54,414 bases of DNA from contig JAJYJC010000003.1 of assembly GCA_021796415.1 (NCBI GenBank), forward strand, positions 1 to 54,414, given 5' to 3'. How positions within the stretch are numbered: the first letter of the stretch is position 1; every line of letters begins with the position of its first letter. Source of the stretch: a bacterium. GTDB lineage: Bacteria; Patescibacteriota; CPR2; UBA1875; JAJYID01. The notes beneath the pieces are model-generated. The model saw only the letters and a list, made by a program, of their open reading frames with translations. It did not search any database and had not been told where the DNA came from. Below, in pieces: positions 1-54,414 of the stretch. The translations under genes and the position numbers were made by a program.

Positions 1-214
1 CTGGCAAGCAGCGCTTCAATCCGATCTCTGTCTGTCTGTCCTAAGTGCTTGTACCTCATCCTTAAACTCCTTTCTAGCCCTTCAAATTCTACCTAGAAAA
101 AAGTTGCACTTCAAAAAGGAAAGCGGGGTGTATCTTTTGTGTAATTTCGCCACTCCTTTTATATTTCTTCAATTTCAAATTACAAACTACGTGAATTGGG
201 AAGGAGGAAGTATC

Positions 215-556
215 TTGAAGCTCAAAGTCGAAAGCGTTAAGGTTCTGAATGAGGGCGGCAAACCAACTGTGCAGGACAAGCGGCAGTTTATTGTGGATGT
301 GCGACCCAACGATGATGAGGCTCGCCTGGACGTTGTCAATTATACCTGCAAGCTCGACAAGGTGCGCAATGAGTCCGGAGGCGGAGCGATTTGCTACCAG
401 GATCCGGATGAGGGAAATATCGCCGTCCACCTCATGGAGGATCTGGTCAAGGGGGATGGCACTTCACAAATAATCGGGAAGCACGTCGTCTTCAATCTGG
501 TAAACGACGGCGTAATCAGAGCCGGCAAGATTATCGGGATTGCCAAGCCCGAATAA
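215..556 (+). CDS. Hypothetical protein (113 aa)
   Basis: Part of ORF 104..556; TTG at 215 follows strong SD GGAAGGAGG; hairpin terminator follows; no recognisable motif. Confidence 0.7.
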   Translation: MKLKVESVKVLNEGGKPTVQDKRQFIVDVRPNDDEARLDVVNYTCKLDKVRNESGGGAICYQDPDEGNIAVHLMEDLVKGDGTSQIIGKHVVFNLVNDGVIRAGKIIGIAKPE

Positions 557-575
557 GTATCTCACATTAACATCG

Positions 576-616
576 GCCCGCCTGGAGCAGCCCGCTCCGG
601 CGGGCTTGTTCTTTCT
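576..616 (+). terminator. Intrinsic terminator
   Basis: GCCCGCC(T)GGAGC..GCTCCGGCGGGC stem followed by TTGTTCTTTCT. Confidence 0.65.
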
Positions 617-647
617 CATAAATTAATGTTGTAACCTAAAAATCCTC

Positions 648-676
648 TTGACATGGGATAGCATTATCATTAGAAT
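648..676 (+). promoter_or_regulatory. Sigma70 promoter
   Basis: TTGACA-17 nt-TAGAAT upstream of the G5/Rpf-like gene. Confidence 0.75.
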
Positions 677-749
677 AGTCCGCGTACCTAAGCAGGATAT
701 ATAAAACCACAACTTTTTTGGATTCATCCTTCAAGTTGTGAACGGGTGA

Positions 750-2000
750 TTGGGCAAAAATAAAAACAAACCCTCTAGTCGTTTCTATTTCTTAAAGAGG
801 CAGGTATTTATTTTACTAGACAAGATTAAAGATTATCTCTTTAATTCTCATTTAAAAATCAATTCAGTATTCTCGCTCTTGGCATTTATGCCGCTTTTTG
901 CGGTCGCCTTTGCGGGTAGTACTACAACAAATGGCACGGTAGTAAATGGCATTCAGACGACTGTCAATGCTTTTTGCGATGGCAAGAAGATCAGTATTTT
1001 GACAAGAGCGGCAACCGTGGGCGAGGCTCTGGCGGGCAGCAAATGCGCCCTAGAAGGCAACGACATATCTAATCCTCCAAAGGACTCAAAGCTTGAAGGG
1101 GAGAGCATGGATGTGGGTGTTATAAGAGCGGTACCCGTAACCATTATCGACAATGGCAAGATTCGCATTGTAAACAGCGCTTACAGCGATTCCGGAGACA
1201 TTCTAAACCAAGTCGGCATCAAGATTTATCCGGAGGACAAAGTTTCCCAAGAGCTGATTTTATCTAATTTCAATAAAAACGGAATGGGCCAGGAGATCAT
1301 TATTCAACGGGCTCCGCATCTTAAAATATCCGTGGACGGAACGGTAAAGGATGTCCGATCATGGAAGAAAACGGTGGGCGAAGTTTTGGCTGAAAAATAC
1401 ATTGCGCTGTCTCCTCATGACGAAGTAACTCCCGCGCCATCTGCCAATATTACAAGCGGCATGGATATAACCGTCACGAGGGTTAATGAGAGCGATGAAG
1501 CGGAAGATCAGCCTATCCCATATGGCACAGACACGATCAAGGATCTCAATATGTACCAAGGCCAGTCGAAAGTGCAGACAGAGGGTACAAACGGCGTCCA
1601 AAGAAGTATCTATCACGTTATTTATAAAGATGGCGCAGTTGCTTCAAAAACTCTCACAAGCCAAACGGTAGTCACGCAGCCGCAAAACAAAGTTGTGGTT
1701 GAGGGCGAAAAGCCATACAATGCCGGAGACCTTTGGGGAATGATGGTGGAGGCCGGGCAAAAGTACGGTGTTGACCCGGGAGATATGCTTCATGTTATGT
1801 ATTGCGAAAGCGGCGGACGGGTGAACGCGGTAAACGGAGGCGGCTACAAAGGACTCTTCCAGTGGGACGGATCGTTCCACAAATGGACGGCTATTGCCGG
1901 AGTGCCGGATGATTACTTTAACCCTAGATCGCAAATTTTTGCCACAGCCGCAAGAGTGTCCGCAACGGGCGGCTGGAGAGCATGGCAGTGCAAACCGTAG
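750..2000 (+). CDS. RpfB/YabE-like protein: TM, DUF348 repeats, G5 domain, C-terminal lysozyme-like transglycosylase
   Basis: TVGEALA/TVGEVLA DUF348-like repeats, G5-like QTEGTNGVQRSIYHVIYKDG, catalytic-like CESGG..GLFQW..GWRAWQC; near rsmA/tatD/metG as for rpfB/yabE; start codon uncertain. Confidence 0.8.
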   Translation: MGKNKNKPSSRFYFLKRQVFILLDKIKDYLFNSHLKINSVFSLLAFMPLFAVAFAGSTTTNGTVVNGIQTTVNAFCDGKKISILTRAATVGEALAGSKCALEGNDISNPPKDSKLEGESMDVGVIRAVPVTIIDNGKIRIVNSAYSDSGDILNQVGIKIYPEDKVSQELILSNFNKNGMGQEIIIQRAPHLKISVDGTVKDVRSWKKTVGEVLAEKYIALSPHDEVTPAPSANITSGMDITVTRVNESDEAEDQPIPYGTDTIKDLNMYQGQSKVQTEGTNGVQRSIYHVIYKDGAVASKTLTSQTVVTQPQNKVVVEGEKPYNAGDLWGMMVEAGQKYGVDPGDMLHVMYCESGGRVNAVNGGGYKGLFQWDGSFHKWTAIAGVPDDYFNPRSQIFATAARVSATGGWRAWQCKP

Positions 2001-2004
2001 GACA

Positions 2005-2060
2005 GAAATCCTAAATTCTAATATCGAAATTCTAAACAAATTATAAATTCGAAATTCAAA
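2005..2060. repeat. Heptamer-period AT-rich repeat (left arm)
   Basis: AAATCCTAAATTCTAATATCGAAATTCTAAACAAATT; same family as 29891, 40181, 40590. Confidence 0.7.
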
Positions 2061-2066
2061 ACATGA

Positions 2067-2091
2067 GAAAAGCCGGCTGCGCCGGCTTTTC
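2067..2091. terminator. Bidirectional intrinsic terminator
   Basis: GAAAAGCCGGC-TGC-GCCGGCTTTTC between convergent genes. Confidence 0.8.
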
Positions 2092-2114
2092 TTGTAATCT
2101 TGTTATATTGTGGG

Positions 2115-2333
2115 TTAGCGCATCCAGCTGGGAACCTCTCCTATGACTCCGCCCACTTCTTCATTGGCGAGCATGCTCCAGCTTCGCATTTCATTGAGGT
2201 AAATATCGTCCAAAGGACCTGGGTGTTCTTTCTTGTACTGCTTTTGGATTTCCTGCGCGGTCTGGGTTGGCCGAAACTTGCCCTTTGGCCTTGCCGTGAT
2301 CTTGGCGATGTCCTCTTCTGTCAGTTCGCTCAT
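2115..2333 (-). CDS. Small protein (72 aa), MSELTEEDIAKITARPKGKF...
   Basis: SD GGAGGTG, ATG; last gene of a tightly packed 4-gene minus-strand operon. Confidence 0.7.
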   Translation of the reverse strand: MSELTEEDIAKITARPKGKFRPTQTAQEIQKQYKKEHPGPLDDIYLNEMRSWSMLANEEVGGVIGEVPSWMR

Positions 2334-2336
2334 TAT

Positions 2337-2486
2337 TCACCTCCTGGAATTTTTGGCGACAAAATAAGCCATTTGCAAGTCCGCCCTTTCTGCACCGCTG
2401 AGTCTGATCGGACCAGCCCTTCGCAGTGCTTCCTGCCATTCTTTTTCGAGCTTAGTTCTTTCACTTTCTGTCAGCCCCTTTGCCAT
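2337..2486 (-). CDS. Small protein (49 aa), MAKGLTESERTKL...
   Basis: ATG 1 nt after the upstream TGA; shares N-terminal LT(E/A)x motif with neighbours. Confidence 0.6.
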   Translation of the reverse strand: MAKGLTESERTKLEKEWQEALRRAGPIRLSGAERADLQMAYFVAKNSRR

Positions 2487-2487
2487 A

Positions 2488-2646
2488 TCAGCCCCATCCT
2501 CTTGCTTCGCGGAGGGCGAGTTTACGAATTTTGTCTTGGTCTTTCTGAACGAGAGACATAATCTCATCTACAGACTTGTCTCTCTGAAACCTGCCCTTAC
2601 GTTTTCTGGTGATTTTGACGATTTGTTCCGCTGTAAGCGCCATCAT
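2488..2646 (-). CDS. Small protein (52 aa), MMALTAEQIVKITRKRKGRF...
   Basis: SD AGGAG before ATG; similar to 2115..2333 (KITxRxKG[KR]F). Confidence 0.65.
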   Translation of the reverse strand: MMALTAEQIVKITRKRKGRFQRDKSVDEIMSLVQKDQDKIRKLALREARGWG

Positions 2647-2666
2647 AGCTCTCCTAACGGTAGATT

Positions 2667-2837
2667 TTAAAGCCTTTTTATGGCCCAAGGCTGGGATTCC
2701 GGATCGAAGAGCCCGCGTCCTTCATCAAATGCAGCGGACGCCTCGACCATTTCCTGGGCGGCCTTAGGACAGTGTTCGATAACCCTTACACTTGCCGACA
2801 TTTTCAGGAAATCCTCCTCTGTCAATTTCTCTGCCAT
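2667..2837 (-). CDS. Small protein (56 aa), MAEKLTEEDFLKM...
   Basis: SD AAGGAG before ATG at 2837; promoter upstream. Confidence 0.65.
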   Translation of the reverse strand: MAEKLTEEDFLKMSASVRVIEHCPKAAQEMVEASAAFDEGRGLFDPESQPWAIKRL

Positions 2838-2883
2838 CACGACTCCTTTGCCGATTTTTTTGTCAAGATTACAAGTCGCTTTT

Positions 2884-2912
2884 ATTCTAATTTTATTTAA
2901 ATAAAAAAGCAA
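2884..2912 (-). promoter_or_regulatory. Sigma70 promoter for the microprotein operon
   Basis: TTGCTT-17 nt-TAGAAT on the minus strand. Confidence 0.6.
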
Positions 2913-2919
2913 ACAGGCG

Positions 2920-2947
2920 CAGTCCACTAAACCAGTTTAGTGGACTG
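2920..2947. repeat. Perfect palindrome (operator or hairpin)
   Basis: CAGTCCACTAAA-CCAG-TTTAGTGGACTG. Confidence 0.7.
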
Positions 2948-2979
2948 AAAAAAATTAATCATTGTTTTGGTTCTGGTTT

Positions 2980-3260
2980 GTCATTCTGGCCTGCCTGCCG
3001 GCAAGGCGGGCTTGGCCAGAATCTATATTAAGGTTTTCTGGGATGAGGCGGCTATATCCACCTTTGTTTTATGCTCAATCCCACACCCGGTGTGGGATTG
3101 AGCATCCGGAATCTATACCAGAAAATCTGAGTTCTAAAGTCAATTTCGAAATGGCAAAGGGCAAGGGATTCCGGGCAAGCCAGGATGACACGTTTAGCAA
3201 GTTTGGAATTGAATGTTGAAGTTTGATTGGAAATTGTAAATTAGAAATTGAGAATTGAAT
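2980..3260. repeat. Composite repeat cluster (GTCAT/ATGAC REP-like + 20-bp module + CCCACACC palindrome + heptamer arm)
   Basis: GTCATTCTGG..CCAGAATC (2980-3023), ATGCTCAATCCCACACC-C-GGTGTGGGATTGAGCAT (3071-3105), GATTCCGGGCAAGCCAGGATGAC (3167-3189), TTAGAAATTGAGAATTG. Confidence 0.8.
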
Positions 3261-3334
3261 CGCGGCCAAAGTAATTAAAGTAGCTAAACGGCATAAAACA
3301 AGCTATAATCAAAGAGCATTCTAAAAAGAAAACC

Positions 3335-4210
3335 ATGGATTTGACAAACATATTGGAATTAAAAAAATTGATGCGGACATATGGTGCCTGGCCCAATAAA
3401 GATTTGGGGCAGCATTTTTTGACCGACAAAAATGTCCTGGAAAAAATAGTCGAAACAGCCGAAGTGGATAAAAGGGACGTGGTGGTTGAGGTCGGGCCGG
3501 GGCTGGGAATTCTTACAAAGGAACTGTCGAAAAACGCAAAAAAGGTTTATGCCATTGAAATAGATCCTAAAATTGCCGAAATTCTCTCGACTAACTGTAT
3601 CAGCTGCAGGAATCTGGAAATTATAAGAGATGACGTACGGAAGTTTAATCCTCAAGGCATCGGCAGATACAAAGTTGTGGCAAATCTGCCATATTACATA
3701 ACCTCGCATGTCATTAGAAAGTTTCTGGAGGCAAAAAACAAGCCGCAAACTTTGACTGTTTTGATACAGCGGGAAGTAGCCGAGAGAATCTGCGCCAAGC
3801 CCGGCAGGATGAGTGTGCTGGCGGTTGCGGTTCAGTTCTACGGGGTGCCGGAAATCGCAGACCTAGTGTCTCCAATGGCTTTTTTCCCTTCGCCAAAGGT
3901 CTACTCTGCAATTTTGAAAATACGGGTATTTAAGGAGCCGCTATTTGAGGATGTTGACAGAAACATATTCTTCAGGCTTGTGAAGGCGGGCTTTAGCGAA
4001 AAAAGGAAGATGATCTCAAATTCAATTTCCGGCAGCCTGGGCATTGAAAAGAAACCCGTTGAAAAGTTGTTGGAAAGAGCAGGGGTTGATCCAACCTTGC
4101 GGCCGGAGAGATTGACCCTTGACGACTGGCATAGAATATATTTAGTATTTACAAAATATTTAAATTTGGAAACGGTTTATGGAAAGAGCGAAGATAAAAG
4201 TGACTGGTGA
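3335..4210 (+). CDS. rsmA: 16S rRNA m6,2A dimethyltransferase RsmA/KsgA
   Basis: LGQHFL, VEVGPGLG, VANLPYYIT, FFPSPKVYSA, RPERL motifs. Confidence 0.97.
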   Translation: MDLTNILELKKLMRTYGAWPNKDLGQHFLTDKNVLEKIVETAEVDKRDVVVEVGPGLGILTKELSKNAKKVYAIEIDPKIAEILSTNCISCRNLEIIRDDVRKFNPQGIGRYKVVANLPYYITSHVIRKFLEAKNKPQTLTVLIQREVAERICAKPGRMSVLAVAVQFYGVPEIADLVSPMAFFPSPKVYSAILKIRVFKEPLFEDVDRNIFFRLVKAGFSEKRKMISNSISGSLGIEKKPVEKLLERAGVDPTLRPERLTLDDWHRIYLVFTKYLNLETVYGKSEDKSDW

Positions 4211-4448
4211 TGTCCAGGGAGTATACTATCGGTTCAGCGCCAAGATGAAGGCAGAAGAGTTGGGCCTGACGGGTTTTGCTGAAAATGAATCCGACGATAG
4301 CGTATTGGTGGTCGTGGAAGGCGAAGCAGAGAAAATAAAGGCCTTTTTAAGATGGCTTGAGGTCGGTCCGCCGATGGCCGAGGTGGAAAACCTGGAAATT
4401 ACAAAAGAAAAGTATTCCGGCGAATATAAAGAATTCGAGGTCAGATAA
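4179..4448 (+). CDS. acyP: Acylphosphatase
   Basis: VTGDVQGVYYR..LGLTGFAEN..GPPMAEV. Confidence 0.93.
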   Translation: MERAKIKVTGDVQGVYYRFSAKMKAEELGLTGFAENESDDSVLVVVEGEAEKIKAFLRWLEVGPPMAEVENLEITKEKYSGEYKEFEVR

Positions 4449-5278
4449 TGCTCTATATCGTGTCAACGCCGATTGGCAACCTGGAAGACATTACCTTGAG
4501 AGCAATTGAAATTTTGAAGAGTGCCGATGTCATTGCCTGCGAAGATACCCGCCATACAAAGATATTGCTTGATAAATATGGGATTGGCGAGAAGCATTGT
4601 AAGGATATTAACGTCGTTTGTCATTCCGACTGCCGCCACGCTAGTGGAAAGCGGAGGAATCCCTTAACAATGAGGGCAGAAAATGATTGTAATTATAATA
4701 AGGAAAAGGGATTCCTCGACTCGTCTCTCCGAGAAGTCGCTCGGAATGACAGAGAGGGGAACCCTATCAAACTTATCAGCTATCATCAGCATTCAGGGTT
4801 GGTAAAAACCGAAAAAATTATCAGCATGTTGAAAGAAGGTAAAAATGTGGCTCTTGTGACGGATGCAGGAACGCCAGGCATCTCTGATCCGGGCAGTAAA
4901 CTGATCGCTGAAGCGATTACAAGTGACATTGAGGTCACAGCAGTTCCGGGTCCAGCCGCATTTGTATCTGCATTATCGGTTTCGGGCTTTGACACTTCTG
5001 AGTTTGTATATGCAGGATTTCTTCCCCACAAAAAGGGAAGGCAGACAAAGCTTAAAGAAATTGCCGCCGAAAAAAGGACAATCGTTTTATATGAATCAGT
5101 GCACCGGATAAAAAAATTACTCGGAGAATTAGCGGAGATTATACCAGATAGGGAGGTTTGTGTTTGCCGGGAGTTGACCAAAAAATTTGAAGAAATTTAC
5201 CGTGGGACAGCAAGTGAAATATTAGATAAAATCATCGAAAAGGGCGAATTTGTGGTAGTTATAAAGGAGACGAGATGA
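4448..5278 (+). CDS. rsmI: 16S rRNA C1402 2'-O-methyltransferase RsmI with a ~55-aa repeat-derived in-frame insert
   Basis: LYIVSTPIGNLEDIT, CEDTRHT, DAGTPGISDPG, VCRELTKKFEE; paired REP-like elements at 4620-4750. Confidence 0.96.
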   Translation: MLYIVSTPIGNLEDITLRAIEILKSADVIACEDTRHTKILLDKYGIGEKHCKDINVVCHSDCRHASGKRRNPLTMRAENDCNYNKEKGFLDSSLREVARNDREGNPIKLISYHQHSGLVKTEKIISMLKEGKNVALVTDAGTPGISDPGSKLIAEAITSDIEVTAVPGPAAFVSALSVSGFDTSEFVYAGFLPHKKGRQTKLKEIAAEKRTIVLYESVHRIKKLLGELAEIIPDREVCVCRELTKKFEEIYRGTASEILDKIIEKGEFVVVIKETR

Positions 5279-5889
5279 TAAAAACAATAATTTTTGACAA
5301 TAATGGAGTCTTGACAACTAGTTGTGAAGAGGGTGCTTTGAAGGGTTTAATTGATTATCTCGGGGTTAGCGAAGAGCAGTTTTTACCTGTTTGGAATCGC
5401 GAGGCTGAGGCTGTTGATGAGGGTAAAATCAAAACTGAGAAATTTCTGCAAAATGTAGTTAATGATTTAAAACTATCAAAAGATCTTGGCAAATGCCAAA
5501 GATACTATTGGGACAGTTACGAGCCCAAGCCGGAGGTAAGGGAGTTTGCAAAGAATCTTAAGAAGAAGTTTGAGATAGCGTTTTTGACCAACTTTGGAGA
5601 TCATTTCTGGGTGTTTAACAAAAAATGGAAACTTGATCAAATATTCGATCGGGATAAAATGTTTGTTTCGGCAGATTTGAAAATGGCAAAGCCGCACTCG
5701 GATATTTACTTTGCAGTTCTCAAAAAACTAGGCAGAAAACCCGAGGAGGTCGTTTTTATTGATGACAAGAAAGAAAATGTAGATACAGCTGAGGAGATTG
5801 GCATGCATGGGGTTCAATTTAAATCCCTTGAACAGGTAGAAAAGGATCTTGAAAATATTTTGGAGCACCAACCATCCATGTTATCTTGA
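5275..5889 (+). CDS. HAD-superfamily phosphatase
   Basis: IIFDNNGVL motif I, KPHSDIY motif III, FIDDKKENV motif IV. Confidence 0.88.
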   Translation: MIKTIIFDNNGVLTTSCEEGALKGLIDYLGVSEEQFLPVWNREAEAVDEGKIKTEKFLQNVVNDLKLSKDLGKCQRYYWDSYEPKPEVREFAKNLKKKFEIAFLTNFGDHFWVFNKKWKLDQIFDRDKMFVSADLKMAKPHSDIYFAVLKKLGRKPEEVVFIDDKKENVDTAEEIGMHGVQFKSLEQVEKDLENILEHQPSMLS

Positions 5890-5896
5890 TTTTTTT

Positions 5897-5978
5897 GTCA
5901 TTCCCGCGCAGACGGGAATCCAGACATTAATATAGATTCCCGCCTGCGCGGGAATGACAAATGATGGGTAGGAATGAC
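5897..5978. repeat. REP-like doublet (dRS3/RPE-like, CGTC family)
   Basis: GTCATTCCCGCGCAGACGGGAATCCAG ... AGATTCCCGCCTGCGCGGGAATGAC ... GGAATGAC. Confidence 0.85.
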
Positions 5979-6009
5979 AATTCGTGCAAAATCGTGCTAA
6001 AATACAGTT

Positions 6010-7560
6010 ATGTCTAAAAAGTTTTACATAGACACTTCTATACCCTATGCAAACAGTGCTCCTCATATGGGCTCGGCGCTTGACCCGCTATATGGCGATG
6101 TTTTAGCCAGATATTACCGGGCAAGCGGCTATGATGTCTTTTTTTTGGTTGGGCTTGATGAAAACGGCCAAAAGGTATATCACAAGGCAAAGTGCGAAGG
6201 CATCACGCCGGAGAAATGGACCGAAGGCATCCGAAAAAAATTCTTAAGCTTCCATGAAAAGCTAAACGACACACCAGATAATTTCATCAGAACTAGTGAT
6301 AAGAAAAATCACTGGCCGACGGCACAAGAGATTTGGAAACGTGCTGAGAAAGCCGGAGATATTTACAAGAAAAACTACAAAGGTCTTTACTGTGTTGGGT
6401 GTGAAGAATTTAAAATTGAGAGGGACCTAGTTGACGGTAAATGCCCGGATCACCTAACCAAACCGGAGGAGATCGAAGAGGAGAACTATTTTTTTAAACT
6501 TTCTAAATACCAAAAGTTTTTATTGGATTTATTTGATAAAAATCCGGATTTTGTCTATCCAAAAAATAAATACAATGAAGCATACCAGATTATCAAAGGC
6601 GGACTAGAGGATGTCAGCATTTCGCGGCCAAAGGAGAGGCTCCCTTGGGGCGTGCCGGTTCCCGGTGATGATTCGCACGTGATGTATGTCTGGTTCGATG
6701 CGCTGACAAATTACTTATCCGGCATCGGATTCACTTCTGATAAGAAGAAATTCAAAAAGTATTGGCCGACCGATATAAACATTGTAGGCAAGGATAATAA
6801 CAAATGGCATTCTATTCTTTGGCCGGCGATCCTTAAATCGGCCGGACTCGAACTGCCGAAGAAAAACTTCATTCACGGCTATGTGCTTGGCAAGGGTAAT
6901 ATCAAGATGTCAAAAACCATCGGCAATGTCGTCGATCCGGTTGAAATGATTGATAAATACGGATCGGATGCTTTCCGGTATTATCTCTTGGCTAAAATTC
7001 CCGTTGATTCCGACGGGGCATTTGACGAAGATCACTTTCGGGAAGTTTATAACGGCGAATTGGCGGGCGGATTAGGCAATCTTTTCTCAAGGACTCTGAC
7101 AATGATTGATAAATATTTAGACGGAAAAATCCCCGAGGTAAAAAAAGACATTGATACACATGAACTTAGAACCGGCAAAGGCATTTATACTTGGAAAGAT
7201 GCTTATAAAGAGGCGGAAAATGCGATTCTCGGTTTGGATTTCCAAAGAAAAATTGAAACAATCAATAAATTTATCAAAACGGCCGATAAATATATTGAGG
7301 ACAAAAAACCGTGGCAGCTGGCTAAAGAAGGGAAGGGGGAGGAATTAGCTTGGGTTTTGTATGGTCTAGCCGATTCATTGCATCAAATCGCCTGGATGAT
7401 TTATCCGATAATGCCGGAAGCGTCAAAGAAAATGGCCGAGGCGCTCCAAATTCAAGGGTTATTAAAAGAAAATCCTCAGTCTAAAGATTCTTGGACAAAC
7501 TTAAAGCCCGGCACAAAGATTAAAAAACCGGAACCTTTGTTCCCAAGGTTAGAAAAGTAG
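6010..7560 (+). CDS. metG: Methionine--tRNA ligase (short form)
   Basis: IPYANSAPHMG (HIGH variant), GLDENGQK, one CxxC knuckle, YVWFDAL, KMSKT. Confidence 0.95.
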   Translation: MSKKFYIDTSIPYANSAPHMGSALDPLYGDVLARYYRASGYDVFFLVGLDENGQKVYHKAKCEGITPEKWTEGIRKKFLSFHEKLNDTPDNFIRTSDKKNHWPTAQEIWKRAEKAGDIYKKNYKGLYCVGCEEFKIERDLVDGKCPDHLTKPEEIEEENYFFKLSKYQKFLLDLFDKNPDFVYPKNKYNEAYQIIKGGLEDVSISRPKERLPWGVPVPGDDSHVMYVWFDALTNYLSGIGFTSDKKKFKKYWPTDINIVGKDNNKWHSILWPAILKSAGLELPKKNFIHGYVLGKGNIKMSKTIGNVVDPVEMIDKYGSDAFRYYLLAKIPVDSDGAFDEDHFREVYNGELAGGLGNLFSRTLTMIDKYLDGKIPEVKKDIDTHELRTGKGIYTWKDAYKEAENAILGLDFQRKIETINKFIKTADKYIEDKKPWQLAKEGKGEELAWVLYGLADSLHQIAWMIYPIMPEASKKMAEALQIQGLLKENPQSKDSWTNLKPGTKIKKPEPLFPRLEK

Positions 7561-7578
7561 AGAATTAGGAGGGTTTGG

Positions 7579-8793
7579 ATGAAACATCAGGCTCATCACA
7601 TATATGCCGGCCTTAAGGACAAAAACTTGCGAGAAGTGTATCTTGCCATGAGCCTCAGGACGATGGCCCTTTCACTGATCATGGTTTTTGTGCCTATTTA
7701 TTTATATAACCTGGGATACGGTTTAACTGGAGTCTTAAGCTATTATCTCTTTGTCAGCATATTCTATATGCTGGGGGATTATGCTACAGGAAAAATGGTT
7801 GCCAGGTTTGGCCCGAAAAGTATATTAGCCATTAGTTTTCCTTTAATGATTATAAATTTCATTTTTCTCCTTACGCTTCCTGCATATCACTGGCCTTTAT
7901 ACCTGCTTGCACTCTCATATACGATTCCGGGGAACCTTTTTTGGATTCCTTATCATAATGATTTTTCCAAGGCTAAAAAATCTGGCAATGTTGGTGAAGA
8001 AATCGGGGTAATGAAGATTTTGACCACTCTGCTAGGGGCTTTAGGACCTTTGATAGGGGGCATCATTGCCGGAGAGTTTGGAATACAGTACACGATAGGT
8101 TTGACAATTTTCGTTTTGGTCATCGGAACTTTCCCTATATTAAAAACACCCAAGGTGGTAGGCCGGCAAAGAAAGTTCGACATGAGAACCTTCTCTATAA
8201 AAGATAATTGGCAGGATATTATTGCTTATGGGGGTTATGGACTTGAAGAAATTACTTCCCAGGCTATATGGCCGCTTTTTATATTTCTGATAGTTGGCAC
8301 TTACAGAGAAGTTGGCTTCATAACGACCTTGGCCTTAGTCGTGGCTATTCTTGTAACTGTCTTAACCGGAAAGGTAACGGATAAATATGAGAAAAGGAAA
8401 GTGCTCAGATTTGGTGGCATAGTGAACTGTTCAAGCGGATTTGCAAAGGCCGTTGTTACAGGTGTTGCTGGCGCATATCTAGTCAGCACCTTTGCATCGG
8501 TGGCGCAAATATTTTTGCAAATTCCATTTCTTTCTGAATACTATCTTCACGCAGACAGAGAGGCGAGAACAGAGTACATTGTTGGTATGGAGGCGTTTAC
8601 TGATCTAGTAAGGGCTCTTGGTATAGTTTTTCTGATTGTGTTGGCATACATTGTAAACCTCAAAACTGTATTAGTGATTGGTCTTTTGATGGGGGCTTTC
8701 GGTTCTCTGCTAGTTACTTTTATCTCAAGAAACGATAGAAAAGAAGCAGGAAAAATTAAGGTGTATAGGGGAATTGCAAAGGCAAGGACATGA
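7579..8793 (+). CDS. MFS transporter
   Basis: About 12 hydrophobic segments, GKVTDKYEKRK MFS loop; paralog of the next gene. Confidence 0.82.
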   Translation: MKHQAHHIYAGLKDKNLREVYLAMSLRTMALSLIMVFVPIYLYNLGYGLTGVLSYYLFVSIFYMLGDYATGKMVARFGPKSILAISFPLMIINFIFLLTLPAYHWPLYLLALSYTIPGNLFWIPYHNDFSKAKKSGNVGEEIGVMKILTTLLGALGPLIGGIIAGEFGIQYTIGLTIFVLVIGTFPILKTPKVVGRQRKFDMRTFSIKDNWQDIIAYGGYGLEEITSQAIWPLFIFLIVGTYREVGFITTLALVVAILVTVLTGKVTDKYEKRKVLRFGGIVNCSSGFAKAVVTGVAGAYLVSTFASVAQIFLQIPFLSEYYLHADREARTEYIVGMEAFTDLVRALGIVFLIVLAYIVNLKTVLVIGLLMGAFGSLLVTFISRNDRKEAGKIKVYRGIAKART

Positions 8794-10013
8794 AGCACTC
8801 ATTGCATCACATCTATGTCGGGCCGAAAAACAATAATCTGCGCGAAGTTTATTGGGCGATGAGCGTGCACACCTTTGCTTTTGGCCTCCTTGCAATATTT
8901 GTTCCGATCTATCTATACGGTTTGGGGTTCTCGCTGAGGCAAATACTTTTTTTCTATACAATTTACTATATCTTTTCCAGCGTTTCTGAGTACGTGGCAG
9001 GCAGGTTGGCTGCGCGTTTCGGTGTGAATCACATCTTCTCGCTAAGTTTTCCATTGACTGCAATCGGGTTATTTTTTCTGCTGACTATTCATAACTTGCA
9101 CTGGCCGCTCTGGATTTTGGCTCTTGCAATGGCTTTTCCGAATGGGCTTTTTTGGGTTCCCTATGATGATGAATTTTCAAAATCCAAACATAAGAAAACG
9201 GCTGGCTCTGAGATAGGCAAGCTGGCAATACTTGTTTCGCTATTTGGGGCATTGGCTCCTATGATTGGAGGCATCGTTGCTGAGCAGTTTGGCTTTAGTA
9301 TGGTAATCGTAATATGCATGTGCTTGCTTTTAGCCGCAATGTTACCGATTTTCAAAAGGCGCGACATGATTAAGAAGGAACCGTTAAATATGAGGGCATT
9401 TCTTGCTAAAGACAACATAAAAAATGCCATTGCTTATGGCGGTTATGGCTTTGAAGGCAATGCCTCCAATGTTGTTTGGCCATTATTTCTCTTTCTCATT
9501 GTTGGTGAATACAAGCAGGTTGGTTTCATCGCTACGATGTCACTCTTGGCGGCCATTATCGTCACGTTGTTTATCGGTAAAATGTCTGATAAGCATGATA
9601 AAAAGAAGTTATTGAAAACAGGTACTTTTCTGAATTTCTCGACAGGTGTAGGCAGGACGGTGGTGACCACGGCCTCTGCCGCATACGTTGCCGGCATGCT
9701 TTCTGCCATTTCGCACATCTTTGTGTTCATTCCCTTCATTTCCAAATTTTTCCTTAACGCCGACAGGGACAGGCGGACGGAGTATGTGGTAGGAATGGAG
9801 ATGAGCACAGATTTCATAAGGGCAATTTATTTTCTGATACTCTTTGGAGCCACATTCTTCTTTGGCAACGCACTTGTTTTGACTATTGGTATAGCTCTCG
9901 GAGCAGCGGGAGTGTTTTTGACAACGCTAATCAACAATTCCGGGCAAGAATCCGGCAAGAACTTGCCAAAGCAAATTAAAACTCATAGAGAAATTGCAAA
10001 GGCCAGGATATGA
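8790..10013 (+). CDS. MFS transporter (tandem paralog)
   Basis: GKMSDKHDKKK loop; N- and C-termini match the previous gene (NLREVY.AMS, IAKAR). Confidence 0.82.
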   Translation: MKHSLHHIYVGPKNNNLREVYWAMSVHTFAFGLLAIFVPIYLYGLGFSLRQILFFYTIYYIFSSVSEYVAGRLAARFGVNHIFSLSFPLTAIGLFFLLTIHNLHWPLWILALAMAFPNGLFWVPYDDEFSKSKHKKTAGSEIGKLAILVSLFGALAPMIGGIVAEQFGFSMVIVICMCLLLAAMLPIFKRRDMIKKEPLNMRAFLAKDNIKNAIAYGGYGFEGNASNVVWPLFLFLIVGEYKQVGFIATMSLLAAIIVTLFIGKMSDKHDKKKLLKTGTFLNFSTGVGRTVVTTASAAYVAGMLSAISHIFVFIPFISKFFLNADRDRRTEYVVGMEMSTDFIRAIYFLILFGATFFFGNALVLTIGIALGAAGVFLTTLINNSGQESGKNLPKQIKTHREIAKARI

Positions 10014-10762
10014 TAGACACGCACGCCCATCTGAACTTTCCGGATTTCGATAAAGATTTGGAGCAGGTTATCGGCGAATCTTTTAAGAATGGCGTCGAAA
10101 AAATTATTATCCCCGGTTCAGACGTTCTAAATAGCAAGAAAGCGGTCGAGATTGCCGGCGAGCATGAAAATATCTTTGCGGCGGTTGGCATACATCCGCA
10201 CTACACCGACGAAGACTTTAGCAAACTTATAGAATTGGCAAAAAACAAGAAAGTGGTGGCGATCGGCGAATGCGGACTGGATTATTTCAGGCTAGAAGGC
10301 GATATTACGGGAAATCAAAAAGCACAAAAGGAGCTTTTTTCCAAACATCTAGAACTAGCTCAAAAAACTGATTTGCCGCTTATTTTCCATAACCGCGAAT
10401 CGGATGGTGATTTCCTGGAAATGGTTAAAGGACAGAATGTGCGAGGCGTTGTCCATTGCTTTACGGCAGATTGGAGCTTTGCCCGGGAGGCGTTGGATCT
10501 GGGATTTTTGATATCTTTTACAGGAATTATTACATTTGATAAAACAGGCAAGCTCGAAGAAGTGATTAAAAATATTCCACTCGCTAAGATAATGGTAGAG
10601 ACGGATAGTCCGCTTCTAGCTCCGGTGCCTTACCGCGGCCAGAGGGCGGAGCCTTGGATGGTTAGAGAAATCATTCAAAAGATAGCAGACATTAAGGGTG
10701 TTTTGCCTGAAGAAGCCGAAGAAATGACCACCACTACCGCAAAAAATTTTTTTGGGATATAA
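10010..10762 (+). CDS. tatD: TatD family DNase/hydrolase
   Basis: IDTHAHL, AVGIHPH, IGECGLDY, HCFT, ETDSP. Confidence 0.96.
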   Translation: MIDTHAHLNFPDFDKDLEQVIGESFKNGVEKIIIPGSDVLNSKKAVEIAGEHENIFAAVGIHPHYTDEDFSKLIELAKNKKVVAIGECGLDYFRLEGDITGNQKAQKELFSKHLELAQKTDLPLIFHNRESDGDFLEMVKGQNVRGVVHCFTADWSFAREALDLGFLISFTGIITFDKTGKLEEVIKNIPLAKIMVETDSPLLAPVPYRGQRAEPWMVREIIQKIADIKGVLPEEAEEMTTTTAKNFFGI

Positions 10763-10790
10763 TAATTCTTAAATAATAGAGGAGGTTGTC

Positions 10791-11900
10791 ATGGCAAAAG
10801 ACGAAAGACAGCCGGATGACGAACAAGAAGAACTAAATATAATTGAAGAAGAAAAGGCTCAGGAAAGAGGCGAGCGCGACTACAACACAATTTTTGATGA
10901 AGATTATGCTGAGCATAAACCGGAGGAGGAAAACGAAGGGATTGAAGAAAATGATAATAATGAAGAAACAGAAACGATAGCAAGTCAATCAGACTCAGAT
11001 ACATCTCCAGAAGAGAAGAAGAAATCTGAAAGCAAGCCTAAAAATTCTCCTTCAAGCTCAAAGAGTTCCGGCAAGAATAAAAAAACAGTCAAAGAAGAAA
11101 AAGATCCGAAGGTTATTCAAGGCGAAAAAGGGGATGATGAATCCATGGTTCAAGGCGCAAAGGAGCAAAAATCAGGCCGATCTTTAACAAAGAAGATTTT
11201 GGCGGGAGCGGCTGTCCTTATTATGTTTTTGGTTGGCATTTACTTTGGCAATCTTTACTTTCAGATTCATCAAGTTAGGGAGGAGGCCGCCAGTACGACA
11301 ACAACCACTACAACTATGCCAGAAAAAACGGTTTATGTGACGGCAAGTGGCGGGCTAAATATGAGGAAAGACCCAAGCTCAAGCTCGAAATCCTTGGCGG
11401 TGATACCTTATGGAACGAAATTAAGCGTTCTGGACACTCAAAACAGCTGGGATAAAGTTGAATATAATGGCCAAACCGGATGGGTATCGACTGACTACGT
11501 AAGCGAAACAAAACCAACTGAGTGGAAGACTTATACGGGTACAGGATTTAGCACGGATAATCCAAAGTTTTCTATTCAATATCCATCAGATTGGGCGCTG
11601 GATGGTTATAAGGTATCCAAAACAGATAACGGAAAACTATATACTATAGCGCTTGGTGAAGGCGGACATGGATTTGCCGAAGGTGATACTTCTATAACCA
11701 GTTCTCAGGAAAATATTACGGTTAACGGCCAAGCAGGGATTAAAACAACAGCCAAAAAGGATGGCAAGATCATAGTTATTACTGCTACGTTTCAGAAAGG
11801 TAATGGCGATGTTATTATTGAGTTTGATCCGCCGGCCGGATACGACCAGACTTATATCGACACCTTCAATAAGATGGTCGACACGTTCAAATTTCTCTAA
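10791..11900 (+). CDS. Membrane-anchored SH3b-domain protein with acidic N-terminus and PsbP-like C-terminus
   Basis: Acidic disordered N-terminus, single TM, GLNMRKDPS..WDKVEYNGQTGWVSTDYV (SH3b), FSIQYPSDW. Confidence 0.78.
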   Translation: MAKDERQPDDEQEELNIIEEEKAQERGERDYNTIFDEDYAEHKPEEENEGIEENDNNEETETIASQSDSDTSPEEKKKSESKPKNSPSSSKSSGKNKKTVKEEKDPKVIQGEKGDDESMVQGAKEQKSGRSLTKKILAGAAVLIMFLVGIYFGNLYFQIHQVREEAASTTTTTTTMPEKTVYVTASGGLNMRKDPSSSSKSLAVIPYGTKLSVLDTQNSWDKVEYNGQTGWVSTDYVSETKPTEWKTYTGTGFSTDNPKFSIQYPSDWALDGYKVSKTDNGKLYTIALGEGGHGFAEGDTSITSSQENITVNGQAGIKTTAKKDGKIIVITATFQKGNGDVIIEFDPPAGYDQTYIDTFNKMVDTFKFL

Positions 11901-11907
11901 AAAATCG

Positions 11908-11936
11908 TTGACAAACCAGAGAACAAAAGTTACCCT
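11908..11936 (+). promoter_or_regulatory. Possible sigma70 promoter
   Basis: TTGACA-17 nt-TACCCT. Confidence 0.4.
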
Positions 11937-11954
11937 AGATGTAGGGTAAGATTT

Positions 11955-12185
11955 TGGAATTTTCAATTTCTAATTTTCTCTTCGAGCCTGAGCGGCCTCA
12001 GAGCCGAAGGCAATCAATACCCAAGTCTCAAATCATAATGTTATGGTTTCACTACACTAATATAGTTTAGTATAGCGCTGTGCAAGGGTCAGACCCTTGT
12101 AAATTAAGAGTATTTCACAAAGTAAGCCATTTTGAGGAACGAAGAATCTATCTAGATCCTTCGTCGTACCTCCTCAGGATGACGA
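11955..12185. repeat. Composite repeat cluster
   Basis: Heptamer arm interrupted by TTCGAGCCTGAGCGGCCTCAGAGCCGAA; CAAGGGTC-A-GACCCTTG (12083-12099); GCCATTTTGAGG..CCTCAGGATGAC (12125-12183). Confidence 0.7.
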
Positions 12186-12197
12186 TGAGGAGCATTT

Positions 12198-12413
12198 ATG
12201 CGGGAAAAATTTATTACAACAAATGAACTGGCAAACGATGCCTCAAAGATTCTAAAGGGTCTCAAAAGCGGCGAAGGCGTAGTGGTGCTTCGGTATTCCG
12301 ATCCTGTGGGGGTTCTCATTTCCTATGACGATTATAAGAAATTAATGAACCTAGAATCAGAGTTTGTAAGTGAATGTAAAGTGTGTTTGGGAGCGATAAA
12401 GAAGAAAAAATGA
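12198..12413 (+). CDS. Orphan Phd/YefM-like DNA-binding protein with C-terminal CxxC
   Basis: ITTNELANDASKIL..VVVLRYSDPVGVLISYDDYKKL fits Phd/YefM pattern; ATGA overlap with iscS; no toxin gene adjacent. Confidence 0.7.
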   Translation: MREKFITTNELANDASKILKGLKSGEGVVVLRYSDPVGVLISYDDYKKLMNLESEFVSECKVCLGAIKKKK

Positions 12414-13675
12414 AACATATCTATCTAGACCACGCGGCGACTACGCCGGTTTCAAAAGATGTTTTTGACGCGATGCAGCCATATTTCAGAGAAAAATACG
12501 GAAATCCTTCCAGTATTTATAAACTGGGCCAAGAAGCAAAATCAGCGGTTGAGCACGCTCGGGAAGAAGTTGCCGATATGCTTGGCGCTAAACCAAGGGA
12601 GATTATCTTTACCTCAGGCGCCACGGAATCGAATAACCTGGCACTGAAAGGTGTAGCGTTTTATTGGTCGCAGAATTTAAAAAAGAAACCCCACATTATC
12701 ATCAGCTCCATTGAACACCATTCTGTTTTAGACACGGCCGAGTATTTGGAGAAAAATTTCGGATTTGAAGTTACAAAACTGCCGGTTTCAAAGGAAGGAA
12801 TAGTTGATCCAACAGATTTGGAGAGTGTAATCAAGGACAACACAGTCATTGTCTCAGTAATGTATGGAAATAATGAAGTTGGTTCCATACAGCCGATCAA
12901 AGAATTGGGCGAAGTTATTAAAAGGGTAAACGCTAAAAGGGTCAGACCCTTGCAAAATAACGGGAAATCTCATGATTTTGAGCACGAAAATTCCTTACAA
13001 GGGTCAGACCCTTGCAGTCAACCGATTGTTTTCCATACCGATGCGGTGCAGGCGTTTCAGTATCTTGATTGTGACGTCAAAGGTCTGGGCGTGGATATGC
13101 TCTCTCTGACAGGGCATAAGTTCTACGGACCGAAAGGTGTGGGGCTGCTTTATGTAAAATCAGGCACGAAATTTCTGTCGCAGCAACAAGGCGGGGCGCA
13201 GGAAAGAGGCCTGAGAGCCGGAACCGAGAATGTGCCATATATCGTCGGAATGGCAAAAGCAATGAGTGATACCAGGAAACAATTAACAATTAGCAAACAA
13301 CAAATCGCTGATTTGCGAGACTATTTAGTTAAACGAATAGCGGCTGAAATTCCCGATGTGGTTTTGACCGGACCGGAAATCGGCAAAAAGAGATTACCGC
13401 ACATTGCCAGCTTCATATTTAAGAAAATAGAAGGTGAGTCGATTCTCATTAATCTGGACTTGCTTGGCATCGCCGCATCCAGCGGTTCTGCCTGCACATC
13501 CGGAAGCCTGGCATCATCGCATGTTTTGACGGCCATGGGTTATGACGACCTTCTGGCGCACGGTTCTATCCGTTTTAGTCTTGGCAAAATGAATTCAAAG
13601 GAGGAAATTGACGAGATGATGAAACATTTGCCGCAGATTGTAGAGAAATTAAGAGGCATGAGCCCGATAAAGTAG
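12410..13675 (+). CDS. iscS: Cysteine desulfurase IscS/NifS with in-frame repeat insert
   Basis: IYLDHAATTP, GNPSS, HTDAVQ, TGHKFYGPKG, SSGSACTSGS. Confidence 0.96.
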   Translation: MKHIYLDHAATTPVSKDVFDAMQPYFREKYGNPSSIYKLGQEAKSAVEHAREEVADMLGAKPREIIFTSGATESNNLALKGVAFYWSQNLKKKPHIIISSIEHHSVLDTAEYLEKNFGFEVTKLPVSKEGIVDPTDLESVIKDNTVIVSVMYGNNEVGSIQPIKELGEVIKRVNAKRVRPLQNNGKSHDFEHENSLQGSDPCSQPIVFHTDAVQAFQYLDCDVKGLGVDMLSLTGHKFYGPKGVGLLYVKSGTKFLSQQQGGAQERGLRAGTENVPYIVGMAKAMSDTRKQLTISKQQIADLRDYLVKRIAAEIPDVVLTGPEIGKKRLPHIASFIFKKIEGESILINLDLLGIAASSGSACTSGSLASSHVLTAMGYDDLLAHGSIRFSLGKMNSKEEIDEMMKHLPQIVEKLRGMSPIK

Positions 13676-13679
13676 AATT

Positions 13680-14183
13680 ATGGCCAATCAGGAGAAGATA
13701 CAAAAGGCGGTCGAGAAATTCCACGAGGTAAGGGATATGCCTTTTCATATTTCTATGGATGGGGAGGCAGAATACGATTGTGAAGGAAAGGCGAGGCTGC
13801 TGGCAAAAGAGTTGCAGTCACTGGGCTACAAGCCATTTCTTCGGGCGAGTTTGTTCCATTGGTCGGACCTGGAATTGCCGGAGGAAATAAACTCAATTGG
13901 GCACGAAGATGAGAGCACTCATTGGTTTTTGGAAGTTGAGAATCTGGATGGAGAGAGTGTTTTTGTTGATCCCACCTGGAATCCTGAACTGGAAAAGGCT
14001 GGATTCTTGATATCGGAGTGGGATGGCATAGGGTCTACAAGTTTAACAACCCCTTGCTATAGGATATTTTCCCGCAAAGAATCAGAAGAGCACTTAAAGA
14101 CAGTCAAATATCCGGATGATGATTTTTATGACGCTTTTAATAAATATTGCGATAGTTTTTTGGAAGGAGGAAAAGTTGGCTAA
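13680..14183 (+). CDS. Hypothetical protein, possibly transglutaminase-like
   Basis: YDCEGKARLL ... HWFL ... VDPTW gives a Cys-His-Asp spacing typical of the transglutaminase-like fold. Confidence 0.55.
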   Translation: MANQEKIQKAVEKFHEVRDMPFHISMDGEAEYDCEGKARLLAKELQSLGYKPFLRASLFHWSDLELPEEINSIGHEDESTHWFLEVENLDGESVFVDPTWNPELEKAGFLISEWDGIGSTSLTTPCYRIFSRKESEEHLKTVKYPDDDFYDAFNKYCDSFLEGGKVG

Positions 14184-14598
14184 GAAGAAAGTAGTAGCGG
14201 TTAGCGGAGGATTTGACCCCATTCATATCGGTCACGTGCGAATGATAAGGGCGGCATCAAAGCTTGGGGATGAGCTTGTAGTGATTTTGAATACGGACCG
14301 GTTTTTGAAAGACAAGAAAGATTTCATTTTCATGCCTTTTGAAGAAAGAAAAGAGATATTGGAAAGCATCGCAGGCGTATCTAGGGTAGTTGAATGCATA
14401 GACAGGGACCAAACAGTTTGCGAGACATTGGCGCAGCTCAAACCTGACATTTTCGCCAATGGCGGAGATAGAAAAGACGAGGATGACATTCCGGAGCACG
14501 ATGTATGCGCACAGCACGGCATAGAAATGGTATTTAATGTCGGCGAAGGCGGCAAAGTGCAGTCATCAAGCGAGCTGGCAAAGAGGATGAAGAAATGA
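14176..14598 (+). CDS. Cytidylyltransferase family protein (TagD/RfaE-like)
   Basis: TTG after SD AAGGAGG; SGGFDPIHIGH, FANGGDR. Confidence 0.9.
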   Translation: MAKKKVVAVSGGFDPIHIGHVRMIRAASKLGDELVVILNTDRFLKDKKDFIFMPFEERKEILESIAGVSRVVECIDRDQTVCETLAQLKPDIFANGGDRKDEDDIPEHDVCAQHGIEMVFNVGEGGKVQSSSELAKRMKK

Positions 14599-14996
14599 AG
14601 ATTGTAATTCAGGGAATCGAATATAGGGTTATTGCAGAAGGAGCCTATGCCACTAAGTCCGAACCGGATAAACCGTATAAAAAATATAAATTGAATGACA
14701 ACAAAGCTTTAGTTATTTCAGATGAAGAGGATTTTGCGTTTTTCGGAGAAGATTTTGGGGAGTTAGATCTGGAACCGGGAGAGAAAAACATTAATTATAA
14801 AGGAACAGAATTCAAGCTTGCCACAGAAGATTATCAGATTTTAGAAAAAGCTGTGTTCGGAGAGCCGGAAGGGAACTTGAAATTCTGGGATTATGAGAAC
14901 GGGGAGCAAGTTATAAGTCTTGGGGTAAAAGAAAATGGCGAGAGGAGTGATGTGGCGGGAAAAGTCATTGATAAAAAAAGTATTAAATTTATATAG
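14595..14996 (+). CDS. Hypothetical protein (DUF4178-like)
   Basis: ATGA overlap; beta-rich acidic/aromatic composition; family call tentative. Confidence 0.6.
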   Translation: MKIVIQGIEYRVIAEGAYATKSEPDKPYKKYKLNDNKALVISDEEDFAFFGEDFGELDLEPGEKNINYKGTEFKLATEDYQILEKAVFGEPEGNLKFWDYENGEQVISLGVKENGERSDVAGKVIDKKSIKFI

Positions 14997-15220
14997 ATTC
15001 CCGTCTTCGCGGGAATGACGGGGAAGGGTCAGAATGACGAATTAGGTTTGAAAATTGACAAATTGGTAATTGAATGAAAATTAGAAATTGAGAATTGAAA
15101 ATTATTGGTTAAGGGATGATTCCGGTCAAGTCAGAATGACAAATTTCAGACATTAAAAAATTGGGAATTGTTTAGAAATTGGATATTAGCCTGCCTGCCG
15201 GCAGGCAGGATTTAGGAATT
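14995..15220. repeat. Composite repeat cluster
   Basis: AGATTCCCGTCTTCGCGGGAATGAC, CAGAATGAC, heptamer arm, GATTCCGGTCAAGTCAGAATGAC, CCTGCCTGCCGGCAGGCAGG. Confidence 0.8.
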
Positions 15221-15239
15221 AAATGAGGAGGAACGACGA

Positions 15240-15635
15240 ATGAGTGATATGTATTCAAAAAAAGTAATGGATCATTTTCAGAATCCGAGAAATGTCGGGG
15301 AGATTAAGGATGCTTCCGGTGTAGGCGAGAAAGGCAATCCGACTTGCGGCGACATTATGAAAATGTATATCAAGGTTGGCAAGAAAAATGGCAAGGAAAT
15401 CATTGAGGATATTAGGTTTCAAACTTTTGGCTGCGGGGCAGCGGTAGCAACATCGAGCATGATCACGGAGATGGTTAAAGGCAAAACTCTGGAGGAAGCA
15501 GAGAAGATTTCAAATGCGCAAGTTGCAGAGGCTCTTGGAGGACTTCCTCCCATCAAAATGCACTGTTCGAATCTGGCGGCAAATGCCTTACAGGATGCAA
15601 TAACCAATTATAGGGATAATTTAGGGACTAAGTAG
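15240..15635 (+). CDS. iscU: Fe-S scaffold IscU/NifU-N
   Basis: YSKKVMDHFQNPRNVG, GNPTCGD, FGCGAA, KMHCSNLA. Confidence 0.96.
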   Translation: MSDMYSKKVMDHFQNPRNVGEIKDASGVGEKGNPTCGDIMKMYIKVGKKNGKEIIEDIRFQTFGCGAAVATSSMITEMVKGKTLEEAEKISNAQVAEALGGLPPIKMHCSNLAANALQDAITNYRDNLGTK

Positions 15636-15797
15636 GGGTTGATTGGGATTTGTAGCGACATGTCGTGCAAGTAGTCCCGATTAATCACCATAAATCACCA
15701 TTAATCACATTCCGATTTGTATTTTTGGCTAATGCTTGGATAGGCAAGAAAAATTACAATGTTTTTGTTTCATTTAGACTATTAAATGTGTTAATCT

Positions 15798-16760
15798 ATG
15801 ATTATGAATTGGGTCGATGCAGTTATCATTATCTTCATCATTTACTTCCTTGTGATGGGCTACTTCCAGGGGTTCTTGAAGCAGTTTATCGACCTGGTGG
15901 GGCTCATCCTTTCATTTCTGTTTGCGATAAAATTTTACTCTTATCTTGCCCAGCTTTTTAGCAATCATTTTAATATACCGCTTTCTTTTGCGGGCGTTGT
16001 AGGCTTTTTTCTCGCCTGGTTTATTTTTAGGGTGATCTATTATTTCATCTCCGCTTTTGTTTATAAGAAGATCCCCAAAGATGTTCTGGAGTCCAAGTAC
16101 AACCGCTTTGGCGGAGGAGCGCCTGCTCTTATTCGCGGTGTGGTTACCGCTGCAATCCTCCTCATCTTATTTATGGTTTTACCTATACCGACAAATGCAA
16201 GGGATGACATATCAAACTCAAAAATTGGCGGCAGCCTGGTCAAGCACTCCGCAAGCATCGAGAGTTATCTTGAAAAGCAGTTTGGAGGCGCCATCAATGA
16301 TACGCTTACTTTCCTGACGGTGAAACCTGAGGGCGACGAAACCACTGACCTTGGATTTAAAACAGATAAACTCTCAGTAGATACTGCTAGCGAAAATAGA
16401 ATGCTTGACTTAGTGAACCAAGAAAGGACATCAAGAGGTTTGGGCAAGCTTGTCATGGATAAAAAACTGCAGGATCTGGCTCGGGCTCATTCGAAAGACA
16501 TGTTTGAGAAAGGATACTTCTCCCACACCGACAGGAACGGAAAGTCACCTTTTGACAGGATGCACGATGCGGGTATAAACTTCCTTGTTGCGGGAGAGAA
16601 TCTGGCTTTGGCGCCAAGTGTAGACATTGCGCACAACGGACTCATGAATAGTCCCGGGCACAGGGCAAATATCTTGACGGCTGACTTTAATAAGGTTGGG
16701 ATCGGGGTTATCGACGGAGGCGTGTATGGTAAAATGTTCTCACAGGAATTTACGGATTAA
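15798..16760 (+). CDS. CvpA-family membrane domain fused to CAP/SCP domain
   Basis: NWVDAVII..GYFQGFLKQ (CvpA); LVNQER..ARAHSKDM..YFSH..GENLA..MNSPGHRANIL (CAP). Confidence 0.9.
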   Translation: MIMNWVDAVIIIFIIYFLVMGYFQGFLKQFIDLVGLILSFLFAIKFYSYLAQLFSNHFNIPLSFAGVVGFFLAWFIFRVIYYFISAFVYKKIPKDVLESKYNRFGGGAPALIRGVVTAAILLILFMVLPIPTNARDDISNSKIGGSLVKHSASIESYLEKQFGGAINDTLTFLTVKPEGDETTDLGFKTDKLSVDTASENRMLDLVNQERTSRGLGKLVMDKKLQDLARAHSKDMFEKGYFSHTDRNGKSPFDRMHDAGINFLVAGENLALAPSVDIAHNGLMNSPGHRANILTADFNKVGIGVIDGGVYGKMFSQEFTD

Positions 16761-17342
16761 GTGAAAAGACTACTGAAAAAACTTTTGAAATTTCTTTTTG
16801 TGGCCGCAATGCTTATAGTAGTTGCAATTTTTGGCATTGCCATCTACCTCTCGCCGCAGAGCAAGCTGGAGCATGCCGATGCGATTGTAGTTATCTCGGG
16901 TGGAGATACTGACGAAAGGATAAGCGAGGGCGTGCGCCTATATAAAGAAGACTATTCTCGTGAAATCATTTTTTCCGGCGCGGCCGCCTCGGGAACAGTG
17001 TCAAACGCTGCCGCGATGCGAAACATAGCCGTCCATGAAGGTGTAGCGCCGAGTGGCATTTTGCTTGACGAAACCTCGGTAGACACGGAGGAAAACGCTG
17101 CCAATGTGGCAAAAATTATCAAAGCGCAAAATTTTCACAGCATCATCTTGGTCACATCTCCTTACCACCAGAGGAGGGCTTATGAAGCTTTCAAAAAGGA
17201 GCTCGGAAAGAATTTTAAAATCATTAATCATTCAGCAATGGACAAGGAATGGAGCAAGGCGGACTGGTGGTCAAATAGCCAAGCGAGATTTCTGACACTC
17301 GGCGAGATTATGAAAAACTTTTATCTGCTTTTTAATAAATAA
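16761..17342 (+). CDS. YdcF/DUF218 family protein
   Basis: DAIVVISGG, IIFSGA, DTEENA, LVTSPYHQRRA. Confidence 0.9.
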   Translation: MKRLLKKLLKFLFVAAMLIVVAIFGIAIYLSPQSKLEHADAIVVISGGDTDERISEGVRLYKEDYSREIIFSGAAASGTVSNAAAMRNIAVHEGVAPSGILLDETSVDTEENAANVAKIIKAQNFHSIILVTSPYHQRRAYEAFKKELGKNFKIINHSAMDKEWSKADWWSNSQARFLTLGEIMKNFYLLFNK

Positions 17343-17357
17343 ATTGCATTTGTACAC

Positions 17358-17386
17358 TTGAAATGGTAAAACGCCAGCTTTATAAT
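17358..17386 (+). promoter_or_regulatory. Sigma70 promoter
   Basis: TTGAAA-17 nt-TATAAT upstream of trxA. Confidence 0.65.
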
Positions 17387-17484
17387 AGAGTAGCATTTCA
17401 AAGCGGGATGTACTAATTATACTAAATAAAGCCATCCTTCACGTAAAGTTACGGATGGTCGCCTGGGGGCGAAAAGGAGCAAAA

Positions 17485-17805
17485 ATGAGCGAAGTCGTTT
17501 TGACTGACCAAAATTTTGATGGAGAAGTACTAAAAGATAAAGGTGTTGTCCTTGTGGATTTTTGGGCTCCTTGGTGCGGGCCTTGTCAGATGCTCGGGCC
17601 GATTATTGCAGAAATTGCCAAAGATTTAGAGGGCAAGGCGAAGGTTGGCAAGCTAAATGTGGACGATGCCCCTCAAACAGCCGGACAGTACGGTGTTATG
17701 AGCATCCCGACGGTAATGATTTTCAAAAACGGTAAAGCCGAGGAAACGTTTGTTGGTGTTCAGCCGAAAGAAATGCTGGCAGAGAAGCTAAATCAGCTTC
17801 TCTGA
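17485..17805 (+). CDS. trxA: Thioredoxin
   Basis: LVDFWAPWCGPC, MSIPT; ATG after AAGGAG. Confidence 0.96.
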   Translation: MSEVVLTDQNFDGEVLKDKGVVLVDFWAPWCGPCQMLGPIIAEIAKDLEGKAKVGKLNVDDAPQTAGQYGVMSIPTVMIFKNGKAEETFVGVQPKEMLAEKLNQLL

Positions 17806-17905
17806 AATAACCAATAATCAATTCCTAATAACCAATTAAATTTCGAATTTGAAAATTAATAAATTGCAAATTGATTGAAAATTGGGACTTGAAAATTGAA
17901 AATTT
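17806..17905. repeat. Heptamer-period inverted-arm element
   Basis: AATAACCAATAATCAATTCC... / ...TTGATTGAAAATTGGGACTTGAAAATTGAAAATTT. Confidence 0.7.
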
Positions 17906-17934
17906 AAACTTGCGTATTTAAGCCGGCTATTTCA

Positions 17935-19062
17935 ATGGCTAAAGCTAACACTAAAAGTAGACTTAATCAAAGAGTACTTGTCGCTATGTCGGGAGGGGTA
18001 GATTCTTCCGTCGCTGCATATTTATTAAAAGAAGAAGGATACGGGGTTATCGGCGCCACGATGAAGCTTTTTTGCTATGGGGAAAAGCAAGAAAGGCAAA
18101 AGGCTTGCTGTTCGCTTGAAACAATTAACGATGCAAAGCAAGTTTGCGAACAGCTGGGCATCCCACATTATGTTTTTGATATGGAAGAAGAGTTTGAACG
18201 GGAAGTTATTGAGGATTTTGTAAAGGAATATGAGAAGGGCAGAACTCCCAATCCTTGTATCCGCTGCAACCAGCTGATAAAGTTCGATTATTTATTAAAT
18301 AAAGCCAAAGAATTAAATTGTGACTTTTTGGCAACCGGGCACTATGCCAGGATAGCGAACAGCAACCAAAGTTGTCATTATGAGCGATCCGGCAGTTGCC
18401 GGAAGCCGAAGAATCCCTTAAAATTATTAAAAGGAGCTGACGAGGCAAAGGACCAGACATATTTTCTTTATCGGCTAAACCAAAACCAGCTTTCAAGGAT
18501 AAAGTTTCCGTTGGGTGAACTGACCAAGAAAGAGGTGAGGAAAATTGCCAAGGAAGGGGGCCTCAAGACAGCCGAGAAAGCCGAAAGCCAGGAAATTTGC
18601 TTTGTCGACACAAGCGTCTCAGAATTTATTTCAGATAAAATCAAGGTAAAAAGAGGCGATATTTTGGATACCTCAGACAGAAAGATGGGCGAGCACGAAG
18701 GCGTCCCATTCTACACTATAGGCCAGAGAAAAGGCCTTGGAGGAGGCTTTAAAGAACCAATGTATGTCGTCGATATCGATGCGGCGAAAAATGCGGTCAT
18801 CGTCGGGCAGGAACAGGATTTATATAAAAAAGAAGTGTTTTTTGACGATGCGAACTGGATATCAGGCGATACGCCGGCCGGAACAGGTTTGTCTGCTGTG
18901 ATCCGTTATAACATGAAAGAGGAGAGCGTTTCAGAATTGAAACAGATTCAAGGCGCGTATAAAACAATCTTTGAGAAAAAGGTGAGAGCGGTTACTCCCG
19001 GACAATCGATTGTGTTCTACTCGGGCGATGAATGCCTCGGTGGGGGAATCATTAAAAATTAA
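17935..19062 (+). CDS. mnmA: tRNA 2-thiouridylase MnmA with short repeat-derived insert
   Basis: VAMSGGVDSS, PNPCIRCN, ATGHYA, KDQTYFL, ESQEICF, TIGQRKGL, TPGQS. Confidence 0.97.
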   Translation: MAKANTKSRLNQRVLVAMSGGVDSSVAAYLLKEEGYGVIGATMKLFCYGEKQERQKACCSLETINDAKQVCEQLGIPHYVFDMEEEFEREVIEDFVKEYEKGRTPNPCIRCNQLIKFDYLLNKAKELNCDFLATGHYARIANSNQSCHYERSGSCRKPKNPLKLLKGADEAKDQTYFLYRLNQNQLSRIKFPLGELTKKEVRKIAKEGGLKTAEKAESQEICFVDTSVSEFISDKIKVKRGDILDTSDRKMGEHEGVPFYTIGQRKGLGGGFKEPMYVVDIDAAKNAVIVGQEQDLYKKEVFFDDANWISGDTPAGTGLSAVIRYNMKEESVSELKQIQGAYKTIFEKKVRAVTPGQSIVFYSGDECLGGGIIKN

Positions 19063-19064
19063 GA

Positions 19065-19093
19065 TTGACATGATTTGCTCTATGGGGTATAAT
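19065..19093 (+). promoter_or_regulatory. Consensus sigma70 promoter
   Basis: TTGACA-17 nt-TATAAT. Confidence 0.85.
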
Positions 19094-19156
19094 TTCGGTC
19101 CCTTTCCGGCAGGAAGCGCACCATGCTCACCCCACTTAAGAACGGAGGTGATATGA

Positions 19157-19486
19157 ATGGAAGCAGCAACCTCTTCAAGGACGAAGAAGTTCGAGTCTGA
19201 GATTCGTGACTTTATAAATGAGCACGAAGAACTCAAAGGCCACCTGTATCGCAGGGACTTCGAAACCGGTGCTCTCGAGTTTCTCTCGGAGTTCGACGAC
19301 CGCGTTCAGGCAGCAAAGCGAAAGAAGAAGAAGCCGCGAGGAATAGAGAAGGAATTCTTTCCTCGGATGCACAGGCTTCTCGATTACGCCTTCGACGTCC
19401 CAAAACCAGACAACTTCATAGTAAGGGGGCTAGCAAGGGAGTTCCTCATCGACAAAATGACCGACATAGCGGGGAGGCTAAGTTGA
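19157..19486 (+). CDS. Hypothetical protein (109 aa)
   Basis: SD GGAGGTG, own promoter and downstream hairpin. Confidence 0.72.
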   Translation: MEAATSSRTKKFESEIRDFINEHEELKGHLYRRDFETGALEFLSEFDDRVQAAKRKKKKPRGIEKEFFPRMHRLLDYAFDVPKPDNFIVRGLAREFLIDKMTDIAGRLS

Positions 19487-19589
19487 TCATAAACAAGCGC
19501 ACAAGAGAATGGGAGAAAGCCGGAAGGGATAGGGGCGTACGAGCGCATACGGGAAACCGTGTGGCTTAAGCGCCCCTTATTCCTTTCTG

Positions 19590-19618
19590 TTGACCTGAGT
19601 GTATGATTTTGCTAAAAT
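19590..19618 (+). promoter_or_regulatory. Sigma70 promoter
   Basis: TTGACC-17 nt-TAAAAT with extended TG. Confidence 0.6.
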
Positions 19619-19693
19619 CTTCTAGGTAAATTCGAAAGGCTGCAACTTGTAGCTTTTTGTATTTGCATAATGCACCTTTAGGAAAGGATTGAA

Positions 19694-20008
19694 TTGAAAA
19701 CGCTGGATCAGATTGAGGATGAACTCCTCTTTCTCACCAAAGAAAATCCAAAGTTTGATCATTTGGAGCCGCTCTTTTTTGAGTTGGCAAATGCTATGAA
19801 TACTTTAGATGCAGTCAGGCAGCTAGGGGGTCAAGGGCAGATCTTGTGTGCAGAACGCTGGTTGAAGTATCTATTACACAAGATCAACCTCAAAGCTTTG
19901 ATCGTAAATGACCTGCCTGACATGACTCTCCTATGGTGTTACATTGGAGATGTGCTTGCGGAAGCGGGCATCGAATTTTCGATTCAAGACCAAACAACAG
20001 GAGGGTAA
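19694..20008 (+). CDS. Hypothetical protein (104 aa)
   Basis: TTG after GGAAAGGA; helical composition; downstream hairpins. Confidence 0.62.
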   Translation: MKTLDQIEDELLFLTKENPKFDHLEPLFFELANAMNTLDAVRQLGGQGQILCAERWLKYLLHKINLKALIVNDLPDMTLLWCYIGDVLAEAGIEFSIQDQTTGG

Positions 20009-20104
20009 GGCGGCATCATTGGCTGCCTTTCTCCTTTTAAGGGGGCGTTTTTTGTAGTAGAATGAATGGGTTAATCGGTTTATTGGTAAATGGGTTGATT
20101 GGAA

Positions 20105-21925
20105 ATGGATTCTAAAGAACTAAGGCAAAAGTTTCTGAAATTTTTTGAAGAGAAGGGGCACAAAGTTATCCCTTCAGCTTCGCTTGTGCCCGAAAACGAC
20201 CCGTCGGTGCTTTTCACCACCGCCGGCATGCATCCGCTCGTCCCTTATATCATGGGGGAGGATCACCCGAAAGGCAAAAGGCTGACTGACTCTCAGAAAT
20301 GCATTCGCACTGATGATATCGAAGATGTGGGCGATAGAGTTCACCATACTTTTTTTGAAATGTTGGGAAATTGGTCGTTTGGTGACTATTTCAAGGAAGA
20401 TGCCATTAAATACAGCTACGAGTTTTTGACTGATAAAAAATGGCTTGGTATAGATAAAAACAAACTAGCCGTAACTGTGTTTATGGGGGACAAGGACGCG
20501 CCTTTTGACGAAGATTCATATAACATCTGGCTTTCACTGGGAATTCCCAAAGAAAGAATTGCAAGGCTTGGCAAAAAGGACAATTGGTGGGGACCGGCCG
20601 GCGAGACCGGGCCGTGCGGGCCGGACACGGAAATGTTCTTTTGGTCAGCAAAAGAAAAAGCTCCTGAAAAGTTTGACCCAAATGACGACAGATGGACTGA
20701 GATTTGGAATGATGTTTTTATGCAGTACAACAAGAAAAAGGATGGGAAATTTGAAACGCTGAAACAAAAAAATGTCGATACCGGCATGGGGCTCGAGAGG
20801 ATGCTGGCGGTTCTAAACGGCTTTGACGATGATTACCGGACCGATTTGTTTACACCGATAATTAAACGAATTGAAAAGCTATCTGATATGGAGTACGGCG
20901 AAAAGACTGACGAAGAATATGTAAAGGAAGATTTGCAGTGCTGGGTTGATGTAAGGATTCAGTTTAGAATCATTGCAGATCATGTAAAGGCGGCGATTTT
21001 TGCAATTAATGATGGAGTTATACCTTCAAATAAACAAGCCGGTTATGTTACACGCCGATTGATTAGGCGAACTATCGTTAAAGGCCACCAGGTCGGCATA
21101 AAAGAGAATTTTCTCGCTGATTTTGTCGAAGTAATCCAAGAAATTTATAAAGGTATCTATGATCTGAAGGCTGATTTAATTACAAAAGAGCTAAAGTCTG
21201 AAGAGGATAAGTTTAGAAAGACTCTGCAAGTTGGCTTGAAAGAATTTGAAAAAGTTTCAGTTAAATCAATTTCAGGAAAAGACGCTTTTGATTTGTACCA
21301 GAATTATGGTTTTCCCTTGGAAATGGTTGAGGAGTTGGCAAAAGAGAAAAAGCTAAAAGTAGATAAGAAGGGATTTGAAGAAGAATTTAAAAAACATCAG
21401 GAGCTTTCGCGCAGCGCTTCGGCCGGTATGTTCAAGGGCGGTTTGGCGGATGATTCTGAAATGGCGACCAAATATCATACGGCAACACATTTATTGAATG
21501 CAGCGCTGAGAGAGGTTTTGGGTGATCATGTCGAGCAAAGGGGGTCAAATATCAATGCCGAAAGGTTGAGATTTGACTTCTCTCATGACGTGAAAATGAC
21601 CGATGAGGAAAAGAAAAAAGTTGAGGATCTGGTCAATGGACAGATTGCCAATAATTTACCCGTTACAAAGGAAGAGATGACAGTCGAAGAAGCCAAAAAA
21701 CAAGGCGCCGTAGGAGTATTTGGTGAGAAATATGGTGAAAAAGTCTCGGTCTATACCATTACCAATCCCACACCGGGTGTGGGATTGAAGGGGGAGCGTG
21801 TTTTCAGCCGGGAAATCTGCGGCGGGCCGCATGTCAAAAACACCGGTGAGCTGGGACGCTTCAAAATTAAAAAGGAAGAATCAAGCTCGAAGGGGGTGAG
21901 GAGAATTAAGGCGGTTTTAGAGTAA
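20105..21925 (+). CDS. alaS: Alanine--tRNA ligase lacking the C-Ala domain
   Basis: LFTTAGMHP, HTFFEMLGNWS, VDTGMGLER, HTATHLL, ICGGPHV; ends at GVRRIKAVLE. Confidence 0.96.
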   Translation: MDSKELRQKFLKFFEEKGHKVIPSASLVPENDPSVLFTTAGMHPLVPYIMGEDHPKGKRLTDSQKCIRTDDIEDVGDRVHHTFFEMLGNWSFGDYFKEDAIKYSYEFLTDKKWLGIDKNKLAVTVFMGDKDAPFDEDSYNIWLSLGIPKERIARLGKKDNWWGPAGETGPCGPDTEMFFWSAKEKAPEKFDPNDDRWTEIWNDVFMQYNKKKDGKFETLKQKNVDTGMGLERMLAVLNGFDDDYRTDLFTPIIKRIEKLSDMEYGEKTDEEYVKEDLQCWVDVRIQFRIIADHVKAAIFAINDGVIPSNKQAGYVTRRLIRRTIVKGHQVGIKENFLADFVEVIQEIYKGIYDLKADLITKELKSEEDKFRKTLQVGLKEFEKVSVKSISGKDAFDLYQNYGFPLEMVEELAKEKKLKVDKKGFEEEFKKHQELSRSASAGMFKGGLADDSEMATKYHTATHLLNAALREVLGDHVEQRGSNINAERLRFDFSHDVKMTDEEKKKVEDLVNGQIANNLPVTKEEMTVEEAKKQGAVGVFGEKYGEKVSVYTITNPTPGVGLKGERVFSREICGGPHVKNTGELGRFKIKKEESSSKGVRRIKAVLE

Positions 21926-21966
21926 ACATTTGCCAAGGGACAAAACCTTGGTAAGAATTGTAATGT

Positions 21967-22010
21967 AGATTCTGGACAAGCCTGCCTGCCGGCAGGCAGG
22001 CCAGAATGAC
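21967..22010. repeat. REP-like element with nested 20-bp palindrome
   Basis: GATTCTGGACAAG[CCTGCCTGCCGGCAGGCAGG]CCAGAATGAC. Confidence 0.88.
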
Positions 22011-22031
22011 AGCTCAATAAAGAGGTAAATC

Positions 22032-22598
22032 ATGCAGAGGGAATACGAAACTCAGGTTCTTGAATTTGACGAGGATGAAGTAATCAAAACACTTCGGAAG
22101 CTGGGCGCTAAAGAAGAACCGGAGATTCTCCAGAAAAGATGGGTGCTCGGCAATAATGAAAACGGAAATTGGATCCGCCTGCGAGAATCAGGAGGCAAGA
22201 CGACTCTTTGCCATAAGAAAAAGCTAGACAAAAGCATTTCCGGGACAAGGGAAATCGAGGTTGAAGTGGGCGATTTCGACAAGATGGCTGATTTACTGAT
22301 GAATCTCGAATTATTCAAAGAAAAGTATTATCAGGAGAATAAAAGAAAATTATTTGAACTGGATGGCATTGAATTTACAATCGATTCTTGGCCGTTAATT
22401 CCTAAAAAGCTGGAAATAGAGGGCAAAAGCGAGGCAAAAGTCAGAGATGGCCTGGAGCTTATTGGGCTCGCCGGCAAAGACGAAGGCCATATCGGCATGA
22501 AAGAAATCTACAGAAGGCATGGGCTGGACATCCATTCATTTGAAAGATTAACTTTCGACACGAAGCCGACAAAGGCTAACTTTACATTGGACATCTAA
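22032..22598 (+). CDS. CYTH-domain protein
   Basis: REYETQ (ExExK-like), WIRLRE, EIEVEV, QENKRK, LEIEG. Confidence 0.85.
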   Translation: MQREYETQVLEFDEDEVIKTLRKLGAKEEPEILQKRWVLGNNENGNWIRLRESGGKTTLCHKKKLDKSISGTREIEVEVGDFDKMADLLMNLELFKEKYYQENKRKLFELDGIEFTIDSWPLIPKKLEIEGKSEAKVRDGLELIGLAGKDEGHIGMKEIYRRHGLDIHSFERLTFDTKPTKANFTLDI

Positions 22599-22625
22599 CT
22601 TTAAAGCCTTTACAATGAATAAGTA

Positions 22626-23885
22626 ATGAAACAGCTTATTTCCAGCGCCTTAAAACGCAAACCGAAGGATCCCGTCTATGTCGCGCTCGACATAGGTACG
22701 GAGTTTGTTAAGGCACTCGTTTTCAAGATAGAGAATGGCAAAGCGGTCGTGAAAGGTGTGGGGAGGCAGAGGCAGAGGCTTGGCGATATGCATGGCGGAG
22801 CGGTAACCGATATATCAGGATGTGTTGAGAATTGCGCCAAGGCGCTCGATGTGGCAGAAGAAGAAGCGGGAATGATTTCCGACTATTGCGTCATTGGTAT
22901 TGCCGGCGAGCTGGTCAAAGGCGCGACCACGACAGTCCATTATGAACGGCTAAAACCGAAAACCAGAATTGATTACGGAGAGCTGAAAAACATAGTCAAT
23001 AAAGTGCAGTGGAAGGCATTTGACGCCGTTCGGCAGCAGCTGGCATGGGAGACGGGCCACGAAGAAATAGACGTCAAGCTGGTCAACGCTTCGATTGTTG
23101 ATGTCAAAATCGACGGCTATCGCGTTACAAATCCTATGGGCTTTCAAGGAAAAGACGTAAGTGTGGGGATATTTAACGCCTTTGCGCCGCTTGTGCATCT
23201 CGGCGCCCTCCAAACCATCGCAAATGATTTAGACTTGGAATTACTTTCCATTGCGGCTGAGCCGTATGCTGTTGCAAAAAGCGTCGGCAGCGAAGAAGCG
23301 GGGGAGTTTAGCGCTATATTTATCGACATTGGCGGCGGCACCAGTGATGTGGCTGTTGTTCGAAATGGGGGACTGGAAGGGACAAAAATGTTTGCTATCG
23401 GAGGCAGAAGCTTTACCAAGAGATTGTCCCAAGTTTTAAACACATCCTTCGCCAAGGCGGAAAACATAAAGCTGGCTTATTCAAAAGGAGACCTGGAAAA
23501 AGACAGCGAGAAGACGGTCCGCGAGGCGCTGGAGGCAGATACAGAAGTGTGGCTTAGCGGCGTAGAGCTTGCATTGTCCGAATTTTCGGGCGTGGAGCTC
23601 TTGCCGTCAAGGATCCTCTTGTGCGGAGGAGGATCGGCATTGCCTGAGATCAAAAAGGCGCTTGAAACGTCAAACTGGTACAAAGACCTGCCGTTTGCCA
23701 GAAAGCCCAAGGTTTCATTTATTAAACCCGAAGAAGTGAACAATGTGGTAGACAAGACCGGCAAGCTGAAAAACCAGCAAGATATTACGCCGATGGGCCT
23801 TGCCAACTTGTCATTATCAATCGAAGCGGAGGAAGATGTTTTGCCGGGCATTTTGTCAAAAGCGGCAAAGGCGATGCAAAACTGA
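22626..23885 (+). CDS. ftsA: FtsA-like actin-family ATPase
   Basis: ALDIGTEFVKA, IDIGGGTSD, AENIK, LCGGGSAL; no ftsZ next to it. Confidence 0.78.
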   Translation: MKQLISSALKRKPKDPVYVALDIGTEFVKALVFKIENGKAVVKGVGRQRQRLGDMHGGAVTDISGCVENCAKALDVAEEEAGMISDYCVIGIAGELVKGATTTVHYERLKPKTRIDYGELKNIVNKVQWKAFDAVRQQLAWETGHEEIDVKLVNASIVDVKIDGYRVTNPMGFQGKDVSVGIFNAFAPLVHLGALQTIANDLDLELLSIAAEPYAVAKSVGSEEAGEFSAIFIDIGGGTSDVAVVRNGGLEGTKMFAIGGRSFTKRLSQVLNTSFAKAENIKLAYSKGDLEKDSEKTVREALEADTEVWLSGVELALSEFSGVELLPSRILLCGGGSALPEIKKALETSNWYKDLPFARKPKVSFIKPEEVNNVVDKTGKLKNQQDITPMGLANLSLSIEAEEDVLPGILSKAAKAMQN

Positions 23886-23952
23886 AGTTCGGTATTCGCA
23901 TAGAGTATTGAGTATTGTGTATAAGAAGGTAGAATAGGAATATAAATATAAG

Positions 23953-24040
23953 GTTATTCGATAGTTATACGGTGGTTATCCGATTGCAATTCGATTGTAT
24001 AACCACAGAATAACAACTGAAGAACAATTGAGTAACAATT
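23953..24040. repeat. 11-nt-period degenerate array with inverted arms
   Basis: GTTATTCGATA GTTATACGGTG GTTATCCGATT GCAATTCGATT ... AACAACTGAAG AACAATTGAGT. Confidence 0.65.
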
Positions 24041-24043
24041 TTT

Positions 24044-25687
24044 ATGGACAACAAGATATTATATTTGGAAATTGACGAGGAAATAACTTCGATTATCGAC
24101 CGTTTGAGAAAAGTGCAAGAATTGGAGATTCATTTAGTCGTGCCAAAAGAAGCTGCGCTTATCCAAAGCATTGTAAACTTGAAGCTGCTCAAGAAACAGG
24201 CGGACAACATGGGCAAGCAAATCCAGATTATTACTCACGATAAAGTCGGGCGAAATCTGGCGGAACAAGTCGGTTTGCATAGCGCGTCAAAAGTTGGAGA
24301 AGAGATAAAAGTGCCGGCTCGTGAAGCGGCTGCTGAAGCGGAAAAGGAAATTAAGTTCAAAGAAAAAGAGCCTGTTGTCGAGGAAACCAAGGAAATAGTT
24401 TTCAAAAAAGGCGCGGTTGTCGGTGACAAAGAGAAGCAAGCTGAGGCAGCAAAGGAAGAACCGGAAGCCAAAGAGGAACCGGCAGGGAAAGCAAAACCTG
24501 CTTCAAAGAAAAAAAGCAGTGATTTTCTGCCCAAATTTCCGCACAAGAAGTTTGCCATAATCGCAGCAGTTGTTATCTTGGCCTTGGGCATTTTTCTATA
24601 CATATTTGTGCCGATGGCCAATGTGAAGCTAAAGGTCGCTGCCGAAAAGCAAAGTTTAAAAGCCGACTTTACTATTGATAAAAATGCAAGCGGCATTGAC
24701 CAGTCCTCCGGCACTATCCCCGGCGATTTAATAAATGTGCAGCAGACAATTACCAAGAAATATCAGGCAACCGGAAAAAAAGATGTGGGGACGAAGGCCC
24801 AAGGCAGCGTGACAATAGCGAACACCTATAGCACCGTTGCCCAAACGCTGGTTGCCGGAACAAGGCTCACCTCAAACGGGCTGACCTATAGAACTTTGTC
24901 TGATGTAACCGTTCCCGGCTATACTGACAACGGCAATGGTCCCGTGGCCGGAACGGCGCCGGTTAGCGTGACGGCTGACGCTCCCGGCGACCAATACAAC
25001 ACATCATCCGGAACATTTAAAATCCCCGGTTTTGCCGGTACGGCAGAATATGACAAAATGAATGGATCGGTTGCTTCTGCTATGACCGGAGGATCATCCA
25101 AGCAAGTGACTGTCGTCAGTTCAACTGATATTGCAAATGCCAAAAATTCATTTTCCGGCGATGCAAAGGATGAGATTACAAAGGACGGCCAGGATAAATT
25201 AAAAAACAACGAAGTGTTAAATGATAAAGCTGAAAAGATAACAATTGGTTCAATGTCCATTTCCAACAACGCCGGCGATGAAACCGATAGCTTTACCGTA
25301 TCGGCGTCAGCTGATTTTACCGGTCTTGCATACAACAAGGACGACCTAAACAAGATGGTATTTGACAATCTAAAGTCAAAGACGGGTCCGGGCAAGCAAA
25401 TACTTGAAGACAAACTTGATAACGCAGATATCATTGTGGATAATGTTGATTTGTCCAAGGGCACAATATCAGGTGAGGCAGCCGCAAGCCTGCATCTTGG
25501 CACCAAGATTGACGAGAACCAGGTCAAAACATCTATTTCGGGCGATAGCCAGCAGAAGGCGGAAGATTATCTAAAGGGGCTTGGAGGAATTGATTCCGTC
25601 CAGATAGATTTCTTCCCGAGTTTTCTTCATCAGATTCCCAGGATTAAAAGCCATATCTATATAAAAACTGAATTTGTGGAACAATAG
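24044..25687 (+). CDS. Single-TM protein with baseplate J-like extracellular region
   Basis: LYLEIDEEITSIIDRL N-terminus, TM, ATGKKDVGTKAQGSVTI..LVAGTRL..VTADAPGDQYN; family call tentative. Confidence 0.65.
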   Translation: MDNKILYLEIDEEITSIIDRLRKVQELEIHLVVPKEAALIQSIVNLKLLKKQADNMGKQIQIITHDKVGRNLAEQVGLHSASKVGEEIKVPAREAAAEAEKEIKFKEKEPVVEETKEIVFKKGAVVGDKEKQAEAAKEEPEAKEEPAGKAKPASKKKSSDFLPKFPHKKFAIIAAVVILALGIFLYIFVPMANVKLKVAAEKQSLKADFTIDKNASGIDQSSGTIPGDLINVQQTITKKYQATGKKDVGTKAQGSVTIANTYSTVAQTLVAGTRLTSNGLTYRTLSDVTVPGYTDNGNGPVAGTAPVSVTADAPGDQYNTSSGTFKIPGFAGTAEYDKMNGSVASAMTGGSSKQVTVVSSTDIANAKNSFSGDAKDEITKDGQDKLKNNEVLNDKAEKITIGSMSISNNAGDETDSFTVSASADFTGLAYNKDDLNKMVFDNLKSKTGPGKQILEDKLDNADIIVDNVDLSKGTISGEAAASLHLGTKIDENQVKTSISGDSQQKAEDYLKGLGGIDSVQIDFFPSFLHQIPRIKSHIYIKTEFVEQ

Positions 25688-25719
25688 TAATTCCTCAAAT
25701 TTCCAATTACCAATTTCCA

Positions 25720-26148
25720 ATGGTCAATCAAATTTCCAATTCCAAATTTCCAAACAAAATTAAAGCAGTAGCGCTCGATGTTGGAGAGAAAAGAATCGGA
25801 ATTTCCATTAGCGAAGATGGTGTTTTTGCCTTTCCTTTCAAAACGGTTGCCCCGGAAAATTTAGAACAGGAGCTTGTTTCACTGGGTAGAATTAATAAAA
25901 TTATCGTTGGTTTGCCCAGAAACATGGATGGCTCCTTGGGATTTCAAGCGGAAAAGATTAAATCATTTGTGAACGATAACCTGGAAAAATACCTGGGAAA
26001 AATAGAATATATTGACGAAACAGCAACAAGCATCGAGGCCGAAAAAATTATAAGAACGGAAGGCAAGGACCCTAAGAAAAATCCGGAACTGATAGATGCC
26101 TATGCGGCAAAAATAATATTAGAAGATTGGCTGAGAGAGAAGAGATAA
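25720..26148 (+). CDS. ruvX: Pre-16S rRNA nuclease / Holliday junction resolvase-like RuvX (YqgF)
   Basis: ALDVGEKRIGIS, IVGLPRNMDG, IDETATS, IDAYAAKIIL. Confidence 0.93.
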   Translation: MVNQISNSKFPNKIKAVALDVGEKRIGISISEDGVFAFPFKTVAPENLEQELVSLGRINKIIVGLPRNMDGSLGFQAEKIKSFVNDNLEKYLGKIEYIDETATSIEAEKIIRTEGKDPKKNPELIDAYAAKIILEDWLREKR

Positions 26149-26169
26149 AAGGACGCAAAAACAGTGGAT

Positions 26170-27213
26170 ATGAACAATTATTATACTCAAAAAAATGAGC
26201 GTAAAATTATCACAAAGAGAAATGTTTTGCTTTTTGTTTGCGGACTTTTTATCTTGCTTGTGATTGCCGTCGGTTTGATTGGAAGCTACATCCATGCTGC
26301 GATTTATAACCCCATGTCGAAAAGCGATCAGGCTGTTAAGTTTACAGTAACAAAAGGAGAAGGAACCAGAGAAATTGGTGAGGAGCTTGAGAAACAAAAA
26401 CTGATCAGGAGCTCAATTATATTTTTAGGCTACTTGAAGCTTAAAGACAAAGGAGCCCAGATACAAGTCGGGGATTATGCTTTCAAGAAAAACATGACCA
26501 TGGCACAGATTATGGGCATGCTCACAAGGGGCGATGTGATAACGACAAAGATTACTGTGCCTGAGGGTTGGACGGATAAGCAAATCGGCGACGCCCTTAT
26601 AGCAAAAGGCATTACCACCAAGGACGATTTCCAGAAAGCTCTGGCCGACAAATATGACTATGGTTTTTTGCAGGAAAGCCCAGACGGGGATTTGCAAGGT
26701 TTTCTCTTCCCGGATACTTATCTTCTAGCGTCGCATCCTACAGCCAAAGAGGCTATCATGAAAATGCTGGATGAGTTCAAGATTAAGGTTGATCCAAAAA
26801 TCAAGGCTAAGCTAAGCGGACAGAGCCTGTCGTATTATCAGGTTTTGACTCTTGCTTCAATCGTCGAACGTGAAGTTCAGACAAGTTCCGATAAGAATGT
26901 TGTCGCCGGTATATTTTTAAATAGGTTGGCCAATGATATGCCGCTTGATTCTGATGCCACCATTCAGTATATATTAGGCGGTAACAAGCGCATCTTCTCC
27001 GACCAGGATATAGCCGTTGATTCGCCTTACAATACTTACACAAACAAGGGATTGCCGCCGGGACCGATAGCCAACCCCGGACTTGATTCGATAGAAGCGG
27101 TTCTGAACCCGACAAAGACTGATTACTTTTACTTTTTCACCGGCAAAGACGGCAAGACTTACTTTTCAAAGACAGCAGAAGAGCACGAGGCCAAAAAAGC
27201 TAAGTATTTATAA
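26170..27213 (+). CDS. mltG: Endolytic transglycosylase MltG
   Basis: ITVPEGW, LQGFLFPDTY, LASIVERE, SPYNTY..GLPPGPIANPG, HEAKKAKYL. Confidence 0.95.
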   Translation: MNNYYTQKNERKIITKRNVLLFVCGLFILLVIAVGLIGSYIHAAIYNPMSKSDQAVKFTVTKGEGTREIGEELEKQKLIRSSIIFLGYLKLKDKGAQIQVGDYAFKKNMTMAQIMGMLTRGDVITTKITVPEGWTDKQIGDALIAKGITTKDDFQKALADKYDYGFLQESPDGDLQGFLFPDTYLLASHPTAKEAIMKMLDEFKIKVDPKIKAKLSGQSLSYYQVLTLASIVEREVQTSSDKNVVAGIFLNRLANDMPLDSDATIQYILGGNKRIFSDQDIAVDSPYNTYTNKGLPPGPIANPGLDSIEAVLNPTKTDYFYFFTGKDGKTYFSKTAEEHEAKKAKYL

Positions 27214-27237
27214 TGCCGCCAACTCTTGTAGCGCAGA

Positions 27238-27266
27238 TTGACAAAGAGGCTATGGTTTTGTATACT
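27238..27266 (+). promoter_or_regulatory. Sigma70 promoter
   Basis: TTGACA-17 nt-TATACT with extended TG. Confidence 0.78.
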
Positions 27267-27289
27267 ACACCTTGTCTTTGTGAGGCAAT

Positions 27290-28471
27290 ATGATACCTGA
27301 TAATTACAACAATGGCTTTTTCCAGGAAAATCCGAAGCCGGCCAAAAAAAATAAGAAATTTTTTAACTTCATTTCTCATAAAAAATGGACTATGTCTAAG
27401 GCGGAAGACGCCAGAGGCATTTTTAAGCGCTCCACAAGAAGATTTTCGCATTATGCGATAATGTTTATTTTTATAATGGTGCTTATACTCGGCATATTCG
27501 CAAGGCCCGGCAAAGACGAGAATAAAAATCCTTATCTTTTTCAAAAGGCCGATGAAGAGGTTAATCAGGTTACTTACGCCCAGTCGGTGGCAACGATTGC
27601 CGGTATCATAGACCAAAAGATTGGCCAGCAGGCATATGACATTGCCTCCAAGCAGGAAACGGCGCCGGTGCTTGCCATGGCAGGAAATAGCTTTGTTGCC
27701 AACCCGATCTTGTCTGAAACGAGGCAATCGACCGACAAGCCCAAGAATGACATCCAGTGGTACATAGTTAAAGACGGCGATACGCTCTCAACCATTGCCG
27801 GCGCTTATGGTCTAACGACAGATACGCTAAGATGGGCGAACAATATAAACGACCCCGACTCGGTAAAGCCGGGCCAAAAGCTGGTGATACCGCCGACTAC
27901 GGGTGTTCTCTATACTGTTAAAGACGGCGATACTCTTGATGCAATTGCATCTCAATTTAGTTCAACCAAAGCCGTTATTGTCGCGCAAAACGACTTGTAC
28001 GGCGAGGATATAAAGTCGGGAATGATGGTTATGATTCCCGACGGTGTCGGGCCTGCGATTGTGAAACCCGCTCCCGCTCCGGCGCCAACGACTGAGTATG
28101 CCAGCAGTCAGGATGACAATCAGTCGAGCCAATCAGCGCCTCAAGGAACATATTATTCCGGATCCAGCTATAACAGGTTTCCATATGGCTGGTGCACCTG
28201 GTATGTTGCAAGCCGCAGAAATGTTCCATGGAGCGGAAATGCCGGTGATTGGTACTGGAACGCTGCTTCTATGGGCTATTCTGTGGGCCACGCGCCTGCT
28301 CCCGGAGCTATTATGGTGACCGCGGAGTCAGGCTGGGGACACGTAGCATATGTTGAGAGCGTGAACGGCAATACTTTTACTGTTTCCGAGATGAACTATA
28401 ATGGCTGGGGCGTGGTGGACAGAAGAACAGTTTCCATCGGTTCGGTCCCGCTTATTGGATTTATATATTAG
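27290..28471 (+). CDS. LysM x2 + CHAP peptidoglycan hydrolase
   Basis: YIVKDGDTLSTIA, YTVKDGDTLDAIA, GWCTWYVA, WGHVAYVE, SEMNY. Confidence 0.92.
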   Translation: MIPDNYNNGFFQENPKPAKKNKKFFNFISHKKWTMSKAEDARGIFKRSTRRFSHYAIMFIFIMVLILGIFARPGKDENKNPYLFQKADEEVNQVTYAQSVATIAGIIDQKIGQQAYDIASKQETAPVLAMAGNSFVANPILSETRQSTDKPKNDIQWYIVKDGDTLSTIAGAYGLTTDTLRWANNINDPDSVKPGQKLVIPPTTGVLYTVKDGDTLDAIASQFSSTKAVIVAQNDLYGEDIKSGMMVMIPDGVGPAIVKPAPAPAPTTEYASSQDDNQSSQSAPQGTYYSGSSYNRFPYGWCTWYVASRRNVPWSGNAGDWYWNAASMGYSVGHAPAPGAIMVTAESGWGHVAYVESVNGNTFTVSEMNYNGWGVVDRRTVSIGSVPLIGFIY

Positions 28472-28476
28472 ACCAA

Positions 28477-28570
28477 GTTATTCGATTGTGGCTCAGTGGT
28501 TATTCGTTTGTTATTCAATTGCATGACTATTGAATTGCTACTGAATGACTATTGTATTACCATTGAAACC
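28477..28570. repeat. 11-nt-period degenerate array
   Basis: GTTATTCGATT GTGGCTCAGTG GTTATTCGTTT GTTATTCAATT ... ATGACTATTGA ATTGCTACTGA ATGACTATTGT. Confidence 0.65.
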
Positions 28571-29890
28571 ATGTTTTGTGATGAAGCGACAATTCAAGTA
28601 ACTGCCGGCAAGGGAGGCGATGGCCTGTCTAGCTTTTTGCATGAAAAATTCAGGGCAAAGGGCGGATCTGATGGAGGCAATGGAGGAGATGGAGGCAGTG
28701 TTTATTTAATTTCAAGCAACAGCACAAACACTCTCTATGACTACAAAACAAAACGGCGCATGAAGGCGGAAAACGGCGAGCAGGGGAAAAGATATAAAAA
28801 ACACGGCGCACAGGGAAAAGATTTAGAGGTCAGAGTGCCCATTGGGACTCAGGTATTTGACGAGGCAAGCGGTCACAAATTGTTTGATTTTACTAAAAAC
28901 GGCCAGAAGTTTTTAGCTGCGAAAGGAGGAGAGGGCGGTTTTGGCAATGCTCACTTCGTCTCATCAGTCAGGCAGGCGCCGCAGGTTGCAGAACTCGGTG
29001 AAAAAGGAGAAGAAAAAACTCTCAAGTTAGAACTAAAACTTATTGCCGATGTCGGCTTGATTGGGCTGCCCAATGTCGGCAAATCCACCTTTCTTTCAGT
29101 TGTATCAGCGGCCAGGCCCAAAATCGCCGATTATCCCTTTACCACAATTATCCTAAATCTTGGCGTTGTGGACGGCTCAAAACACGGCATTAAAGGCTTC
29201 AGCTTTGTTATTGCCGACATTCCCGGATTAATAGAAGGCGCCTCAAAGGGAAAAGGGCTTGGGGATGAATTTCTGCGCCATGTTGAGAGAAATCGCGTCC
29301 TGGTGCATTTTATCGACTCAAACTCAGAGGATTTTGCCAAAGACTTTAAAGATATCAACAGAGAGCTCCTAGAATTTAGCAAAGATCTAGTTTTGAAGCC
29401 CCAGATCGTGGTGATCACAAAGACTGACGCGGCAAATGATTTCCAGGAAAAGTTACAGAGATTACAAAATGAGCTAAAAAAGGAAAAGAAAGTAAAAATC
29501 ATAAACAAAAAGCCTCTTTTGATCTCCGCAGCCACTCACGCGGGTGTTAAGGAATTGGTCTCTTTGGTTGCCCAGACTTTACAAAAACAACTACTTTCCT
29601 CTTTGTCATCCCCGCGCAGGCGGGGAACTACAACAAAAGCAGGGGAAAAGGTCTTCACGGCGCGCGATATTGTCGGCTCAACTTTTCACATTGAGGAAAT
29701 AGGCGGCAAATTCATTATTACAGGAGCAAAAATAGAACGATTTGCCCGCAAAACTGATTTTTCAAATTACCATTCAAAAGCCAGAATGCTGGACATCATG
29801 AGCAAAATGGGTATAATGAAGGAGCTCGAGAAAAGAGGGGCCGGTGTCGGCAGTGAAATTGAAGTTAGCGGCAAGAAGTTTAAATTATAA
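28571..29890 (+). CDS. obgE: GTPase ObgE/CgtA with C-terminal domain
   Basis: MFCDEATI, GGDGGSV, GLPNVGKST, DIPGLIEGA, TKTD; REP-like insert at 29605-29626. Confidence 0.96.
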   Translation: MFCDEATIQVTAGKGGDGLSSFLHEKFRAKGGSDGGNGGDGGSVYLISSNSTNTLYDYKTKRRMKAENGEQGKRYKKHGAQGKDLEVRVPIGTQVFDEASGHKLFDFTKNGQKFLAAKGGEGGFGNAHFVSSVRQAPQVAELGEKGEEKTLKLELKLIADVGLIGLPNVGKSTFLSVVSAARPKIADYPFTTIILNLGVVDGSKHGIKGFSFVIADIPGLIEGASKGKGLGDEFLRHVERNRVLVHFIDSNSEDFAKDFKDINRELLEFSKDLVLKPQIVVITKTDAANDFQEKLQRLQNELKKEKKVKIINKKPLLISAATHAGVKELVSLVAQTLQKQLLSSLSSPRRRGTTTKAGEKVFTARDIVGSTFHIEEIGGKFIITGAKIERFARKTDFSNYHSKARMLDIMSKMGIMKELEKRGAGVGSEIEVSGKKFKL

Positions 29891-30066
29891 AAAATCCTAA
29901 ATCCTAAATCCTAATTTCTAAACAAATTCGAAATTATAAATCCAAAACATTTTGAATTTGAAGTATTTGAATTTATAATTTGTTTAGTATTTCGATATTA
30001 GAATTTAGTATTTAAAAGTTAAGGGATTCCTCGGCTTGTCGCTACCATGAAGCCGCTCGGAATGAC
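29891..30066. repeat. Heptamer-period hairpin element plus REP-like half element
   Basis: CTAAATCCTAATTTCTAAACAAATT...ATTTGTTTAGTATTTCG...TTAGAATTTAG; AAGGGATTCCTCGG..GCTCGGAATGAC (30021-30066). Confidence 0.8.
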
Positions 30067-30089
30067 AAACTAGGGAAGGAGTCAGATCT

Positions 30090-31916
30090 GTGTGCGGAAT
30101 TGTCGGATATCTTGGCGAAAAAAATGCTGAAAATACCTTGCTCGAAGGCTTAAAAAGGCTTGAGTACAGAGGTTATGATTCTGCAGGAATTGCGATCATA
30201 AAAAACGGAAAGGTAACTTCCCGAAAAGCTGTCGGCAAGATTGTCAATCTAGAGAAGAAGATTAACGGGAAAAATATGGATGCTGGTATTGGCATTTCCC
30301 ACACAAGATGGGCGACTCATGGCAAGCCGACAGAGGAAAACGCCCACCCGCATCTTTCTTGCGACGGAAATATCGCAGTTGTCCACAATGGCATCATTGA
30401 AAATTACCAAGCGCTCAGGGAAGAGCTAAAGAAAAAGGGGCACAAGTTTGTTTCCGAGACAGACTCTGAAGTTTTGGCCCATTTGATCGAAGAATTTTAT
30501 AAAAATGATTTTAAGCGCGCAGTTTGCGAAGCACTCAAGCTAGTTGAAGGGACATATGGTATCGCCGTAATTGCTGGCGACAAGCCTCAGGAAATCATTG
30601 TAGCCAGAAAGGGCAGCCCTCTAGTTCTGGGTATTGGAGAAAATGAAAACTTTGTGGCATCTGACGTGGCGGCGATTTTAGGCTATACAAAACAGGTTGT
30701 TTATCTAAATGACGGGGAAATTGCCAAGATCACCAAAAACAACTTCGAAATCACTGATTTAGATGAGAAAAAGATAGATTCCGAGATTAGCGAGATCGAA
30801 TGGTCCCTGGAAGAGTCCCAAAAGGGCGGCCATGACCACTTTATGCTAAAAGAAATCATGGAACAGCCCAAGGTAATAGTGGATTCGACGAGAGGAAGGC
30901 TAATGCCGGATGAGGGGACGGTAAGGCTTGGCGGGCTGGAGGCCGTGGAAGAAAAATTAAGAAAAATTGAACGCATCATCATTCTCGCTTGCGGCACGGC
31001 CAGATATGCCGGCCTGGTCGGCGAATACATGATGGAGGAATACGCCGAAATTCCGGTTGAAGTTGAGTTTGCGTCCGAGTTTCGCTATCGAAAACCGATA
31101 CTTGACGAGCGTACTGCCGTGATAGCGATAAGCCAGTCGGGCGAAACGGCAGACACCCTGGCGGCTATCCGCGAGGCTAAAAGGAAGGGAGCTTTGACGC
31201 TTGGCATTGTAAATGTTGTCGGCTCGACGATTGCCAGAGAAACCGATGCAGGCGTGTATAATCATGCCGGCCCGGAGATTGCCGTAGCTTCAACCAAAGC
31301 GTTCACTTCGCAACTAATAGTTTTGACTCTGATGACAGTGCTCCTAGGCAGGCAGAGGAAAATGTCTGAAGTAACCGGCAGAAGGATTATTGAAGAAATT
31401 GAAAAATTGCCGAAAAAGATCGAGAAAATTCTTGGCGCCAAAGACGATATTAAAAAATTAGCCAAGAAGTACGCCGATTACCCGAACTTTATGTATCTGG
31501 GCCGAAAATATTGTTTTCCTTTGGCCGAGGAGGGGGCATTGAAGCTCAAAGAGATTTCCTACATCCATTCCGAAGGTTTTGCAGCCGGCGAGATGAAGCA
31601 TGGCTCCATTGCTCTTATTGATGAAGATTTTCCGGTATTTGCAATAGCTCCCAAAGACAGCGTTTATGAGAAAAACATTTCAAATATTGAGGAAATTCGG
31701 GCCAGAATGGGTAAGATCATTATTTTAACCACGGAAGGAAATAAAGAAGCGGAGAAAATAGCCGACGATGTCATATACATACCGAAAACACTAGAAATGC
31801 TGACGCCGATTCTCGGCGTGGTGCCGCTTCAGCTCTTTGCTTATTACATTTCTTGCTTCCGAGGGCTTGATGTCGACAAGCCGCGAAATTTGGCAAAATC
31901 GGTAACAGTAGAGTAA
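30090..31916 (+). CDS. glmS: Glutamine--fructose-6-phosphate aminotransferase
   Basis: MCGIVG, EYRGYDSAG, HTRWATHG, SQSGETADT, EMKHG, PRNLAKSVTVE. Confidence 0.98.
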   Translation: MCGIVGYLGEKNAENTLLEGLKRLEYRGYDSAGIAIIKNGKVTSRKAVGKIVNLEKKINGKNMDAGIGISHTRWATHGKPTEENAHPHLSCDGNIAVVHNGIIENYQALREELKKKGHKFVSETDSEVLAHLIEEFYKNDFKRAVCEALKLVEGTYGIAVIAGDKPQEIIVARKGSPLVLGIGENENFVASDVAAILGYTKQVVYLNDGEIAKITKNNFEITDLDEKKIDSEISEIEWSLEESQKGGHDHFMLKEIMEQPKVIVDSTRGRLMPDEGTVRLGGLEAVEEKLRKIERIIILACGTARYAGLVGEYMMEEYAEIPVEVEFASEFRYRKPILDERTAVIAISQSGETADTLAAIREAKRKGALTLGIVNVVGSTIARETDAGVYNHAGPEIAVASTKAFTSQLIVLTLMTVLLGRQRKMSEVTGRRIIEEIEKLPKKIEKILGAKDDIKKLAKKYADYPNFMYLGRKYCFPLAEEGALKLKEISYIHSEGFAAGEMKHGSIALIDEDFPVFAIAPKDSVYEKNISNIEEIRARMGKIIILTTEGNKEAEKIADDVIYIPKTLEMLTPILGVVPLQLFAYYISCFRGLDVDKPRNLAKSVTVE

Positions 31917-31970
31917 GAAGTAAATTAAAAGTTATTATGAATTTATAATTTCGAATTGTAAATTATACCC

Positions 31971-32152
31971 GGGCCTATAGTTAAACGGTATAACGCGGCG
32001 TTCGTCCCGCACATATTTTCAAAATATTTAGGGGTTATCGTATAATGGCTATTACATGGCATTCGCATTGCCAAAATCTGGGTTCGATTCCCAGTAACTC
32101 CACCAATATGTGCGGGACCGTATTCCGAGTTCAATTCTCGGTAGGTCCACCA
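31971..32152 (+). ncRNA. Split/interrupted tRNA-Ala-like frame enclosing a complete tRNA
   Basis: 5' half GGGCCTA-TA-GTTA AACGGTA TAAC-G-CGGCG-TTCG; 3' half CCG-TATT-CCGAG TTCAATT CTCGG-TAGGTCC-ACCA; 7-bp acceptor with G3:U70; 14-bp IR at 32004-32017 and 32105-32118. Confidence 0.8.
32031..32105 (+). tRNA. tRNA-Ala(CGC)
   Basis: GGGGTTA/TAACTCC acceptor with G3:U70, TGGCA-TT CGC AT-TGCCA anticodon arm, CTGGG TTCGATT CCCAG T arm, encoded ACCA; 75 nt. Confidence 0.95.
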
Positions 32153-32173
32153 TTTGACTAACTAATATTTTTT

Positions 32174-32758
32174 ATGAGTATCAAAGAGGGTCAAATCTGG
32201 AAATTGGCAAGACCACTGCTGGAAAAGGGTCTGAATAAAGACTTTGTGCTGCATGCCCAAGGCGTTTTAGCAGCGGTGAAATTAATTGCAAAAGAAGAGG
32301 GGGGAGATCTGGAAATTCTCATTCCTGCCGCTATTTTGCATGATGTGGGTTGGGCGAAAGTTCCAAATGACAATCAAAAAACGAAAGATACGGAAAAAAG
32401 AGCCGAGGGAGAAAAGCTTCATCTGATTTTTGGAGCGGAACTAGCTGGAGATATAATGCAAAAATTGGATTATAGCGATAAGGCAGCCAAGGAAGTGGCC
32501 AAAATCATTAAATCCCATATGGACACAGAGCCCAATGATAAGAATACCAAAATTTTAATAGATGCGGATGCCTTGAGTGATGTTTTTAGGGATAATTTTT
32601 ATGCAGAAAGCAAGGCTTAAGGCAATGACCTTGAGAGCCATTTAGAAATCAGGTCTGGAAATAAATTTTTCACTAAAACAGCCCGGGAAATTTTTGATCG
32701 CGAACTAGCAGCAAGAAAAAGGGAGATTGAGGAAAATGCGAGTCAAAGAAGCGCTTAA
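32174..32758 (+). pseudogene. HD-domain protein interrupted by an in-frame TAA at 32618-32620
   Basis: VLHAQGV, AILHDVGW, IIKSH, LIDADALS; the frame stays open 45 codons after the TAA (FFTKTAREIFDRELAARKREI). Confidence 0.62.
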
Positions 32759-33752
32759 GTGGGCAAACCGACAATTGAAAAACAATAAAGTTTCTGAGCC
32801 GGAAAAATCGGCAGAGTTTTTGCTGCGGCAAGTTTTAAGCGCAGGAGCTCAGTCCCACACCGGGTGTGGGATTGAATGGGATAAAGCCAAGTTAATCGCA
32901 AATCCCGATTACGCATTAACTGGGAAGCAGGAGGAGCAATTCCGCCAGTTCATCGAGAGACGCAAGAAGCACGAACCGGTTTGGTATATAACGGGGCGCA
33001 TAGAATTTTATGGACTGGATTTGGAGGTCAGCCAGGATGTTTTGATTCCGCGGCCGGAAACAGAGTTTCTGGTTGAAGAGGTGCTCTCCGTCATTCCCGC
33101 GGAGGCGGGAATCCAGAGAAAGGATTGTATAGATTCCCGCCTCTGCGGGAATGACAGTAAAAAGGGCGGGAATGACAATGCTGCTAGGATTTTGGAGCTG
33201 GGAACAGGGAGTGGAGCGATATCTCTTGCGCTTGCGAGCCAATTCAAGGGTAAAAAAGAAGGATTCTGGTCAAGCCAGAATGACGTAGAAATTTTTGCTT
33301 CGGATATTTCCAGTGATGCACTTAAGATTGCCAAAAGGAATGCAAAGAGGTTAGGACTGGATTCCCGATCGGGGTCGGGAATGACAAAAATAGTCGGCAT
33401 TGAGTTTCGGCAGGGAGACTTGCTGGCGCCATGGCAAGGTGAAATGTTTGACATCATTGTTGCCAATTTGCCATACATACCGCATGAAGATCTGGATTCG
33501 TTAGCACTCGATATCCATCACTGGGAACCAAGGGTGGCTTTGGACGGAGGCAAGGAAGGTCTGGAGATTTACGAAAGGCTGATAAAACAGGCAAAAGATT
33601 ATTTAAATGAAAATTATCAAATGTTTTTTGAAATAGGCATTGGCCAAGGGAAGGGAATTCGCAAATTAGCCGAAAAATACTTACCGGAGGCAAGCGTTGA
33701 AATAAAAAAAGATTATGGCGACATTGACCGCATCGCTATAATCAAAGGCTAG
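32736..33752 (+). CDS. prmC: Release factor glutamine methyltransferase PrmC with four repeat-derived inserts
   Basis: EPVWYITG, VLIPRPETE, ELGTGSGAI, DIS..AL, ANLPYIP, ALDGGKEGL, EIG, KDYGDIDR. Confidence 0.95.
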   Translation: MRVKEALKWANRQLKNNKVSEPEKSAEFLLRQVLSAGAQSHTGCGIEWDKAKLIANPDYALTGKQEEQFRQFIERRKKHEPVWYITGRIEFYGLDLEVSQDVLIPRPETEFLVEEVLSVIPAEAGIQRKDCIDSRLCGNDSKKGGNDNAARILELGTGSGAISLALASQFKGKKEGFWSSQNDVEIFASDISSDALKIAKRNAKRLGLDSRSGSGMTKIVGIEFRQGDLLAPWQGEMFDIIVANLPYIPHEDLDSLALDIHHWEPRVALDGGKEGLEIYERLIKQAKDYLNENYQMFFEIGIGQGKGIRKLAEKYLPEASVEIKKDYGDIDRIAIIKG

Positions 33753-33757
33753 AAATC

Positions 33758-33833
33758 TGGTGGACCCTACCGGGATCGAACCGGTGACCTCATCCATGCC
33801 ATGGATGCGCTCTACCAACTGAGCCAAGGGCCC
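33758..33833 (-). tRNA. tRNA-Ala(GGC)
   Basis: Reverse complement GGGCCCTTGGCTCAGTTGGTAGAGCGCATCC-AT GGC AT-GGATG..CCGGTTCGATCCCGGTAGGGTCCACCA; G3:U70, A32-U38. Confidence 0.96.
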
Positions 33834-33844
33834 CTGAAATAAAT

Positions 33845-33909
33845 GTCATTCTGAACTTGATTCAGAATCCAGACTGATTATATAGATTCCGGATCAAGCC
33901 CGGAATGAC
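33845..33909. repeat. REP-like doublet
   Basis: GTCATTCTGAACTTGATTCAGAATCCAG ... AGATTCCGGATCAAGCCCGGAATGAC. Confidence 0.85.
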
Positions 33910-34000
33910 AAAACGAATTTTAGCATAAAATTGAGGTTTTGAGAACCCTGCGCACCTTAATCTATTTGAACATAAGAGCTATTTGGCATACACTAAATGA

Positions 34001-34681
34001 ATGAATTGGGAAAAAGGAAAGATCATTATCGTGTCAGTTATAGTCGTCTTGGCGGTTGCGGGCGGCTTTGCCGTATACTATTCAGGCAAAAATCAAAACA
34101 GCCAAGAAAAACCGGCATCAAATAATTCTGAAAATGGCAAAAGCGAAGAACAGAGCCAGGGTTCTGGAGGCACTGCCGCAAAACCTCAGCCGAACCAAGG
34201 CAATTCGCAAGGACAAGCATATAAAAACGACCTAGGATATGAGGTATCGGTAGCCGGCAATCTTCATTACAGAGATATCACAAGTGATATTCGAAACGAC
34301 CAGTCGCTAGTCGGGCACGGCGGAGGACCGACTCCGAAAAATGAAGTGATTTTTTCCGATAATCAAGATAATTTGAGTCTGGATGCTGTGTCGAAAGAGA
34401 ATTACAGCTTTACAATCTCGGTTTATGAAAATGCAAATGTCGAGATGCTCCTAGGCGCGCCGATTGACAGCCAGTATGCTCATTTCTCCAAGCAAACAAT
34501 CGGGGGCGTTTCGTGGACAAAAGAGGAAATGCTTCAAGATCCCGACAAAGGCGCAATCAGTCTTGCGGTTGCCAAAAGCGGGTTAACTTACAGCATACAC
34601 ATTACCGGCAAGGTAGCCGGCAACTCGGCGCAAATGAGCCAGATCGATCAGATGCTCGGCTCATTTAAATTTACAAAATAG
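34001..34681 (+). CDS. Membrane-anchored hypothetical protein (PsbP-like C-terminus)
   Basis: N-terminal TM, N/Q/S/G-rich linker, ends IDQMLGSFKFTK like 10791..11900. Confidence 0.75.
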   Translation: MNWEKGKIIIVSVIVVLAVAGGFAVYYSGKNQNSQEKPASNNSENGKSEEQSQGSGGTAAKPQPNQGNSQGQAYKNDLGYEVSVAGNLHYRDITSDIRNDQSLVGHGGGPTPKNEVIFSDNQDNLSLDAVSKENYSFTISVYENANVEMLLGAPIDSQYAHFSKQTIGGVSWTKEEMLQDPDKGAISLAVAKSGLTYSIHITGKVAGNSAQMSQIDQMLGSFKFTK

Positions 34682-34700
34682 GTCGTAATCCACTCTCATT

Positions 34701-34813
34701 GTCATTCCGCCTGCCTGCCGGCAGGCAGGGACTATTCATTTAAAATATAATCAGTTGATCCGGAATCCAGCATCTTTGAACAAAAAGAAAGATTCTGGAC
34801 AAGCCAGAATGAC
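34701..34813. repeat. REP-like doublet with nested 20-bp module
   Basis: GTCATTCCG[CCTGCCTGCCGGCAGGCAGG]...CCGGAATCCAG...GATTCTGGACAAGCCAGAATGAC. Confidence 0.82.
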
Positions 34814-34886
34814 ATGCTAAAAATGTTTTCTTAAGGTCTCAAAACCCTTTACGATTTTAGCTAAACGCATTAGAATATTTACGCCT

Positions 34887-35402
34887 ATGAAGACAATCGC
34901 CACCATATCAAACAAGGACTTCGGCCTGGACGAAACAAAAAGGAAGGACGAGCTGGAGTTAAGAAACGCCGCACGAGCGGTGCTTTTTAATGAGAAAAGT
35001 GAGGTGGCGATAATTGCGGTGCCGACCGGGAACTATCACAAAATACCGGGCGGTGGAGTTGAGGAAGGCGAAGATATAAAATCTGCATTGAAAAGAGAGA
35101 TTTTAGAAGAGGTCGGCTGTGAAGCTGAAATTATGGCGGAAATAGGGCAGATATTGGAGTACCGTGACCCGATAAAGCAATATTCCTTTGGGTTTTTGGC
35201 AAAAGTGAAAGGCGAGATTGGTAAACCGAAGTTTACGGATTCCGAGAAGGAAGAAGACTTCCAGATTGCCGAGTGGCTGCCCATTGATGAGGCGATTAAA
35301 ACCTTCGAAAAAGACAAGCCAAACTTTTTGATGGCACAGTTTATGTCGAAAAGAGATAAAATGTTTTTGGAAAAAGCAAAAGAAATAATGGAGGAAAAAT
35401 GA
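34887..35402 (+). CDS. NUDIX hydrolase
   Basis: Nudix box GGVEEGEDIKSALKREILEEVG. Confidence 0.92.
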   Translation: MKTIATISNKDFGLDETKRKDELELRNAARAVLFNEKSEVAIIAVPTGNYHKIPGGGVEEGEDIKSALKREILEEVGCEAEIMAEIGQILEYRDPIKQYSFGFLAKVKGEIGKPKFTDSEKEEDFQIAEWLPIDEAIKTFEKDKPNFLMAQFMSKRDKMFLEKAKEIMEEK

Positions 35403-35830
35403 TCGAATACAGAAAGCTAGAAAAGGCAGGCATTGAAAAGAATTTGGATAATATAAATTCTCTTTACGGACAACTAAGCTCTAAACACAAAGAGATAAAT
35501 ATTGATAGATTGCGAGAAGTTCTGGAAAAAAAACATGCATTCGTGCTTGGTGCCTTTGACCGGGAAAAATTAGTAGGGATTGGTTCCTTACACATCGTTC
35601 AAATGATTGCCGGAAGCAAGGGATTGATCGAAGAGGTCGTGGTTGATGAAAACTACAGGAGGCAAGGGATCGCAAGAAATATAACTCAAAAACTGCTTGA
35701 TAAAGGGAAAGATTTGCGTTTAAAATACGCCGATCTGACCAGTCGGCCAAATAAGGAAGCAGCAAACAATTTGTATAAATCACTTGGATTTGAGCTCCGC
35801 GACACAAATTGCTATCGATTTGAGTTTTAG
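35399..35830 (+). CDS. GNAT acetyltransferase
   Basis: IEEVVVDENYRRQGIA, AANNLYKSLGF. Confidence 0.92.
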   Translation: MIEYRKLEKAGIEKNLDNINSLYGQLSSKHKEINIDRLREVLEKKHAFVLGAFDREKLVGIGSLHIVQMIAGSKGLIEEVVVDENYRRQGIARNITQKLLDKGKDLRLKYADLTSRPNKEAANNLYKSLGFELRDTNCYRFEF

Positions 35831-35841
35831 ATAAAATGCCT

Positions 35842-35873
35842 GAAAAAGGCCGCTTCATAAGGGCGGTCTTTTC
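35842..35873 (+). terminator. Intrinsic terminator
   Basis: GAAAAAGGCCGC-TTCATAAGG-GCGGTCTTTTC. Confidence 0.65.
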
Positions 35874-35914
35874 GTTTGGTGCTTTTGGTGAAAAATCTTT
35901 TGGTGAAAAAAATA

Positions 35915-35943
35915 TTGCCAACTAGGCATAAAAGTGATAGAAT
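35915..35943 (+). promoter_or_regulatory. Sigma70 promoter
   Basis: TTGCCA-17 nt-TAGAAT. Confidence 0.65.
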
Positions 35944-36028
35944 TATGATTCTAAAATTCTTGCAATTCTTTTTTACAGGGATTTAAGAAGCACCCTTTCA
36001 TATATCCAGCAAACACTGTGTTAGGAGA

Positions 36029-36565
36029 GTGATTGTCATGACGAATCAGAAGATTGGACTGCAGATCTGGCCGCAGATACTCAGCACTATCAAGATGCTT
36101 ATCGGCATCCCGATCTACTTCCTGGGAGCCGCGGGGTACTGGATCGCTTTCGTCTCGGTCAGCCTCTTCAACATCTGGCTCGACAAGGCCGATGGCGACT
36201 TGGCCAGGTGGATTAAAAAGCATTTCAAAATTCCGCTTTGGCCTCGCGGGGAGCGTTACAACGGGAATACCGACATTTGGCAAGCGGGTTTTCTCCTGCC
36301 GTTATTCGGCTGGCGGTACATAATATTTCCAGGCGTCTTCATGCTTATTGGATTGGCCCTTTCGTCGAAAAGGGGTCCGGCTGGTGCTCTGGGAAGGTTG
36401 ATTTTGGTGCTCAACTCGCTCGTATCAATGACCGTCGCGTTCTGTATGGCCGGCGATAAGGTTACCGGTGACTGGTGGATTTCTGCACCGATCGTTCTGG
36501 TGGGGCTGCTCATGCTCTACCTGACGTGGGGCAGCTGGGTGAAGAACATCAGAGGCGAACTCTGA
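36029..36565 (+). CDS. Membrane protein with a degenerate CDP-alcohol phosphotransferase motif
   Basis: DKADGDLAR-x12-G-x3-N-x3-D; several TM segments; start at 36029 or 36038. Confidence 0.62.
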   Translation: MIVMTNQKIGLQIWPQILSTIKMLIGIPIYFLGAAGYWIAFVSVSLFNIWLDKADGDLARWIKKHFKIPLWPRGERYNGNTDIWQAGFLLPLFGWRYIIFPGVFMLIGLALSSKRGPAGALGRLILVLNSLVSMTVAFCMAGDKVTGDWWISAPIVLVGLLMLYLTWGSWVKNIRGEL

Positions 36566-36591
36566 TTAAACAGCCCGTCTAAGTGAACTTG

Positions 36592-36621
36592 CAAAGGTCC
36601 GCTCCGGCGGGCCTTTGTTTT
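36592..36621 (+). terminator. Intrinsic terminator
   Basis: CAAAGGTCCGC-TCCG-GCGGGCCTTTG-TTTT. Confidence 0.75.
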
Positions 36622-36662
36622 GCCTTTAAAGAGAGGGTTTAATGTGCTAGAATGAGACAAAT

Positions 36663-36725
36663 GTCATCCTGAGGCCTTGACGCCGAAGGATCTCATGTTA
36701 GATTCTTTATTTCATTCAGAATGAC
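36663..36725. repeat. REP-like doublet overlapping the first ATG of leuS
   Basis: GTCATCCTGAGG..GAAGGATCTC..AGATTCTT..CAGAATGAC. Confidence 0.8.
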
Positions 36726-39588
36726 AAAAAAAATGGAAAAATACAATCATAAAAAAATAGAGTCCAAGTGGCGGGAGATTTGGGAAAAATCAGGGATTTA
36801 CAACACTGATTTAGCATCAAAAGACCCTAAATTTTACAATTTGATTATGTTTCCGTATCCAAGCGGGGAATATTTGCATATCGGCCATGCTTACTCAGAC
36901 ACCGGAGCGGATGTTTATGGCAGGCACAAAAAGCTAAATGGCTACAATGTTTTTATGCCGATTGGTTATGACGCTTTTGGATTGCCAGCTGAGAATTATG
37001 CGATAAAAGCCGGTGTGAATCCAAAGGAAAGTACGGCAAGCAACATTGAACACGCCGAAAAACAGTTAAAGAGCTGGGGCTGCTCCTTTGATTGGTCGCA
37101 CAAAATGACAACTTCTGACCCAAGCTATTATAAATGGACGCAATGGTTGTTTTTGAAGCTTTACAAAAAAGGACTGGCTTATCAAAAGGAAGCGCCGGTG
37201 AACTGGTGTCCGGAGTGTAAGACGGTTCTTGCGAATGAACAAGTGATCGAAGGGCTTTGCGAGAGATGTGACTCGGAAGTCGTACAGAAGAATCTAAAGC
37301 AATGGTTTTTCAAAATTACCGATTACGCCGACAGATTGATAAAAGATTTGGATAAGGTAGATTGGCCGGAATCATCTATCACTAAGCAAAGAAATTGGAT
37401 AGGCAAAAGCGAAGGCGTGGAAGTACAATTTGAAATTCGAAATTCGAAATTCGAAAAAGAAGAGACCAAAATTACAGTTTTTACCACCAGAGTCGACACA
37501 ATATATGGTTGCACATATCTAGTTTTGGCGCCGGAACATCCATTGGTGGAAAAAATTACAGTTCCAGAGCAGAAGAAAGCAGTTGAGAAATATTTAATTC
37601 AAACTCAAAAATTAACGGAAATCGAGCGCCAGTCGCTTGAAAAAGAAAAAACAGGAGTCTTCACCGGCGCTTATGCCATAAATCCTTTTAACAATGAGGA
37701 AGTGCCGATTTGGATTGCTGATTATGTGCTTTACGGCTATGGAACCGGCGCGGTGATGGCCGTCCCGGCGCATGATGAGCGCGACTATGAGTTTGCCAAA
37801 AAATATAAATTGCCGATGAAGGAATCCGTGGCTCCATACACTAAGTTTGAAACCAAGCCGGGAAAAGAAACGGAAGTACGCGACCTTGCCATAGCGGTCG
37901 TCCGTAATCCGAAAGACAATAAGTATTTGTGCCTTAAGTGGAAAAAGACAAAATGGCAGGCATTTCCATCCGGAGGGACTGACGGCGAGGAAATTGTTAC
38001 AGCGGCAAAAAGAGAGGTTTTAGAAGAAACCGGCTATAAAAACATTAAATTCATTAAGAAATTCAGAAATACTATCTTTGAGGAATTTTACCGGCCTCAT
38101 AAGGATTCAAATGTCATTGCTCACTCCATTTATTCGCTCTTTGAACTTGAGAATGATGAGCGGCAAGAGGTGGCTCAGAAGGAAAAGGATCAGCATGAAG
38201 CAGTTTGGGTCAAGGCAGAAGAAGTCGAAAATTTCTTGAATATAAAACATCTGAAGATTTTCTGGAAGTCTCTACAGGCTGGAGAGGAGATGCCATTCAC
38301 TGGTCCCGGGAAGCTGGTGAACTCGGGTGAGTTTAATGGGTTATTCTCAGATGAGGCTAAAAAGAAAATGGCTGAGTGGTTGAAAAAGAAAGGCTTTGGA
38401 AGGCGCAAAATTAATTATCGTCTTCATGACTGGTCTATCGGCCGGCAGAGATATTGGGGAGCGCCGATACCTATTATTTATTGTGAAAAGTGTGGTGTGG
38501 TGCCGGTTCCTGAAAAAGATCTGCCGGTAAAGTTGCCGGAAAATGTCAAAGATTTTAAGCCAAAAGGTACCGGCAAAGGGCCATTGGCATCAGTAAAAGA
38601 ATTTGTTGACACCAGGTGTCCGTATTGCGGAGGCAAGGCGGAAAGAGAAACTGATACCATGGATACCTTTGTTGATTCAAGCTTCTACTTCATGCGCTAT
38701 CCAAGCGTTGGGGATGATAAAGAGATGATGGAGCCGAATATGACGAAGAAATGGTTGCCGGTTGATATGTATGTCGGCGGGGCAGAGCATGTCACAATGC
38801 ATCTTTTATACGCCCGATTTATAACCAAAGCCATGCATGACATGAAAATGATCAGTTTTGACGAGCCGTTTTTGAAGCTGCGCCATCAGGGCATGATTCT
38901 GGGCCCGGACGGCAAGAAAATGTCGAAATCAAAGGGCAACGTTATCATTCCGGACGAGGTTATAAGAGAACATGGCGCCGACGCTTTTCGAACCTACATT
39001 TTGTTTATGGGAAGGTTTGAAGACGGCGGTCCGTGGAATCCGAAAGGATTGGTCGGCGTCAAAAGGTTCTTGGAGAAAATTTGGAAAATGCATGAAAGCA
39101 CATGGCCAAAAATTTCAAATACGGAAATTCAGGCAAAGCTTGCGCGGACGATCAAGAAAGTCGGCGCGGATATTGAAGATTTTAAGTTTAATACCGCCAT
39201 TGCTTCGCTTATGAAGTTTTCAAATGTTTTGCAGGAAGAAAAGAACCCGATATCCAAGGGAGACTTTGAGAAGCTCATCGTTATTTTGTCGCCTTTTGCG
39301 CCATTTATGGCTGAAGAGTTCTGGGAAAAGCTGGGTAACAAGGATAGCGTACATGTTCAGGGTTGGCCGGAATATGACGAGAAATTAATAAAAGAAGAAA
39401 CCGTTACTGTGGCGGTGCAAATAAACGGCAAGGTTAGAGGACAGGTCGTGGCGAACGCAGAGGCGAACCAAGATGAAGTTTTGGAGCTGGCAAAAGCTAG
39501 CGAAAAAGTGCAGAAATATCTGGAAGGCAAGAAACTCGAGAAAGTCATATATGTTCCGGGCAAGCTGCTTAGCCTTGTCATAAGCTAA
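36721..39588 (+). CDS. leuS: Leucine--tRNA ligase with inserted NUDIX domain
   Basis: MFPYPSG.YLHIGH, FTTRVDT, GTGAVMAVPAHD, RQRYWGAPIP, KMSKS; Nudix-like box at 37972-38037; start may be 36733. Confidence 0.97.
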   Translation: MTKKMEKYNHKKIESKWREIWEKSGIYNTDLASKDPKFYNLIMFPYPSGEYLHIGHAYSDTGADVYGRHKKLNGYNVFMPIGYDAFGLPAENYAIKAGVNPKESTASNIEHAEKQLKSWGCSFDWSHKMTTSDPSYYKWTQWLFLKLYKKGLAYQKEAPVNWCPECKTVLANEQVIEGLCERCDSEVVQKNLKQWFFKITDYADRLIKDLDKVDWPESSITKQRNWIGKSEGVEVQFEIRNSKFEKEETKITVFTTRVDTIYGCTYLVLAPEHPLVEKITVPEQKKAVEKYLIQTQKLTEIERQSLEKEKTGVFTGAYAINPFNNEEVPIWIADYVLYGYGTGAVMAVPAHDERDYEFAKKYKLPMKESVAPYTKFETKPGKETEVRDLAIAVVRNPKDNKYLCLKWKKTKWQAFPSGGTDGEEIVTAAKREVLEETGYKNIKFIKKFRNTIFEEFYRPHKDSNVIAHSIYSLFELENDERQEVAQKEKDQHEAVWVKAEEVENFLNIKHLKIFWKSLQAGEEMPFTGPGKLVNSGEFNGLFSDEAKKKMAEWLKKKGFGRRKINYRLHDWSIGRQRYWGAPIPIIYCEKCGVVPVPEKDLPVKLPENVKDFKPKGTGKGPLASVKEFVDTRCPYCGGKAERETDTMDTFVDSSFYFMRYPSVGDDKEMMEPNMTKKWLPVDMYVGGAEHVTMHLLYARFITKAMHDMKMISFDEPFLKLRHQGMILGPDGKKMSKSKGNVIIPDEVIREHGADAFRTYILFMGRFEDGGPWNPKGLVGVKRFLEKIWKMHESTWPKISNTEIQAKLARTIKKVGADIEDFKFNTAIASLMKFSNVLQEEKNPISKGDFEKLIVILSPFAPFMAEEFWEKLGNKDSVHVQGWPEYDEKLIKEETVTVAVQINGKVRGQVVANAEANQDEVLELAKASEKVQKYLEGKKLEKVIYVPGKLLSLVIS

Positions 39589-39638
39589 ATATTTTGGTAT
39601 AATTTGTTGGTGTCGCATAAGAGAGTTTGTCGGGGGTG

Positions 39639-39707
39639 GTCATCCTGAGGCACGAAGGATCTCATGAGATTCTTCGCTCGTTTTGAGAAAAAGTCGCTCA
39701 GAATGAC
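39639..39707. repeat. REP-like doublet
   Basis: GTCATCCTGAGGCACGAAGGATCTC-ATGAGATTCTTCG..GCTCAGAATGAC. Confidence 0.85.
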
Positions 39708-39736
39708 GGACGTAGGATAATATTCGTATATTATTT

Positions 39737-40189
39737 ATGAAAAAAGAACCTGAAAAATTTGAATTATCCACATTTCCTGCAAAAATTGACGTAAAGAATC
39801 TTATTGCAAAGGGTAAAGTCGGTGACAGATTGAAAGCGGAAATTGACGAGAAACTGAATTTACGCCTTGATGAGGAAAATGTTTTACAGGAAATTTCCGG
39901 AAATGTTCAGCTCACACTTCTCGAGCAAGAGATTTTGGCGCAATTTGATATAAATTATTTAGCCAAAACCGTTTGCGCCAGATGTTTGGAGGAGTACGAA
40001 AGGAAAGGGGATGTTGCATTTGACAGGGAATATCTGATTGGCAGAAGGACGCCGGAGGAAGACAAGTTGATTGTAGATAAAAACTTCCAGATTGAAATCG
40101 GCGAACCTACACTCGAGGAAATTACTCTCGACATACCGATGAAACCGCTGTGCAGCGAGAAATGCGAAGGCATTATCGCAAAATCCTAA
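39737..40189 (+). CDS. yceD: DUF177/YceD family protein
   Basis: CARCLEE, PMKPLCSEKCEG; directly upstream of rpmF. Confidence 0.88.
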   Translation: MKKEPEKFELSTFPAKIDVKNLIAKGKVGDRLKAEIDEKLNLRLDEENVLQEISGNVQLTLLEQEILAQFDINYLAKTVCARCLEEYERKGDVAFDREYLIGRRTPEEDKLIVDKNFQIEIGEPTLEEITLDIPMKPLCSEKCEGIIAKS

Positions 40190-40290
40190 GCACTAAATCC
40201 GAAATTCTAAACAAATTCAAAATTGTAAAGGTTTAAAACATTTGAAAATTAGATATTGTTTAGACATTAGAAATTAGGATTTAGAAATTT
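40181..40290. repeat. Heptamer-period hairpin element, copy A
   Basis: First 43 bp identical to 40590-40632. Confidence 0.85.
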
Positions 40291-40367
40291 TCGTTGAAAT
40301 TTGCATTAGATAAACATTTAAGAAAAAATTAATAGAACATAAATAAACATACAGGAGATCACCAACG

Positions 40368-40598
40368 ATGGCTGTACCAAAGAAGAAAACTTCGCACAGA
40401 CGAACCAGGCAGAGAAGAGCGCACGACTCTTTAAATGCGCCAAATCTGGTTGCGTGCAAAAAATGCGGCGAGATGGGAATGCCTCACCGAGCCTGCACGA
40501 CCTGCGGATACTACGGAGATAAAAAAGTGCTCGATGTGGAATCCGGCCTTGCAAAGAAACTTAAAAAACAGGACAATAAAGAAGACGATAAATCCTAA
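40368..40598 (+). CDS. rpmF: 50S ribosomal protein L32 (Zn-ribbon type)
   Basis: MAVPKKKTS, CKKC..HRACTTCGYY. Confidence 0.97.
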   Translation: MAVPKKKTSHRRTRQRRAHDSLNAPNLVACKKCGEMGMPHRACTTCGYYGDKKVLDVESGLAKKLKKQDNKEDDKS

Positions 40599-40712
40599 GC
40601 ACTAAATCCGAAATTCTAAACAAATTCAAAATCATAAATCTAAAAGTTTAAAACATTTGAAAATTAAAATTTAAGTATTGTTTCGAATTTAGAAATTCGA
40701 ATTTAGAAATTA
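40590..40712. repeat. Heptamer-period hairpin element, copy B
   Basis: AAATCCTAAGCACTAAATCCGAAATTCTAAACAAATTCAAAAT ... TTGTTTCGAATTTAGAAATTCGAATTTAGAAATT. Confidence 0.85.
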
Positions 40713-40719
40713 AAAAACT

Positions 40720-41220
40720 ATGGCATCGAACCGGCACCTATCACGAATTATCTCACTGCAATCGCTCTTTGAAATAGCTTTTTGCGAGTTTCAGTTGGAT
40801 GGAAAGAAGTTAGCAAAGGCCGATAAAACAAAGAAAATAGAAGATGTCGTAGATAGAAATGTCGGGGAGTTTGCTTCCGGAGAGCAAAACAAGCAGTTTG
40901 CCCTAGATATCGCCAAGGGTGTCATCAAAAACGAAGACAAAATAGATGCCATCATAAGGCCGGCTGCGCCGGAATGGCCCATCGAACAAATAGCTTTGGT
41001 GGATCTGACTATTTTGCGTATGGCGGTTTATGAACTTTTGTTTTCAAAAGAAGAAATTCCTCCAAAGGTAGCTATTAATGAAGCGGTTGAACTCGCCAAA
41101 GCCTTTGGCGGACCCAGATCCTCAAAGTTTGTGAATGGGGTCTTGGGTACGGTTTACCGGGCAAGCGACAGGTACAACCCGGAGGATGACAAGCGTCCCC
41201 CGAAAGGCGACGCGGTATAG
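40720..41220 (+). CDS. nusB: Transcription antitermination factor NusB
   Basis: RHLSRI..LQSLF, APEWPIEQ..VDLTILR, INEAVELAKAFG..FVNGVLG. Confidence 0.95.
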   Translation: MASNRHLSRIISLQSLFEIAFCEFQLDGKKLAKADKTKKIEDVVDRNVGEFASGEQNKQFALDIAKGVIKNEDKIDAIIRPAAPEWPIEQIALVDLTILRMAVYELLFSKEEIPPKVAINEAVELAKAFGGPRSSKFVNGVLGTVYRASDRYNPEDDKRPPKGDAV

Positions 41221-41247
41221 AGTATTCAGTATTGAGTATAGAGGGCA

Positions 41248-41420
41248 GTCATTCTGGCCTGCCTGCCGGCAGGCAGGCCCGACCAGAATCTTGTAATATC
41301 AAATTAAAAATATCCCTGCTTCGCCGGCAGGCAGGTAATTTCTAACGAAATTCCAAATACCAAATCTTGAAACTTAACGAATTAGGAATTTGATTAGACA
41401 TTAGAAATTGGGACTTAGAA
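41248..41420. repeat. Composite repeat cluster
   Basis: GTCATTCTGG[CCTGCCTGCCGGCAGGCAGG]CCCGACCAGAATC; CCTGCTTCGCCGGCAGGCAGG; heptamer arms. Confidence 0.8.
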
Positions 41421-41423
41421 ATT

Positions 41424-42110
41424 ATGGTCGACAAAGACTTTAAGGCACTGCAGAAGAAAATTGGCGTAGATTTTAACGATGAGGGGCTCTTAACCACTGC
41501 ATTTATCCATCGTTCATACTTAAATGAAAACTCTGATTACAAAGAACACAACGAGCGCCTTGAATTTCTCGGGGATGCGGTTTTGGAGCTGGTGGTAACC
41601 GAGCACTTGTACAAAAATTATCCAAATCCCGAAGGGGATCTGACGAATTGGCGAAGCGCACTCGTAAAAACAGAGACTATTTCCGATGCATCGCGTGATC
41701 TGGGCTTTGAGAACTACCTTTTCATGTCTCGCGGCGAGTCAAAATCGAAGGGCAGGGCGCGCCAGCTCATCTTGGCGAATTGTTTTGAAGCGGTAATCGG
41801 CGCCATCTATATGGATAAAGGCTATACATCTGCCAAGAAATTTATCAGTGAAAATCTGATCAGGCGTTTGCCGGAAATAATCGAGAAGAAGTTATACATA
41901 GACCCCAAAAGCAGATTGCAGGAATTGGCGCAAAGAAAAGAAAGTATAACGCCTAAATATGATGTCTTAGAAGAGTCGGGGCCGGACCATCAAAGGACCT
42001 TTAAAGTTGGTGTTTTTCTGGAGAAAAGAAAAATAGGTGAAGGAAAAGGTTCCTCGAAGCAGCTTGCCCAGCAAGATGCCGCCGAAGACGCACTCAAGAG
42101 CTATAAATAG
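41424..42110 (+). CDS. rnc: Ribonuclease III
   Basis: HRSY, NERLEFLGDAVLEL, FEAVIGAIY, DPKSRLQE, AQQDAA. Confidence 0.97.
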   Translation: MVDKDFKALQKKIGVDFNDEGLLTTAFIHRSYLNENSDYKEHNERLEFLGDAVLELVVTEHLYKNYPNPEGDLTNWRSALVKTETISDASRDLGFENYLFMSRGESKSKGRARQLILANCFEAVIGAIYMDKGYTSAKKFISENLIRRLPEIIEKKLYIDPKSRLQELAQRKESITPKYDVLEESGPDHQRTFKVGVFLEKRKIGEGKGSSKQLAQQDAAEDALKSYK

Positions 42111-42123
42111 GACTCTCTTTAAG

Positions 42124-42160
42124 GAGGGTCGGACCGTGTCTCTTACAGGGTCCGACCCTC
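42124..42160. repeat. GGGTC.GACC-family palindrome
   Basis: GAGGGTCGGACC-13 nt-GGTCCGACCCTC. Confidence 0.7.
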
Positions 42161-42287
42161 AAAACAAAAAAATTGTTATTTTGGTCTGCCTTAAGGGGCT
42201 TAATCGAGATAATTTTCTTGTGCATAACTTTCCTTGCAATGCTTTTTGTTTGTGCCATAATAAAAACATAATTGGAAAGGAATTATC

Positions 42288-42779
42288 ATGAACACAGAAC
42301 AACCATCACCAAAAACAGAGGAAACTTTTAGTGAGAAAGTAGATCGAGTTTTGCCTAAGGGTAGAGTAGAAAATCCGGCAGAAGCCGAAGACGAGGCACG
42401 AATGGTAGAAGAAGCAAAAAAGCAGATTGAAAAAGATGGTCCAGTCGAAAAAGATTTATTTTTTGACAAAGAAAGAGATATAGTAGAAGAAATATTGCCA
42501 GGCAAGGTATTGTCTATAGAAACTAGTTATGAGCTTTTAGATAATCAAATTTCTGACAAAGAAGCACAGATTGAGAAGCTAAAGGGAGAGATTGCCGAAC
42601 TAAATGCAGTAAAAGAAGGAAAATCTGAAATGGGGTCAGCGATTAAAGATTCCTTGAGAGCTCCGGGGAATTTATCTACAGAAGAAGCTCAGCAAAAGAG
42701 AAAAGAGATAATCGAGAATGAAAAATTACAGGAAAAGAATATGGCAGATGATCGCAAGGATTTGAAGGAGGGAGTGTAG
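42288..42779 (+). CDS. Hypothetical acidic coiled-coil protein
   Basis: ATG after GAAAGGA; E/K-rich, heptad-like LDNQISDKEAQIEKLKGEIAEL. Confidence 0.72.
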   Translation: MNTEQPSPKTEETFSEKVDRVLPKGRVENPAEAEDEARMVEEAKKQIEKDGPVEKDLFFDKERDIVEEILPGKVLSIETSYELLDNQISDKEAQIEKLKGEIAELNAVKEGKSEMGSAIKDSLRAPGNLSTEEAQQKRKEIIENEKLQEKNMADDRKDLKEGV

Positions 42780-43002
42780 GAAGTTCGGCAGATGAAATTG
42801 CAATCATAAAAGATAGCGGTAATGACGCTATCTTTTATTTGTCTGATTTTTCATTTCCGATTTATTTTCCTTGTGCTAGAATATTGGAGATAGGGGCTTA
42901 TTGTTGCTTATAGTGACTTTTAGGGGCTTGTTGTATACAATTAGCAACCACAAGCCACAACCTAGACCCTATAAGTAACGGGTTTAAACGGAGGTTTTAT
43001 TT

Positions 43003-45699
43003 ATGTATCTCAAAAACATTCATGTTGCAGGATTTAAGTCTTTCGGAGGGAAGAATGTTTTGGATTTCCCCGAAGCCGGAAGCGCCAAGCAGAAAAGTTT
43101 TGCCGCGGTTGTCGGACCGAACGGAAGCGGAAAGAGTAATATTGCCGACGCTATCCGCTGGGTTTTGGGCGAACAATCTTCGAAGCTTCTCAGAGTGAAA
43201 AAAGGCGAGGACGTCATATTCTTCGGCAGTGCCAAGAAGGGCAGGGGATCATTCTCGGAAATTTCTTTAACCTTAGATAATGCTTGTTCCTTCCGTCATC
43301 CTGAGGTATCGAAGGATCTCAAAAGTAATTTCCAATTTCCAATTTCCCTGCCTCGCCGGCAGGCAGGCAATTTCCAATCAAATTCAAATGTTCAAAATTC
43401 AAAAGGATTGGATTCCCGCCTTCGCGGGAATGACATGGAAATAAATGGAAATGACAATGGTGTTGACCTTTCCGAGATTGAAATTACCCGCCGCCTGTAT
43501 CGAAACGGCGATAATGATTACTTTGTTAACAGGAAAAAGGTCAGGCTGTTCGATGTGCAGGAACTGCTTGCAAAATGCGGGGTGGGAAGATCTACTTATA
43601 CAGTTATCGGACAGGGGATGGTTGATTCTTTGCTTTTTTATGGTCCGGCTGAGCGGAAAGTTCTCTTCGAGGAAGCATCGGGCGTGAAGCAGTATGAGAT
43701 CAAGCGCGCTGAATCTTTACGCAAACTAGACTCAACAGACAAAAACATTATCCGCATTAAAGATCTTTTGTATGAATTGGAGCCGAGATTGAAGTCGGCT
43801 GAGCGAAACTTCAAAAAATACCAAAAAAAGCAGGATATAGAGAAGGAGCTGGATGAGCTGAGCCGCAAATATTATTCCGGCGTATTTTCTCAAATTCAAT
43901 CCAAGAAAGAAAAGCTGCAGAAGGAACTCACAGAATTTAAGAAGAAAGAATCCGGCCTGCAGTCAGAAATTACTGCACTGGAAGCAAAAATCGCCAAAGG
44001 TTTAAAAGCCGAGGGTTCTGACAAGAAGGAGAAAGAGCTTCGAGGGAATATTGACTCGCTTGCTGCAAGAAGCGATGATCTTGCGCGGCAAATTTACAGA
44101 TTAGAGGCTGAAAATCAAGCGTCGAAGTCTGTATTCTCAAGGGAGAAGGAAGGGCTTTTCGGTGAAAGAGATAGGATTTCTCGGGACATCCGAGAGTTAG
44201 AAGAAAAAATAGCCAGGCTAAATACAGAGGGCAGTGAAAATCAGGCGAGGCTTGATAGCGCCAAGAGAGAGCTTGCCGAGCTGGACAAAAGAATTGTTTT
44301 TTCAAATGACACTCTGGCAAAAATTCAACGGGAAAGCTTGTCTTTGACCAAGGATGACATTCGAAAAAAGCTAGAAGAGATTTACAAAAATTACTCGCTG
44401 GTGGTGGCAAAAATGAATTCCGTCACTGATCTGAAAAGTTTCGGCAAACTCAAAAAAGAGGCGGAAAGTGTAGCAAATGCCTTAGATGCTTTGGCAGAAG
44501 ACATCAAAAAAAGCCAGAGCACCGACACCAGCCTGCTTGAAAGCAAGCAAAAAGAGATAAAGGGGCTGGTTCAAAATAAGGAAAAAATACTCAGTATCAT
44601 TCAGGATTTAAGGGTCAGATCCATTTCACGGGAAGACATCTTGAAGAATTCAAAAAGCCGGGCCGAGAGCTTAAAGAAGCAATTAGAAGATACAGTTGCC
44701 AAGATAGGCAGTTTAAAAGAGCCGGAAGCCGGAGGTTTGAAAAAGATTACCGAGTTAAACCGGGAAAAAACAGGCATAGACGAGGAAATTTCTGAGTTAA
44801 AACTTAAGCTGGAGGAGTTGGCGTCAAAAAGCGCTTCCGGTGACTATACTAAGATTTTGGAAGATGAGAAGTCAAGGAGAAGAGAGCTCGCGGGTGTTCA
44901 AGAAGAAATTGGCGCTTTCAATATTGATCTGGCAAAGGTAGAGACGCGCGAGGAAGATTTGCGCGATGAAATCCATGAGTTTCTGGGCGAGACATTTTAC
45001 AAGGGTCTGACCCTTGCAGAGGACAGTCCTCTGCAAGGCGGGAACTTTGACCATCTGATGCCAAAAATCCAGCGCCTTCGAAAGGACATGTATGCGCTCG
45101 GCGAGATCGACCAGTTTGTCGGGGAAGAGTTTGAAGAGCTGGAGGGGAGGGTTGGTGAATTGCGTGAACAATATGAGGATTTGGAAAAGGCAAAAAAAGA
45201 CATATTGAAAGTTATAGGAGAGTTAGACGCGCGCATCAAGACACAGTTCAAAACCACATTTGTAAAAATTTCAGAGGAGTTTACCAAATATTTCAAAATT
45301 CTTTTTGGCGGGGGCAATGCGGCATTGAATCTAGAAACAGATGAGGAGGGAAACTTTGGCGTGGAGATTACAGCGACGCCGCCGGGCAAGAAAAACCAGT
45401 CTCTAAATTCGTTATCAGGCGGAGAAAGGGCTCTGACCTCGATCGCGCTTCTTTTTGCTATTTTAAGCGTAAATCCAAGTCCATTCTGTGTACTGGATGA
45501 GGTAGACGCTTCACTTGACGAAACAAATACTGAAAGATTTTTGGAAATTTTAAAAACTCTCTCACATAAAACTCAATTTATTGTCGTTACACACAACCGC
45601 GAAACCATGAAGAAAGCCGACGTTATCTACGGCGTCTCCATGGACGACAATCATGTGTCGCAAGTGTACTCGCTGAAACTGACAGAAGTTGGAACATGA
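43003..45699 (+). CDS. smc: SMC-family ATPase (short, no evident hinge) with repeat-derived insert
   Basis: GPNGSGKSN Walker A, IGQG Q-loop, LSGGE, LDEVDASLD, VTH; composite repeat at 43295-43455. Confidence 0.9.
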   Translation: MYLKNIHVAGFKSFGGKNVLDFPEAGSAKQKSFAAVVGPNGSGKSNIADAIRWVLGEQSSKLLRVKKGEDVIFFGSAKKGRGSFSEISLTLDNACSFRHPEVSKDLKSNFQFPISLPRRQAGNFQSNSNVQNSKGLDSRLRGNDMEINGNDNGVDLSEIEITRRLYRNGDNDYFVNRKKVRLFDVQELLAKCGVGRSTYTVIGQGMVDSLLFYGPAERKVLFEEASGVKQYEIKRAESLRKLDSTDKNIIRIKDLLYELEPRLKSAERNFKKYQKKQDIEKELDELSRKYYSGVFSQIQSKKEKLQKELTEFKKKESGLQSEITALEAKIAKGLKAEGSDKKEKELRGNIDSLAARSDDLARQIYRLEAENQASKSVFSREKEGLFGERDRISRDIRELEEKIARLNTEGSENQARLDSAKRELAELDKRIVFSNDTLAKIQRESLSLTKDDIRKKLEEIYKNYSLVVAKMNSVTDLKSFGKLKKEAESVANALDALAEDIKKSQSTDTSLLESKQKEIKGLVQNKEKILSIIQDLRVRSISREDILKNSKSRAESLKKQLEDTVAKIGSLKEPEAGGLKKITELNREKTGIDEEISELKLKLEELASKSASGDYTKILEDEKSRRRELAGVQEEIGAFNIDLAKVETREEDLRDEIHEFLGETFYKGLTLAEDSPLQGGNFDHLMPKIQRLRKDMYALGEIDQFVGEEFEELEGRVGELREQYEDLEKAKKDILKVIGELDARIKTQFKTTFVKISEEFTKYFKILFGGGNAALNLETDEEGNFGVEITATPPGKKNQSLNSLSGGERALTSIALLFAILSVNPSPFCVLDEVDASLDETNTERFLEILKTLSHKTQFIVVTHNRETMKKADVIYGVSMDDNHVSQVYSLKLTEVGT

Positions 45700-45709
45700 A
45701 AGTTTTGAT

Positions 45710-46555
45710 ATGAGCTGGCAAATAGCTTTATTTATATATATCTTCGCATTTTCCACTGCTTCCTTATTGCAAAGATCTATAGCGAAGAAGAAAAATGTAG
45801 ATCCTATATCCCTCTCTGTTACTTTGCAAGTTTTAGCAGGTATACTTCTTGGAGTTGTTGTTCTGATTAGAGGCTTTGATCTTTCGGGCATATTTTTGCT
45901 CTGGCTGAGTTTTGCACTAATGATTCTACTCCATGGAGTAGGAAATATTTGTAGATATAAGGCGCTGAAAGAGGTTAAAGTGTCTGAGTTCTCAATTATT
46001 TATCAGATTAGCACTGTCACTGCGGTCGTTGCCGCCATTGCCCTGCTTAATGAGAATTTTCTTTTCACTCAAGTTGTGGGATTGGTTTTGGTGCTTATAG
46101 CTGCCCTAATGGTGACATGGAAAAATACAAAGATAAAGTTTAGCAAGGGGGAGCTATATGCTTTATTGACTGCCATACTTTTTGGTTTGGCTTTTGTTAA
46201 TGATGCTTACATATTAAGGTCATTTGATGCTCTTACATTTACTTTTTTGGCATTTTTGATCCCTGGACTTTTAACGGGAGTTATTTATAGGCGAAAAATA
46301 AATATCTCAACTTTTCTGGAGAGGCAGGCTCTAGCCAGGATCGGTCCAGCTGTGGTTTTTGATGTTGCTGCAACGTTATCAATATATATTGCTTATCAAA
46401 TCGGGAGAAATGCAGCCCAGATATCTTCCATCAGCCCAACAACAACGATTGTGGTAGTTATTTTAGCTGCCATTTTCTTAAGAGAAAGAGAGCAAATACC
46501 AAAAAAAATAATTGCAGCCGCATTGAGTGTGGTAGGAGTAATACTTTTAGGATGA
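45710..46555 (+). CDS. EamA/DMT family transporter
   Basis: About 10 TM segments in two repeats, ALLNE and IFLRE loop motifs. Confidence 0.85.
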   Translation: MSWQIALFIYIFAFSTASLLQRSIAKKKNVDPISLSVTLQVLAGILLGVVVLIRGFDLSGIFLLWLSFALMILLHGVGNICRYKALKEVKVSEFSIIYQISTVTAVVAAIALLNENFLFTQVVGLVLVLIAALMVTWKNTKIKFSKGELYALLTAILFGLAFVNDAYILRSFDALTFTFLAFLIPGLLTGVIYRRKINISTFLERQALARIGPAVVFDVAATLSIYIAYQIGRNAAQISSISPTTTIVVVILAAIFLREREQIPKKIIAAALSVVGVILLG

Positions 46556-47790
46556 AAAAATATGCCTTTGTTTTAGGCAGAAACACAGCCTTATCTGTTG
46601 CTGAAATCTTGGAGGTTCTAAAAAGAGAACAACAAGAATTTCGGATTATATCCTTCTCTAAGGAAGTTTTGATTCTTGAGGCAACAGGCATTGGCGCTGA
46701 TTTTATCCGGGGTTTGGGCGGGACTATAAAGATTGCCGAGATTTTTGGGGAGGCGGCAGGGCTAAGTGAGGTATTGCCGGCCATTTCAGATTATTTAAAG
46801 AAACAAGTCAGTGACAGAGATAAAAAGTATCATTTGGGACTGAGCATTTACAGGCTGGCCGGCGGGAAAAAGACCGGCGAGAAGCTCTTTCGGGGGCTGA
46901 AAAGCGTTTACATAAATTTGAAAAATGAATTTAAGGGAGAAGGCTATAAGTTGGCTTTCACTCAGATTAAGGGAAGGTCTTTAAACAGCGCGTCGGTACT
47001 CAAAAATAAATTAATTGGAGAAAGTGGCGCGGAGATTTGTCTGATTGCCGGCAAAAATAAAATTTTCCTTGCCAGAACCGTAAATGTTCAGGATGTGGAC
47101 TTTTATAGCAAAATTGACTTTGGTAGGCCCGTTCGTGATGTGATTTCCGGGACCACGCCTCCAAAGCTGGCGATGATTATGGTGAACCTTGCGGGTAAAA
47201 GCAAGGATTCGGTCTTTCTGGATCCGTTTTGCGGCAGCGGTACATATTTGCAAGCGATGAAGCTACTGGGGTATGAGAAAATTTACGGCACTGACAAGAG
47301 TGAAAAGGCGATTTCAGACAGCGAGAAAAATATGGATTGGCTGGCTCATGAATTTGCCCTGGATATTTCAAGTGTGAATATTTTCCAAGCTGACACACGG
47401 GAATTATCAAGAAAAATTGATGGGAAGGTGGATGCAGTTGTGGCAGAGGGCTATCTCGGCCCGCCCCTAAGAAAAGAAGCCACCGAAACCGAAATACATG
47501 AAATTTCAACCGAATTGCTTAGTTTATACAAGGAGGCTTTAGCGGAGATCAAAAAGATCATAGCAGAGAACGCCAGAATAGTGCTGGCATTGCCGATCTT
47601 TTATTCAAAAGGGAAGAAGCACTTCTTGGACATTGAACCGATTCTTGACCGGGCTGGCTATAAAATTGTCGATCTGTTTGAGGGTGCCGGCGATTTTTCA
47701 GAAGAAGAAGTGTCGAGGCGAGGCACATTTATTTATTCCCGCCCGGACCAAAGAGTTTTCCGGGAGATTTTGGTTTTGGAAAAGATTTAG
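46552..47790 (+). CDS. Trm11/TrmG10-like SAM-dependent RNA methyltransferase
   Basis: RP....SGTTPPKLA.IMVNLA, FLDPFCGSGT, AEGYLGP. Confidence 0.72.
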   Translation: MKKYAFVLGRNTALSVAEILEVLKREQQEFRIISFSKEVLILEATGIGADFIRGLGGTIKIAEIFGEAAGLSEVLPAISDYLKKQVSDRDKKYHLGLSIYRLAGGKKTGEKLFRGLKSVYINLKNEFKGEGYKLAFTQIKGRSLNSASVLKNKLIGESGAEICLIAGKNKIFLARTVNVQDVDFYSKIDFGRPVRDVISGTTPPKLAMIMVNLAGKSKDSVFLDPFCGSGTYLQAMKLLGYEKIYGTDKSEKAISDSEKNMDWLAHEFALDISSVNIFQADTRELSRKIDGKVDAVVAEGYLGPPLRKEATETEIHEISTELLSLYKEALAEIKKIIAENARIVLALPIFYSKGKKHFLDIEPILDRAGYKIVDLFEGAGDFSEEEVSRRGTFIYSRPDQRVFREILVLEKI

Positions 47791-47800
47791 TGAATTCCAA

Positions 47801-47829
47801 TTGACTTTTGGGCCAGATTTTCCTATAAT
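47801..47829 (+). promoter_or_regulatory. Sigma70 promoter of rpsP
   Basis: TTGACT-17 nt-TATAAT. Confidence 0.8.
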
Positions 47830-47875
47830 TGTCACAAGTAAATCAATTAATACAGTAAAAACAGAAGGAGCAGGA

Positions 47876-48388
47876 TTGGTAGTCATCAGATTAACCCGTG
47901 TCGGTAAGAAAAAGCAGGCACACTATAGGATCGTTGTAGCGGATTCGCACAGAGCAGTACAAGGCAAATTCATTTCAATTTTGGGTTGGTATAACCCCCA
48001 CACAAAAGAGCTACAGGTGAAGAAAGATGAGCTAAAAGGCTGGTTCGATAAAGGAGCCAAGCCCTCTAATACTTTGGCAAAACTTCTCAAAAAAGAGAAA
48101 ATCGATTTGCCCAAGTGGGTTAAAATTGTAGAGAAGAAAAAGGCGCCGAAGAAAAAAGAAGAAGCTGAGGTAAAACCAGCAGTGCCTAAAGCTGATGAGA
48201 AGGCAGAAGTGGGAACCGATGAAAAGGTCGAGGAAGCAGCAGCGGATGAGGTGAAAGACGAAACTCCAGCAGAAGAAGCTGCAGAAGAGCCCAAAGAAGA
48301 GTCTGGGTCTGTCAGAGCTTCTGAAGGCAAGCCCGAAGAAGAACCAGCTGCGGAATCCAATCCCGTTGAAGCTCCGCAGGACAAGTAA
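47876..48388 (+). CDS. rpsP: 30S ribosomal protein S16 with long acidic tail
   Basis: TTG after AAGGAG; VIRLTRVGKKKQAHYRIVVADS, LGWYNP, GAKPSNT. Confidence 0.95.
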   Translation: MVVIRLTRVGKKKQAHYRIVVADSHRAVQGKFISILGWYNPHTKELQVKKDELKGWFDKGAKPSNTLAKLLKKEKIDLPKWVKIVEKKKAPKKKEEAEVKPAVPKADEKAEVGTDEKVEEAAADEVKDETPAEEAAEEPKEESGSVRASEGKPEEEPAAESNPVEAPQDK

Positions 48389-48445
48389 GTTCGATTATTA
48401 TTAATTAATAATATAAAAGCCCCAGCGGGGCGAAGGAGAGAAGAA

Positions 48446-48820
48446 ATGGCAAAGGAGAAGGATCAGGAATTTGTAGAATCAGTAGTAAAAGAAATCGTAT
48501 CCAAGCCGGATGCAGTCAAGGTGAACAGAAGTATTGACGAGAAAGGGGTTTTGCTCGAGCTGACAGTTGACCCTGAAGATATGGGTGTTATTATCGGCAA
48601 AGAAGGCAAGACAGCCAAATCTATCCGAACATTACTCAGAGTTTTAGGAGCAAAGAATGACTCCAGGGTAAACCTAAAAATCGTTGAGCCAGAAGGATCG
48701 TCAAGACCTGCTAAAGAAGAAAAGGCTGAAGTCGAGACGGAAGTTGAAGAGATTCCAGCAGAAGAAGAGGTTGCTCCAGAAGAGTCGGATGAGGAGCCAA
48801 TGGCAGATTTGGATTTGTAA
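48446..48820 (+). CDS. khpA: KH-domain RNA-binding protein KhpA
   Basis: PEDMGVIIGKEGKTAKSIRTLL; downstream of rpsP. Confidence 0.93.
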   Translation: MAKEKDQEFVESVVKEIVSKPDAVKVNRSIDEKGVLLELTVDPEDMGVIIGKEGKTAKSIRTLLRVLGAKNDSRVNLKIVEPEGSSRPAKEEKAEVETEVEEIPAEEEVAPEESDEEPMADLDL

Positions 48821-48863
48821 AATCCAAATCGGTATAGGGTATACAATATTCAGTATTGAGCAT

Positions 48864-48889
48864 AAAAAGCCACGAAATCGTGGCTTTTT
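48864..48889 (+). terminator. Intrinsic terminator
   Basis: AAAAAGCCACG-AAAT-CGTGGCTTTTT. Confidence 0.8.
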
Positions 48890-49072
48890 AAGTGTAAAAG
48901 CTGGCGGAAACAAAGAGTTAATGTTTTACCGCAAAAGCAAGAGATCAGAAGAAGGACAGATCTTGATGCACTCATTTAGGCCTGTCCTTCCAAGCAGAAT
49001 TTAGATTACCGCCAAGGACACACCTTGCAAAATGATAAAGCAAAGAATGTCCTTGCCGGCTCTACTCTCGTC

Positions 49073-49176
49073 GTCATCCTGAGTGAAGCGTAGCGGAATC
49101 GAAGGATCTCATAAACAAGATTCCGAGAGAAAGGGATTCCTCGGCTCGCCGCTATCGTGAAGCCGCTCGGAATGAC
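49073..49176. repeat. REP-like doublet
   Basis: GTCATCCTGAGTGAAGCGTAGCGGAATCGAAGGATCTC ... AAGGGATTCCTCGG..GCTCGGAATGAC. Confidence 0.85.
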
Positions 49177-49201
49177 AATTAATTGTGATAGAATAGAAAG
49201 C

Positions 49202-49885
49202 ATGAAAGCAAAAATTAAATTCAACATTATAACTCTTTTTCCCGAAACCATAAAAGCTCTGACTGATTACAGCATAATAGGGCGGGCGGTTCAGGATAAT
49301 AAAATAGAAATTGAAACCTGCAATCTTCGTGATTTTGGCGTGGGAAAATACAAGCAAGTTGATGACACTCCTTATGGCGGCGGGGCGGGCATGGTTTTGA
49401 AAGTTGATGTTATGGACAAAGCCATTCAAAAAGTGCGGCAAGAAAATCCCGGAACTGTGGTTATTTTGCTTACTCCAAAAGGGGAAAAGTATGGGCAGAA
49501 GAAAGCAAGGGAGCTTTCAAAAAAGAACAATATCACCTTGGTTTGCGGGCATTACGAAGGGTTTGACGAGCGGATCAGGGGCTTGGTTGATGAGGAAATT
49601 TCGATTGGCGATTATATATTAACGGGAGGTGAAATTGCCGCAGCGGCAATCATTGACTCGGTGAGCCGCTTGATATCGGGTGTTTTGGGCAGGAAAGAGT
49701 CGGCGCAGGAAGAATCATTTGAAAATTCACTGCTTGAATATCCGCAATACACAAAGCCCAGAGAATACAAGGGCATGGAAGTGCCGGAAATCCTGTCCGG
49801 CGGCAACCATGGCGAGATTGAGAGGTGGAGAAAGGATGAGGCGAAGAAAATAACGAAGGAAAAAAGGCCTGACCTTTCCGATTAA
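49202..49885 (+). CDS. trmD: tRNA (guanine37-N1)-methyltransferase
   Basis: ITLFPE, VDDTPYGGGAGM, CGHYEGFDER, SIGDYILTGGE, EYPQYTKP. Confidence 0.97.
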   Translation: MKAKIKFNIITLFPETIKALTDYSIIGRAVQDNKIEIETCNLRDFGVGKYKQVDDTPYGGGAGMVLKVDVMDKAIQKVRQENPGTVVILLTPKGEKYGQKKARELSKKNNITLVCGHYEGFDERIRGLVDEEISIGDYILTGGEIAAAAIIDSVSRLISGVLGRKESAQEESFENSLLEYPQYTKPREYKGMEVPEILSGGNHGEIERWRKDEAKKITKEKRPDLSD

Positions 49886-49893
49886 GTTTATCC

Positions 49894-49922
49894 TTTACAT
49901 ATTTTCAAATTGTATCTATCAT
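49894..49922 (+). promoter_or_regulatory. Sigma70 promoter
   Basis: TTTACA-17 nt-TATCAT. Confidence 0.55.
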
Positions 49923-49963
49923 TTAATCATTAATAGTAAGTGACTAAAGGAGTGTATTTTTAA

Positions 49964-50146
49964 ATGGCAAAATTTGTAGTAGACGAAAACTTGTGCAGCG
50001 GGTGCGGAACCTGCGTAAATGTATGTCCGGATTGTTTTGAGCTCGGAGATGATTATAAGTCTCATGTCAAACAAGACAATTGCGACAATTGTGACGCCGA
50101 TGAAGTAGTGCTCGAGTGCCCGATGGGGGCCATAAGTTATGAATGA
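49964..50146 (+). CDS. Single-cluster ferredoxin
   Basis: CSGCGTCVNVCP ... ECPMGAI. Confidence 0.9.
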   Translation: MAKFVVDENLCSGCGTCVNVCPDCFELGDDYKSHVKQDNCDNCDADEVVLECPMGAISYE

Positions 50147-50948
50147 TTTTGATTCCATAAATCCGATGAATGCATATCCTTCGGGGCAAGGAGGTGGCTC
50201 GGGAAGCTCAGGTGTGCCGCCGAGCGGACCGGTTGATCCCACGCCTCCGCCGATTAATCCTATTAGCCCTCAAGGGCCGATGAGCGAAAAAACAAACTTT
50301 TCCAGGATATATCAAATCATAATTGGAGCGGTGGCTTTGTTTCTGATTATATCCCTGATTTTTGCAGCTATTTATTACCAGAAGGCAAACAAGACGCAGG
50401 CATATATAAATAGCGTTGCTTCGCAGGCGGCCGACCAAAAAGCCAAAGATGACAAGGTATCATGTGACGCGCAAATCAAAGACATCAAGGAAAATCCTTG
50501 GACGGAGTACACTGCCAGGCAGGAGTTTGGGGCCTTTAAATTTATAGTGCCGAGAAATTGGTCGCAGTATGAGTACTACGATATAAATGCCAATGATCCT
50601 TACAGTCTCTTTTTCAGCCCGGATACGGTTCGTTATGACTCAAACACCAGAGATAACCATTCCGCTCTTCAAGTTGTGGTCAGCAAAAGGCTTTATTCTG
50701 ATGAAATAAGTGATCTCGAACAAAGTATAAAGATGAATATGGATACTAGTTCAAGCGAGGAAAAGGTTACCATTTCTAATTTTACCGGAACAAAGTTTGT
50801 TTACACTAACAAGGACTTAAACCGCAAGGTTGGCGTCATAGTTCTGCCGTACCGCGATAGGGCGCTTATGATTAAAACCGACGATTATGACAAGTGGGGC
50901 GACAAATATTTCACCAAGTTTTACCAGTCGTTTGCATTAACACCGTAA
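50139..50948 (+). CDS. Membrane-anchored hypothetical protein (PsbP-like C-terminus)
   Basis: Pro/Gly-rich N-terminus, TM, FKFIVPRNWS, ends FYQSFALTP. Confidence 0.75.
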   Translation: MNDFDSINPMNAYPSGQGGGSGSSGVPPSGPVDPTPPPINPISPQGPMSEKTNFSRIYQIIIGAVALFLIISLIFAAIYYQKANKTQAYINSVASQAADQKAKDDKVSCDAQIKDIKENPWTEYTARQEFGAFKFIVPRNWSQYEYYDINANDPYSLFFSPDTVRYDSNTRDNHSALQVVVSKRLYSDEISDLEQSIKMNMDTSSSEEKVTISNFTGTKFVYTNKDLNRKVGVIVLPYRDRALMIKTDDYDKWGDKYFTKFYQSFALTP

Positions 50949-51070
50949 ATGGGTTAATCGGTACTTGGGTCGATAGGGAATTAGGTTTTTCAGGAGTATC
51001 CTTGTTGGGCGGGTCTTTTGATGTCCTTATACTAGAATTGATCGCATACTCGTGATAGAATAGTTGCCTT

Positions 51071-53239
51071 ATGGATAAATTTGTCTTAAAACATGCGCAT
51101 AAGCCGACCGGCGACCAGCCTCAGGCGATAGAGAAGCTTGCGTCTGGCATAGAAAAGGGTCTCACGCGAGAGATTCTGCTTGGCGTGACCGGATCCGGCA
51201 AGACTTTCACGGCGGCAAATGTGATTCAAGAGATTAATAAGCCGACGCTGGTTATTTCCCATAACAAAACTTTGGCGGCACAACTGTATAGCGAATTCAA
51301 GGAATTCTTCCCCGACAACGCTGTCCGCTACTTTGTTTCATACTACGATTATTACCAGCCGGAGGCCTACATCCCGAGAACCGACACCTACATTGAGAAA
51401 GACGCAAAAATCAATGAAGAGATCGATCGCTTGAGAAATGCGGCCACGGCAGCCCTGCTGTCACGAAAAGACGTGTTAATAGTCGCCAGTGTCTCCTGCA
51501 TCTATGGCCTTGGCTCTCCGGAAGACTATTTCCAGATGAGAGTGGACTTTGAGGCCGGCAGGGCAAAGAACCAGGAAAAGGCCATGCGCCAGCTGCTCGA
51601 GGTACAGTACGAGCGAAATGACAAGACATTTGAACGGGGGAATTTCCGGGTGCGGGGCGATGTACTCGATATATTTCCGATTTACGAGGAAATAGGCTAT
51701 CGCATTCAATTTGATGGGAATGTTGTGGAAGCTATCCGAAGCATCAATCCGGTGACAGGCGAGCTCGGCAAAAAAATAGATAAATTGTCTGTCTTTCCGG
51801 CGCGCCACTTTGTCACGCCGAAGGAAAGGCTGCACTCTGCCATTCCGGAAATCAGGACAGAGCTGGCAGTAAGGCTTAAAGAGCTAAAAACGCAAGGGAA
51901 ATTGCTTGAAGCGCAAAGGCTCGAGCAAAGGACGAACTTCGACCTGGAAATGATTGAAGAAACGGGCTTTACCTCCGGCATTGAGAACTATTCCCGTTAT
52001 CTCTCCGGCAGGAAGGCGGGTGAGGCGCCGTCAACTTTGCTTGATTTCTTCCCGGACGATTATCTTCTTCTCATAGACGAATCGCACATGACTATTCCAC
52101 AGATTCGGGGGATGTATAACGGCGACCGGTCCCGAAAAGAAACCTTAGTTGAGCATGGTTTCAGGCTTCCCTCAGCGCTCGACAACCGTCCGCTTCACTT
52201 TTCGGAATTCAAGAAATTAATGGGCCAAACCGTATTTATCTCTGCCACCCCGGGACCCTATGAGTTTAAGGTTGCAAGTGAGGGCGAGATAGAGTCAGCT
52301 GATGAATATTATGAGGCGGTAAGAAATAATGATCAATTTCCAGTTTCCAATTTCCAATCAATTTCCAATGAGCAAAATTCAAACAAAAAAGGTCATTCTG
52401 GGGACGATAGGACTCCAGAATCGGATTTGGACAAGGATTCTGGCCAAGCCAGAATGACGGGAAGGGGTTTCCCTTGGATTGCCGAGCAGATCATTCGCCC
52501 GACCGGGTTGCTTGAGCCTCTTGTCGATGTCAGGCCGACCAAAAACCAGATAGACGACCTTATCCACGAGATTCGCCAAACGGTCAAGAAAAAGCAGCGG
52601 GTTTTGGTGACGACCCTGACCAAAAGAATGGCAGAAGACCTAAGCGAATATCTGAAAGAGTTGGGTATCAAGGTTACATATTTGCACTCCGAAATTAAAA
52701 CACTTGAGCGCCCGGAAATTTTGAGGGACCTTCGAAAGGGTGTTTATGATGTGGTAGTTGGAATCAATCTGCTCCGAGAAGGCTTGGACCTGCCGGAAGT
52801 GTCGCTGGTTGGCATTTTGGACGCAGATAAGGAAGGATTTTTGCGAAGCAACCAGTCGCTAATTCAGACGATGGGCCGGGCCGCCAGGCATCAAGAAGGC
52901 CGGGTCATAATGTACGCCGATAATATCACCGGGTCGATGAAGCAGGCGATAGGCGAGACACAGCGCAGGCGCAAGATTCAGGAAGAATACAACAAGAAAC
53001 ATGGCATCACGCCGAAAACCATTCAGAAAGCTATCCGAGATGACCTGGCACAAAAGGTGCCGGAAGAGAAGAAGATAGAAATCTCAGATATTCCAAAGGA
53101 TGAGGTAGAGAGAATTGTGCGGGACATGAGAAAACAAATGGAAATAGCTTCGAAGAATTTAGAATTTGAAACAGCCGCCAAACTGCGCGACCAGATTCGT
53201 GACATAAGGGCAAAACTGGAATCGAAAAAGATTAAATAG
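51071..53239 (+). CDS. uvrB: Excinuclease ABC subunit B with ~60-aa repeat-derived insert
   Basis: [64 protein letters not shown]. Confidence 0.98.
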
Positions 53240-53332
53240 GTTATTGGGTCGTTGGGTTTATGGGTGAATTGGGCAAAAATAGTTTCATCGATCGGACTAC
53301 CTATTTAAAATCCCCCCCCCAAAGAAGCCGAC

Positions 53333-53358
53333 GGCCGGCCTCCCGAAGGAGGCCGGCC
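53333..53358. terminator. GC hairpin between convergent genes
   Basis: GGCCGGCCTCC-CGAA-GGAGGCCGGCC (C-TTCG-G tetraloop on the minus strand). Confidence 0.72.
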
Positions 53359-53377
53359 TACAAAAAAGGTGTTGGAA

Positions 53378-53689
53378 TCAGCCGTTAGGCTGGTGCTGCT
53401 GCCGGTAGCAGCATATCCGCTTGCCCTCGGCAGCGATTATAGCACTGCTGCCCTGACCGTACATCTTCTCCACTGCTCTGGAGAATTCCTCTCCGCAAAG
53501 CAGGTTAAAGTATGGCGCCTCGCAGTCAGGGTTGCTGGTCCCAGGGTCGTTCTCGATGACCAGTGTGCTGCTGTCGGGCAACTCGTAATCGCCCTCTTTG
53601 CCCTGGTTGTCGCGAATAACGCTCATCATTGCCTCAACGACAGTATTGGCATCGACGATGAGCCTATCCATGATCTCCGGTGGTTGCAC
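53378..53689 (-). CDS. Hypothetical protein, paralog 1
   Basis: GTG after AAGGAG; VVEAMMSVIR..GDYELPDSS. Confidence 0.7.
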   Translation of the reverse strand: MQPPEIMDRLIVDANTVVEAMMSVIRDNQGKEGDYELPDSSTLVIENDPGTSNPDCEAPYFNLLCGEEFSRAVEKMYGQGSSAIIAAEGKRICCYRQQHQPNG

Positions 53690-53710
53690 TGCTATCTCCT
53701 TTCCGGTTGA

Positions 53711-54001
53711 CTATTTCGGGAAGAACCGCGTACAGATAAGCCACCTCTCGCCGTTCCAGATGACGACAGGAATGCCCCTTTCCAGTGTGGCGGCTATATC
53801 GCCCTGATTCGTTCTGTTGATGATGTCGATCATATAGTATGACGACAGGTTTGCAGTAACTCTCAGGTCGTGCGGGTTGATAGAGATATGGCTGCCGTCG
53901 GGCAACTCTATATCCCCATCCAGATCACCATGTCGGATGGCGTCCAGCATGGCCTCGACCGCTTTTTCGAGAGACTCGACCTTAATTGCCTCCTTTTGCA
54001 T
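53711..54001 (-). CDS. Hypothetical protein, paralog 2
   Basis: ATG after GGGAG; AVEAMLDAIR..GDIELPDGS. Confidence 0.7.
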   Translation of the reverse strand: MQKEAIKVESLEKAVEAMLDAIRHGDLDGDIELPDGSHISINPHDLRVTANLSSYYMIDIINRTNQGDIAATLERGIPVVIWNGERWLICTRFFPK

Positions 54002-54050
54002 GTCCATCTCCCTTCCGGTTGTGGTTGGCGTGAACAAAGTTTGGACACAC

Positions 54051-54079
54051 ATTATAACCTTTAAGTCAATTTAAATCAA
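54051..54079 (-). promoter_or_regulatory. Sigma70 promoter for the paralog pair
   Basis: TTGATT-17 nt-TATAAT on the minus strand. Confidence 0.65.
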
Positions 54080-54103
54080 CATTTAGAGGCGAGCCAAAAA
54101 CTC

Positions 54104-54132
54104 TTGCCACATCTCGCAAAAATCTGTATAAT
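54104..54132 (+). promoter_or_regulatory. Sigma70 promoter of uvrA
   Basis: TTGCCA-17 nt-TATAAT with extended TG. Confidence 0.72.
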
Positions 54133-54164
54133 GGAGAGGTTTCAGCGGGATTCTTAGGAATAAT

Positions 54165-54332
54165 TTTTAATTTTCAGTTAATAATTTTCATTGAATTTTC
54201 AATGGCTTAATTTTTAAACATTGGAAATTGTGACTTGATTGAAAATTGGAAATTGAGAATTGAAAATTTTAAAGTTTGGATTCTGGACAAGCCAGAATGA
54301 CCCACGCACTATTAGCAAAGTGCGGGGCAGGC
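54165..54332. repeat. Heptamer inverted-arm element plus REP-like half element
   Basis: AATTTTCATTGAATTTTCAATG..TTGATTGAAAATTGGAAATTGAGAATTG; GATTCTGGACAAGCCAGAATGAC (54279-54301). Confidence 0.78.
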
Positions 54333-54346
54333 AAGGATGGGTAAAT

Positions 54347-54414
54347 ATGCAGGATAAAATCATCGTTCGCGGGGCTCGCGAACACAACTTAAAGAATATC
54401 GACGTCGAGATCCC
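54347..54414 (+). CDS. uvrA: Excinuclease ABC subunit A, N-terminal fragment (runs off the window)
   Basis: MQDKIIVRGAREHNLKNIDVEIP. Confidence 0.93.
   Translation, partial: MQDKIIVRGAREHNLKNIDVEI

Follow-up and report, generated by a model that had tools for sequence, protein, structure and literature searches.

Ssn-related hairpin repeats between and within the genes of a Patescibacteria-like genome

The repeats that recur along the 54,414 nt of contig JAJYJC010000003.1 analysed here (the window, to whose full length all census figures refer) belong to an Ssn-related hairpin family, otherwise called CGTC-tagged REPs and, in Neisseria, NTS or dRS3. Six housekeeping genes, those for RsmI, MnmA, Obg, PrmC, SMC and UvrB, carry units in frame, copies are gained, lost and replaced between relatives, and a candidate mobilising gene is absent across 63 kb. 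We consider it somewhat probable that the doublets are non-autonomous derivatives on which Ssn acts, and we infer that Ssn mobilises the units.

Anatomy and census of the units

Each unit is an oriented ssDNA hairpin: the GTC head leads into a stem beginning with AT, and behind the loop and the return stem comes C; in a doublet two units stand face to face with the GTC heads outward. Curation of the window gave 38 GTCAT-headed units (34 full and 4 partial heads; Table 1), which sum to 1,128 bp or 2.1% of the window and form 12 doublets, GTCAT tags outward, and 10 singletons. The host is a Patescibacteria-like genome from mine drainage. All 23 positions listed in a previous sequence-only reading carry the repeats it described, and the two near-identical subfamilies it named were found again, AAGGGATTCCTCG..GCTCGGAATGAC at 4705, 30021 and 49131, and GATTCTGGACAAGCCAGAATGAC at 34791 and 54279.

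GAATGAC, counted on both strands of the window, was observed 32 times, against 7.1 ± 2.7 in dinucleotide shuffles (shuffle maximum 17). GTCAT heading a hairpin with at least 7 of 8 positions paired was observed 31 times, against 5.7 ± 2.8 expected (maximum 13). A covariance model of the simple unit, built partly from window units, gave 15 matches at E < 0.01 and 8 weaker ones, all 8 in doublet context. The percent-paired figure of the curated units is partly circular, because a hairpin was required for their selection. Both-sided changes were seen in 4 of 7 stem pairs in the unit alignments: the stems covary (TTCTGG/CCAGAA, TTCCCG/CGGGAA, TTCCGG/CCGGAA, TCCTGG/CCAGGA and others) around a constant GTC-AT...AT-C, which agrees with the variable inner palindrome noted earlier. 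Invariant in alignments A3 and A4 were the GTC 5' of the stem and the C 3' of it. At least four subfamilies (S1-S4) lie side by side within 54 kb, four units carry the GC palindrome GCCTGCCTGCCGGCAGGCAGGC inside their loops, and S1 doublets fold into long hairpins of -27 to -29 kcal/mol (z about -10). Intergenic placement was stereotyped, with F units 7-50 nt past stop codons and R units 7-36 nt ahead of start codons. Read on the coding strand, R units are followed by A runs and not T runs, and are thus not intrinsic terminators. No target-site duplication was found around any of the 12 doublets.

Table 1. Hairpin units of the window, with strand, context and E value where available.
Position	Strand	Unit and context	E value
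2980..3023	+	F, S2, nested GC palindrome in loop; left arm of wide doublet, upstream of rsmA	
3167..3189	-	R, S2; right arm of wide doublet 2980-3189, spacer 143 nt	0.028
4620..4665	+	F, S3 (~45 nt), in frame within rsmI	
4705..4750	-	R, S3, in frame within rsmI; partner 4620	
5897..5920	+	F, S1 (NTS-like), 7 nt past HAD gene stop codon	2e-6
5935..5958	-	R, S1; doublet 5897-5958 folds at -27.6 kcal/mol as ssDNA	
5966..5978	-	Partial head GTCATTCCTACCC, just outside R unit 5935	
12126..12148	+	Degenerate F, S4, head GCCAT, upstream of iscS	
12155..12183	-	R, S4, partner of 12126	0.14
14996..15019	-	Singleton R, S1, abuts DUF4178 gene stop codon	
15026..15038	-	Partial head outside R unit 14996	
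15118..15140	-	Singleton R, S2, upstream of iscU	0.017
18374..18418	+	Singleton F, S3, in frame within mnmA	
21968..22010	-	Singleton R, S2, nested GC palindrome, between alaS-like gene and CYTH gene	
29605..29628	+	Singleton F, S1 variant, in frame within obg	0.0065
30021..30066	-	Singleton R, S3, 23 nt upstream of glmS	
33090..33113	+	F, S1, in frame within prmC (site B); 1 mismatch to Neisseria NTS 28-mer	
33132..33155	-	R, S1, in frame within prmC (site B)	
33164..33176	-	Partial head within prmC (site B)	
33262..33284	-	Singleton R, S2, in frame within prmC (site C, peptide GFWSSQND)	
33360..33385	-	Singleton R, in frame within prmC (site D, peptide DSRSGSGMT)	
33845..33869	+	F, S2 variant, 11 nt from tRNA-Ala(ggc)	
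33885..33909	-	R, S2 variant, partner of 33845; arms with different but compensated stems	best covariance-model hit
34701..34768	+	F, long loop holding GC palindrome and AT-rich DNA	
34791..34813	-	R, S2; exact 23-mer that overlaps ssn stop codon in other genomes	
36663..36691	+	F, S4, upstream of leuS	0.14
36701..36725	-	R, end 7 nt ahead of likely leuS start codon	0.043
39639..39663	+	F, S4, 50 nt past leuS stop codon	0.1
39668..39707	-	R, long loop	
41248..41290	+	Singleton F, S2, nested GC palindrome, 27 nt past nusB	
43295..43320	+	F, S4, in frame within smc	0.11
43411..43434	-	R, S1, in frame within smc	
43443..43455	-	Partial head within smc	
49073..49110	+	F, S4, upstream of trmD	0.19
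49131..49176	-	R, S3, 25 nt upstream of trmD; 92% identity to copy at 30021	
52392..52422	+	F, 'left-end' type (loop GGGGAC..GTCC), in frame within uvrB	0.0013
52436..52458	-	R, 'right-end' type, in frame within uvrB	
54279..54301	-	Singleton R, S2, 36 nt upstream of likely uvrA start codon	

Association with Ssn-like genes

The NTS/SRM motif class is associated with the GIY-YIG nuclease Ssn, which cuts the motif as ssDNA, the GTC before the stem being critical for cleavage and the C after it for binding; cleavage was reported and transformation was seen to depend in part on NTS and Ssn, with no mobility demonstrated, and Patescibacteria are absent from the main text (Chenal et al. 2025, Nat Commun 16:2388, PMC11893778). 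The invariant GTC and C of the window units are those same positions. Compared with the Neisseria NTS 28-mer CGTCATTCCCGCGMAVGCGGGAATCYRG, five S1 units have at most 2 mismatches, and one of the five at most 1. The degenerate SRM pattern from the literature matched 4 window units versus 0.13 expected, and found no S2, S3 or S4 units.

The exact 23-mer shared by units 34791 and 54279 was found in over 119 contigs spanning many phyla, and a GIY-YIG profile matched 7 ORFs in 829 kb of such contigs; of six ORFs singled out by a motif scan, four were compared with Pfam PF01541, at E 9e-14 to 4e-11. Among the best 40 of 80 fetched loci holding a relative of the GIY-YIG ORF (a putative ssn gene), units occurred within 400 bp of the gene in 35 and on both sides in 29, the gene there lying inside the same kind of doublet as those of the window. 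The F unit precedes the ATG by 40-70 nt, and at the other end the R unit and the stop codon overlap (..ILDKPE* = ATTCTGGACAAGCCAGAATGA). Units of S1 and S4 type flank other ssn-like genes, and no S3 unit was seen beside an ssn gene in the sampled loci. The UvrB doublet combines a long-loop 'left' with a simple 'right' unit, as do loci L208, L210 and L214, and so has both ends of an ssn element but no gene between them.

No ssn gene or transposase was found in the window or the next 8.8 kb, which bears out two earlier statements, that no cognate transposase is present in the window and that the family is non-autonomous; nor was an ssn gene found in approximately 62 kb of sequence from four relatives (five contigs). 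Contigs with ssn-like genes do occur in the same metagenome, and two have depths of 21.6 and 24.5, near the ~28x of this genome. As the doublet architecture equals SRM-ssn-SRM minus the ~300-bp gene (for the ~100-aa Ssn), doublets would most simply be miniature non-autonomous derivatives of that element, and singletons half-elements. A putative Ssn encoded elsewhere in the genome may recognise the units in single-stranded DNA (replication, repair, DNA uptake) and cut beside the GTC head; such cutting, acting with host repair or recombination, could lead to spread, loss and homogenisation of units. To our knowledge, strand transfer is not known for GIY-YIG nucleases, and transposition of these units has never been shown.

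In-frame copies, turnover among relatives and alternative readings

Fourteen of the 38 units (37%) lie in frame inside long ORFs. For this reason the previous label 'REP-like', correct as to family, was incomplete in its extragenic sense. Residence in frame within genes is a feature absent from that reading. At every intragenic copy the host reading frame stays open. Units 4620 and 4705 encode part of a 59-aa RsmI insert that E. coli RsmI lacks, and unit 18374 accounts for 14 aa of MnmA beyond the solved MnmA structures. S1 and S2 units are open in five of six reading frames; coding copies persist because the common units can be read through in five of the six frames and because selection spares only insertions into permissive linkers.

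The sequence-only reading had proposed a strain comparison of empty and filled sites; orthologous sites in the relatives examined here include empty ones as well as fillings by other subfamilies. The family therefore turns over, empty alleles exist, and enrichment is not confined to the window, as units were also found in relatives L204 and L288 and as depth spikes. In PrmC, orthologues of 60-88% identity differ at four hot spots, where units are present, absent or of another kind: unit 33262 (site C) is absent from L202 and L203 and unit 33360 (site D) from L204, and the site-B unit is 100% identical across relatives with diverged flanks. The UvrB site is empty in a 90%-identical orthologue; L288 has the doublet of the window there, P0124 and P0126 have S3 doublets, and P0125 has an S1 unit. 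Between window and L288 the insert is 92% identical versus 72% for the rest of uvrB, and no other 132-nt stretch of the gene is as well conserved. The whole 54-aa smc insert is missing from the L288 orthologue, obg unit 29605 from those of L203 and L204, and unit 41248 between NusB and Rnc from L204. Unit 30021 upstream of glmS is identical in L203 and L201 and absent in L204, with diverged flanks, and in the leuS-yceD spacer (39639-39707 in the window) L204 has an S3 doublet instead. Copies without a window counterpart occur in leuS of L204 and, four times, in uvrC of L288. The filled and empty states do not reflect clean insertions: the sites are in variable linkers, some 'empties' hold unrelated linker sequence, and no target-site duplication was visible. 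Deletion or recombination could be behind part of this pattern.

The units might also be immobile and kept for host use, relatives differing by deletion, recombination and gene conversion and not by transposition. Possible uses would be as Ssn sites controlling recombination of incoming or exposed ssDNA, as in Neisseria, or as intergenic RNA/DNA hairpins. Such a reading agrees with the conservation of the UvrB insert, the identity of the PrmC site-B and glmS-upstream units despite diverged flanks, the stereotyped intergenic places, the lack of visible target-site duplications and the reported influence that NTS and Ssn have on transformation (Chenal et al. 2025, PMC11893778). We nevertheless regard it as unlikely: different subfamilies at one site in relatives (UvrB, PrmC sites A and B, leuS-yceD spacer) need new arrivals and not loss alone, copies in essential genes hardly look like designed sites, near-identical units are found in different phyla, and the A runs behind R units speak against terminators.

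Mobilisation in trans by a RAYT (Y1/HUH) transposase elsewhere in the genome, as the sequence-only reading proposed, found no support and appears very unlikely, although the geometry of two inverted hairpins, with the folding of the S1 doublets, is REPIN-like, the genome beyond the window is unseen, and one RAYT-like ORF adjoins an ssn-like gene in L264. RAYT-associated REPs have a GTAG head, not GTCAT, and a Y1 transposase is absent from the window. With E. coli RayT as query, the 1.3 Mb of unit-bearing loci yielded only 2 weak Y1-transposase matches, both without units at their flanks, versus the 7 Ssn-like genes in the unbiased 829-kb subset. The literature ties the units to Ssn (Chenal et al. 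2025, PMC11893778), an association reproduced here. RAYT and IS200 genes are present in many CGTC-bearing species, in no case with CGTC units on either side (Di Nocera et al. 2013, PMC3733652). Highly improbable, and largely refuted, is a classical MITE, in which GTCAT...ATGAC would be the terminal inverted repeats of a deleted DDE-type insertion sequence moved in trans: the inverted outer ends, the 60-130 bp length and the many copies would suit it, but target-site duplications were seen at 0 of 12 doublets, ten singletons and four partial heads misfit a pair of terminal repeats, arms of one doublet may be of different subfamilies, the gene between such arms elsewhere is a GIY-YIG nuclease and not a DDE transposase, and the window lacks a transposase. 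That repeats of other community members were wrongly joined into the MAG is scarcely credible, for although unit depth in the source metagenome is 400-2000x versus ~28x for the flanks and short-read contigs break at units, an independent NCBI assembly agrees over 13.3 kb at all but 4 bases, none of them in a repeat, Logan contigs of run X1 cross units with 0 mismatches (29605; 30021; 39639-39707), host frames are open throughout, and some inserts are common to relatives from other samples (L203, L288).

Comparison with known systems

The earlier assignment to the CGTC-tagged REPs proved correct. These comprise families CGTC-1 to -4, defined by a (C/T)GTC head, an AT-starting stem, loops of 4-5 nt and a mostly dimeric state, and have been equated with dRS3 and with RPE-4 (CGTC-4) and RPE-6 (CGTC-1) (Di Nocera, De Gregorio & Rocco 2013, BMC Genomics 14:522, PMC3733652). 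The window shares with them the head, the stem and, in simple units, the loop length, a CCA-like tail on many F units, the prevalence of dimers with heterodimers allowed and spacers of 10-100 bp, the position near ORF ends, the lack of unit-flanked transposase genes, and intragenic in-frame copies, notably in DNA-repair genes (uvrB, uvrA, others). It differs in holding at least four subfamilies within 54 kb, in the many units with long two-tier loops (nested GC palindrome; ~45 nt in S3) beyond the 4-5 nt definition, and in its high intragenic share.

With Neisseria NTS/dRS3 and SRM the units share the oriented hairpin with a conserved GTC before and C after the stem, S1 units being 1-2 mismatches from the NTS 28-mer, and genomes sharing units encode ~100-aa single-domain GIY-YIG proteins with units on both sides. 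Unlike the NTS/SRM system with its SsnA, the window is without an ssn gene, and whereas 37% of its units are intragenic, only 2% of NTS are in N. meningitidis (Chenal et al. 2025, PMC11893778).

Like the window units, RPEs are palindromic, lie in frame in housekeeping genes, are presumably translated as extra surface peptides and inhabit a reduced genome, with uvrB carrying an insert in both. These Rickettsia palindromic elements were reportedly described by Ogata et al. in 2000; RPE-1 is longer (~100-150 bp) and unrelated. In contrast to RPEs, protein sites of the window units are reused by other subfamilies in relatives, and the kinship rests here on the equation of Di Nocera et al.

REPIN-RAYT systems, said to have been described by Bertels and Rainey in 2011 and by Nunvar et al. 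in 2010, resemble the window family in that doublets of inverted hairpins are the apparent unit, that the 'master' element is a single-copy gene between two such hairpins, and that copies persist long and act as a population of sequences. The gene of the window family is, however, a GIY-YIG nuclease and not a Y1/HUH transposase, and its head is GTC(AT), not GTAG. Identical units of the window family span phyla; REPIN-RAYT systems, by contrast, are for the most part lineage-specific and passed on vertically.

Host, census and architecture of the GTCAT units

The 54,414-bp window has a G+C content of 43.6%, and almost all of its genes lie on the + strand and have housekeeping roles (rsmA, rsmI, metS, iscS/iscU, mnmA, alaS-like, ftsA, ruvX, obg, glmS, prmC, leuS, nusB, rnc, smc, rpsP, trmD, uvrB and the start of uvrA). 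Two tRNA-Ala genes were the sole Rfam and ARAGORN matches. When UvrB was used as a query for related loci only distant phyla were returned, because the protein is too conserved. The nearest named relatives were a 'Patescibacteria group bacterium' by UvrB (73% identity) and a 'candidate division WS5 bacterium' by PrmC (61-66% identity), and on the strength of these protein matches the host was treated as a presumed uncultivated Patescibacteria-like bacterium. An identical UvrB is encoded on NCBI contig DAHWUJ010000002.1 (assembly GCA_027334665.1), which overlaps positions 41071-54414 of the window (13.3 kb) with 4 mismatches, none of them in repeats, and adds 8.8 kb downstream. All 4 differences cluster in 19 bp (47929-47947) near the start of the S16 gene. 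The window sequence was present in four runs labelled mine drainage metagenome, at a depth of ~28x in run X1. That the repeats are an artefact of assembly or binning is a poorly supported explanation.

The 23 loci listed in the sequence-only reading as GTCAT...ATGAC doublets all showed the features described when their sequences were inspected. GAATGAC occurred 32 times in the window, both strands counted, against 7.1 ± 2.7 expected from shuffles, and GTCAT preceding a hairpin with 7/8 or more pairs occurred 31 times against 5.7 ± 2.8. A covariance model of the simple unit gave 15 copies at E < 0.01 and 8 weaker copies, every one beside a partner. The curated census comprised 34 full units and 4 partial heads (38 pieces), occupying 1,128 bp or 2.1% of the window. 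They were organised as 12 doublets with the GTCAT heads outward and 10 singletons; 24 of the 34 full units were in doublets. The enrichment is not confined to the window, as units also occur outside it and the metagenome depth was 400-2000x over units compared with ~28x at their flanks. In the next 8.8 kb downstream of the window no GTCAT units were found.

Four sequence classes, S1 to S4, share the invariant frame GTC-AT...AT-C. The GTC was unchanged in all 33 full units with an intact head, and in most of them the preceding base is C or T; the head of one degenerate unit is GCC. S1 units have an 8 bp stem and a 4 nt loop, S2 units a 7 bp stem and a 5 nt loop. Loops are long or two-tiered in about 12 units (S3, the units with a nested GC palindrome, and those at 34701 and 39668), which fall outside the published definition of an 8-9 bp stem and a 4-5 nt loop. 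In the alignments (A3, A4) the terminal C and the GTC were invariant and the stems covaried: both sides were altered in 4/7 pairs, with 18 compensatory cells against 2.8 in shuffles, while the percentage of paired positions is partly circular because the units were chosen for forming a hairpin. As single-stranded DNA, S1 and S2 units and the doublets gave strong folds, the lowest energy being -29 kcal/mol (z about -10). S3 and S4 units alone folded weakly (z -0.6 to -2.4), so that S1 and S2 carry most of the hairpin argument. We concluded that the units are oriented hairpins with covarying stems, referred to as F on the + strand and R on the - strand. A role as intrinsic terminator was ruled out, as the coding strand has an A run after R units.

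Repeat classes and other features of the window; positions are window coordinates
Feature	Sequence	Positions	Remarks
S1 unit	GTCATTCCCGCG-N4-CGGGAATC		NTS-like
S2 unit	GTCATTCTGGCTTGNCCAGAATC		long loop holding palindrome GCCTGCCTGCCGGCAGGCAGGC in some copies
S3 unit	GTCATTCCGAGCG...CGAGGAATCCCTT		~45 nt
S4 unit	GTCATCCTGAGG...CGAAGGATCTC		
Shared 23-mer	GATTCTGG(N)CAAGCCAGAATGAC	34791, 54279	
uvrB doublet		52392-52458	
Partial head	GGGAATGAC	5978, 15038, 33176, 43455	often 7-11 nt outside S1-type R units; likewise in related loci L204 and L203
GC palindrome	GCCTGCCTGCCGGCAGGCAGGC	2990, 15190, 21981, 34710, 41258, 41323, 43355	7 copies; four nested in GTCAT-unit loops, three free
Third palindrome family	CAATCCCACACC(C/G)GGTGTGGGATTG	3076-3100, 21763-21787, 32850-32874	one intergenic, two in frame
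Fourth family	AAGGGTCAGACCCTTG	12084, 12937, 12999, 45001	
AT-rich module	AAATTGAGAATTGAAAATT	3202-3263, 15042-15103, 17843-17904, 40228-40289, 41362-41423, 54207-54268	
AT-rich module, reverse form	AATTTCCAATTTCCAA	25695-25753, 43324-43403, 52332-52383	
Short G/T-rich motif	AATGGGTTAATCGGTTTATTGGTAAATGGG	20065-20102, 50948-50977, 53235-53272	just upstream of alaS-like gene and uvrB, just after uvrB
tRNA-Ala(ggc) and adjoining doublet		33758-33909	inverted relative to L204 10934-11190
leuS		36733-39588	NUDIX-hydrolase domain inserted mid-protein (..AIAVVRNPKDNKYLCLKW..REVLEETGY..)

The partial heads may be traces of the process that generates copies. Other repeats also lie in genes: one free copy of the GC palindrome is inside smc and is translated, and the two in-frame copies of the third palindrome family are in the alaS-like gene (..NPTPGVGLKG..) and at site A of prmC. 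Two copies of the fourth family bracket an in-frame iscS insert of ~27 aa (RPLQNNGKSHDFEHENSLQGSDPCSQP), a third copy is in smc and the fourth lies between genes. AT-rich modules adjoin GTCAT units, lie upstream of many genes and are translated together with units in uvrB and smc (SNFQFPIS among the peptides); they may be promoter-like spacers or form a composite with the units.

In-frame copies and their turnover between relatives

Fourteen units lie within six conserved genes (uvrB, rsmI, mnmA, obg, smc and prmC) and are in frame every time, a feature overlooked in the sequence-only reading. Compared with solved structures, UvrB is longer by 65 residues, located between residues 402 and 405 of the Bacillus protein, RsmI by 59, located between residues 49 and 51 of the E. 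coli protein, and MnmA by 14. The obg gene is 7 codons longer than its orthologues at the related loci L203 and L204, and SMC has 54 residues more than the orthologue at the related locus L288, with protein flanks about 95% identical. In prmC, units were found at three sites and a different palindrome family at a fourth. Coding insertions can survive because the common units have no stop codon in 5/6 frames; the sixth terminates at the TGA of ..GAATGAC. In an AlphaFold model of PrmC of mediocre quality (mean pLDDT 69), low-confidence coil was predicted for insert B, insert C and the palindrome peptide at site A, and also for two conserved regions, so that the model weakly supports a coil placement of inserts B and C.

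Intragenic copies were also seen in relatives, with four R units in uvrC of L288 (20727-22160, JAJYLR010000001.1) and three in leuS of L204 (16388-16603), in line with the published over-representation of such repeats in genes for DNA repair and tRNA synthetases. The L204 orthologue of leuS has the Pfam order tRNA-synt_1, NUDIX, tRNA-synt_1.

Among PrmC orthologues (60-88% identity) the four hot spots were empty, filled or occupied by another subfamily. Site A, with its different palindrome in the window, holds two GTCAT units and a partial head in L203. At site B the window and L203 have a doublet and L204 has the left unit alone; L202 has a short linker of unrelated sequence. Only the window has a unit at site C, and site D is empty in L204. 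L204 is syntenic with the window over 20 kb (about 70% protein identity), and the majority of unit sites there were unshared: obg, the unit upstream of glmS, prmC sites C and D and the nusB-rnc spacer were filled in the window only, and two intergenic sites, the three units in leuS and one site after rnc in L204 only. The leuS-yceD spacer holds doublets of different subfamilies in the two. At the inverted tRNA-Ala(ggc) segment the left and right units are swapped accordingly. The uvrB site is empty in the closest relative, L286 (90% identity). L288 has the doublet of the window there, two further relatives have S3 doublets and one more has an S1 unit.

An active family had been proposed from the sequence, a proposal that copies fixed across distant relatives with no empty alleles would have refuted; in the relatives compared, empty alleles were found at the obg, prmC, smc and uvrB sites. 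We concluded that copies have been gained, lost and replaced between relatives. The comparison of filled and empty sites is not clean: target-site duplications are not visible and the linkers around the inserts differ. Metagenome contigs aligned to the window gave repeat-mediated chimeric joints only, with no usable empty-allele evidence. In the 132-nt uvrB insert the window and L288 are 92% identical, compared with 72% for the rest of the gene, and the insert is the most conserved stretch of uvrB; the prmC site-B unit and the unit upstream of glmS are identical in relatives despite diverged flanks. Better conservation of inserts than of their hosts points to DNA-level constraint, homogenisation from other copies, or lateral replacement.

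Association of the units with ssn-like genes

The ssnA gene encodes a ~100-aa single-domain GIY-YIG protein (cd10448) that binds a hairpin and cuts beside it, in single-stranded DNA only; binding depends most on the C after the palindrome and cleavage on the three bases before it (Chenal et al. 2025, PMC11893778). The oriented 28-nt Neisseria repeat NTS contains dRS3, and NTS and the broader Ssn-related motifs (SRMs) are associated with ssnA across phyla, with motifs near 71% of ssnA homologues and on both sides in 42% (PMC11893778).

The exact 23-mer of the units at 34791 and 54279 was found in >119 contigs from many Patescibacteria classes, Nitrospirota, Gammaproteobacteria, Ignavibacteria and others. 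In the 829 kb of loci selected by this 23-mer alone, a motif scan gave six ~100-aa ORFs, four of which were checked against Pfam GIY-YIG (PF01541) with E-values of 9e-14 to 4e-11, and a profile search gave 7 Ssn-like GIY-YIG ORFs in all. Relatives of the GIY-YIG ORF were then sought in GTDB representative genomes. Among the best 40 of 80 loci, GTCAT hairpins lay within 400 bp of the ORF in 35 and on both sides in 29. The geometry was fixed: the start codon lies 40-70 nt downstream of an F unit, and the stop codon is overlapped by an R unit (...ILDKPE* = ATTCTGGACAAGCCAGAATGA), thus the ssn-like gene sits inside a doublet. A long two-tier loop is typical of the left-hand unit in these doublets, and the right-hand one is the simple 23-mer. 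The window has exactly such a pair in its uvrB doublet, where 13 nt take the place of the gene. Other ssn-like genes were flanked by S1-type and S4-type units. Next to an ssn-like gene no S3 units were seen in the loci sampled, and the exact 31-mer of the UvrB left unit had no match in GTDB representative genomes. We concluded that identical units are associated with ssn-like genes elsewhere. The doublet would most simply be read as a gene-less form of a unit-ssn-unit element.

There is no candidate mobilising gene in the window and the adjoining 8.8 kb. A profile built from 82 Ssn-like ORFs found no Ssn-like gene at E < 0.1 in these 63 kb, nor in the relatives' loci L095, L147 and L202-L204, and no transposase was among the Pfam matches for genes of the window and its syntenic relatives. 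A profile search for Ssn homologues in a large protein collection gave about 8,000 matches, many on ~1-kb contigs, as expected if the flanking repeats break assemblies; a MAG may therefore be without an ssn gene simply through repeat-broken assembly. Contigs with ssn-like genes also occur in the source metagenome; the depths of two of these contigs, 21.6 and 24.5, are near the ~28x of this genome, which only suggests that they belong with it.

Possible origin of the doublets and comparison with known families

Repeats of this kind are already known, and their partner was identified recently; new are the host lineage, the high local density and the unusually high intragenic share. Ssn-related repeats are now placed in the reduced genome of a Patescibacteria-like host. 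The window has about one unit every 1.4 kb, and the units remodel the essential proteins UvrB, SMC, Obg, PrmC, RsmI and MnmA at recurrent hot spots. With the partner reassigned, a search for the 'missing transposase' should be directed at a small GIY-YIG gene and not at RAYT, and this gene is often on ~1-kb contigs cut out of MAGs by repeats. A practical consequence is that assemblies of such genomes break up at the repeats and their ORF calls are inflated or shifted.

We consider it more likely than not that an Ssn from another part of this genome acts on units in single-stranded DNA; together with host repair or recombination, this action would drive their spread and homogenisation. It is possible, although we consider it rather unlikely, that the doublets are the miniature form of an unrecognised class of mobile element, whose sole gene, a ~100-aa GIY-YIG Ssn, lies between two outward-tagged hairpins, and which spreads across phyla, repeatedly colonises the same permissive loops of essential proteins and is homogenised at the DNA level. 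The identical 23-mers in Patescibacteria, Nitrospirota, Gammaproteobacteria and Ignavibacteria were cited for such an element, which, if true, would be a transposon type without a DDE, HUH, serine or tyrosine enzyme. We know of no GIY-YIG enzyme that joins DNA, nor of a demonstration of mobility for the CGTC/NTS repeat family. The doublet as an ssn element minus its gene, and an insert that outconserves its host gene, are testable handles on how CGTC/NTS repeats spread.

A live alternative is a host-level role of the units, for example Ssn-dependent filtering of incoming or exposed single-stranded DNA as in Neisseria, with which the conservation data are compatible.

Mobilisation of the units as REPINs by RAYT, as presumed in the sequence-only reading, is poorly supported. 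Neither a RAYT nor any other Y1 transposase gene, flanked by the motif or not, was found in the window, and a search of 1.3 Mb of unit-bearing loci with E. coli RayT gave two weak Y1 matches, neither flanked by units. The GTAG-type head next to the hairpin of REPINs is absent, the head in the window being GTC-AT. CGTC-tagged REPs apparently have no dedicated transposase, because RAYT/IS200 genes were never flanked by CGTC units (Di Nocera et al. 2013, PMC3733652). In one Acidobacteriaceae MAG (locus L264, 3001-4090) a RAYT-like Y1 ORF (E 6e-10 to E. coli RayT) lies directly downstream of an ssn-like gene and an R unit; this was the sole place where the two genes were seen together.

A DDE-derived MITE origin is also poorly supported, since no target-site duplication was detected by eye at any of the 12 doublets and singletons and partial heads are common.

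CGTC-tagged REPs are defined by a (C/T)GTC head, a stem starting with AT, loops of 4-5 nt, a short tail and a mostly dimeric organisation, and have been equated with Neisseria dRS3 and Rickettsia RPE-4 and RPE-6; in-frame copies are documented, many in repair genes, including R. conorii uvrB (PMC3733652). The assignment of the window units to this group, made earlier from the sequence, held: they share the terminal GTC head, the mostly inverted dimers and the in-frame intragenic copies, and the stem and loop dimensions fit S1 and S2 but not the ~12 long-loop units. The positions critical for Ssn cleavage and binding correspond to the invariant GTC before the stem and the C after it. Five S1 units are at most 2 mismatches from the NTS consensus, with unit 33089-33116 within one, and the published SRM pattern matches 4 window units compared with 0.13 expected; S2, S3 and S4 units have the same architecture but not this pattern. 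We concluded that the units belong to the CGTC-tagged REP / NTS-dRS3 / SRM family. Rickettsia palindromic elements are alike in behaviour: in-frame insertion is common to both, and in this lineage too orthologues of obg, prmC, smc and uvrB exist without the insert.

Follow-up and report, generated by a model that had tools for sequence, protein, structure and literature searches.

In-frame, stop-free segments at 12 sites in eight core genes (rsmI, iscS, mnmA, alaS, obgE, prmC, smc and uvrB) of the window, that is, the whole 54,414-nucleotide stretch of DNA analysed here, are copies at the DNA level of the repeat families found between its genes. In close relatives, these segments are absent or swapped for another repeat. 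We consider it probable that a Patescibacteria-type genome was colonised by a superfamily of hairpin repeats, whose genic copies are the survivors of selection and whose alleles have been shuffled. Such events are already known, as with the Rickettsia palindromic elements (RPE) and intragenic REPs, but are unusually dense here and now found in Patescibacteria. The analysis covered this one 54-kb window and about 200 kb of DNA from relatives, the nearest named ones being Patescibacteria/candidate division WS5. A preliminary description had proposed that repeats lie in frame within at least nine core genes of a CPR-like lineage, at high density. All nine gene identities were confirmed by NCBIfam equivalog models, and the entry of intergenic palindromic repeats into core genes in frame, like their high density, was borne out by empty or differently occupied sites in relatives 60-96% identical; the ninth gene, leuS, is a weak case. 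The peptides it quoted (VIPAEAGIQ, DSRLRGND, SPRRRG and NPTPGVGL) and the sequences were all found where it had placed them; the rsmI and uvrB inserts turned out to be wider, and a second smc site (45000-45038) had been missed.

The repeat motifs occur in 3-6 copies each, against 0.00-0.13 expected from first-order Markov simulations, and GTCATTC is found 32 times where 6.5 are expected. In the main family the (T/C)GTC tag is unpaired, the 8-bp stem starts with AT (ATTCCCGC), the loop is 4 nt long and the tail reads CCA, which matches the published CGTC-1/dRS3 definition (PMC3733652); variant stems are also present. Units often pair as inverted doublets that form one long hairpin, REPIN-like; a longer element of ~131 nt with inverted arms (F7) is also present, and larger mosaics, up to 54 codons, alternate hairpin units with AT-rich arrays. 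The families had been described as unrelated, but five of them (F1, F1b, F2, F6 and F7) have the frame (T/C)GTCAT(T/C)C ... G(A/G)ATGAC in common, often with a CCTGCC palindrome nested within it. Coding and intergenic copies are built alike, down to the non-palindromic end GGGAATGAC-N12-17-GGAATGACAAT, and are about 92-100% identical over 17-48 nt, with lower values for rsmI (83-85%) and smc (81%). Loci are about 12-fold denser between genes (3.0 per kb) than in coding sequence (0.25 per kb). Folds are strong, and stems are kept by compensatory changes in orthologous copies. Four intergenic copies (no strand assigned) are of note:

5897..5978: reference copy of the F1 doublet, with duplicated GGAATGAC end
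33845..33909: doublet downstream of prmC
36663..36725: doublet near leuS, whose GAATGAC end includes the annotated leuS ATG
49073..49176: F6 + F7 doublet overlapping the annotated trmD start

The first folds at -42.9 kcal/mol (z -10.4) and has stops in 5/6 frames, and the L084 orthologue of the second differs by about five compensatory stem changes. The intragenic segments, all on the forward strand, are as follows:

4592..4768: rsmI insert, 59 codons (+59 aa)
4620-4750: core of the rsmI insert, a 131-nt MITE-like F7 element with ~45-nt inverted arms, GTCATTCCGA...TCGGAATGAC
12938..13021: iscS insert, 28 codons (+28 aa), two CAAGGGTCAGACCCTTG hairpins (F4) around a 45-nt spacer
18358..18420: mnmA insert, +14 to 19 aa, degenerate solo unit TGTCATTATGAGCG...GAAGAATCCCTT
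21763..21787: alaS, 25-nt perfect palindrome CAATCCCACACCGGGTGTGGGATTG (F5), read as TNPTPGVGL
29591..29647: obgE linker rewritten around an F1-type hairpin at 29605-29626, GTCATCCCCGCGCAGGCGGGGA, read as SSPRRRG
32838..32876: prmC site 1, F5 palindrome, read as SAGAQSHTGCGIE
33087..33185: prmC site 2, full F1 doublet with duplicated GGAATGAC end (33090-33176), read as VIPAEAGIQRKDCIDSRLCGNDSKKGGND
33243..33284: prmC site 3, solo F2 unit GATTCTGGTCAAGCCAGAATGAC, read as EGFWSSQND
33360..33398: prmC site 4, solo F1b unit GATTCCCGATCGGGGTCGGGAATGAC, read as DSRSGSGMT
37432..37452: leuS, (GAAATTC)x3, a 7-nt unit, read as EIRNSKF; doubtful as a repeat insertion
43282..43464: smc head insert, net +162 nt (54 codons), 7 host codons replaced
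45000..45038: smc site 2, F4 hairpin and a 12-bp-stem hairpin, read as GLTLAEDSPLQGG
52331..52462: uvrB insert, 44 codons, AT-rich array (CAATTTCC...) and F2 doublet GTCATTCTGG...CCAGAATGAC

The rsmI, iscS and mnmA sites are all empty in the relative L099. The rsmI insert sits between both blocks aligning to Escherichia coli RsmI, and another (F2) doublet occupies the same site in L098. Its right arm matches intergenic 49130-49177 (85% over 48 nt) and 30049-30077 (83% over 29 nt); the insert folds at -47 kcal/mol (z -4.6), and one of its six frames is open, the one in use. The iscS insert (fold z -5.0) is also missing from the PDB homologue, L098 and L100, and F4 recurs between genes (12083-12099) and in smc (45000). 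Three further independent assemblies encode exactly the same RsmI protein, and one of them (L081) the same IscS, inserts included; the inserts are not an assembly artefact. The mnmA insert, 14 additional residues relative to PDB MnmA, is real but weakly linked to the repeats (sole match 19 nt, E=0.01; fold z -1.6).

The alaS palindrome is 100% identical to intergenic 3075-3100 over 26 nt and to prmC 32853-32876 over 24 nt, and yields a net +5 aa relative to P0122, the closest relative; the loop that holds it varies in length. The obgE linker is 21 nt (+7 aa) longer than in L086, L084 and L085, and its hairpin is 95.7% identical to intergenic 5939-5961 over 23 nt. In leuS the difference from L091 and L092 is only +5 aa; the repeat matches an AT-rich intergenic array at 40681-40704 (91.7% over 24 nt, E=0.002).

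The four prmC sites vary among 21 relatives 57-89% identical. Site 1 is empty in most of them, and P0002, P0006 and P0010 carry an F1-type element instead. Site 2, with the architecture of intergenic 5897-5978, forms a 24-bp hairpin (-48.4 kcal/mol, z -10); it is missing in P0003/L101, and only half is present in L084. Site 3 is missing in L086 (36 nt) and L101 and matches the uvrB copy at 96% over 27 nt, while site 4 is present in L086, L101 and L085 (29/30 nt identical) and absent from L084 and most other relatives.

The smc head insert runs from an F6 hairpin through an AT-rich array, a CCTGCC palindrome, a second AT-rich array and an F1 unit to a duplicated GGAAATGAC end; a 64-nt part of it has 81% identity to intergenic 41293-41356. 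It is missing in L090, L091, L092 and Bacillus subtilis Smc. The second smc site is common to L090 and L091, the latter with a compensatory stem change, and L092 has a different element. The uvrB insert lies within a 67-aa lineage-specific extension; it is absent from L092 and PDB UvrB, and present in L091 at identical junction codons. Relatives also carry inserts of their own at places without one in the window: in L086 Obg (+150 nt), in the LeuS of both L084 and L091, and in AlaS and a UvrD-like gene of L098, the last being a paralogous in-frame copy of the uvrB insert. The L084 LeuS insert, of the GTCATCC family, occupies the same loop as (GAAATTC)x3, and more generally the same loops carry different families across sister genomes.

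All coding length differences (21, 36, 51, 84, 132, 150, 162 and 177 nt) are multiples of three; the intergenic ones (5, 13, 16, 17, 25, 65, 83 and 112 nt) are not. Long coding inserts have 1-2 of six frames open, the host frame always among them; intergenic doublets and mosaics (n=5, 63-113 nt) have 0-1. The frame reading GAA TGA C is never in use. The inserts lie in loops between aligned blocks of solved homologues, and in the PrmC model they fall in coil with pLDDT below 50 between secondary-structure elements (residues 41-48 for site 1 and 125-148 for site 2). Survivors of a length divisible by three, without host-frame stops and in loops, are most likely translated as extra loop segments, a reading drawn from frame and stop avoidance.

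Under the preferred explanation, a superfamily of short non-coding hairpin repeats would have colonised the genome, with copies entering genes by insertion or recombination. The genic copies on view would be those that selection let survive: a multiple of three in length, stop-free in the host frame and placed in surface loops or linkers, where they would add hydrophilic segments of 7 to 59 residues, perhaps nearly neutral for protein function. Permissive loops would repeatedly receive different families in sister genomes, and homologous recombination between related populations would shuffle alleles with and without inserts. Insert polymorphisms do coincide with recombination mosaics, and several polymorphic inserts lie in, or border, divergent tracts, so some gains and losses are allele replacements rather than insertions or excisions. 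Neither the 54-kb window nor the annotated flanks of the relatives encode a transposase or RAYT. No target-site duplication was recognisable at any filled/empty pair, so transposition as the entry route stays putative. Mobilisation may occur in trans, by a putative enzyme encoded elsewhere in the genome.

Alternatively, genic copies could be kept for a function at the nucleic-acid level (a hairpin in mRNA or DNA, a binding site for a protein, a signal for recognition or uptake, or a junction for recombination), with the peptide as a by-product. Between the window and L091, the uvrB insert is 93.9% identical in nucleotides (0.88 at third positions), against 72.5% (0.45) for the remainder of the gene (P=3e-9); the insert itself holds five non-synonymous and three synonymous differences, and the prmC inserts show the same trend. 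Paralogous copies within one genome are 83% alike, less than orthologous copies; within-genome homogenisation therefore fails to explain the conservation. Compensatory stem substitutions within coding copies, and the coincidence of insert sites with mosaic tract edges, would also fit such a role. However, close relatives have intact genes without the inserts, which are therefore dispensable; a given loop holds different families from one genome to another; copies are depleted 12-fold in coding sequence; and the high identity could mean that copies came late from a single conserved master. On balance, we regard this alternative as unlikely.

The uvrB insert is conserved well above a neutral passenger, an observation that counts against the colonisation explanation.

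It is highly improbable that the inserts go untranslated, either removed or skipped in the manner of an intron, an intein or translational bypassing, or because the genes are pseudogenes. Very stable hairpins in the mRNAs (down to -48 kcal/mol) would suit this reading, but removal would need neither multiples of three nor stop-free frames, and 12/12 sites obey both. Moreover, at 21-177 nt the segments fall below the size of group I/II introns or inteins, the inserts match no Rfam family, and the host genes, all essential, occur as single copies with the rest of their sequence intact. Least credible is that these are ancient lineage-specific loops resembling repeats, or that gene fragments gave rise to the repeats: length variation is seen in some host loops in any case (the alaS loop and the obg linker), and about 23 aa of the uvrB extension are common to all three relatives, but this reading is contradicted by the empty sites in relatives 60-96% identical, by near-identity in DNA to many intergenic copies and by the same element recurring in unrelated genes (uvrB and uvrD; prmC, obg, leuS and alaS).

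CGTC-tagged REPs are among the known systems closest to the colonising superfamily proposed here. The CGTC group holds RPE-4, RPE-6 and Neisseria dRS3, of which dRS3 and RPE-6 belong to CGTC-1 (Di Nocera, De Gregorio & Rocco 2013, PMC3733652); the Wolbachia WPE, which the preliminary description had also placed there, is explicitly described in that paper as unrelated to the CGTC elements of Wolbachia. Besides unit structure, CGTC-1 shares with our repeats several variant families per genome, intragenic copies and the lack of a linked transposase, and the dRS3 pattern ATTCCC-N8-GGGAAT fits F1. In-frame intragenic REPs in uvrB and tRNA synthetase genes were reported earlier in other phyla (PMC3733652). 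By comparison, the Patescibacteria-type lineage is not among the five phyla reported for CGTC-1, and copies lie far more densely within genes, at 12 sites spread over 8 of the roughly 55-60 genes. Units are commonly clustered or built into mosaics here, an arrangement described as rare except in Neisseria and Wolbachia (PMC3733652); doublet tags point outward, and loops of 6-9 nt or stems of 7 bp occur in some units.

RPE, according to the accounts of Ogata et al. (2000) in PMC10969869 and PMC3733652, are palindromic elements lying in frame in unrelated housekeeping genes; on those accounts they also share with our inserts a size of ~100-150 nt, fold-compatible sites and small host-dependent genomes. 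The closest analogue is the 131-nt F7 element in rsmI. Most of our inserts are instead shorter hairpin units or doublets, with several families in the same loops. Rickettsia conorii has 44 RPE copies genome-wide, about half in ORFs (PMC10969869), against 12 sites in 54 kb here.

Two further systems resemble the repeats in build. REPINs are doublets of GTAG-tagged REPs mobilised by IS200/IS605-like Y1 transposases (RAYT). Inverted doublets forming a single long hairpin, compensatory stem upkeep and a dispersed, mostly intergenic distribution are common to both, whereas the tag here is (T/C)GTC rather than GTAG and the window has no RAYT/REPtron. Neisseria intergenic mosaic elements (NIMEs) are mosaics whose repeat units are flanked by inverted repeats of the dRS3 type, and they are described as intergenic. 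The smc and uvrB inserts, like the intergenic regions of the window, have the same build, but here a 54-codon mosaic lies inside the SMC head domain.

The spacers of the window are packed with hairpin units built on one frame, (T/C)GTCAT(T/C)C, stem, loop, stem and G(A/G)AT, which on the opposite strand reads ...GAATGAC. The following families and arrays were distinguished.

Repeat families and arrays of the window.
F1: GTC-ATTCCCGC-N4-GCGGGAAT-CCA
F1b: F1 with a 6-nt loop
F2: ATTCTGG-N5-CCAGAAT
F3: untagged palindrome CCTGCCTGCCGGCAGGCAGG, often nested in an F2-type frame
F4: untagged palindrome CAAGGGTCAGACCCTTG
F5: untagged palindrome ATCCCACACCGGGTGTGGGAT
F6: GTCATCCTGAGG...CGAAGGATC
F7: long element with arms of about 45 nt (GTCATTCCGA...GGAATCCCTT)
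AT-rich arrays: 7-nt periodicity (CAATTTC / GAAATTG)

Each motif is present in 3-6 copies (at most two mismatches), against 0.00-0.13 in Markov simulations, and GTCATTC occurs 32 times against 6.5 expected. Inverted pairing of units is frequent: the doublet (two inverted units) at 5897-5958 folds into a single long hairpin (-42.9 kcal/mol, z -10.4), as does the doublet copy in prmC (-48.4 kcal/mol, z -10.1). An Rfam scan matched only two tRNAs, leaving the repeats without any Rfam family. The AT-rich arrays occupy spacers at 29891-30013, 40190-40290, 40590-40715, 15040-15105, 17800-17905 and 54200-54270, with CAATTTC or AAATCCT 3' of genes and GAAATTG 5' of genes; some make long imperfect AT-rich inverted repeats, and arrays of this spacer type are also contained in the smc and uvrB inserts. 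Six window copies fit ATTCCC-N8-GGGAAT, the pattern of the 20-nt inverted repeat dRS3 of Neisseria.

Di Nocera 2013 (PMC3733652) defines CGTC REPs by an unpaired terminal CGTC tag (TGTC often, CCTC allowed), a stem 8-9 bp long that opens with two A-T pairs, a 4-nt (family 1) or 5-nt loop, and an unpaired 3-nt tail near CCA. They are mostly head-to-head dimers that rarely form clusters, have no linked transposase and include intragenic copies, which several phyla carry in repair genes (uvrB among them) and in genes for tRNA synthetases; CGTC-1 is equated with Neisseria dRS3 and Rickettsia RPE-6. In the window, GTC adjoins the stem in all F1, F2, F6 and F7 units, preceded mostly by T (TTTGTCAT) and sometimes by C. 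The F1 stem (ATTCCCGC/GCGGGAAT) has 8 bp and that of F2 (ATTCTGG/CCAGAAT) 7-8 bp. The F1 loops (GCAG, GGAG, CTGC and CTTC) are all 4 nt, but F1b has a loop of 6 nt and the left unit of uvrB one of 9 nt, and the tail reads GGGAAT-CCAGA at 5897, 33090 and 33845 and varies in other units (CTA, CGG). Doublets have their tags outward and their tails facing each other. Searches for a transposase, including the RAYT/Y1 type, gave no Pfam match among the window ORFs (20 unannotated ORFs scanned) and none in the gene tables of four loci of relatives (L081 and L084-L086). The window elements thus resemble CGTC-1 in tag, stem, loop, tail and, within the window and these gene tables, the lack of a transposase, but clusters and mosaics are common here, whereas clusters are rare according to PMC3733652.

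The likeness to the RPE of Rickettsia seen here is one of behaviour: in-frame palindromic inserts. The preliminary description had also placed the WPE of Wolbachia in the CGTC group, which has to be corrected, as PMC3733652 calls the Wolbachia CGTC elements unrelated to WPE. MITE-like inverted arms are present (about 45 nt in F7; doublets), with no recognisable target-site duplication: comparing the window with L086, L090 and L101, the clearest pairs of filled and empty sites, was of no help, because the flanks have diverged, been rewritten or lie within divergent recombination tracts. A REP/REPIN-RAYT system, whose hallmarks are GTAG tags and a flanked RAYT gene for a Y1 transposase, was rejected on the (T/C)GTC tag and the lack of a Y1_Tnp match within the window. 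Inteins and self-splicing introns, judged by splicing motifs, size (from 130 aa or 200 nt upwards) and known RNA families, were dismissed, the inserts spanning only 7-59 codons with no Rfam match. The inserts are therefore a very dense case of the known intragenic-REP type, in a phylum for which a literature search (repeat-derived peptides; MITEs in Patescibacteria) found no description of such elements.

NCBIfam equivalog models identify rsmI, iscS/nifS, mnmA, a short alaS, obgE, prmC, leuS, smc and uvrB in the window, whose G+C is 41-50% and whose genes are nearly all on the plus strand; the nearest database proteins are labelled Patescibacteria group, several CPR phyla or candidate division WS5. 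The RsmI protein with its insert recurs unchanged on three further contigs from independent assemblies (ENA and Logan), and IscS with its insert is identical on one of them (L081), so the inserts are not artefacts of one assembly. Close relatives with conserved synteny were found through PrmC homologues and lineage-specific anchor proteins; with UvrB as query, the matches listed included only relatives at 57% identity or less. In alignments to homologues of solved structure, the aligned blocks end and resume exactly at the edges of the extra segments.

Inserts in window genes (plus strand), with the state of the site in solved homologues and in relatives.
rsmI, 4592-4768: residues 48-107 correspond to about one residue in E. 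coli RsmI; empty in L099, a different doublet (F2) in L098
iscS, 12938-13021: residues 186-213 have no counterpart in the solved homologue; empty in L099
mnmA, 18358-18420: 14 residues more than the solved homologue; empty in L099; a real insert with a degenerate unit and a marginal repeat match
alaS, 21763-21787: palindrome adding a net 5 residues in a variable-length loop (against the nearest relative, 77% identity)
obgE, 29591-29647: hairpin missing from Obg of L086, L084 and L085
prmC, 32838-32876, 33087-33185, 33243-33284 and 33360-33398 (sites 1-4): extra segments at three of the four sites against the solved homologue
smc head, 43282-43464: residues 98-153 correspond to two residues in the solved homologue; 54 codons missing from SMC of L090, L091 and L092
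smc site 2, 45000-45038: absent from the preliminary description
uvrB, 52331-52462: residues 401-467 correspond to two residues in the solved homologue; the 67-residue extra segment comprises about 23 residues common to all three relatives and a 44-codon repeat insert common to the window and L091 and missing in L092

The claim that repeats lie in frame in at least nine core genes stands for eight genes and 12 sites and is doubtful for leuS: there, a heptamer repeated three times adds 5 residues, and its likeness to the intergenic AT-rich arrays reaches only E=0.002. All four prmC sites held up, with presence and absence at each among 21 PrmC relatives (57-89% identity; 278-362 aa long). At site 1, the window carries an F5 palindrome, the database proteins P0002, P0006 and P0010 an F1-type element and others a solo F1 unit (CHSREGGNP), while the site is empty in most.

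Relatives also carry inserts that the window does not have at the same place. Obg of L086 has its own 150-nt insert, LeuS contains inserts of the DSRLRGND type (at two sites in L084, at one in L091), and AlaS of L098 contains a VIPAQAGI insert. A uvrB-type composite lies in frame within a UvrD/PcrA-like helicase gene at 799-932 of L098 (genome JAJYLR01), in the same orientation and reading frame as the uvrB copies and 83-84% identical to them. These inserts indicate that the process is clade-wide and ongoing.

The view that repeats entered core genes of this CPR-like lineage in frame and at high density holds up, once corrected as described. All coding length differences in the ortholog alignments (21, 36, 51, 84, 132, 150, 162 and 177 nt) are multiples of three; spacers in these alignments differ by 5, 13, 16, 17, 25, 65, 83 and 112 nt. 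Long inserts have one or two of six frames free of stops, the host frame among them, and intergenic doublets and mosaics (n=5, 63-113 nt) have none or one. Coding units in the ...GAATGAC orientation use both open frames (GND/QND and GMT/RMT) and never the TGA frame. Recoding of UGA was rejected, as rsmI terminates at TGA, which therefore serves as a stop in the window. Repeat loci are 12 times denser between genes than within them (3.0 vs 0.25 per kb). In the AlphaFold model of PrmC (mean pLDDT 72), all four inserts are predicted as coil with pLDDT <50, between secondary-structure elements. Together, the multiples of three, the open host frame, the intergenic excess and the coil position in the PrmC model suggest translation of the inserts into surface loops that the proteins tolerate.

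We consider it likely that the inserts are CGTC-type REP/REPIN-like elements, together with mosaics of them. Such elements would enter genes by transposition or recombination, and selection would leave only the in-frame insertions in loops.

Several loops are hot spots, with different families in one loop across sister genomes (prmC sites 1 and 2, the rsmI site, smc site 2 and the leuS loop, the last because L084 has a tagged element in it). Orthologous hairpins show compensatory stem changes in both coding and intergenic copies, such as CAGAGG/CCTCTG to CAAAGG/CCTTTG in smc, CCCGC/GCGGG to CCCGT/ACGGG in LeuS and about five paired changes in the doublet 3' of prmC. The hairpins are thus maintained through compensatory change.

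Between the window and L091, the uvrB insert is 93.9% identical in nucleotides (0.88 at third positions), whereas the remaining gene is 72.5% identical (0.45; P=3e-9); the junction codons are equal, with five non-synonymous and three synonymous changes inside. Common prmC inserts show the same trend in synonymous-position conservation. Homogenisation by gene conversion within a genome is ruled out as the cause in uvrB, since the paralogous uvrB-type copy in a UvrD-like gene of the L091 genome is 83% identical, below the 94% of the uvrB orthologue. At prmC site 4, the window and L085 agree in 29 of 30 positions, with 65-66% nucleotide identity between their prmC genes, and the element is missing in a closer relative.

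Insert polymorphisms also coincide with recombination mosaics. The window and L101 are 88-98% identical over prmC and its upstream gene, except for 57 nt between sites 2 and 3 with 60% identity, and L101 lacks both inserts. Identity with L086 falls to 67% directly after prmC site 1, which holds one element in the window and another in L086. In smc, the first 700 nt, insert included, are 65-84% identical to L090, against 94-96% for the remaining gene, and this 5' mosaic is nearer to L091 than to L090. The patchy distribution therefore reflects in part allele exchange rather than insertion and excision.

An alternative that we regard as improbable is that intragenic copies are not passive: a hairpin-recognising system that has no known transposase would preserve them as nucleotide sequence, or bring them again and again to exactly the same codons, and they may also be junctions of allele exchange between co-occurring Patescibacteria populations. 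It would explain why the uvrB insert is so conserved within a diverged gene, why prmC site 4 is shared with L085 despite its absence in a closer relative, and why divergent recombination tracts end at insert sites.

L090 differs from the window at further places. Within 42111-43700, the gene 42288-42779 (163 aa, without a Pfam match) and its surrounding spacer are missing in L090, with both sides 94-98% identical. Also missing there is a 112-nt repeat-containing segment (41194-41305), which supplies the final nine codons and stop of a NusB-like ORF (40720-41220).

Patescibacteria/CPR genomes, of about 1 Mb, are regarded as streamlined. About one-seventh of the window genes, including smc, uvrB, two tRNA synthetase genes and genes for ribosome-biogenesis factors, carry selfish-DNA loops predicted to be translated. 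This insert density is well over that of the classical Rickettsia case, described in a 2024 review (PMC10969869) as extreme, with 44 RPE copies, about half of them in ORFs. If the pattern is genome-wide, repeats would be a major source of lineage-specific insertions in CPR proteins, and would mislead homology searches, domain assignment and the calling of gene starts. Two ORF-derived starts in the window lie inside ...GAATGAC repeat ends, ATG 36721 of leuS (repeat 36663-36725) and GTG 49157 of trmD (repeat 49073-49176). The real starts are probably downstream; M5 is a candidate in LeuS, and the Pfam match of TrmD starts at aa 43. The inserts also serve as a natural experiment that can tell which loops of a protein tolerate insertion. 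We know of no mobilising enzyme for the CGTC class; a promising source would be a small genome in which copies are numerous, young and polymorphic.

Minus-strand genes of the window are confined to small-ORF clusters at 2129-2927 and 53378-54052; Pfam gave no match for the three ORFs scanned (2667-2927, 53378-53689 and 53711-54052), nor did the precomputed table for four further minus-strand-cluster ORFs at 2115-2837. A PhdYeFM-antitoxin-like ORF (12198-12413) lies directly upstream of iscS. In LeuS (36721-39588), an internal NUDIX-like domain (about aa 380-540, REVLEETGY motif) separates the editing region from the remaining catalytic core; the domain is kept in L084, L091 and L092, with Pfam PF00293 listed within the L084 LeuS.

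An exhaustive but low-powered search with a 34-aa insert peptide gave 20 significant matches. Five of the six whose sequences were examined are spurious ORFs across arrays of the same repeat class in other organisms. The sixth (P0253), of unrelated origin, is an MmeI-type DNA methyltransferase that carries three in-frame VIPAQAGIQ...D(P/S)R(L/F)RG(D/N)D doublets.

What the first reader, a model, noticed from the sequence alone, without database searches (positions are those of the whole stretch)
31971..32152. A tRNA inside a tRNA: intact tRNA-Ala(CGC) nested in the anticodon arm of a second tRNA-Ala frame, zipped by a 14-bp inverted repeat
Seen: the outer frame has a full 7-bp acceptor stem GGGCCTA/TAGGTCC with G3:U70, A73 and encoded CCA, a 4-bp D stem GTTA/TAAC with the GG loop motif, U8/A14 and A15/U48, and a perfect T arm CCGAG-TTCAATT-CTCGG. 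Its anticodon arm begins normally (CGGCG-TT-CG) and resumes as CCG-TATT, but in between lie GTCCCGCACATATT (32004-32017), a 13-nt AT spacer, a complete 75-nt tRNA-Ala(CGC) (32031-32105) and AATATGTGCGGGAC (32105-32118), the exact reverse complement of the left segment. Established: G3:U70 plus A73 is the AlaRS identity set; split tRNAs of Nanoarchaeum use complementary flanks of about this length, and two-piece tmRNAs are made by ordinary tRNA-end processing. Inference: RNase P and 3' trimming of the inner tRNA would leave a two-piece, alanylatable, anticodon-less tRNA-like RNA, or a ligatable precursor. Alternatively an ancestral Ala(CGC) gene was replaced from within by a tRNA-carrying insertion. 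I know of no described bacterial tRNA nested in a tRNA, but cannot search.
Basis: partly seen in the sequence, partly recalled or inferred. Interest (0 to 1): 0.93.

Follow-up and report, generated by a model that had tools for sequence, protein, structure and literature searches.

The report
Native tRNA-Ala gene split by inserted tRNA-Ala
In this uncultured Patescibacteria (CPR) bacterium, a 113-base insert carrying a foreign, complete alanine tRNA gene cuts the native tRNA-Ala(CGC) gene in its anticodon loop, and sister strains still carry the intact gene or a further-rearranged version, so this is a tRNA gene replacement caught in progress, not a new kind of RNA.

Summary
Window 31971-32152 holds a complete tRNA-Ala(CGC) (32031-32105) flanked by a perfect inverted repeat and enclosed by the two halves of a second tRNA-Ala frame. 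Two further assemblies are 100% identical across it.

Comparison with close relatives decides what it is:
- **State A (intact):** strain L083 (GlmS protein 97% identical) has the outer frame as an ordinary 74-nt tRNA-Ala(CGC). Relatives with 90% identical GlmS also have it, with a compensatory acceptor-stem change.
- **State B (nested):** in the window, five bases of that gene (CAATG, positions 36-40) are replaced by a 113-nt insert. The insert is a 13-bp terminal inverted repeat, a 13-nt spacer and a 72%-identical foreign tRNA-Ala(CGC).
- **State C:** three other contigs keep only the outer 5' half, the left repeat and the inner tRNA. A divergent HD gene follows directly.

So the outer frame is a freshly disrupted native gene, and the outer 3' half is dispensable. 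The inner tRNA most likely takes over, transcribed from the old promoter.

The two-piece functional RNA is not supported, though not excluded as a by-product. How the insert arose is unresolved: a miniature inverted-repeat element or a fold-back repair scar.

The parts
31917..31970 (+). glmS-tRNA intergenic region, the presumed promoter region of the native (outer) tRNA gene and therefore of the whole nested transcript.
   Evidence: AT-rich with TATAAT-like hexamers read directly from the sequence. The consensus scan found no full two-hexamer match on the + strand, so the promoter is inferred, not shown. The stretch is 100% identical in state-C contigs L090 and L091 but very different in state-A contig L083.
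31971..32004 (+). Outer 5' half: positions 1-35 of the native tRNA-Ala(CGC). It holds the acceptor 5' strand, the D arm, the anticodon-stem 5' strand and U32 U33 C34 G35.
   Evidence: 34/34 identical to the intact allele in L083. Also retained unchanged in state-C contigs L082, L090 and L091.
32005..32017 (+). Left 13-bp terminal inverted repeat TCCCGCACATATT. It extends to 14 bp with the tRNA's own G32004.
   Evidence: Absent from the intact allele.
32018..32030 (+). 13-nt AT-rich spacer TTCAAAATATTTA, the immediate 5' leader of the inner tRNA.
   Evidence: Identical in all state-B and state-C contigs.
32031..32105 (+). Inner, complete tRNA-Ala(CGC) with G3:U70, A73 and encoded CCA. It is foreign in type: 54/75 identical to the native gene.
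   Evidence: ARAGORN, Rfam 60.1 bits, pairwise identity. A T32C polymorphism occurs in L082 and L091.
32105..32117 (+). Right 13-bp terminal inverted repeat AATATGTGCGGGA. Its first A is the last A of the inner CCA.
   Evidence: Present only in state B (window, L081, L098) and absent in state C.
32118..32152 (+). Outer 3' half: positions 41-76 of the native tRNA-Ala(CGC). It holds three bases of the anticodon-stem 3' strand, the variable loop, the T arm, the acceptor 3' strand and ACCA.
   Evidence: 34/35 identical to the intact allele; the one difference is G57 to A in the T loop.
32107..32655 (+). Tract that differs between state B and state C: right repeat, outer 3' half and HD gene codons 1 to about 160. 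In state C a roughly 60%-identical sequence replaces it, and that sequence starts directly after the inner tRNA.
   Evidence: Sliding identity and pairwise alignments. The HD proteins are 48% identical.
32174..32620 (+). HD-domain gene downstream (148 codons up to an in-frame TAA). Context gene that marks the right-hand side of the variable tract.
   Evidence: Pfam PF01966. Reading through the TAA gives the same 192-codon length as the state-C allele.
30090..31916 (+). glmS, the upstream anchor gene used to find orthologous loci.

Best explanation
The outer frame is the clade's native tRNA-Ala(CGC) gene. A recent DNA-level event removed anticodon-loop and stem positions 36-40 (CAATG). In their place it put 113 nt: a 13-bp inverted repeat, a 13-nt spacer, a complete tRNA-Ala(CGC) of foreign sequence type, and the inverted repeat again.

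**Shown**
- The outer gene can no longer give a decoding tRNA.
- The inner gene has every feature of a working tRNA-Ala(CGC).
- The strain population holds three states of the locus: A (intact), B (nested) and C (outer 5' half, left repeat and inner tRNA only).

**Inferred**
- The inner tRNA is transcribed from the old promoter inside a precursor of about 180 nt.
- RNase P and 3'-end trimming release it.
- The outer halves are then merely its 60-nt leader and 47-nt trailer.
- The population recombines heavily. The block of outer 5' half, left repeat, spacer and inner tRNA has spread nearly unchanged across diverged backgrounds.

**Unresolved: how state B arose.** There are two candidate routes.
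1. A 113-bp inverted-repeat cassette was inserted or captured at a break in the anticodon loop (A to B). Homologous recombination with the donor lineage of the inner tRNA then swapped the downstream part (B to C).
2. A segment from a divergent lineage was first imported (A to C). A C-type fragment then recombined into an A-type chromosome, anchored by homology on the glmS side. The free end was sealed by a 14-nt fold-back copy, which created the right repeat (C x A to B).
For: **The outer frame is a real native gene.**
- Intact allele at the same locus in L083 (GlmS 97% identical): GGGCCTATAGTTAAACGGTATAACGCGGCGTTCGCAATGCCGTATTCCGAGTTCGATTCTCGGTAGGTCCACCA. ARAGORN calls it tRNA-Ala(cgc) and Rfam scores it 61.6 bits.
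- The same gene occurs in relatives with 90% identical GlmS (L086, L087), with a compensatory A7:U66 to G7:C66 change, at 63.3 bits.
- Its acceptor stem resembles that of the resident tRNA-Ala(GGC) at 33758-33833.

**The disruption is fresh.**
- The window's halves match the intact allele 34/34 and 34/35, and only CAATG is missing.

**The outer 3' half is dispensable.**
- L082, L090 and L091, from three assemblies, have the identical left junction and inner tRNA. They have no right repeat and no outer 3' half.

**The inner tRNA is foreign and of the same isoacceptor.**
- It is only 72% identical to the native gene, with differences across all stems.
- Its 3' 26-mer has no match in the JGI metagenome or IMG/VR collections.

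**The population is a recombining mosaic.**
- The 135-nt block is 134-135/135 identical in the window, L082, L090 and L091.
- Adjacent flanks are only 79.5-95% identical.
- The window matches state C on its left and state A on its right.

**The sequence is real.**
- Three assemblies are identical across the region.
Against: - No expression data exist, so promoter use and processing are inferred.
- The donor lineage of the inner tRNA and of the state-C HD allele was not found.
- Neither origin route explains everything cleanly.
  - Route 1 needs a cassette with perfect terminal repeats. No target-site duplication and no second copy were seen anywhere.
  - Route 2 needs fold-back priming on about 2 nt of pairing.
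- The 60-nt leader shows no change across four backgrounds. That could reflect selection on the leader, not recent spread.
- All state-B copies are identical, so selection on the nested form cannot be assessed.
Confidence: 0.8

Rival explanations
1. The 113-bp unit is a miniature, non-autonomous inverted-repeat mobile element (MITE-like) that carries a tRNA gene as cargo. It inserts into the anticodon loop of the cognate tRNA gene, killing the resident copy while supplying a substitute.
For: - Perfect 13-bp terminal inverted repeats sit exactly at the insert ends.
- The insert and its target are the same isoacceptor.
- The block has spread across diverged strain backgrounds.
- Short palindromes with a related arm core (TCCCRCAC / GTGYGGGA, TCCCGC / GCGGGA) are strongly over-represented in the window: 11 observed against 1.8 expected, and 7 against 0.22. 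They also differ between strains at one site in prmC, so some hairpin-mobilising activity may exist in this population.
Against: - There is no target-site duplication; 5 bp of target are lost instead.
- No second copy of the terminal repeat occurs in the 54-kb window, in any fetched locus or in IMG/VR.
- State C has only one terminal repeat.
- No transposase gene is nearby.
- The resemblance to the palindrome families is 7 of 8 bases of a core and could be chance.
Confidence: 0.12
2. The nested gene is a functional device: processing of the inner tRNA leaves a two-piece, alanine-accepting, anticodon-less tRNA-like RNA held by the 14-bp helix and the acceptor stem, or a precursor that is ligated. 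That RNA would have a role of its own.
For: - The full transcript folds as a nested double cloverleaf.
- The two pieces cofold at -42 kcal/mol with an intact acceptor stem, T arm and G3:U70.
- It is established knowledge that AlaRS charges acceptor-T minihelices carrying G3:U70.
- An AlaRS gene lies in the window (20099-21925).
Against: - The halves are unaltered fragments of the native gene.
- Ligation cannot restore positions 36-40.
- State C lacks the 3' piece in three assemblies.
- State A strains lack the arrangement altogether.
- A perfect 13/13 repeat points to a recent DNA event, not to a helix maintained by selection.
- There is no tag reading frame and no tmRNA features.
Confidence: 0.05
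3. The insert is an RNA-level intron (a group I intron or an archaeal-type bulge-helix-bulge intron) that is spliced out to restore a working outer tRNA.
For: The position is in the anticodon loop, where bacterial group I introns and archaeal introns sit (bioRxiv 10.1101/2020.01.27.920355; PMC4090602).
Against: - At 113 nt there is no room for a group I catalytic core, and no Rfam intron hit appears even at E up to 10.
- The helix at the junction is continuous, without a bulge-helix-bulge.
- No splice choice recreates a 7-nt loop on a 5-bp stem. The best ARAGORN construct leaves a 3-bp stem.
- The intact allele shows that 5 nt are simply missing.
Confidence: 0.01
4. The nested form is an assembly chimera of co-occurring state-A and state-C strains.
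For: States A and C co-occur in the same sample set (ERZ27233562 holds both). The window resembles C on its left and A on its right.
Against: - The right-junction sequence (inner CCA, AATATGTGCGGGA, CCGTATT) exists on that strand in neither A nor C.
- A 14-nt repeat cannot bridge k=31 or k=141 graphs.
- Three assemblies give the identical sequence.
Confidence: 0.02

Closest known systems
tRNA-dependent lysogeny of actinobacteriophages (Guerrero-Bustamante & Hatfull 2024, PMC10865867)
   Same: Incoming DNA lands inside a host tRNA gene and does not rebuild it. [quoted passage not shown]
   Different: In the phage system a tyrosine integrase recombines attP with attB through a common core of about 10 bp, and a whole prophage is inserted. 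Here the insert is 113 bp. It has no integrase and no direct repeat at the junctions, the target loses 5 bp, and the ends are inverted repeats.
tRNA gene disruption seen as population heterogeneity in Caldiarchaeum subterraneum (Sugahara et al. 2012, PMC3293823)
   Same: A natural population holds several states of one tRNA locus. One of them has a 5' fragment of one tRNA copy lying upstream of a complete copy of the same isoacceptor, much as in state C here. The authors interpret it as rapid disruption by integrated mobile DNA and recombination.
   Different: That case is archaeal, with a 1.8-kb recombinase-encoding element and with introns that the splicing endonuclease removes. This one is bacterial (CPR), has no recombinase, has a whole tRNA enclosed by both halves, and has no splicing route.
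Split tRNAs of Nanoarchaeum and two-piece (permuted) tmRNA
   Same: Two RNA pieces could be held together by a long helix that replaces the anticodon arm. The acceptor end would be alanine-accepting, as in tmRNA.
   Different: Split tRNAs are joined at a bulge-helix-bulge to give a full anticodon loop, and tmRNA has a tag reading frame and pseudoknots. Neither feature is present. The resemblance is structural only.
Rickettsia palindromic elements and other short palindromic selfish DNA inserted in genes (mentioned in PMC1458961 and PMC1779305; original description recalled from memory)
   Same: These are short palindrome-bounded insertions tolerated inside functional genes. The window also carries short palindromes inside the AlaRS and prmC reading frames.
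   Different: Rickettsia elements are multi-copy families with no cargo gene. The 113-bp unit is single-copy in all the data available here and carries a tRNA.
Homology-facilitated illegitimate recombination in natural transformation (term used in PMC6382021 and PMC8116780; mechanism from established knowledge)
   Same: There is one homologous anchor (the glmS side, 100% identical block from 31897). The other side has an illegitimate joint with a small target deletion and 1-2 nt of microhomology.
   Different: A 14-nt fold-back copy at the joint is not a standard feature of that mechanism. DNA uptake in this organism is assumed, not shown.

Membership tests
Canonical tRNA (Rfam RF00005), inner gene | Contiguous cloverleaf scoring above the gathering threshold, with a 7-nt anticodon loop and AlaRS identity elements | tested here: met
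   60.1 bits against a threshold of 29. ARAGORN calls tRNA-Ala(cgc) with G3:U70.
Canonical tRNA (Rfam RF00005), outer frame in the window | Contiguous or spliceable cloverleaf with an intact anticodon arm | tested here: not met
   No tRNA hit for the halves at E up to 10. ARAGORN's default intron mode does not call it. Positions 36-40 are absent. The intact allele in L083 and L086 does pass, at 61.6 and 63.3 bits.
Bacterial group I intron in a tRNA anticodon loop | Group I catalytic core (P3-P9), typically 200 nt or more | tested here: not met
   The insert is 113 nt, 75 of which are a tRNA. No intron family appears in cmscan at E up to 10.
Archaeal bulge-helix-bulge intron / split tRNA | Two 3-nt bulges around a 4-bp helix at the exon-intron borders, with exons that join to a complete anticodon arm | tested here: not met
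   The 14-bp helix is continuous. Joined exons lack 5 nt, and the best artificial splice leaves a 3-bp stem.
Archaeal bulge-helix-bulge intron / split tRNA | Presence of a tRNA splicing endonuclease (EndA) in the genome | not tested
   Only a 54-kb window is available. The organism is a Patescibacteria bacterium by GlmS relatives.
Two-piece / permuted tmRNA | tRNA-like domain plus a tag reading frame and pseudoknots | tested here: not met
   ARAGORN finds no tmRNA. Rfam tmRNA_permuted scores 11.9 bits against a threshold of 47 and covers only the T arm and acceptor.
Integrase-mediated element at a tRNA gene (including tRNA-dependent lysogeny) | Direct repeat of the att core at both junctions with no loss of target bases | tested here: not met
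   The left junction is TTCG|TCCC and the right junction is GGGA|CCGT. They share no core, and CAATG is lost.
Integrase-mediated element at a tRNA gene (including tRNA-dependent lysogeny) | Integrase gene within the inserted DNA | tested here: not met
   The insert is 113 bp. The neighbours are glmS, HD, prmC, obg and LysM/CHAP genes.
Integrase-mediated element at a tRNA gene (including tRNA-dependent lysogeny) | [quoted passage not shown] | tested here: met
   Both are tRNA-Ala(CGC).
MITE / inverted-repeat DNA transposon | Terminal inverted repeats | tested here: met
   13/13 perfect repeats at the insert ends.
MITE / inverted-repeat DNA transposon | Target-site duplication | tested here: not met
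   There is no duplication; 5 bp of target are deleted.
MITE / inverted-repeat DNA transposon | Multiple copies at different sites | tested here: inconclusive
   None in the 54-kb window, in 102 fetched loci or in IMG/VR. The rest of the genome and the ENA and Logan DNA could not be searched.
Homology-facilitated illegitimate recombination product | One homologous anchor plus one illegitimate joint at microhomology, often with a deletion in the recipient | tested here: inconclusive
   The pattern fits: a 100% identical block from 31897 to 32106 shared with L090, then an A-like right side. The parental sequences were not sampled.

The most novel reading that the evidence does not exclude
The 113-bp unit is a new kind of miniature mobile element: an inverted-repeat-bounded tRNA cassette that inserts into the anticodon loop of its cognate chromosomal tRNA gene. 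It destroys that gene and replaces its function in one step, and it is now sweeping through a recombining CPR population. A weaker variant of this reading is that the leftover halves in state B form an alanine-charged two-piece tRNA-like RNA with a cellular effect.
Probability: 0.12. Interest if true: 0.8.

Novelty: new variant of a known kind. Interest (0 to 1): 0.5.

Why it matters
The locus is a natural snapshot of how a tRNA gene becomes disrupted and replaced. Intact, nested and half-deleted alleles coexist in one population of ultra-small CPR bacteria. Models for the origin of split and disrupted tRNA genes have so far leaned on archaeal examples with recombinase-bearing elements. Here the same outcome arises in a bacterium from a 113-bp insert with no enzyme gene.

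There is also a practical point. tRNA finders report only the inner gene, so remnants like this go unannotated, and 5' tRNA fragments upstream of tRNA genes may mark past replacement events. If the cassette proves to be mobile, it would be a new class of selfish element tied to tRNA identity.

Tried and rejected
- **Synteny search in reference genomes.** The GlmS protein search in genome contigs returned 80 loci. The best is 69% identical, and none has a tRNA-Ala downstream of glmS.
- **Inner tRNA in public collections.** The 3' 26-mer gave 0 hits in IMG/VR and 0 in JGI metagenomes. A degenerate anticodon-arm plus T-arm pattern gave one unrelated tRNA-Ala(CGC), L099.
- **Inverted-repeat pair with a variable gap in IMG/VR.** 0 hits.
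- **Cassette against phage and plasmid records.** Only generic tRNA-level similarity of about 75% in phages, and nothing in plasmids. A phage or plasmid origin is unsupported.
- **Homologues of the state-C HD allele.** The next relative is 54% identical and sits in unrelated contexts without tRNAs, so the donor lineage was not found.
- **Further GlmS relatives.** P0004's contig ends 16 nt after glmS, and P0009 has a different gene order.
- **Integrase att-site model.** Rejected, because the junctions share no core.
- **Splicing models.** Rejected, because the anticodon arm cannot be rebuilt.
- **Promoter.** The only good promoter-like match on the + strand (32018-32046) would start transcription inside the inner tRNA, so I do not take it as functional.

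Full report
**1.

The sequence at 31971-32152 reads exactly as described.
- The outer frame has the acceptor stem GGGCCTA/TAGGTCC with G3:U70, A73 and CCA. It also has the D arm GTTA-AACGGTA-TAAC and the T arm CCGAG-TTCAATT-CTCGG.
- Inside it lie GTCCCGCACATATT (32004-32017), a 13-nt AT spacer, a complete tRNA-Ala(CGC) at 32031-32105, and AATATGTGCGGGAC (32105-32118).
- ARAGORN and Rfam call the inner gene (60.1 bits).
- The repeat finder reports the 14-nt arms as 100% complementary.
- The 14-mer occurs nowhere else in the window, and hits at three mismatches are at chance level.
- As RNA, the 182 nt fold into the nested double cloverleaf (-59.6 kcal/mol, z = -4.5).

Neither Rfam at E up to 10 nor ARAGORN's default intron mode recognises the outer frame. 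Artificial deletions make ARAGORN call a tRNA, but with only a 3-bp anticodon stem.

**2. It is not an assembly artefact**

A Logan contig from SRR13170411 (L081) and an ENA contig from ERZ27233565 (L098) are 100% identical to the window over 3106 and 4608 bp, and both span all junctions. The right junction exists on that strand in neither of the other alleles. A 14-nt repeat is too short to mislead assemblers at k=31 or k=141. I could not establish whether these assemblies share reads.

**3. What the organism is**

GlmS relatives place the window in Patescibacteria/Parcubacteria (CPR). The nearest species-representative genome has only a 69% identical GlmS, and none of the 80 loci has a tRNA-Ala after glmS. 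The large protein collection, however, holds GlmS proteins 99%, 97% and 90% identical, all from one set of ENA assemblies. Their contigs decide the case.

**4. Three states of one locus**

| State | Contigs | What is at the locus |
|---|---|---|
| A (intact) | L083 (GlmS 97%); L086, L087 (GlmS 90%) | Ordinary 74-nt tRNA-Ala(CGC) |
| B (nested) | window, L081, L098 | Native gene split by the 113-nt insert |
| C | L082 (GlmS 99%), L090, L091 | Outer 5' half, left repeat, spacer and inner tRNA, then a divergent HD gene |

*State A.* L083 has, at the same place and followed by the same HD gene, the sequence GGGCCTATAGTTAAACGGTATAACGCGGCGTTCGCAATGCCGTATTCCGAGTTCGATTCTCGGTAGGTCCACCA (Rfam 61.6 bits). 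L086 and L087 carry the same gene with a compensatory A7:U66 to G7:C66 change (63.3 bits). It is therefore a real, conserved gene of this clade.

*State B.* The window's halves match the intact allele 34/34 and 34/35. Only CAATG (positions 36-40) is missing, replaced by 113 nt (32005-32117). The outermost G:C of the 14-bp helix belongs to the tRNA, so the inserted repeats are 13 bp.

*State C.* These three contigs, from three assemblies, have the identical outer 5' half, left repeat, spacer and inner tRNA. After the inner CCA comes AGGATTATT-ATG and an HD gene whose product is only 48% identical to the window's. There is no right repeat and no outer 3' half.

**5. Boundaries and mosaicism**

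States B and C diverge from 32107 to about 32655, which is the end of the inner tRNA to HD codon about 160. After that they are about 90% identical again.

The 135-nt block of outer 5' half, left repeat, spacer and inner tRNA is 134-135/135 identical in the window, L082, L090 and L091. Yet the adjoining glmS 3' end is only 88.5% (L082) or 95.2% (L090) identical, and the intergenic region is 79.5% identical in L082.

The window's upstream intergenic region equals that of the state-C contigs L090 and L091 and is unlike that of state A. Its downstream side is A-like (94.6% identical in the HD start). So the population is a recombining mosaic, and the block has moved between backgrounds recently.

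**6. Which tRNA is native**

- The outer type occurs in three lineages, and it shares the GGGCC...GGTCC acceptor with the resident tRNA-Ala(GGC) at 33758-33833.
- The inner type is 54/75 identical to it, with changes in every stem. It is seen only in states B and C.
- Its 3' 26-mer is absent from the JGI metagenomes and IMG/VR.

The inner gene is therefore the incomer.

**7. How it most likely works**

*Shown:* the outer gene cannot give a decoding tRNA, and the inner gene is complete.

*Inferred:*
- Transcription starts at the native promoter upstream of 31971.
- RNase P cuts at G32031.
- 3' trimming stops at the encoded CCA.
- The outer 5' half plus left repeat and spacer form a 60-nt leader. 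The right repeat plus outer 3' half form a 47-nt trailer.

In state B the leader and trailer can pair (cofold -42 kcal/mol). They would present an acceptor/T minihelix with G3:U70, which AlaRS is known to charge. An alanine-charged two-piece by-product is therefore possible, but state C shows it is not needed.

**8. How the insert arose (unresolved)**

- **Integrase model:** fails. There is no shared core, 5 bp are lost, and there is no integrase.
- **Intron models:** fail.
- **Inverted-repeat cassette:** fits the perfect terminal repeats. It lacks a target-site duplication and any second copy.
- **Import plus fold-back:** state C arose first, by import from a divergent lineage that has tRNA-Ala(CGC) followed by an HD gene. 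A C-type fragment then recombined into an A-type chromosome, anchored on the glmS side, and its free end was sealed after a 14-nt fold-back copy of the left repeat. This fits the C-like left and A-like right of the window, and it fits the fact that the right repeat starts at the last A of the CCA. It needs priming on about 2 nt.

The donor lineage was not found.

**9. Comparison with known systems**

- The closest functional parallel is tRNA-dependent lysogeny. There, integration breaks a host tRNA gene and the phage brings a same-isotype tRNA (PMC10865867).
- The closest evolutionary parallel is the Caldiarchaeum population, with a 5' tRNA fragment upstream of a complete copy (PMC3293823).
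- The present case differs from both. It is bacterial, the insert is 113 bp with no recombinase, the ends are inverted repeats, and both halves of the old gene enclose the new one.
- The resemblance to split tRNAs and two-piece tmRNA is structural only.

**10. Verdict**

This is a real and unusual gene arrangement: a native tRNA gene disrupted and functionally replaced from within. It is polymorphic in a recombining CPR population. It is a new variant of a known kind, with moderate interest.

Noticed in passing
window 32618-32620 (HD gene 32174-32752): The HD-domain gene has a single in-frame TAA at codon 149. Read through, the frame continues for 43 more codons (GNDLESHLEIRSGNKFFTKTAREIFDRELAARKREIEENASQRS...). 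That gives the same 192-codon length as the intact allele in L082 and L090, so it is probably a recent nonsense mutation or a truncated variant.
   Followed up: partly
window 3079-3097, 21766-21784, 32853-32871; also L086 and L087 near 4711: A palindrome family, AATCCCACAC-CSG-GTGTGGGATT, occurs three times. One copy is inside the AlaRS reading frame (translated NPTPGVGLK) and one is inside prmC (translated SHTGCGI, a different frame). The core TCCCRCAC is found 11 times against 1.8 expected. The arm core differs by one base from the cassette's terminal repeat.
   Followed up: partly
window 5938-5953, 33095-33110, 33135-33171, 43414-43429; L082 and L090 at the site matching window ~32840-32900: A second palindrome family, (GTCA)TTCCCGC-NNNN-GCGGGAAT(GAC), is found 7 times against 0.22 expected. 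Two copies lie in-frame inside prmC. At one prmC site the window has a family-1 hairpin where L082 and L090 have family-2 hairpins, so these elements vary between strains inside a coding region.
   Followed up: partly
window 20099-21925: The alanyl-tRNA synthetase is a short form of 608 aa (catalytic tRNA-synt_2c plus tRNA_SAD domains only), about 10 kb upstream of the two tRNA-Ala genes.
   Followed up: no
window 31300-31970 against L082: Identity between strains drops sharply inside glmS, from 98.6% (31300-31584) to 88.5% (31585-31896). This indicates recombination breakpoints within the gene.
   Followed up: partly
L082 and L091, at the position matching window 32062: The inner tRNA is polymorphic at anticodon-loop position 32: T in the window and L090, C in L082 and L091.
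   Followed up: no
window 33758-33833 (- strand): A second alanine tRNA, tRNA-Ala(GGC), lies 1.6 kb downstream on the opposite strand, just after prmC.
   Followed up: no
L083 3698-3825: The state-A strain has a 128-nt glmS-tRNA spacer where the window has 54 nt. About 74 extra bases have no counterpart in the window.
   Followed up: no

Follow-up and report, generated by a model that had tools for sequence, protein, structure and literature searches.

How can a gene carry four palindromic repeats within one kilobase and still be read as a single unbroken protein? The question is raised by prmC, the gene for the release factor N5-glutamine methyltransferase, on contig JAJYJC010000003.1 of a patescibacterial genome assembly (GCA_021796415.1). 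The whole stretch of 54,414 nucleotides that was analysed is referred to here as the window. An earlier note on this DNA had described the four repeats as independent insertions and had proposed a possible hotspot between two tRNA-Ala genes. The gene, the repeats, the protein model and the orthologs are considered in turn below, and they lead to a somewhat different picture.

The prmC gene and its four inserts

The prmC reading frame lies at 32736–33752 on the forward strand, runs unbroken from an ATG at 32736 to a TAG at 33750–33752, and encodes 338 amino acids. Its assignment rests on TIGR03534, Pfam and fold matches and on dN/dS. With the inserts present, the protein scores 242.8 bits against the NCBIfam model TIGR03534, which exceeds the curated cut-off of 199.1, and Pfam finds PrmC_N (PF17827) as well as methyltransferase domains. 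The PrmC_N match is 83 amino acids long against a profile of 71 positions, and these 12 additional amino acids account for the first insert. All PrmC motifs had been said to remain, and they do: GTGSG (amino acids 156–160), D190 after β2, and N244-L-P-Y247 are all present, and the motif residues are invariant in 119 homologs. The best structural matches of an AlphaFold2 model are E. coli PrmC (2b3t_A; TM 0.78, normalised by target length) and T. maritima HemK (1nv8). The length had been put at about 338 amino acids versus roughly 280 typically, in good agreement with the about ten insert-free orthologs, which have 278–292.

The four palindromes, here called inserts a to d, are all found at or within 3 nt of the positions first reported; the only shift is the start of d, which is 33360 and not 33357. 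Insert a (32841–32876, + strand) is 36 nt long and encodes amino acids 36–47 (AGAQSHTGCGIE). It contains a palindrome of a second repeat family, CAGTCCCACACC-G-GGTGTGGGATTG, with its core at 32849–32875 and two 13-nt arms (32849–32861 and 32863–32875) that are 92% complementary. This insert is missing in about 10 orthologs. Insert b (33089–33176, + strand; net 81 nt, amino acids 118–147) is the largest, a head-to-head dimer of CGTC-tagged REP/NTS-like hairpins with a trailing half unit. Unit A covers 33089–33116 (core 33090–33113, GTCATTCCCGCGGAGGCGGGAATC), unit B covers 33132–33156 (core 33132–33155, GATTCCCGCCTCTGCGGGAATGAC) and the half unit covers 33165–33176 (GGCGGGAATGAC). The arms of the dimer are 31 nt each and 87% complementary, and as single-stranded DNA the insert has a folding energy of −29.8 kcal/mol (z −8.6); folding z-scores of the prmC palindromes, likewise for single-stranded DNA, range from −2.9 to −8.6 relative to shuffled sequence. 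Insert c (33258–33287, − strand) is a single CGTC-tagged hairpin at 33262–33284 with the reverse complement TACGTCATTCTGGCTTGACCAGAATCCTTC, and spans 30 nt (amino acids 175–184). It is without counterpart in the closest orthologs, P0002 and P0003, and is present in P0005–P0008. Insert d (33360–33398, − strand) consists of a TGTC-tagged hairpin at 33360–33386, with the stem ATTCCCGA/TCGGGAAT, and a 12-nt tail, and encodes amino acids 209–221 (DSRSGSGMTKIVG) for a net 30 nt.

A codon-level comparison with the insert-free ortholog L006 gives net gains of 36, 81, 36 and 30 nt for a, b, c and d. Together these make 61 codons and account for the full step from 278 to 338 amino acids. The phmmer alignment to E. 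coli PrmC (2b3t) likewise has a gap at b (residues 122–149 of the query against 108–110 of E. coli) and 11-amino-acid gaps at both c and d. These data support the view that this PrmC has kept its motifs while carrying four palindromic inserts, each of them separate and each preserving the frame. The inserts are taken as separate events because they represent at least two repeat families and both orientations.

Identity of the repeats

By their sequence, b, c and d are members of the CGTC-tagged REP superfamily, together with dRS3/NTS, RPE-6 and Ssn-related motifs, with variant stems in c and d. All three have the tag, stem, loop and tail of this superfamily. Unit A of insert b is laid out as CGTC-ATTCCCGC-GGAG-GCGGGAAT-CCAG, and the tag of unit B reads TGTC on the reverse complement. 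Insert c has a CGTC tag and a 7-bp stem (ATTCTGG) around a 5-nt loop, and insert d has a TGTC tag with a stem of 8–9 bp and a loop of 4–6 nt, the longer stem and smaller loop applying if a ninth pair is included. The dRS3 definition, ATTCCC-N8-GGGAAT, fits both units of insert b but neither c, with its ATTCTGG stem, nor d, where ten bases instead of eight lie between ATTCCC and GGGAAT. Both the 28-nt NTS consensus and the degenerate Ssn-related motif (SRM) used here are those defined in PMC11893778. The segment 33089–33116 (CGTCATTCCCGCGGAGGCGGGAATCCAG) matches the Neisseria NTS consensus (CGTCATTCCCGCGMAVGCGGGAATCYRG) at 27 of 28 positions, the threshold for assignment being at most one mismatch (PMC11893778), and four further copies in the window have two mismatches. 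The SRM pattern HGTCWYN(0-2)YYVSBRHN(0-5)WNVSBRGN(0-2)RNCYNB has four copies in the window (5896, 5932, 14993 and 29604) versus 0.14 expected, and none among the prmC units; read by eye, unit A of insert b deviates from it at one position, with G as the first loop base where the pattern has H.

The repeats are clearly enriched in the window, with 8 copies of GGGAATGAC versus 0.54 expected and 15 copies of AGAATGAC versus 1.9 expected. Head-to-head dimers are found at 5897/5935, 33090/33132, 33845/33885 and 52392/52436. The third of these (33845–33909, + strand) is an intergenic dimer of the same superfamily as b, c and d and lies directly downstream of a tRNA-Ala(GGC) gene. The earlier note had seen in intergenic 5897–5978 the same three-part layout as in insert b, which the alignment confirms and extends to 14996–15038. 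The intergenic copy at 5896–5978 (+ strand) can serve as a reference for this composite of dimer and half unit, since both of its units match the published SRM pattern. Outside the window, the exact pattern GTCATTCCCGC-N4-GCGGGAATCCAG is found in at least 120 species genomes, ranging from Neisseria over Chloroflexota, Planctomycetota and Patescibacteria to a nanoarchaeal MAG. In the source community, hairpin k-mers reach up to 18,000x; the genome itself is at about 25x. It is worth noting that five of the six frames of the unit, when its sequence is read by eye, are open, with almost no stop codons.

Insert a is classed here as a second palindrome family, and as a rare one. Its palindrome, AATCCCACACC-NGG-TGTGGGATT, is distinct from the CGTC units and recurs in the window at 3071–3105 and in the gene for AlaRS at 21763–21787, where it is read in a different frame than in prmC (TNPTPGVGL versus AQSHTGCGIE). 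Among 185,579 species genomes, a 22-base pattern of this family has no matches, and a 20-base pattern is found in two MAGs only.

Position of the inserts in the protein

A structure model, which had been proposed as a check, places the inserts as low-pLDDT loops between secondary-structure elements. The AlphaFold2 model was built with a 21-sequence alignment and is of medium confidence (mean pLDDT 74.7). Values below 50 are found at amino acids 39–45, 122–146, 175–182 and 212–219, corresponding to the four inserts. One additional low-confidence stretch, amino acids 247–265 after NLPY, is not an insert. In the model, insert a falls between helices 22–36 and 50–55 of the N-terminal domain. The other three each lie between a helix and a strand: b between helix 107–117 and strand 150–156, directly before β1, c between helix 161–173 and strand 184–189, directly before β2, and d between helix 193–205 and strand 222–224, directly before β3. 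Class I methyltransferases bind SAM and substrate at the C-terminal ends of the strands. From this fold topology, and not from distances, the loops of b, c and d would be on the far side of the protein, opposite the SAM and substrate site, and for that reason we infer that catalysis is retained and that the PrmC with four inserts is most likely still an active enzyme.

The gene is under purifying selection, since dN/dS is 0.15–0.19 against the two closest orthologs; it is 0.07 against L003 (269 shared codons). This is in line with the earlier argument that frame-preserving events imply selection for function. Transcripts of the locus were not found in the three metatranscriptomes of the source study.

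Recurrent use of the same four loops

The orthologs in the series have 57–81% identity and vary in length from 278 to 362 amino acids. A wider survey of 119 homologs (36–100% identity) considered insertions of at least 6 amino acids. These fall almost exclusively at four sites, with 17 sequences having one after residue 35, 19 after about residue 125, 28 after about residue 173 and 7 after residues 206–211. Many of them are peptides of palindromic repeats, for instance VIPAETGIQ...WIPRSSPRM, SREGGNP, DSRLRGND, HPELVSGS and SLSSRAERSGVEGSL, so that the four loops hold different families in different orientations and frames. As an example, at site 4 the window has DSRSGSGMT where L004 has DSRLRGND, and these derive from different hairpins read in different frames. 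The public databases already contain another allele in which all four sites are occupied, P0006, a protein of 362 amino acids from a candidate division WS5 bacterium with the annotation PrmC. Since the same four loops are used by different families across the homologs, the survey points to permissive loops that have been colonised recurrently, and the ortholog series can be read as a natural map of insertion-tolerant loops in PrmC.

The inserts are also found in different states of preservation. The hairpin of insert d is identical in L005, an ortholog with 61% identity. Stem mismatches are seen at site 1 of L003 and site 3 of L005, and site 3 of L003 is a remnant. No clean pair of empty and filled sites was found among the orthologs, the flanks of polymorphic inserts being diverged; as every polymorphic insert lies in a diverged tract, insertion boundaries, target sequence and target-site duplication cannot be read. 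A joint left by precise excision was not seen in the contigs, which by their nature cannot prove its absence.

A mosaic allele

The ortholog series, also suggested beforehand as a way to order the insertions, revealed a recombination mosaic with scattered insert states instead. Of the inserts in the window allele, a and d are also found in L001, and b and d in L002; the segment with c is most similar to that of the distant L004. In the segment around site 1, the window is 96.7% identical to L001, 55.8% to L002 and 57.3% to L004. Around site 2, the corresponding values are 49.3%, 96.5% and 58.7%, and around site 3 they are 47.1%, 47.2% and 84.8%. The remaining four segments have 88–97% identity to both L001 and L002. 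Informative sites come in long runs, where the window goes with L001 over 32837–33051 and with L002 over 33086–33231; so few runs were reached in 0 of 10,000 permutations. Inserts a and b each have a switch at their left edge, and c has one on either side. The window prmC is thus a recombination mosaic with breakpoints at insert edges. Within the diverged tracts there are codons of the conserved core that differ by many synonymous changes, which argues that they were imported and are not alignment noise. In addition, a near-identical site-1 insert of 28–31 amino acids is found on three different backbones (P0002, P0006 and P0010). A backbone tree was also used to follow gains and losses, but it is unreliable because of recombination and can be read only qualitatively; insert states are scattered over it.

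As the window allele is a mosaic, its four inserts may have originated outside this lineage, and they were probably united at least in part by allele exchange and not by four insertions in this lineage. Of the earlier claim of independent insertions, the part that stands is that they were separate events; the part that needs qualifying is that all four took place here, given that a and d go with L001, b and d with L002, and c is near L004.

Proposed explanation and alternatives

It is very likely that the four features are REP-type hairpin repeats that were inserted into prmC, are translated as extra loops, are tolerated in dispensable parts of the protein, and were assembled into one allele by exchange between strains. 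In such a scenario, short hairpin repeats would land inside the gene and be read through. The units are nearly free of stop codons and a single unit would add about 30 nt, so in-frame insertions in dispensable surface loops may survive purifying selection. The tolerated places would be one inter-helix loop in the N-terminal domain and the three loops leading into β1, β2 and β3 of the Rossmann fold, and in related lineages these same loops have received repeats of different families more than once. Segments with inserts would then be swapped between co-occurring relatives by homologous recombination, ending up in one allele with all four inserts.

A different view is that the hairpins or loops have been domesticated and are kept because they are useful, as junctions in recombination or transformation, as mRNA structure, or as new protein surfaces. 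We consider this unlikely. The edges of the exchanged tracts do lie close to the inserts (at about 32837, with a starting at 32841; within 33051–33086, with b starting at 33089; and within 33231–33299, around c at 33258–33287), the d hairpin is identical in the 61%-identical L005, and in Neisseria there is the precedent that NTS repeats modulate the integration of transforming DNA (PMC11893778). However, only three recombination tracts are seen, hairpins have decayed at sites 1 and 3 of L003 and at site 3 of L005, about ten orthologs do without any insert, and the insert peptides are predicted to be disordered. One specific version is that incoming single-stranded DNA would be processed or would cross over at intragenic NTS-like hairpins with the help of an Ssn-type nuclease, and that strains would in this way exchange hairpin-bounded segments of essential genes like cassettes. 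Both the tract edges at insert edges and the identical inserts on diverged backbones would then be accounted for. Patescibacteria are regarded as naturally competent. By analogy with Neisseria, such a role is conceivable, though doubtful; if the link between hairpins and breakpoints were true, it would tie the Ssn/NTS system to the shuffling of alleles within genes.

Less probable again is a target-site hotspot, where prmC, or its place between tRNA-Ala genes, would draw the insertion machinery, and the density of inserts would reflect targeting and not tolerance. Of about 11 intragenic events, 4 do lie in this gene, which makes up 2.1% of the coding sequence of the window (P = 6e-5, about 0.003 when corrected for 55 genes), and the empty sites 2–4 in L006 are A-rich (AAAAAT, AAGAAT), which could be a weak target motif. 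The tRNA part of this idea, which the earlier note had put forward, has to be given up. One tRNA-Ala gene, with anticodon CGC, is at 32031–32105 (+ strand), upstream of an HD-domain gene at 32174–32620; the other, with anticodon GGC, is at 33758–33833 (− strand) and is a neighbour of prmC that is conserved in the clade. This tRNA-Ala(GGC) gene also adjoins prmC in the insert-free L006 and the nearly insert-free L007, and the same loops are used in homologs with different gene neighbourhoods. Different repeat families, orientations and frames at one site fit structural tolerance better than a single sequence target.

Intragenic palindromes are also not specific to prmC. At least six other housekeeping genes have in-frame palindromic inserts in this window, namely those for UvrB, SMC, Obg, AlaRS, an RsmI-like methylase and a class V aminotransferase, and these insert-bearing genes are without tRNA neighbours. 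UvrB has a 64-amino-acid insert (amino acids 401–467) relative to 2fdc_A that contains a doublet, SMC has palindromic inserts in three places, and the RsmI-like methylase has a 130-nt element. The excess of events in prmC is most simply explained by tolerance, possibly with some target preference on top. No gene of the GIY-YIG/Ssn, RAYT, transposase or IS type was found in the window, using a regular expression for GIY-YIG and Pfam scans of 52 of the 55 ORFs, and the Y1 transposase domain was likewise not found in those 52. Ssn-like ORFs adjoining the motif are seen only in the unrelated loci L106 and L181. The repeats would be mobilised by a trans-acting factor whose gene lies elsewhere in the genome, be it a GIY-YIG single-strand nuclease of the Ssn type or some other enzyme.

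A metagenome contig could switch strains at high-copy repeats, in which case no molecule with all four inserts would exist. Such a chimera is very improbable here. Hairpin k-mers of extreme depth do break the unitig graph at 33088–33116 and 33358–33386, related strains co-occur in the independent public run X1 (a mine drainage metagenome), and the mosaic breakpoints coincide with repeats. Nevertheless, Logan unitigs from X1 tile 32100–33765 with 0 mismatches and at a uniform depth of 24–28x (spans 32100–32999, 32970–33116, 33088–33386 and 33358–33765, at 24.4–28x), and the only close variant in this run is at about 5x. One unitig of 299 nt joins the right part of b with c and d, and another contains a and 740 nt upstream. 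Two independent assemblies have some of the same junctions, L001 those of a and d, and L002 those of b and d. An assembly artefact is therefore judged unlikely, and the concern that the inserts might be absent from the reads is not borne out in X1, where they are present in the unitig data. In practical terms, inserts such as these lengthen proteins and depress domain scores, and with repeat depths of up to 18,000x they interrupt metagenome assemblies.

Finally, that prmC is a decaying gene, inactive and free to take up inserts as a second copy exists or no copy is needed, is hardly credible even though the window covers only 54 kb, leaving space for another copy outside it, and NPPY reads NLPY, as the frame is intact, dN/dS is low, the score exceeds the curated PrmC cut-off despite the inserts, NLPY replaces NPPY throughout the clade, in insert-free orthologs too, and Pfam scans of 52 of the 55 ORFs found no second PrmC in the window.

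Comparison with known systems

A close parallel to the tolerated, translated repeats proposed above is the Rickettsia palindromic elements, RPEs (Ogata et al. 2000, 2002), of which RPE-6 and RPE-4 correspond to the CGTC-1 and CGTC-4 REPs of Di Nocera et al. (2013). RPEs, too, are inserted in-frame in housekeeping genes and translated, at positions that the fold can accommodate (PMC10969869; PMC3733652). In both cases there are several families per genome and an insert-bearing uvrB. What defines an RPE, an in-frame repeat in a gene for a known protein with orthologs that are without the repeat, is what is found in prmC. Di Nocera et al. equated CGTC-1 REPs with both the dRS3 of Neisseria and RPE-6 (PMC3733652), and the link to RPE-6 made here rests on this published equivalence. 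The same survey lists intragenic in-frame copies of CGTC REPs, including double insertions in uvrA and uvrB (PMC3733652). There are differences as well. The RPE host is an intracellular alphaproteobacterium, whereas the host here is an uncultured Patescibacteria/WS5-type bacterium from mine drainage. The units are 30–88 nt long, compared with about 100–150 nt for the classical RPE-1, and four sites are occupied in one 1-kb gene where the 2013 survey has at most double insertions per ORF (PMC3733652).

The dRS3/NTS/SRM repeats of Neisseria share the CGTC/TGTC tag, an 8-bp stem starting with AT, a loop of 4–6 nt, the CCAG tail and the head-to-head dimers, and their motif is likewise spread across phyla. 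In Neisseria, however, they are mostly intergenic and clustered (NIMEs), while many of those described here are intragenic and translated. Genomes with these repeats are expected to encode an Ssn nuclease (cd10448, GIY-YIG), often flanked by the motif; an ssnA-like gene was not found in the 54-kb window. REP/REPIN elements mobilised by RAYT are similar in being short hairpins, in often forming inverted doublets with the capacity to fold as a single long hairpin, and in following directly after genes when intergenic. They are defined by a GTAG tag and a RAYT gene, whereas the window repeats have CGTC/TGTC tags and no RAYT gene was found among the 52 of 55 ORFs scanned; the literature reports no RAYT linked to CGTC repeats. 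MITEs with in-frame fusions (ERIC, the Anabaena MITEs and QMITE1 of Coxiella) are also non-autonomous and can be read through inside genes (PMC10969869), but they are 70–300 bp long with terminal inverted repeats and target-site duplications, compared to single hairpins of 23–28 nt with no recognisable duplication here.

In the literature searched, no paper deals with REP elements in genomes of the candidate phyla radiation in the sense of translated intragenic inserts. The kind of event is thus known from Rickettsia, and what is new is the host lineage, the density of four loops in 1 kb, and the combination of recurrent loop colonisation with cassette-like recombination. One pan-bacterial hairpin family, of the dRS3/NTS/RPE-6 type, can apparently occupy four loops of an essential enzyme that modifies translation factors and leave it functional, and "selfish DNA inside protein-coding genes" extends from Rickettsia to an uncultured, small-genome lineage of the Patescibacteria/WS5 type.

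Orientation of the hairpin tag

The short tag of the CGTC hairpins, which belong to the CGTC/TGTC-tagged REP superfamily, is unevenly oriented, and a window-wide count on the + strand gives 24 copies of GAATGAC versus 8 of GTCATTC. Most of the GTCATTC copies are the left halves of dimers or of longer elements, so that the hairpin singletons in the window all point in the same direction. Of the 55 window ORFs, 51 lie on the + strand, a pattern that points to insertion or selection being strand-specific.

Elements within other genes

UvrB contains a 64 amino acid insert (aa 401-467, window 52271-52471) that is absent from the B. caldotenax UvrB. Within this insert are a doublet of CGTC hairpins at 52392-52458 and, at 52340-52372, a short repeat of the CAATTTCC type; this short repeat also borders the inserts in SMC, near 43340-43400. 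The RsmI-like TP_methylase gene (4448-5278) has a 130-nt element inside it, at 4620-4750, with the termini GTCATTCCGAC...GTCGCTCGGAATGAC, and the protein is about 47 amino acids longer than the Pfam profile. Right ends similar to that of this element, GCCGCTCGGAATGAC, are found at 30060, 39701 and 49170.

There are further palindrome families in the window. Copies of GCCTGCCTGCCGGCAGGCAGGC, at 15189, 21980, 34709, 41256 and 43347, are frequently nested in GTCATTC...GAATGAC units, and one lies within SMC. The palindrome CAAGGGTC(A/T)GACCCTTG is found at 12083, 12998 and 45000-45038; one copy is intergenic, one is in the class V aminotransferase gene, and one is in SMC, where it adjoins a hairpin with a 12-bp stem.

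Neighbourhood of prmC

Among the loci with prmC orthologs, the tRNA-Ala(GGC) (window 33758-33833) has the same orientation in the window and L005, opposite to that in L003, L004, L006 and L007. At 4007-4180 of L003, a complete tRNA-Ala(GGC) lies inside a second tRNA-Ala, identical to that of the window, which appears to be split into a 5' half and a 3' half. Between tRNA-Ala(CGC) and prmC, the window has an HD-domain gene (32174-32620) that is also present in L002. L003 lacks this gene, and its prmC comes immediately after the tRNA. Elsewhere in the window, a NUDIX hydrolase domain is embedded in the leucyl-tRNA synthetase (36721-39588) at aa 390-504, with the editing domain on one side and the catalytic domain's second half on the other, and a separate NUDIX gene is found at 34887-35402.

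Comparison with known systems

Two loci unrelated to the window, L106 (6147-6476) and L181 (1616-2032), which come from a Methylotenera MAG and another genome, each contain a small GIY-YIG ORF that is Ssn-like (YILASxRNGTLYxGVT). An NTS-like hairpin immediately precedes each of these ORFs, in agreement with the published NTS-ssnA arrangement.
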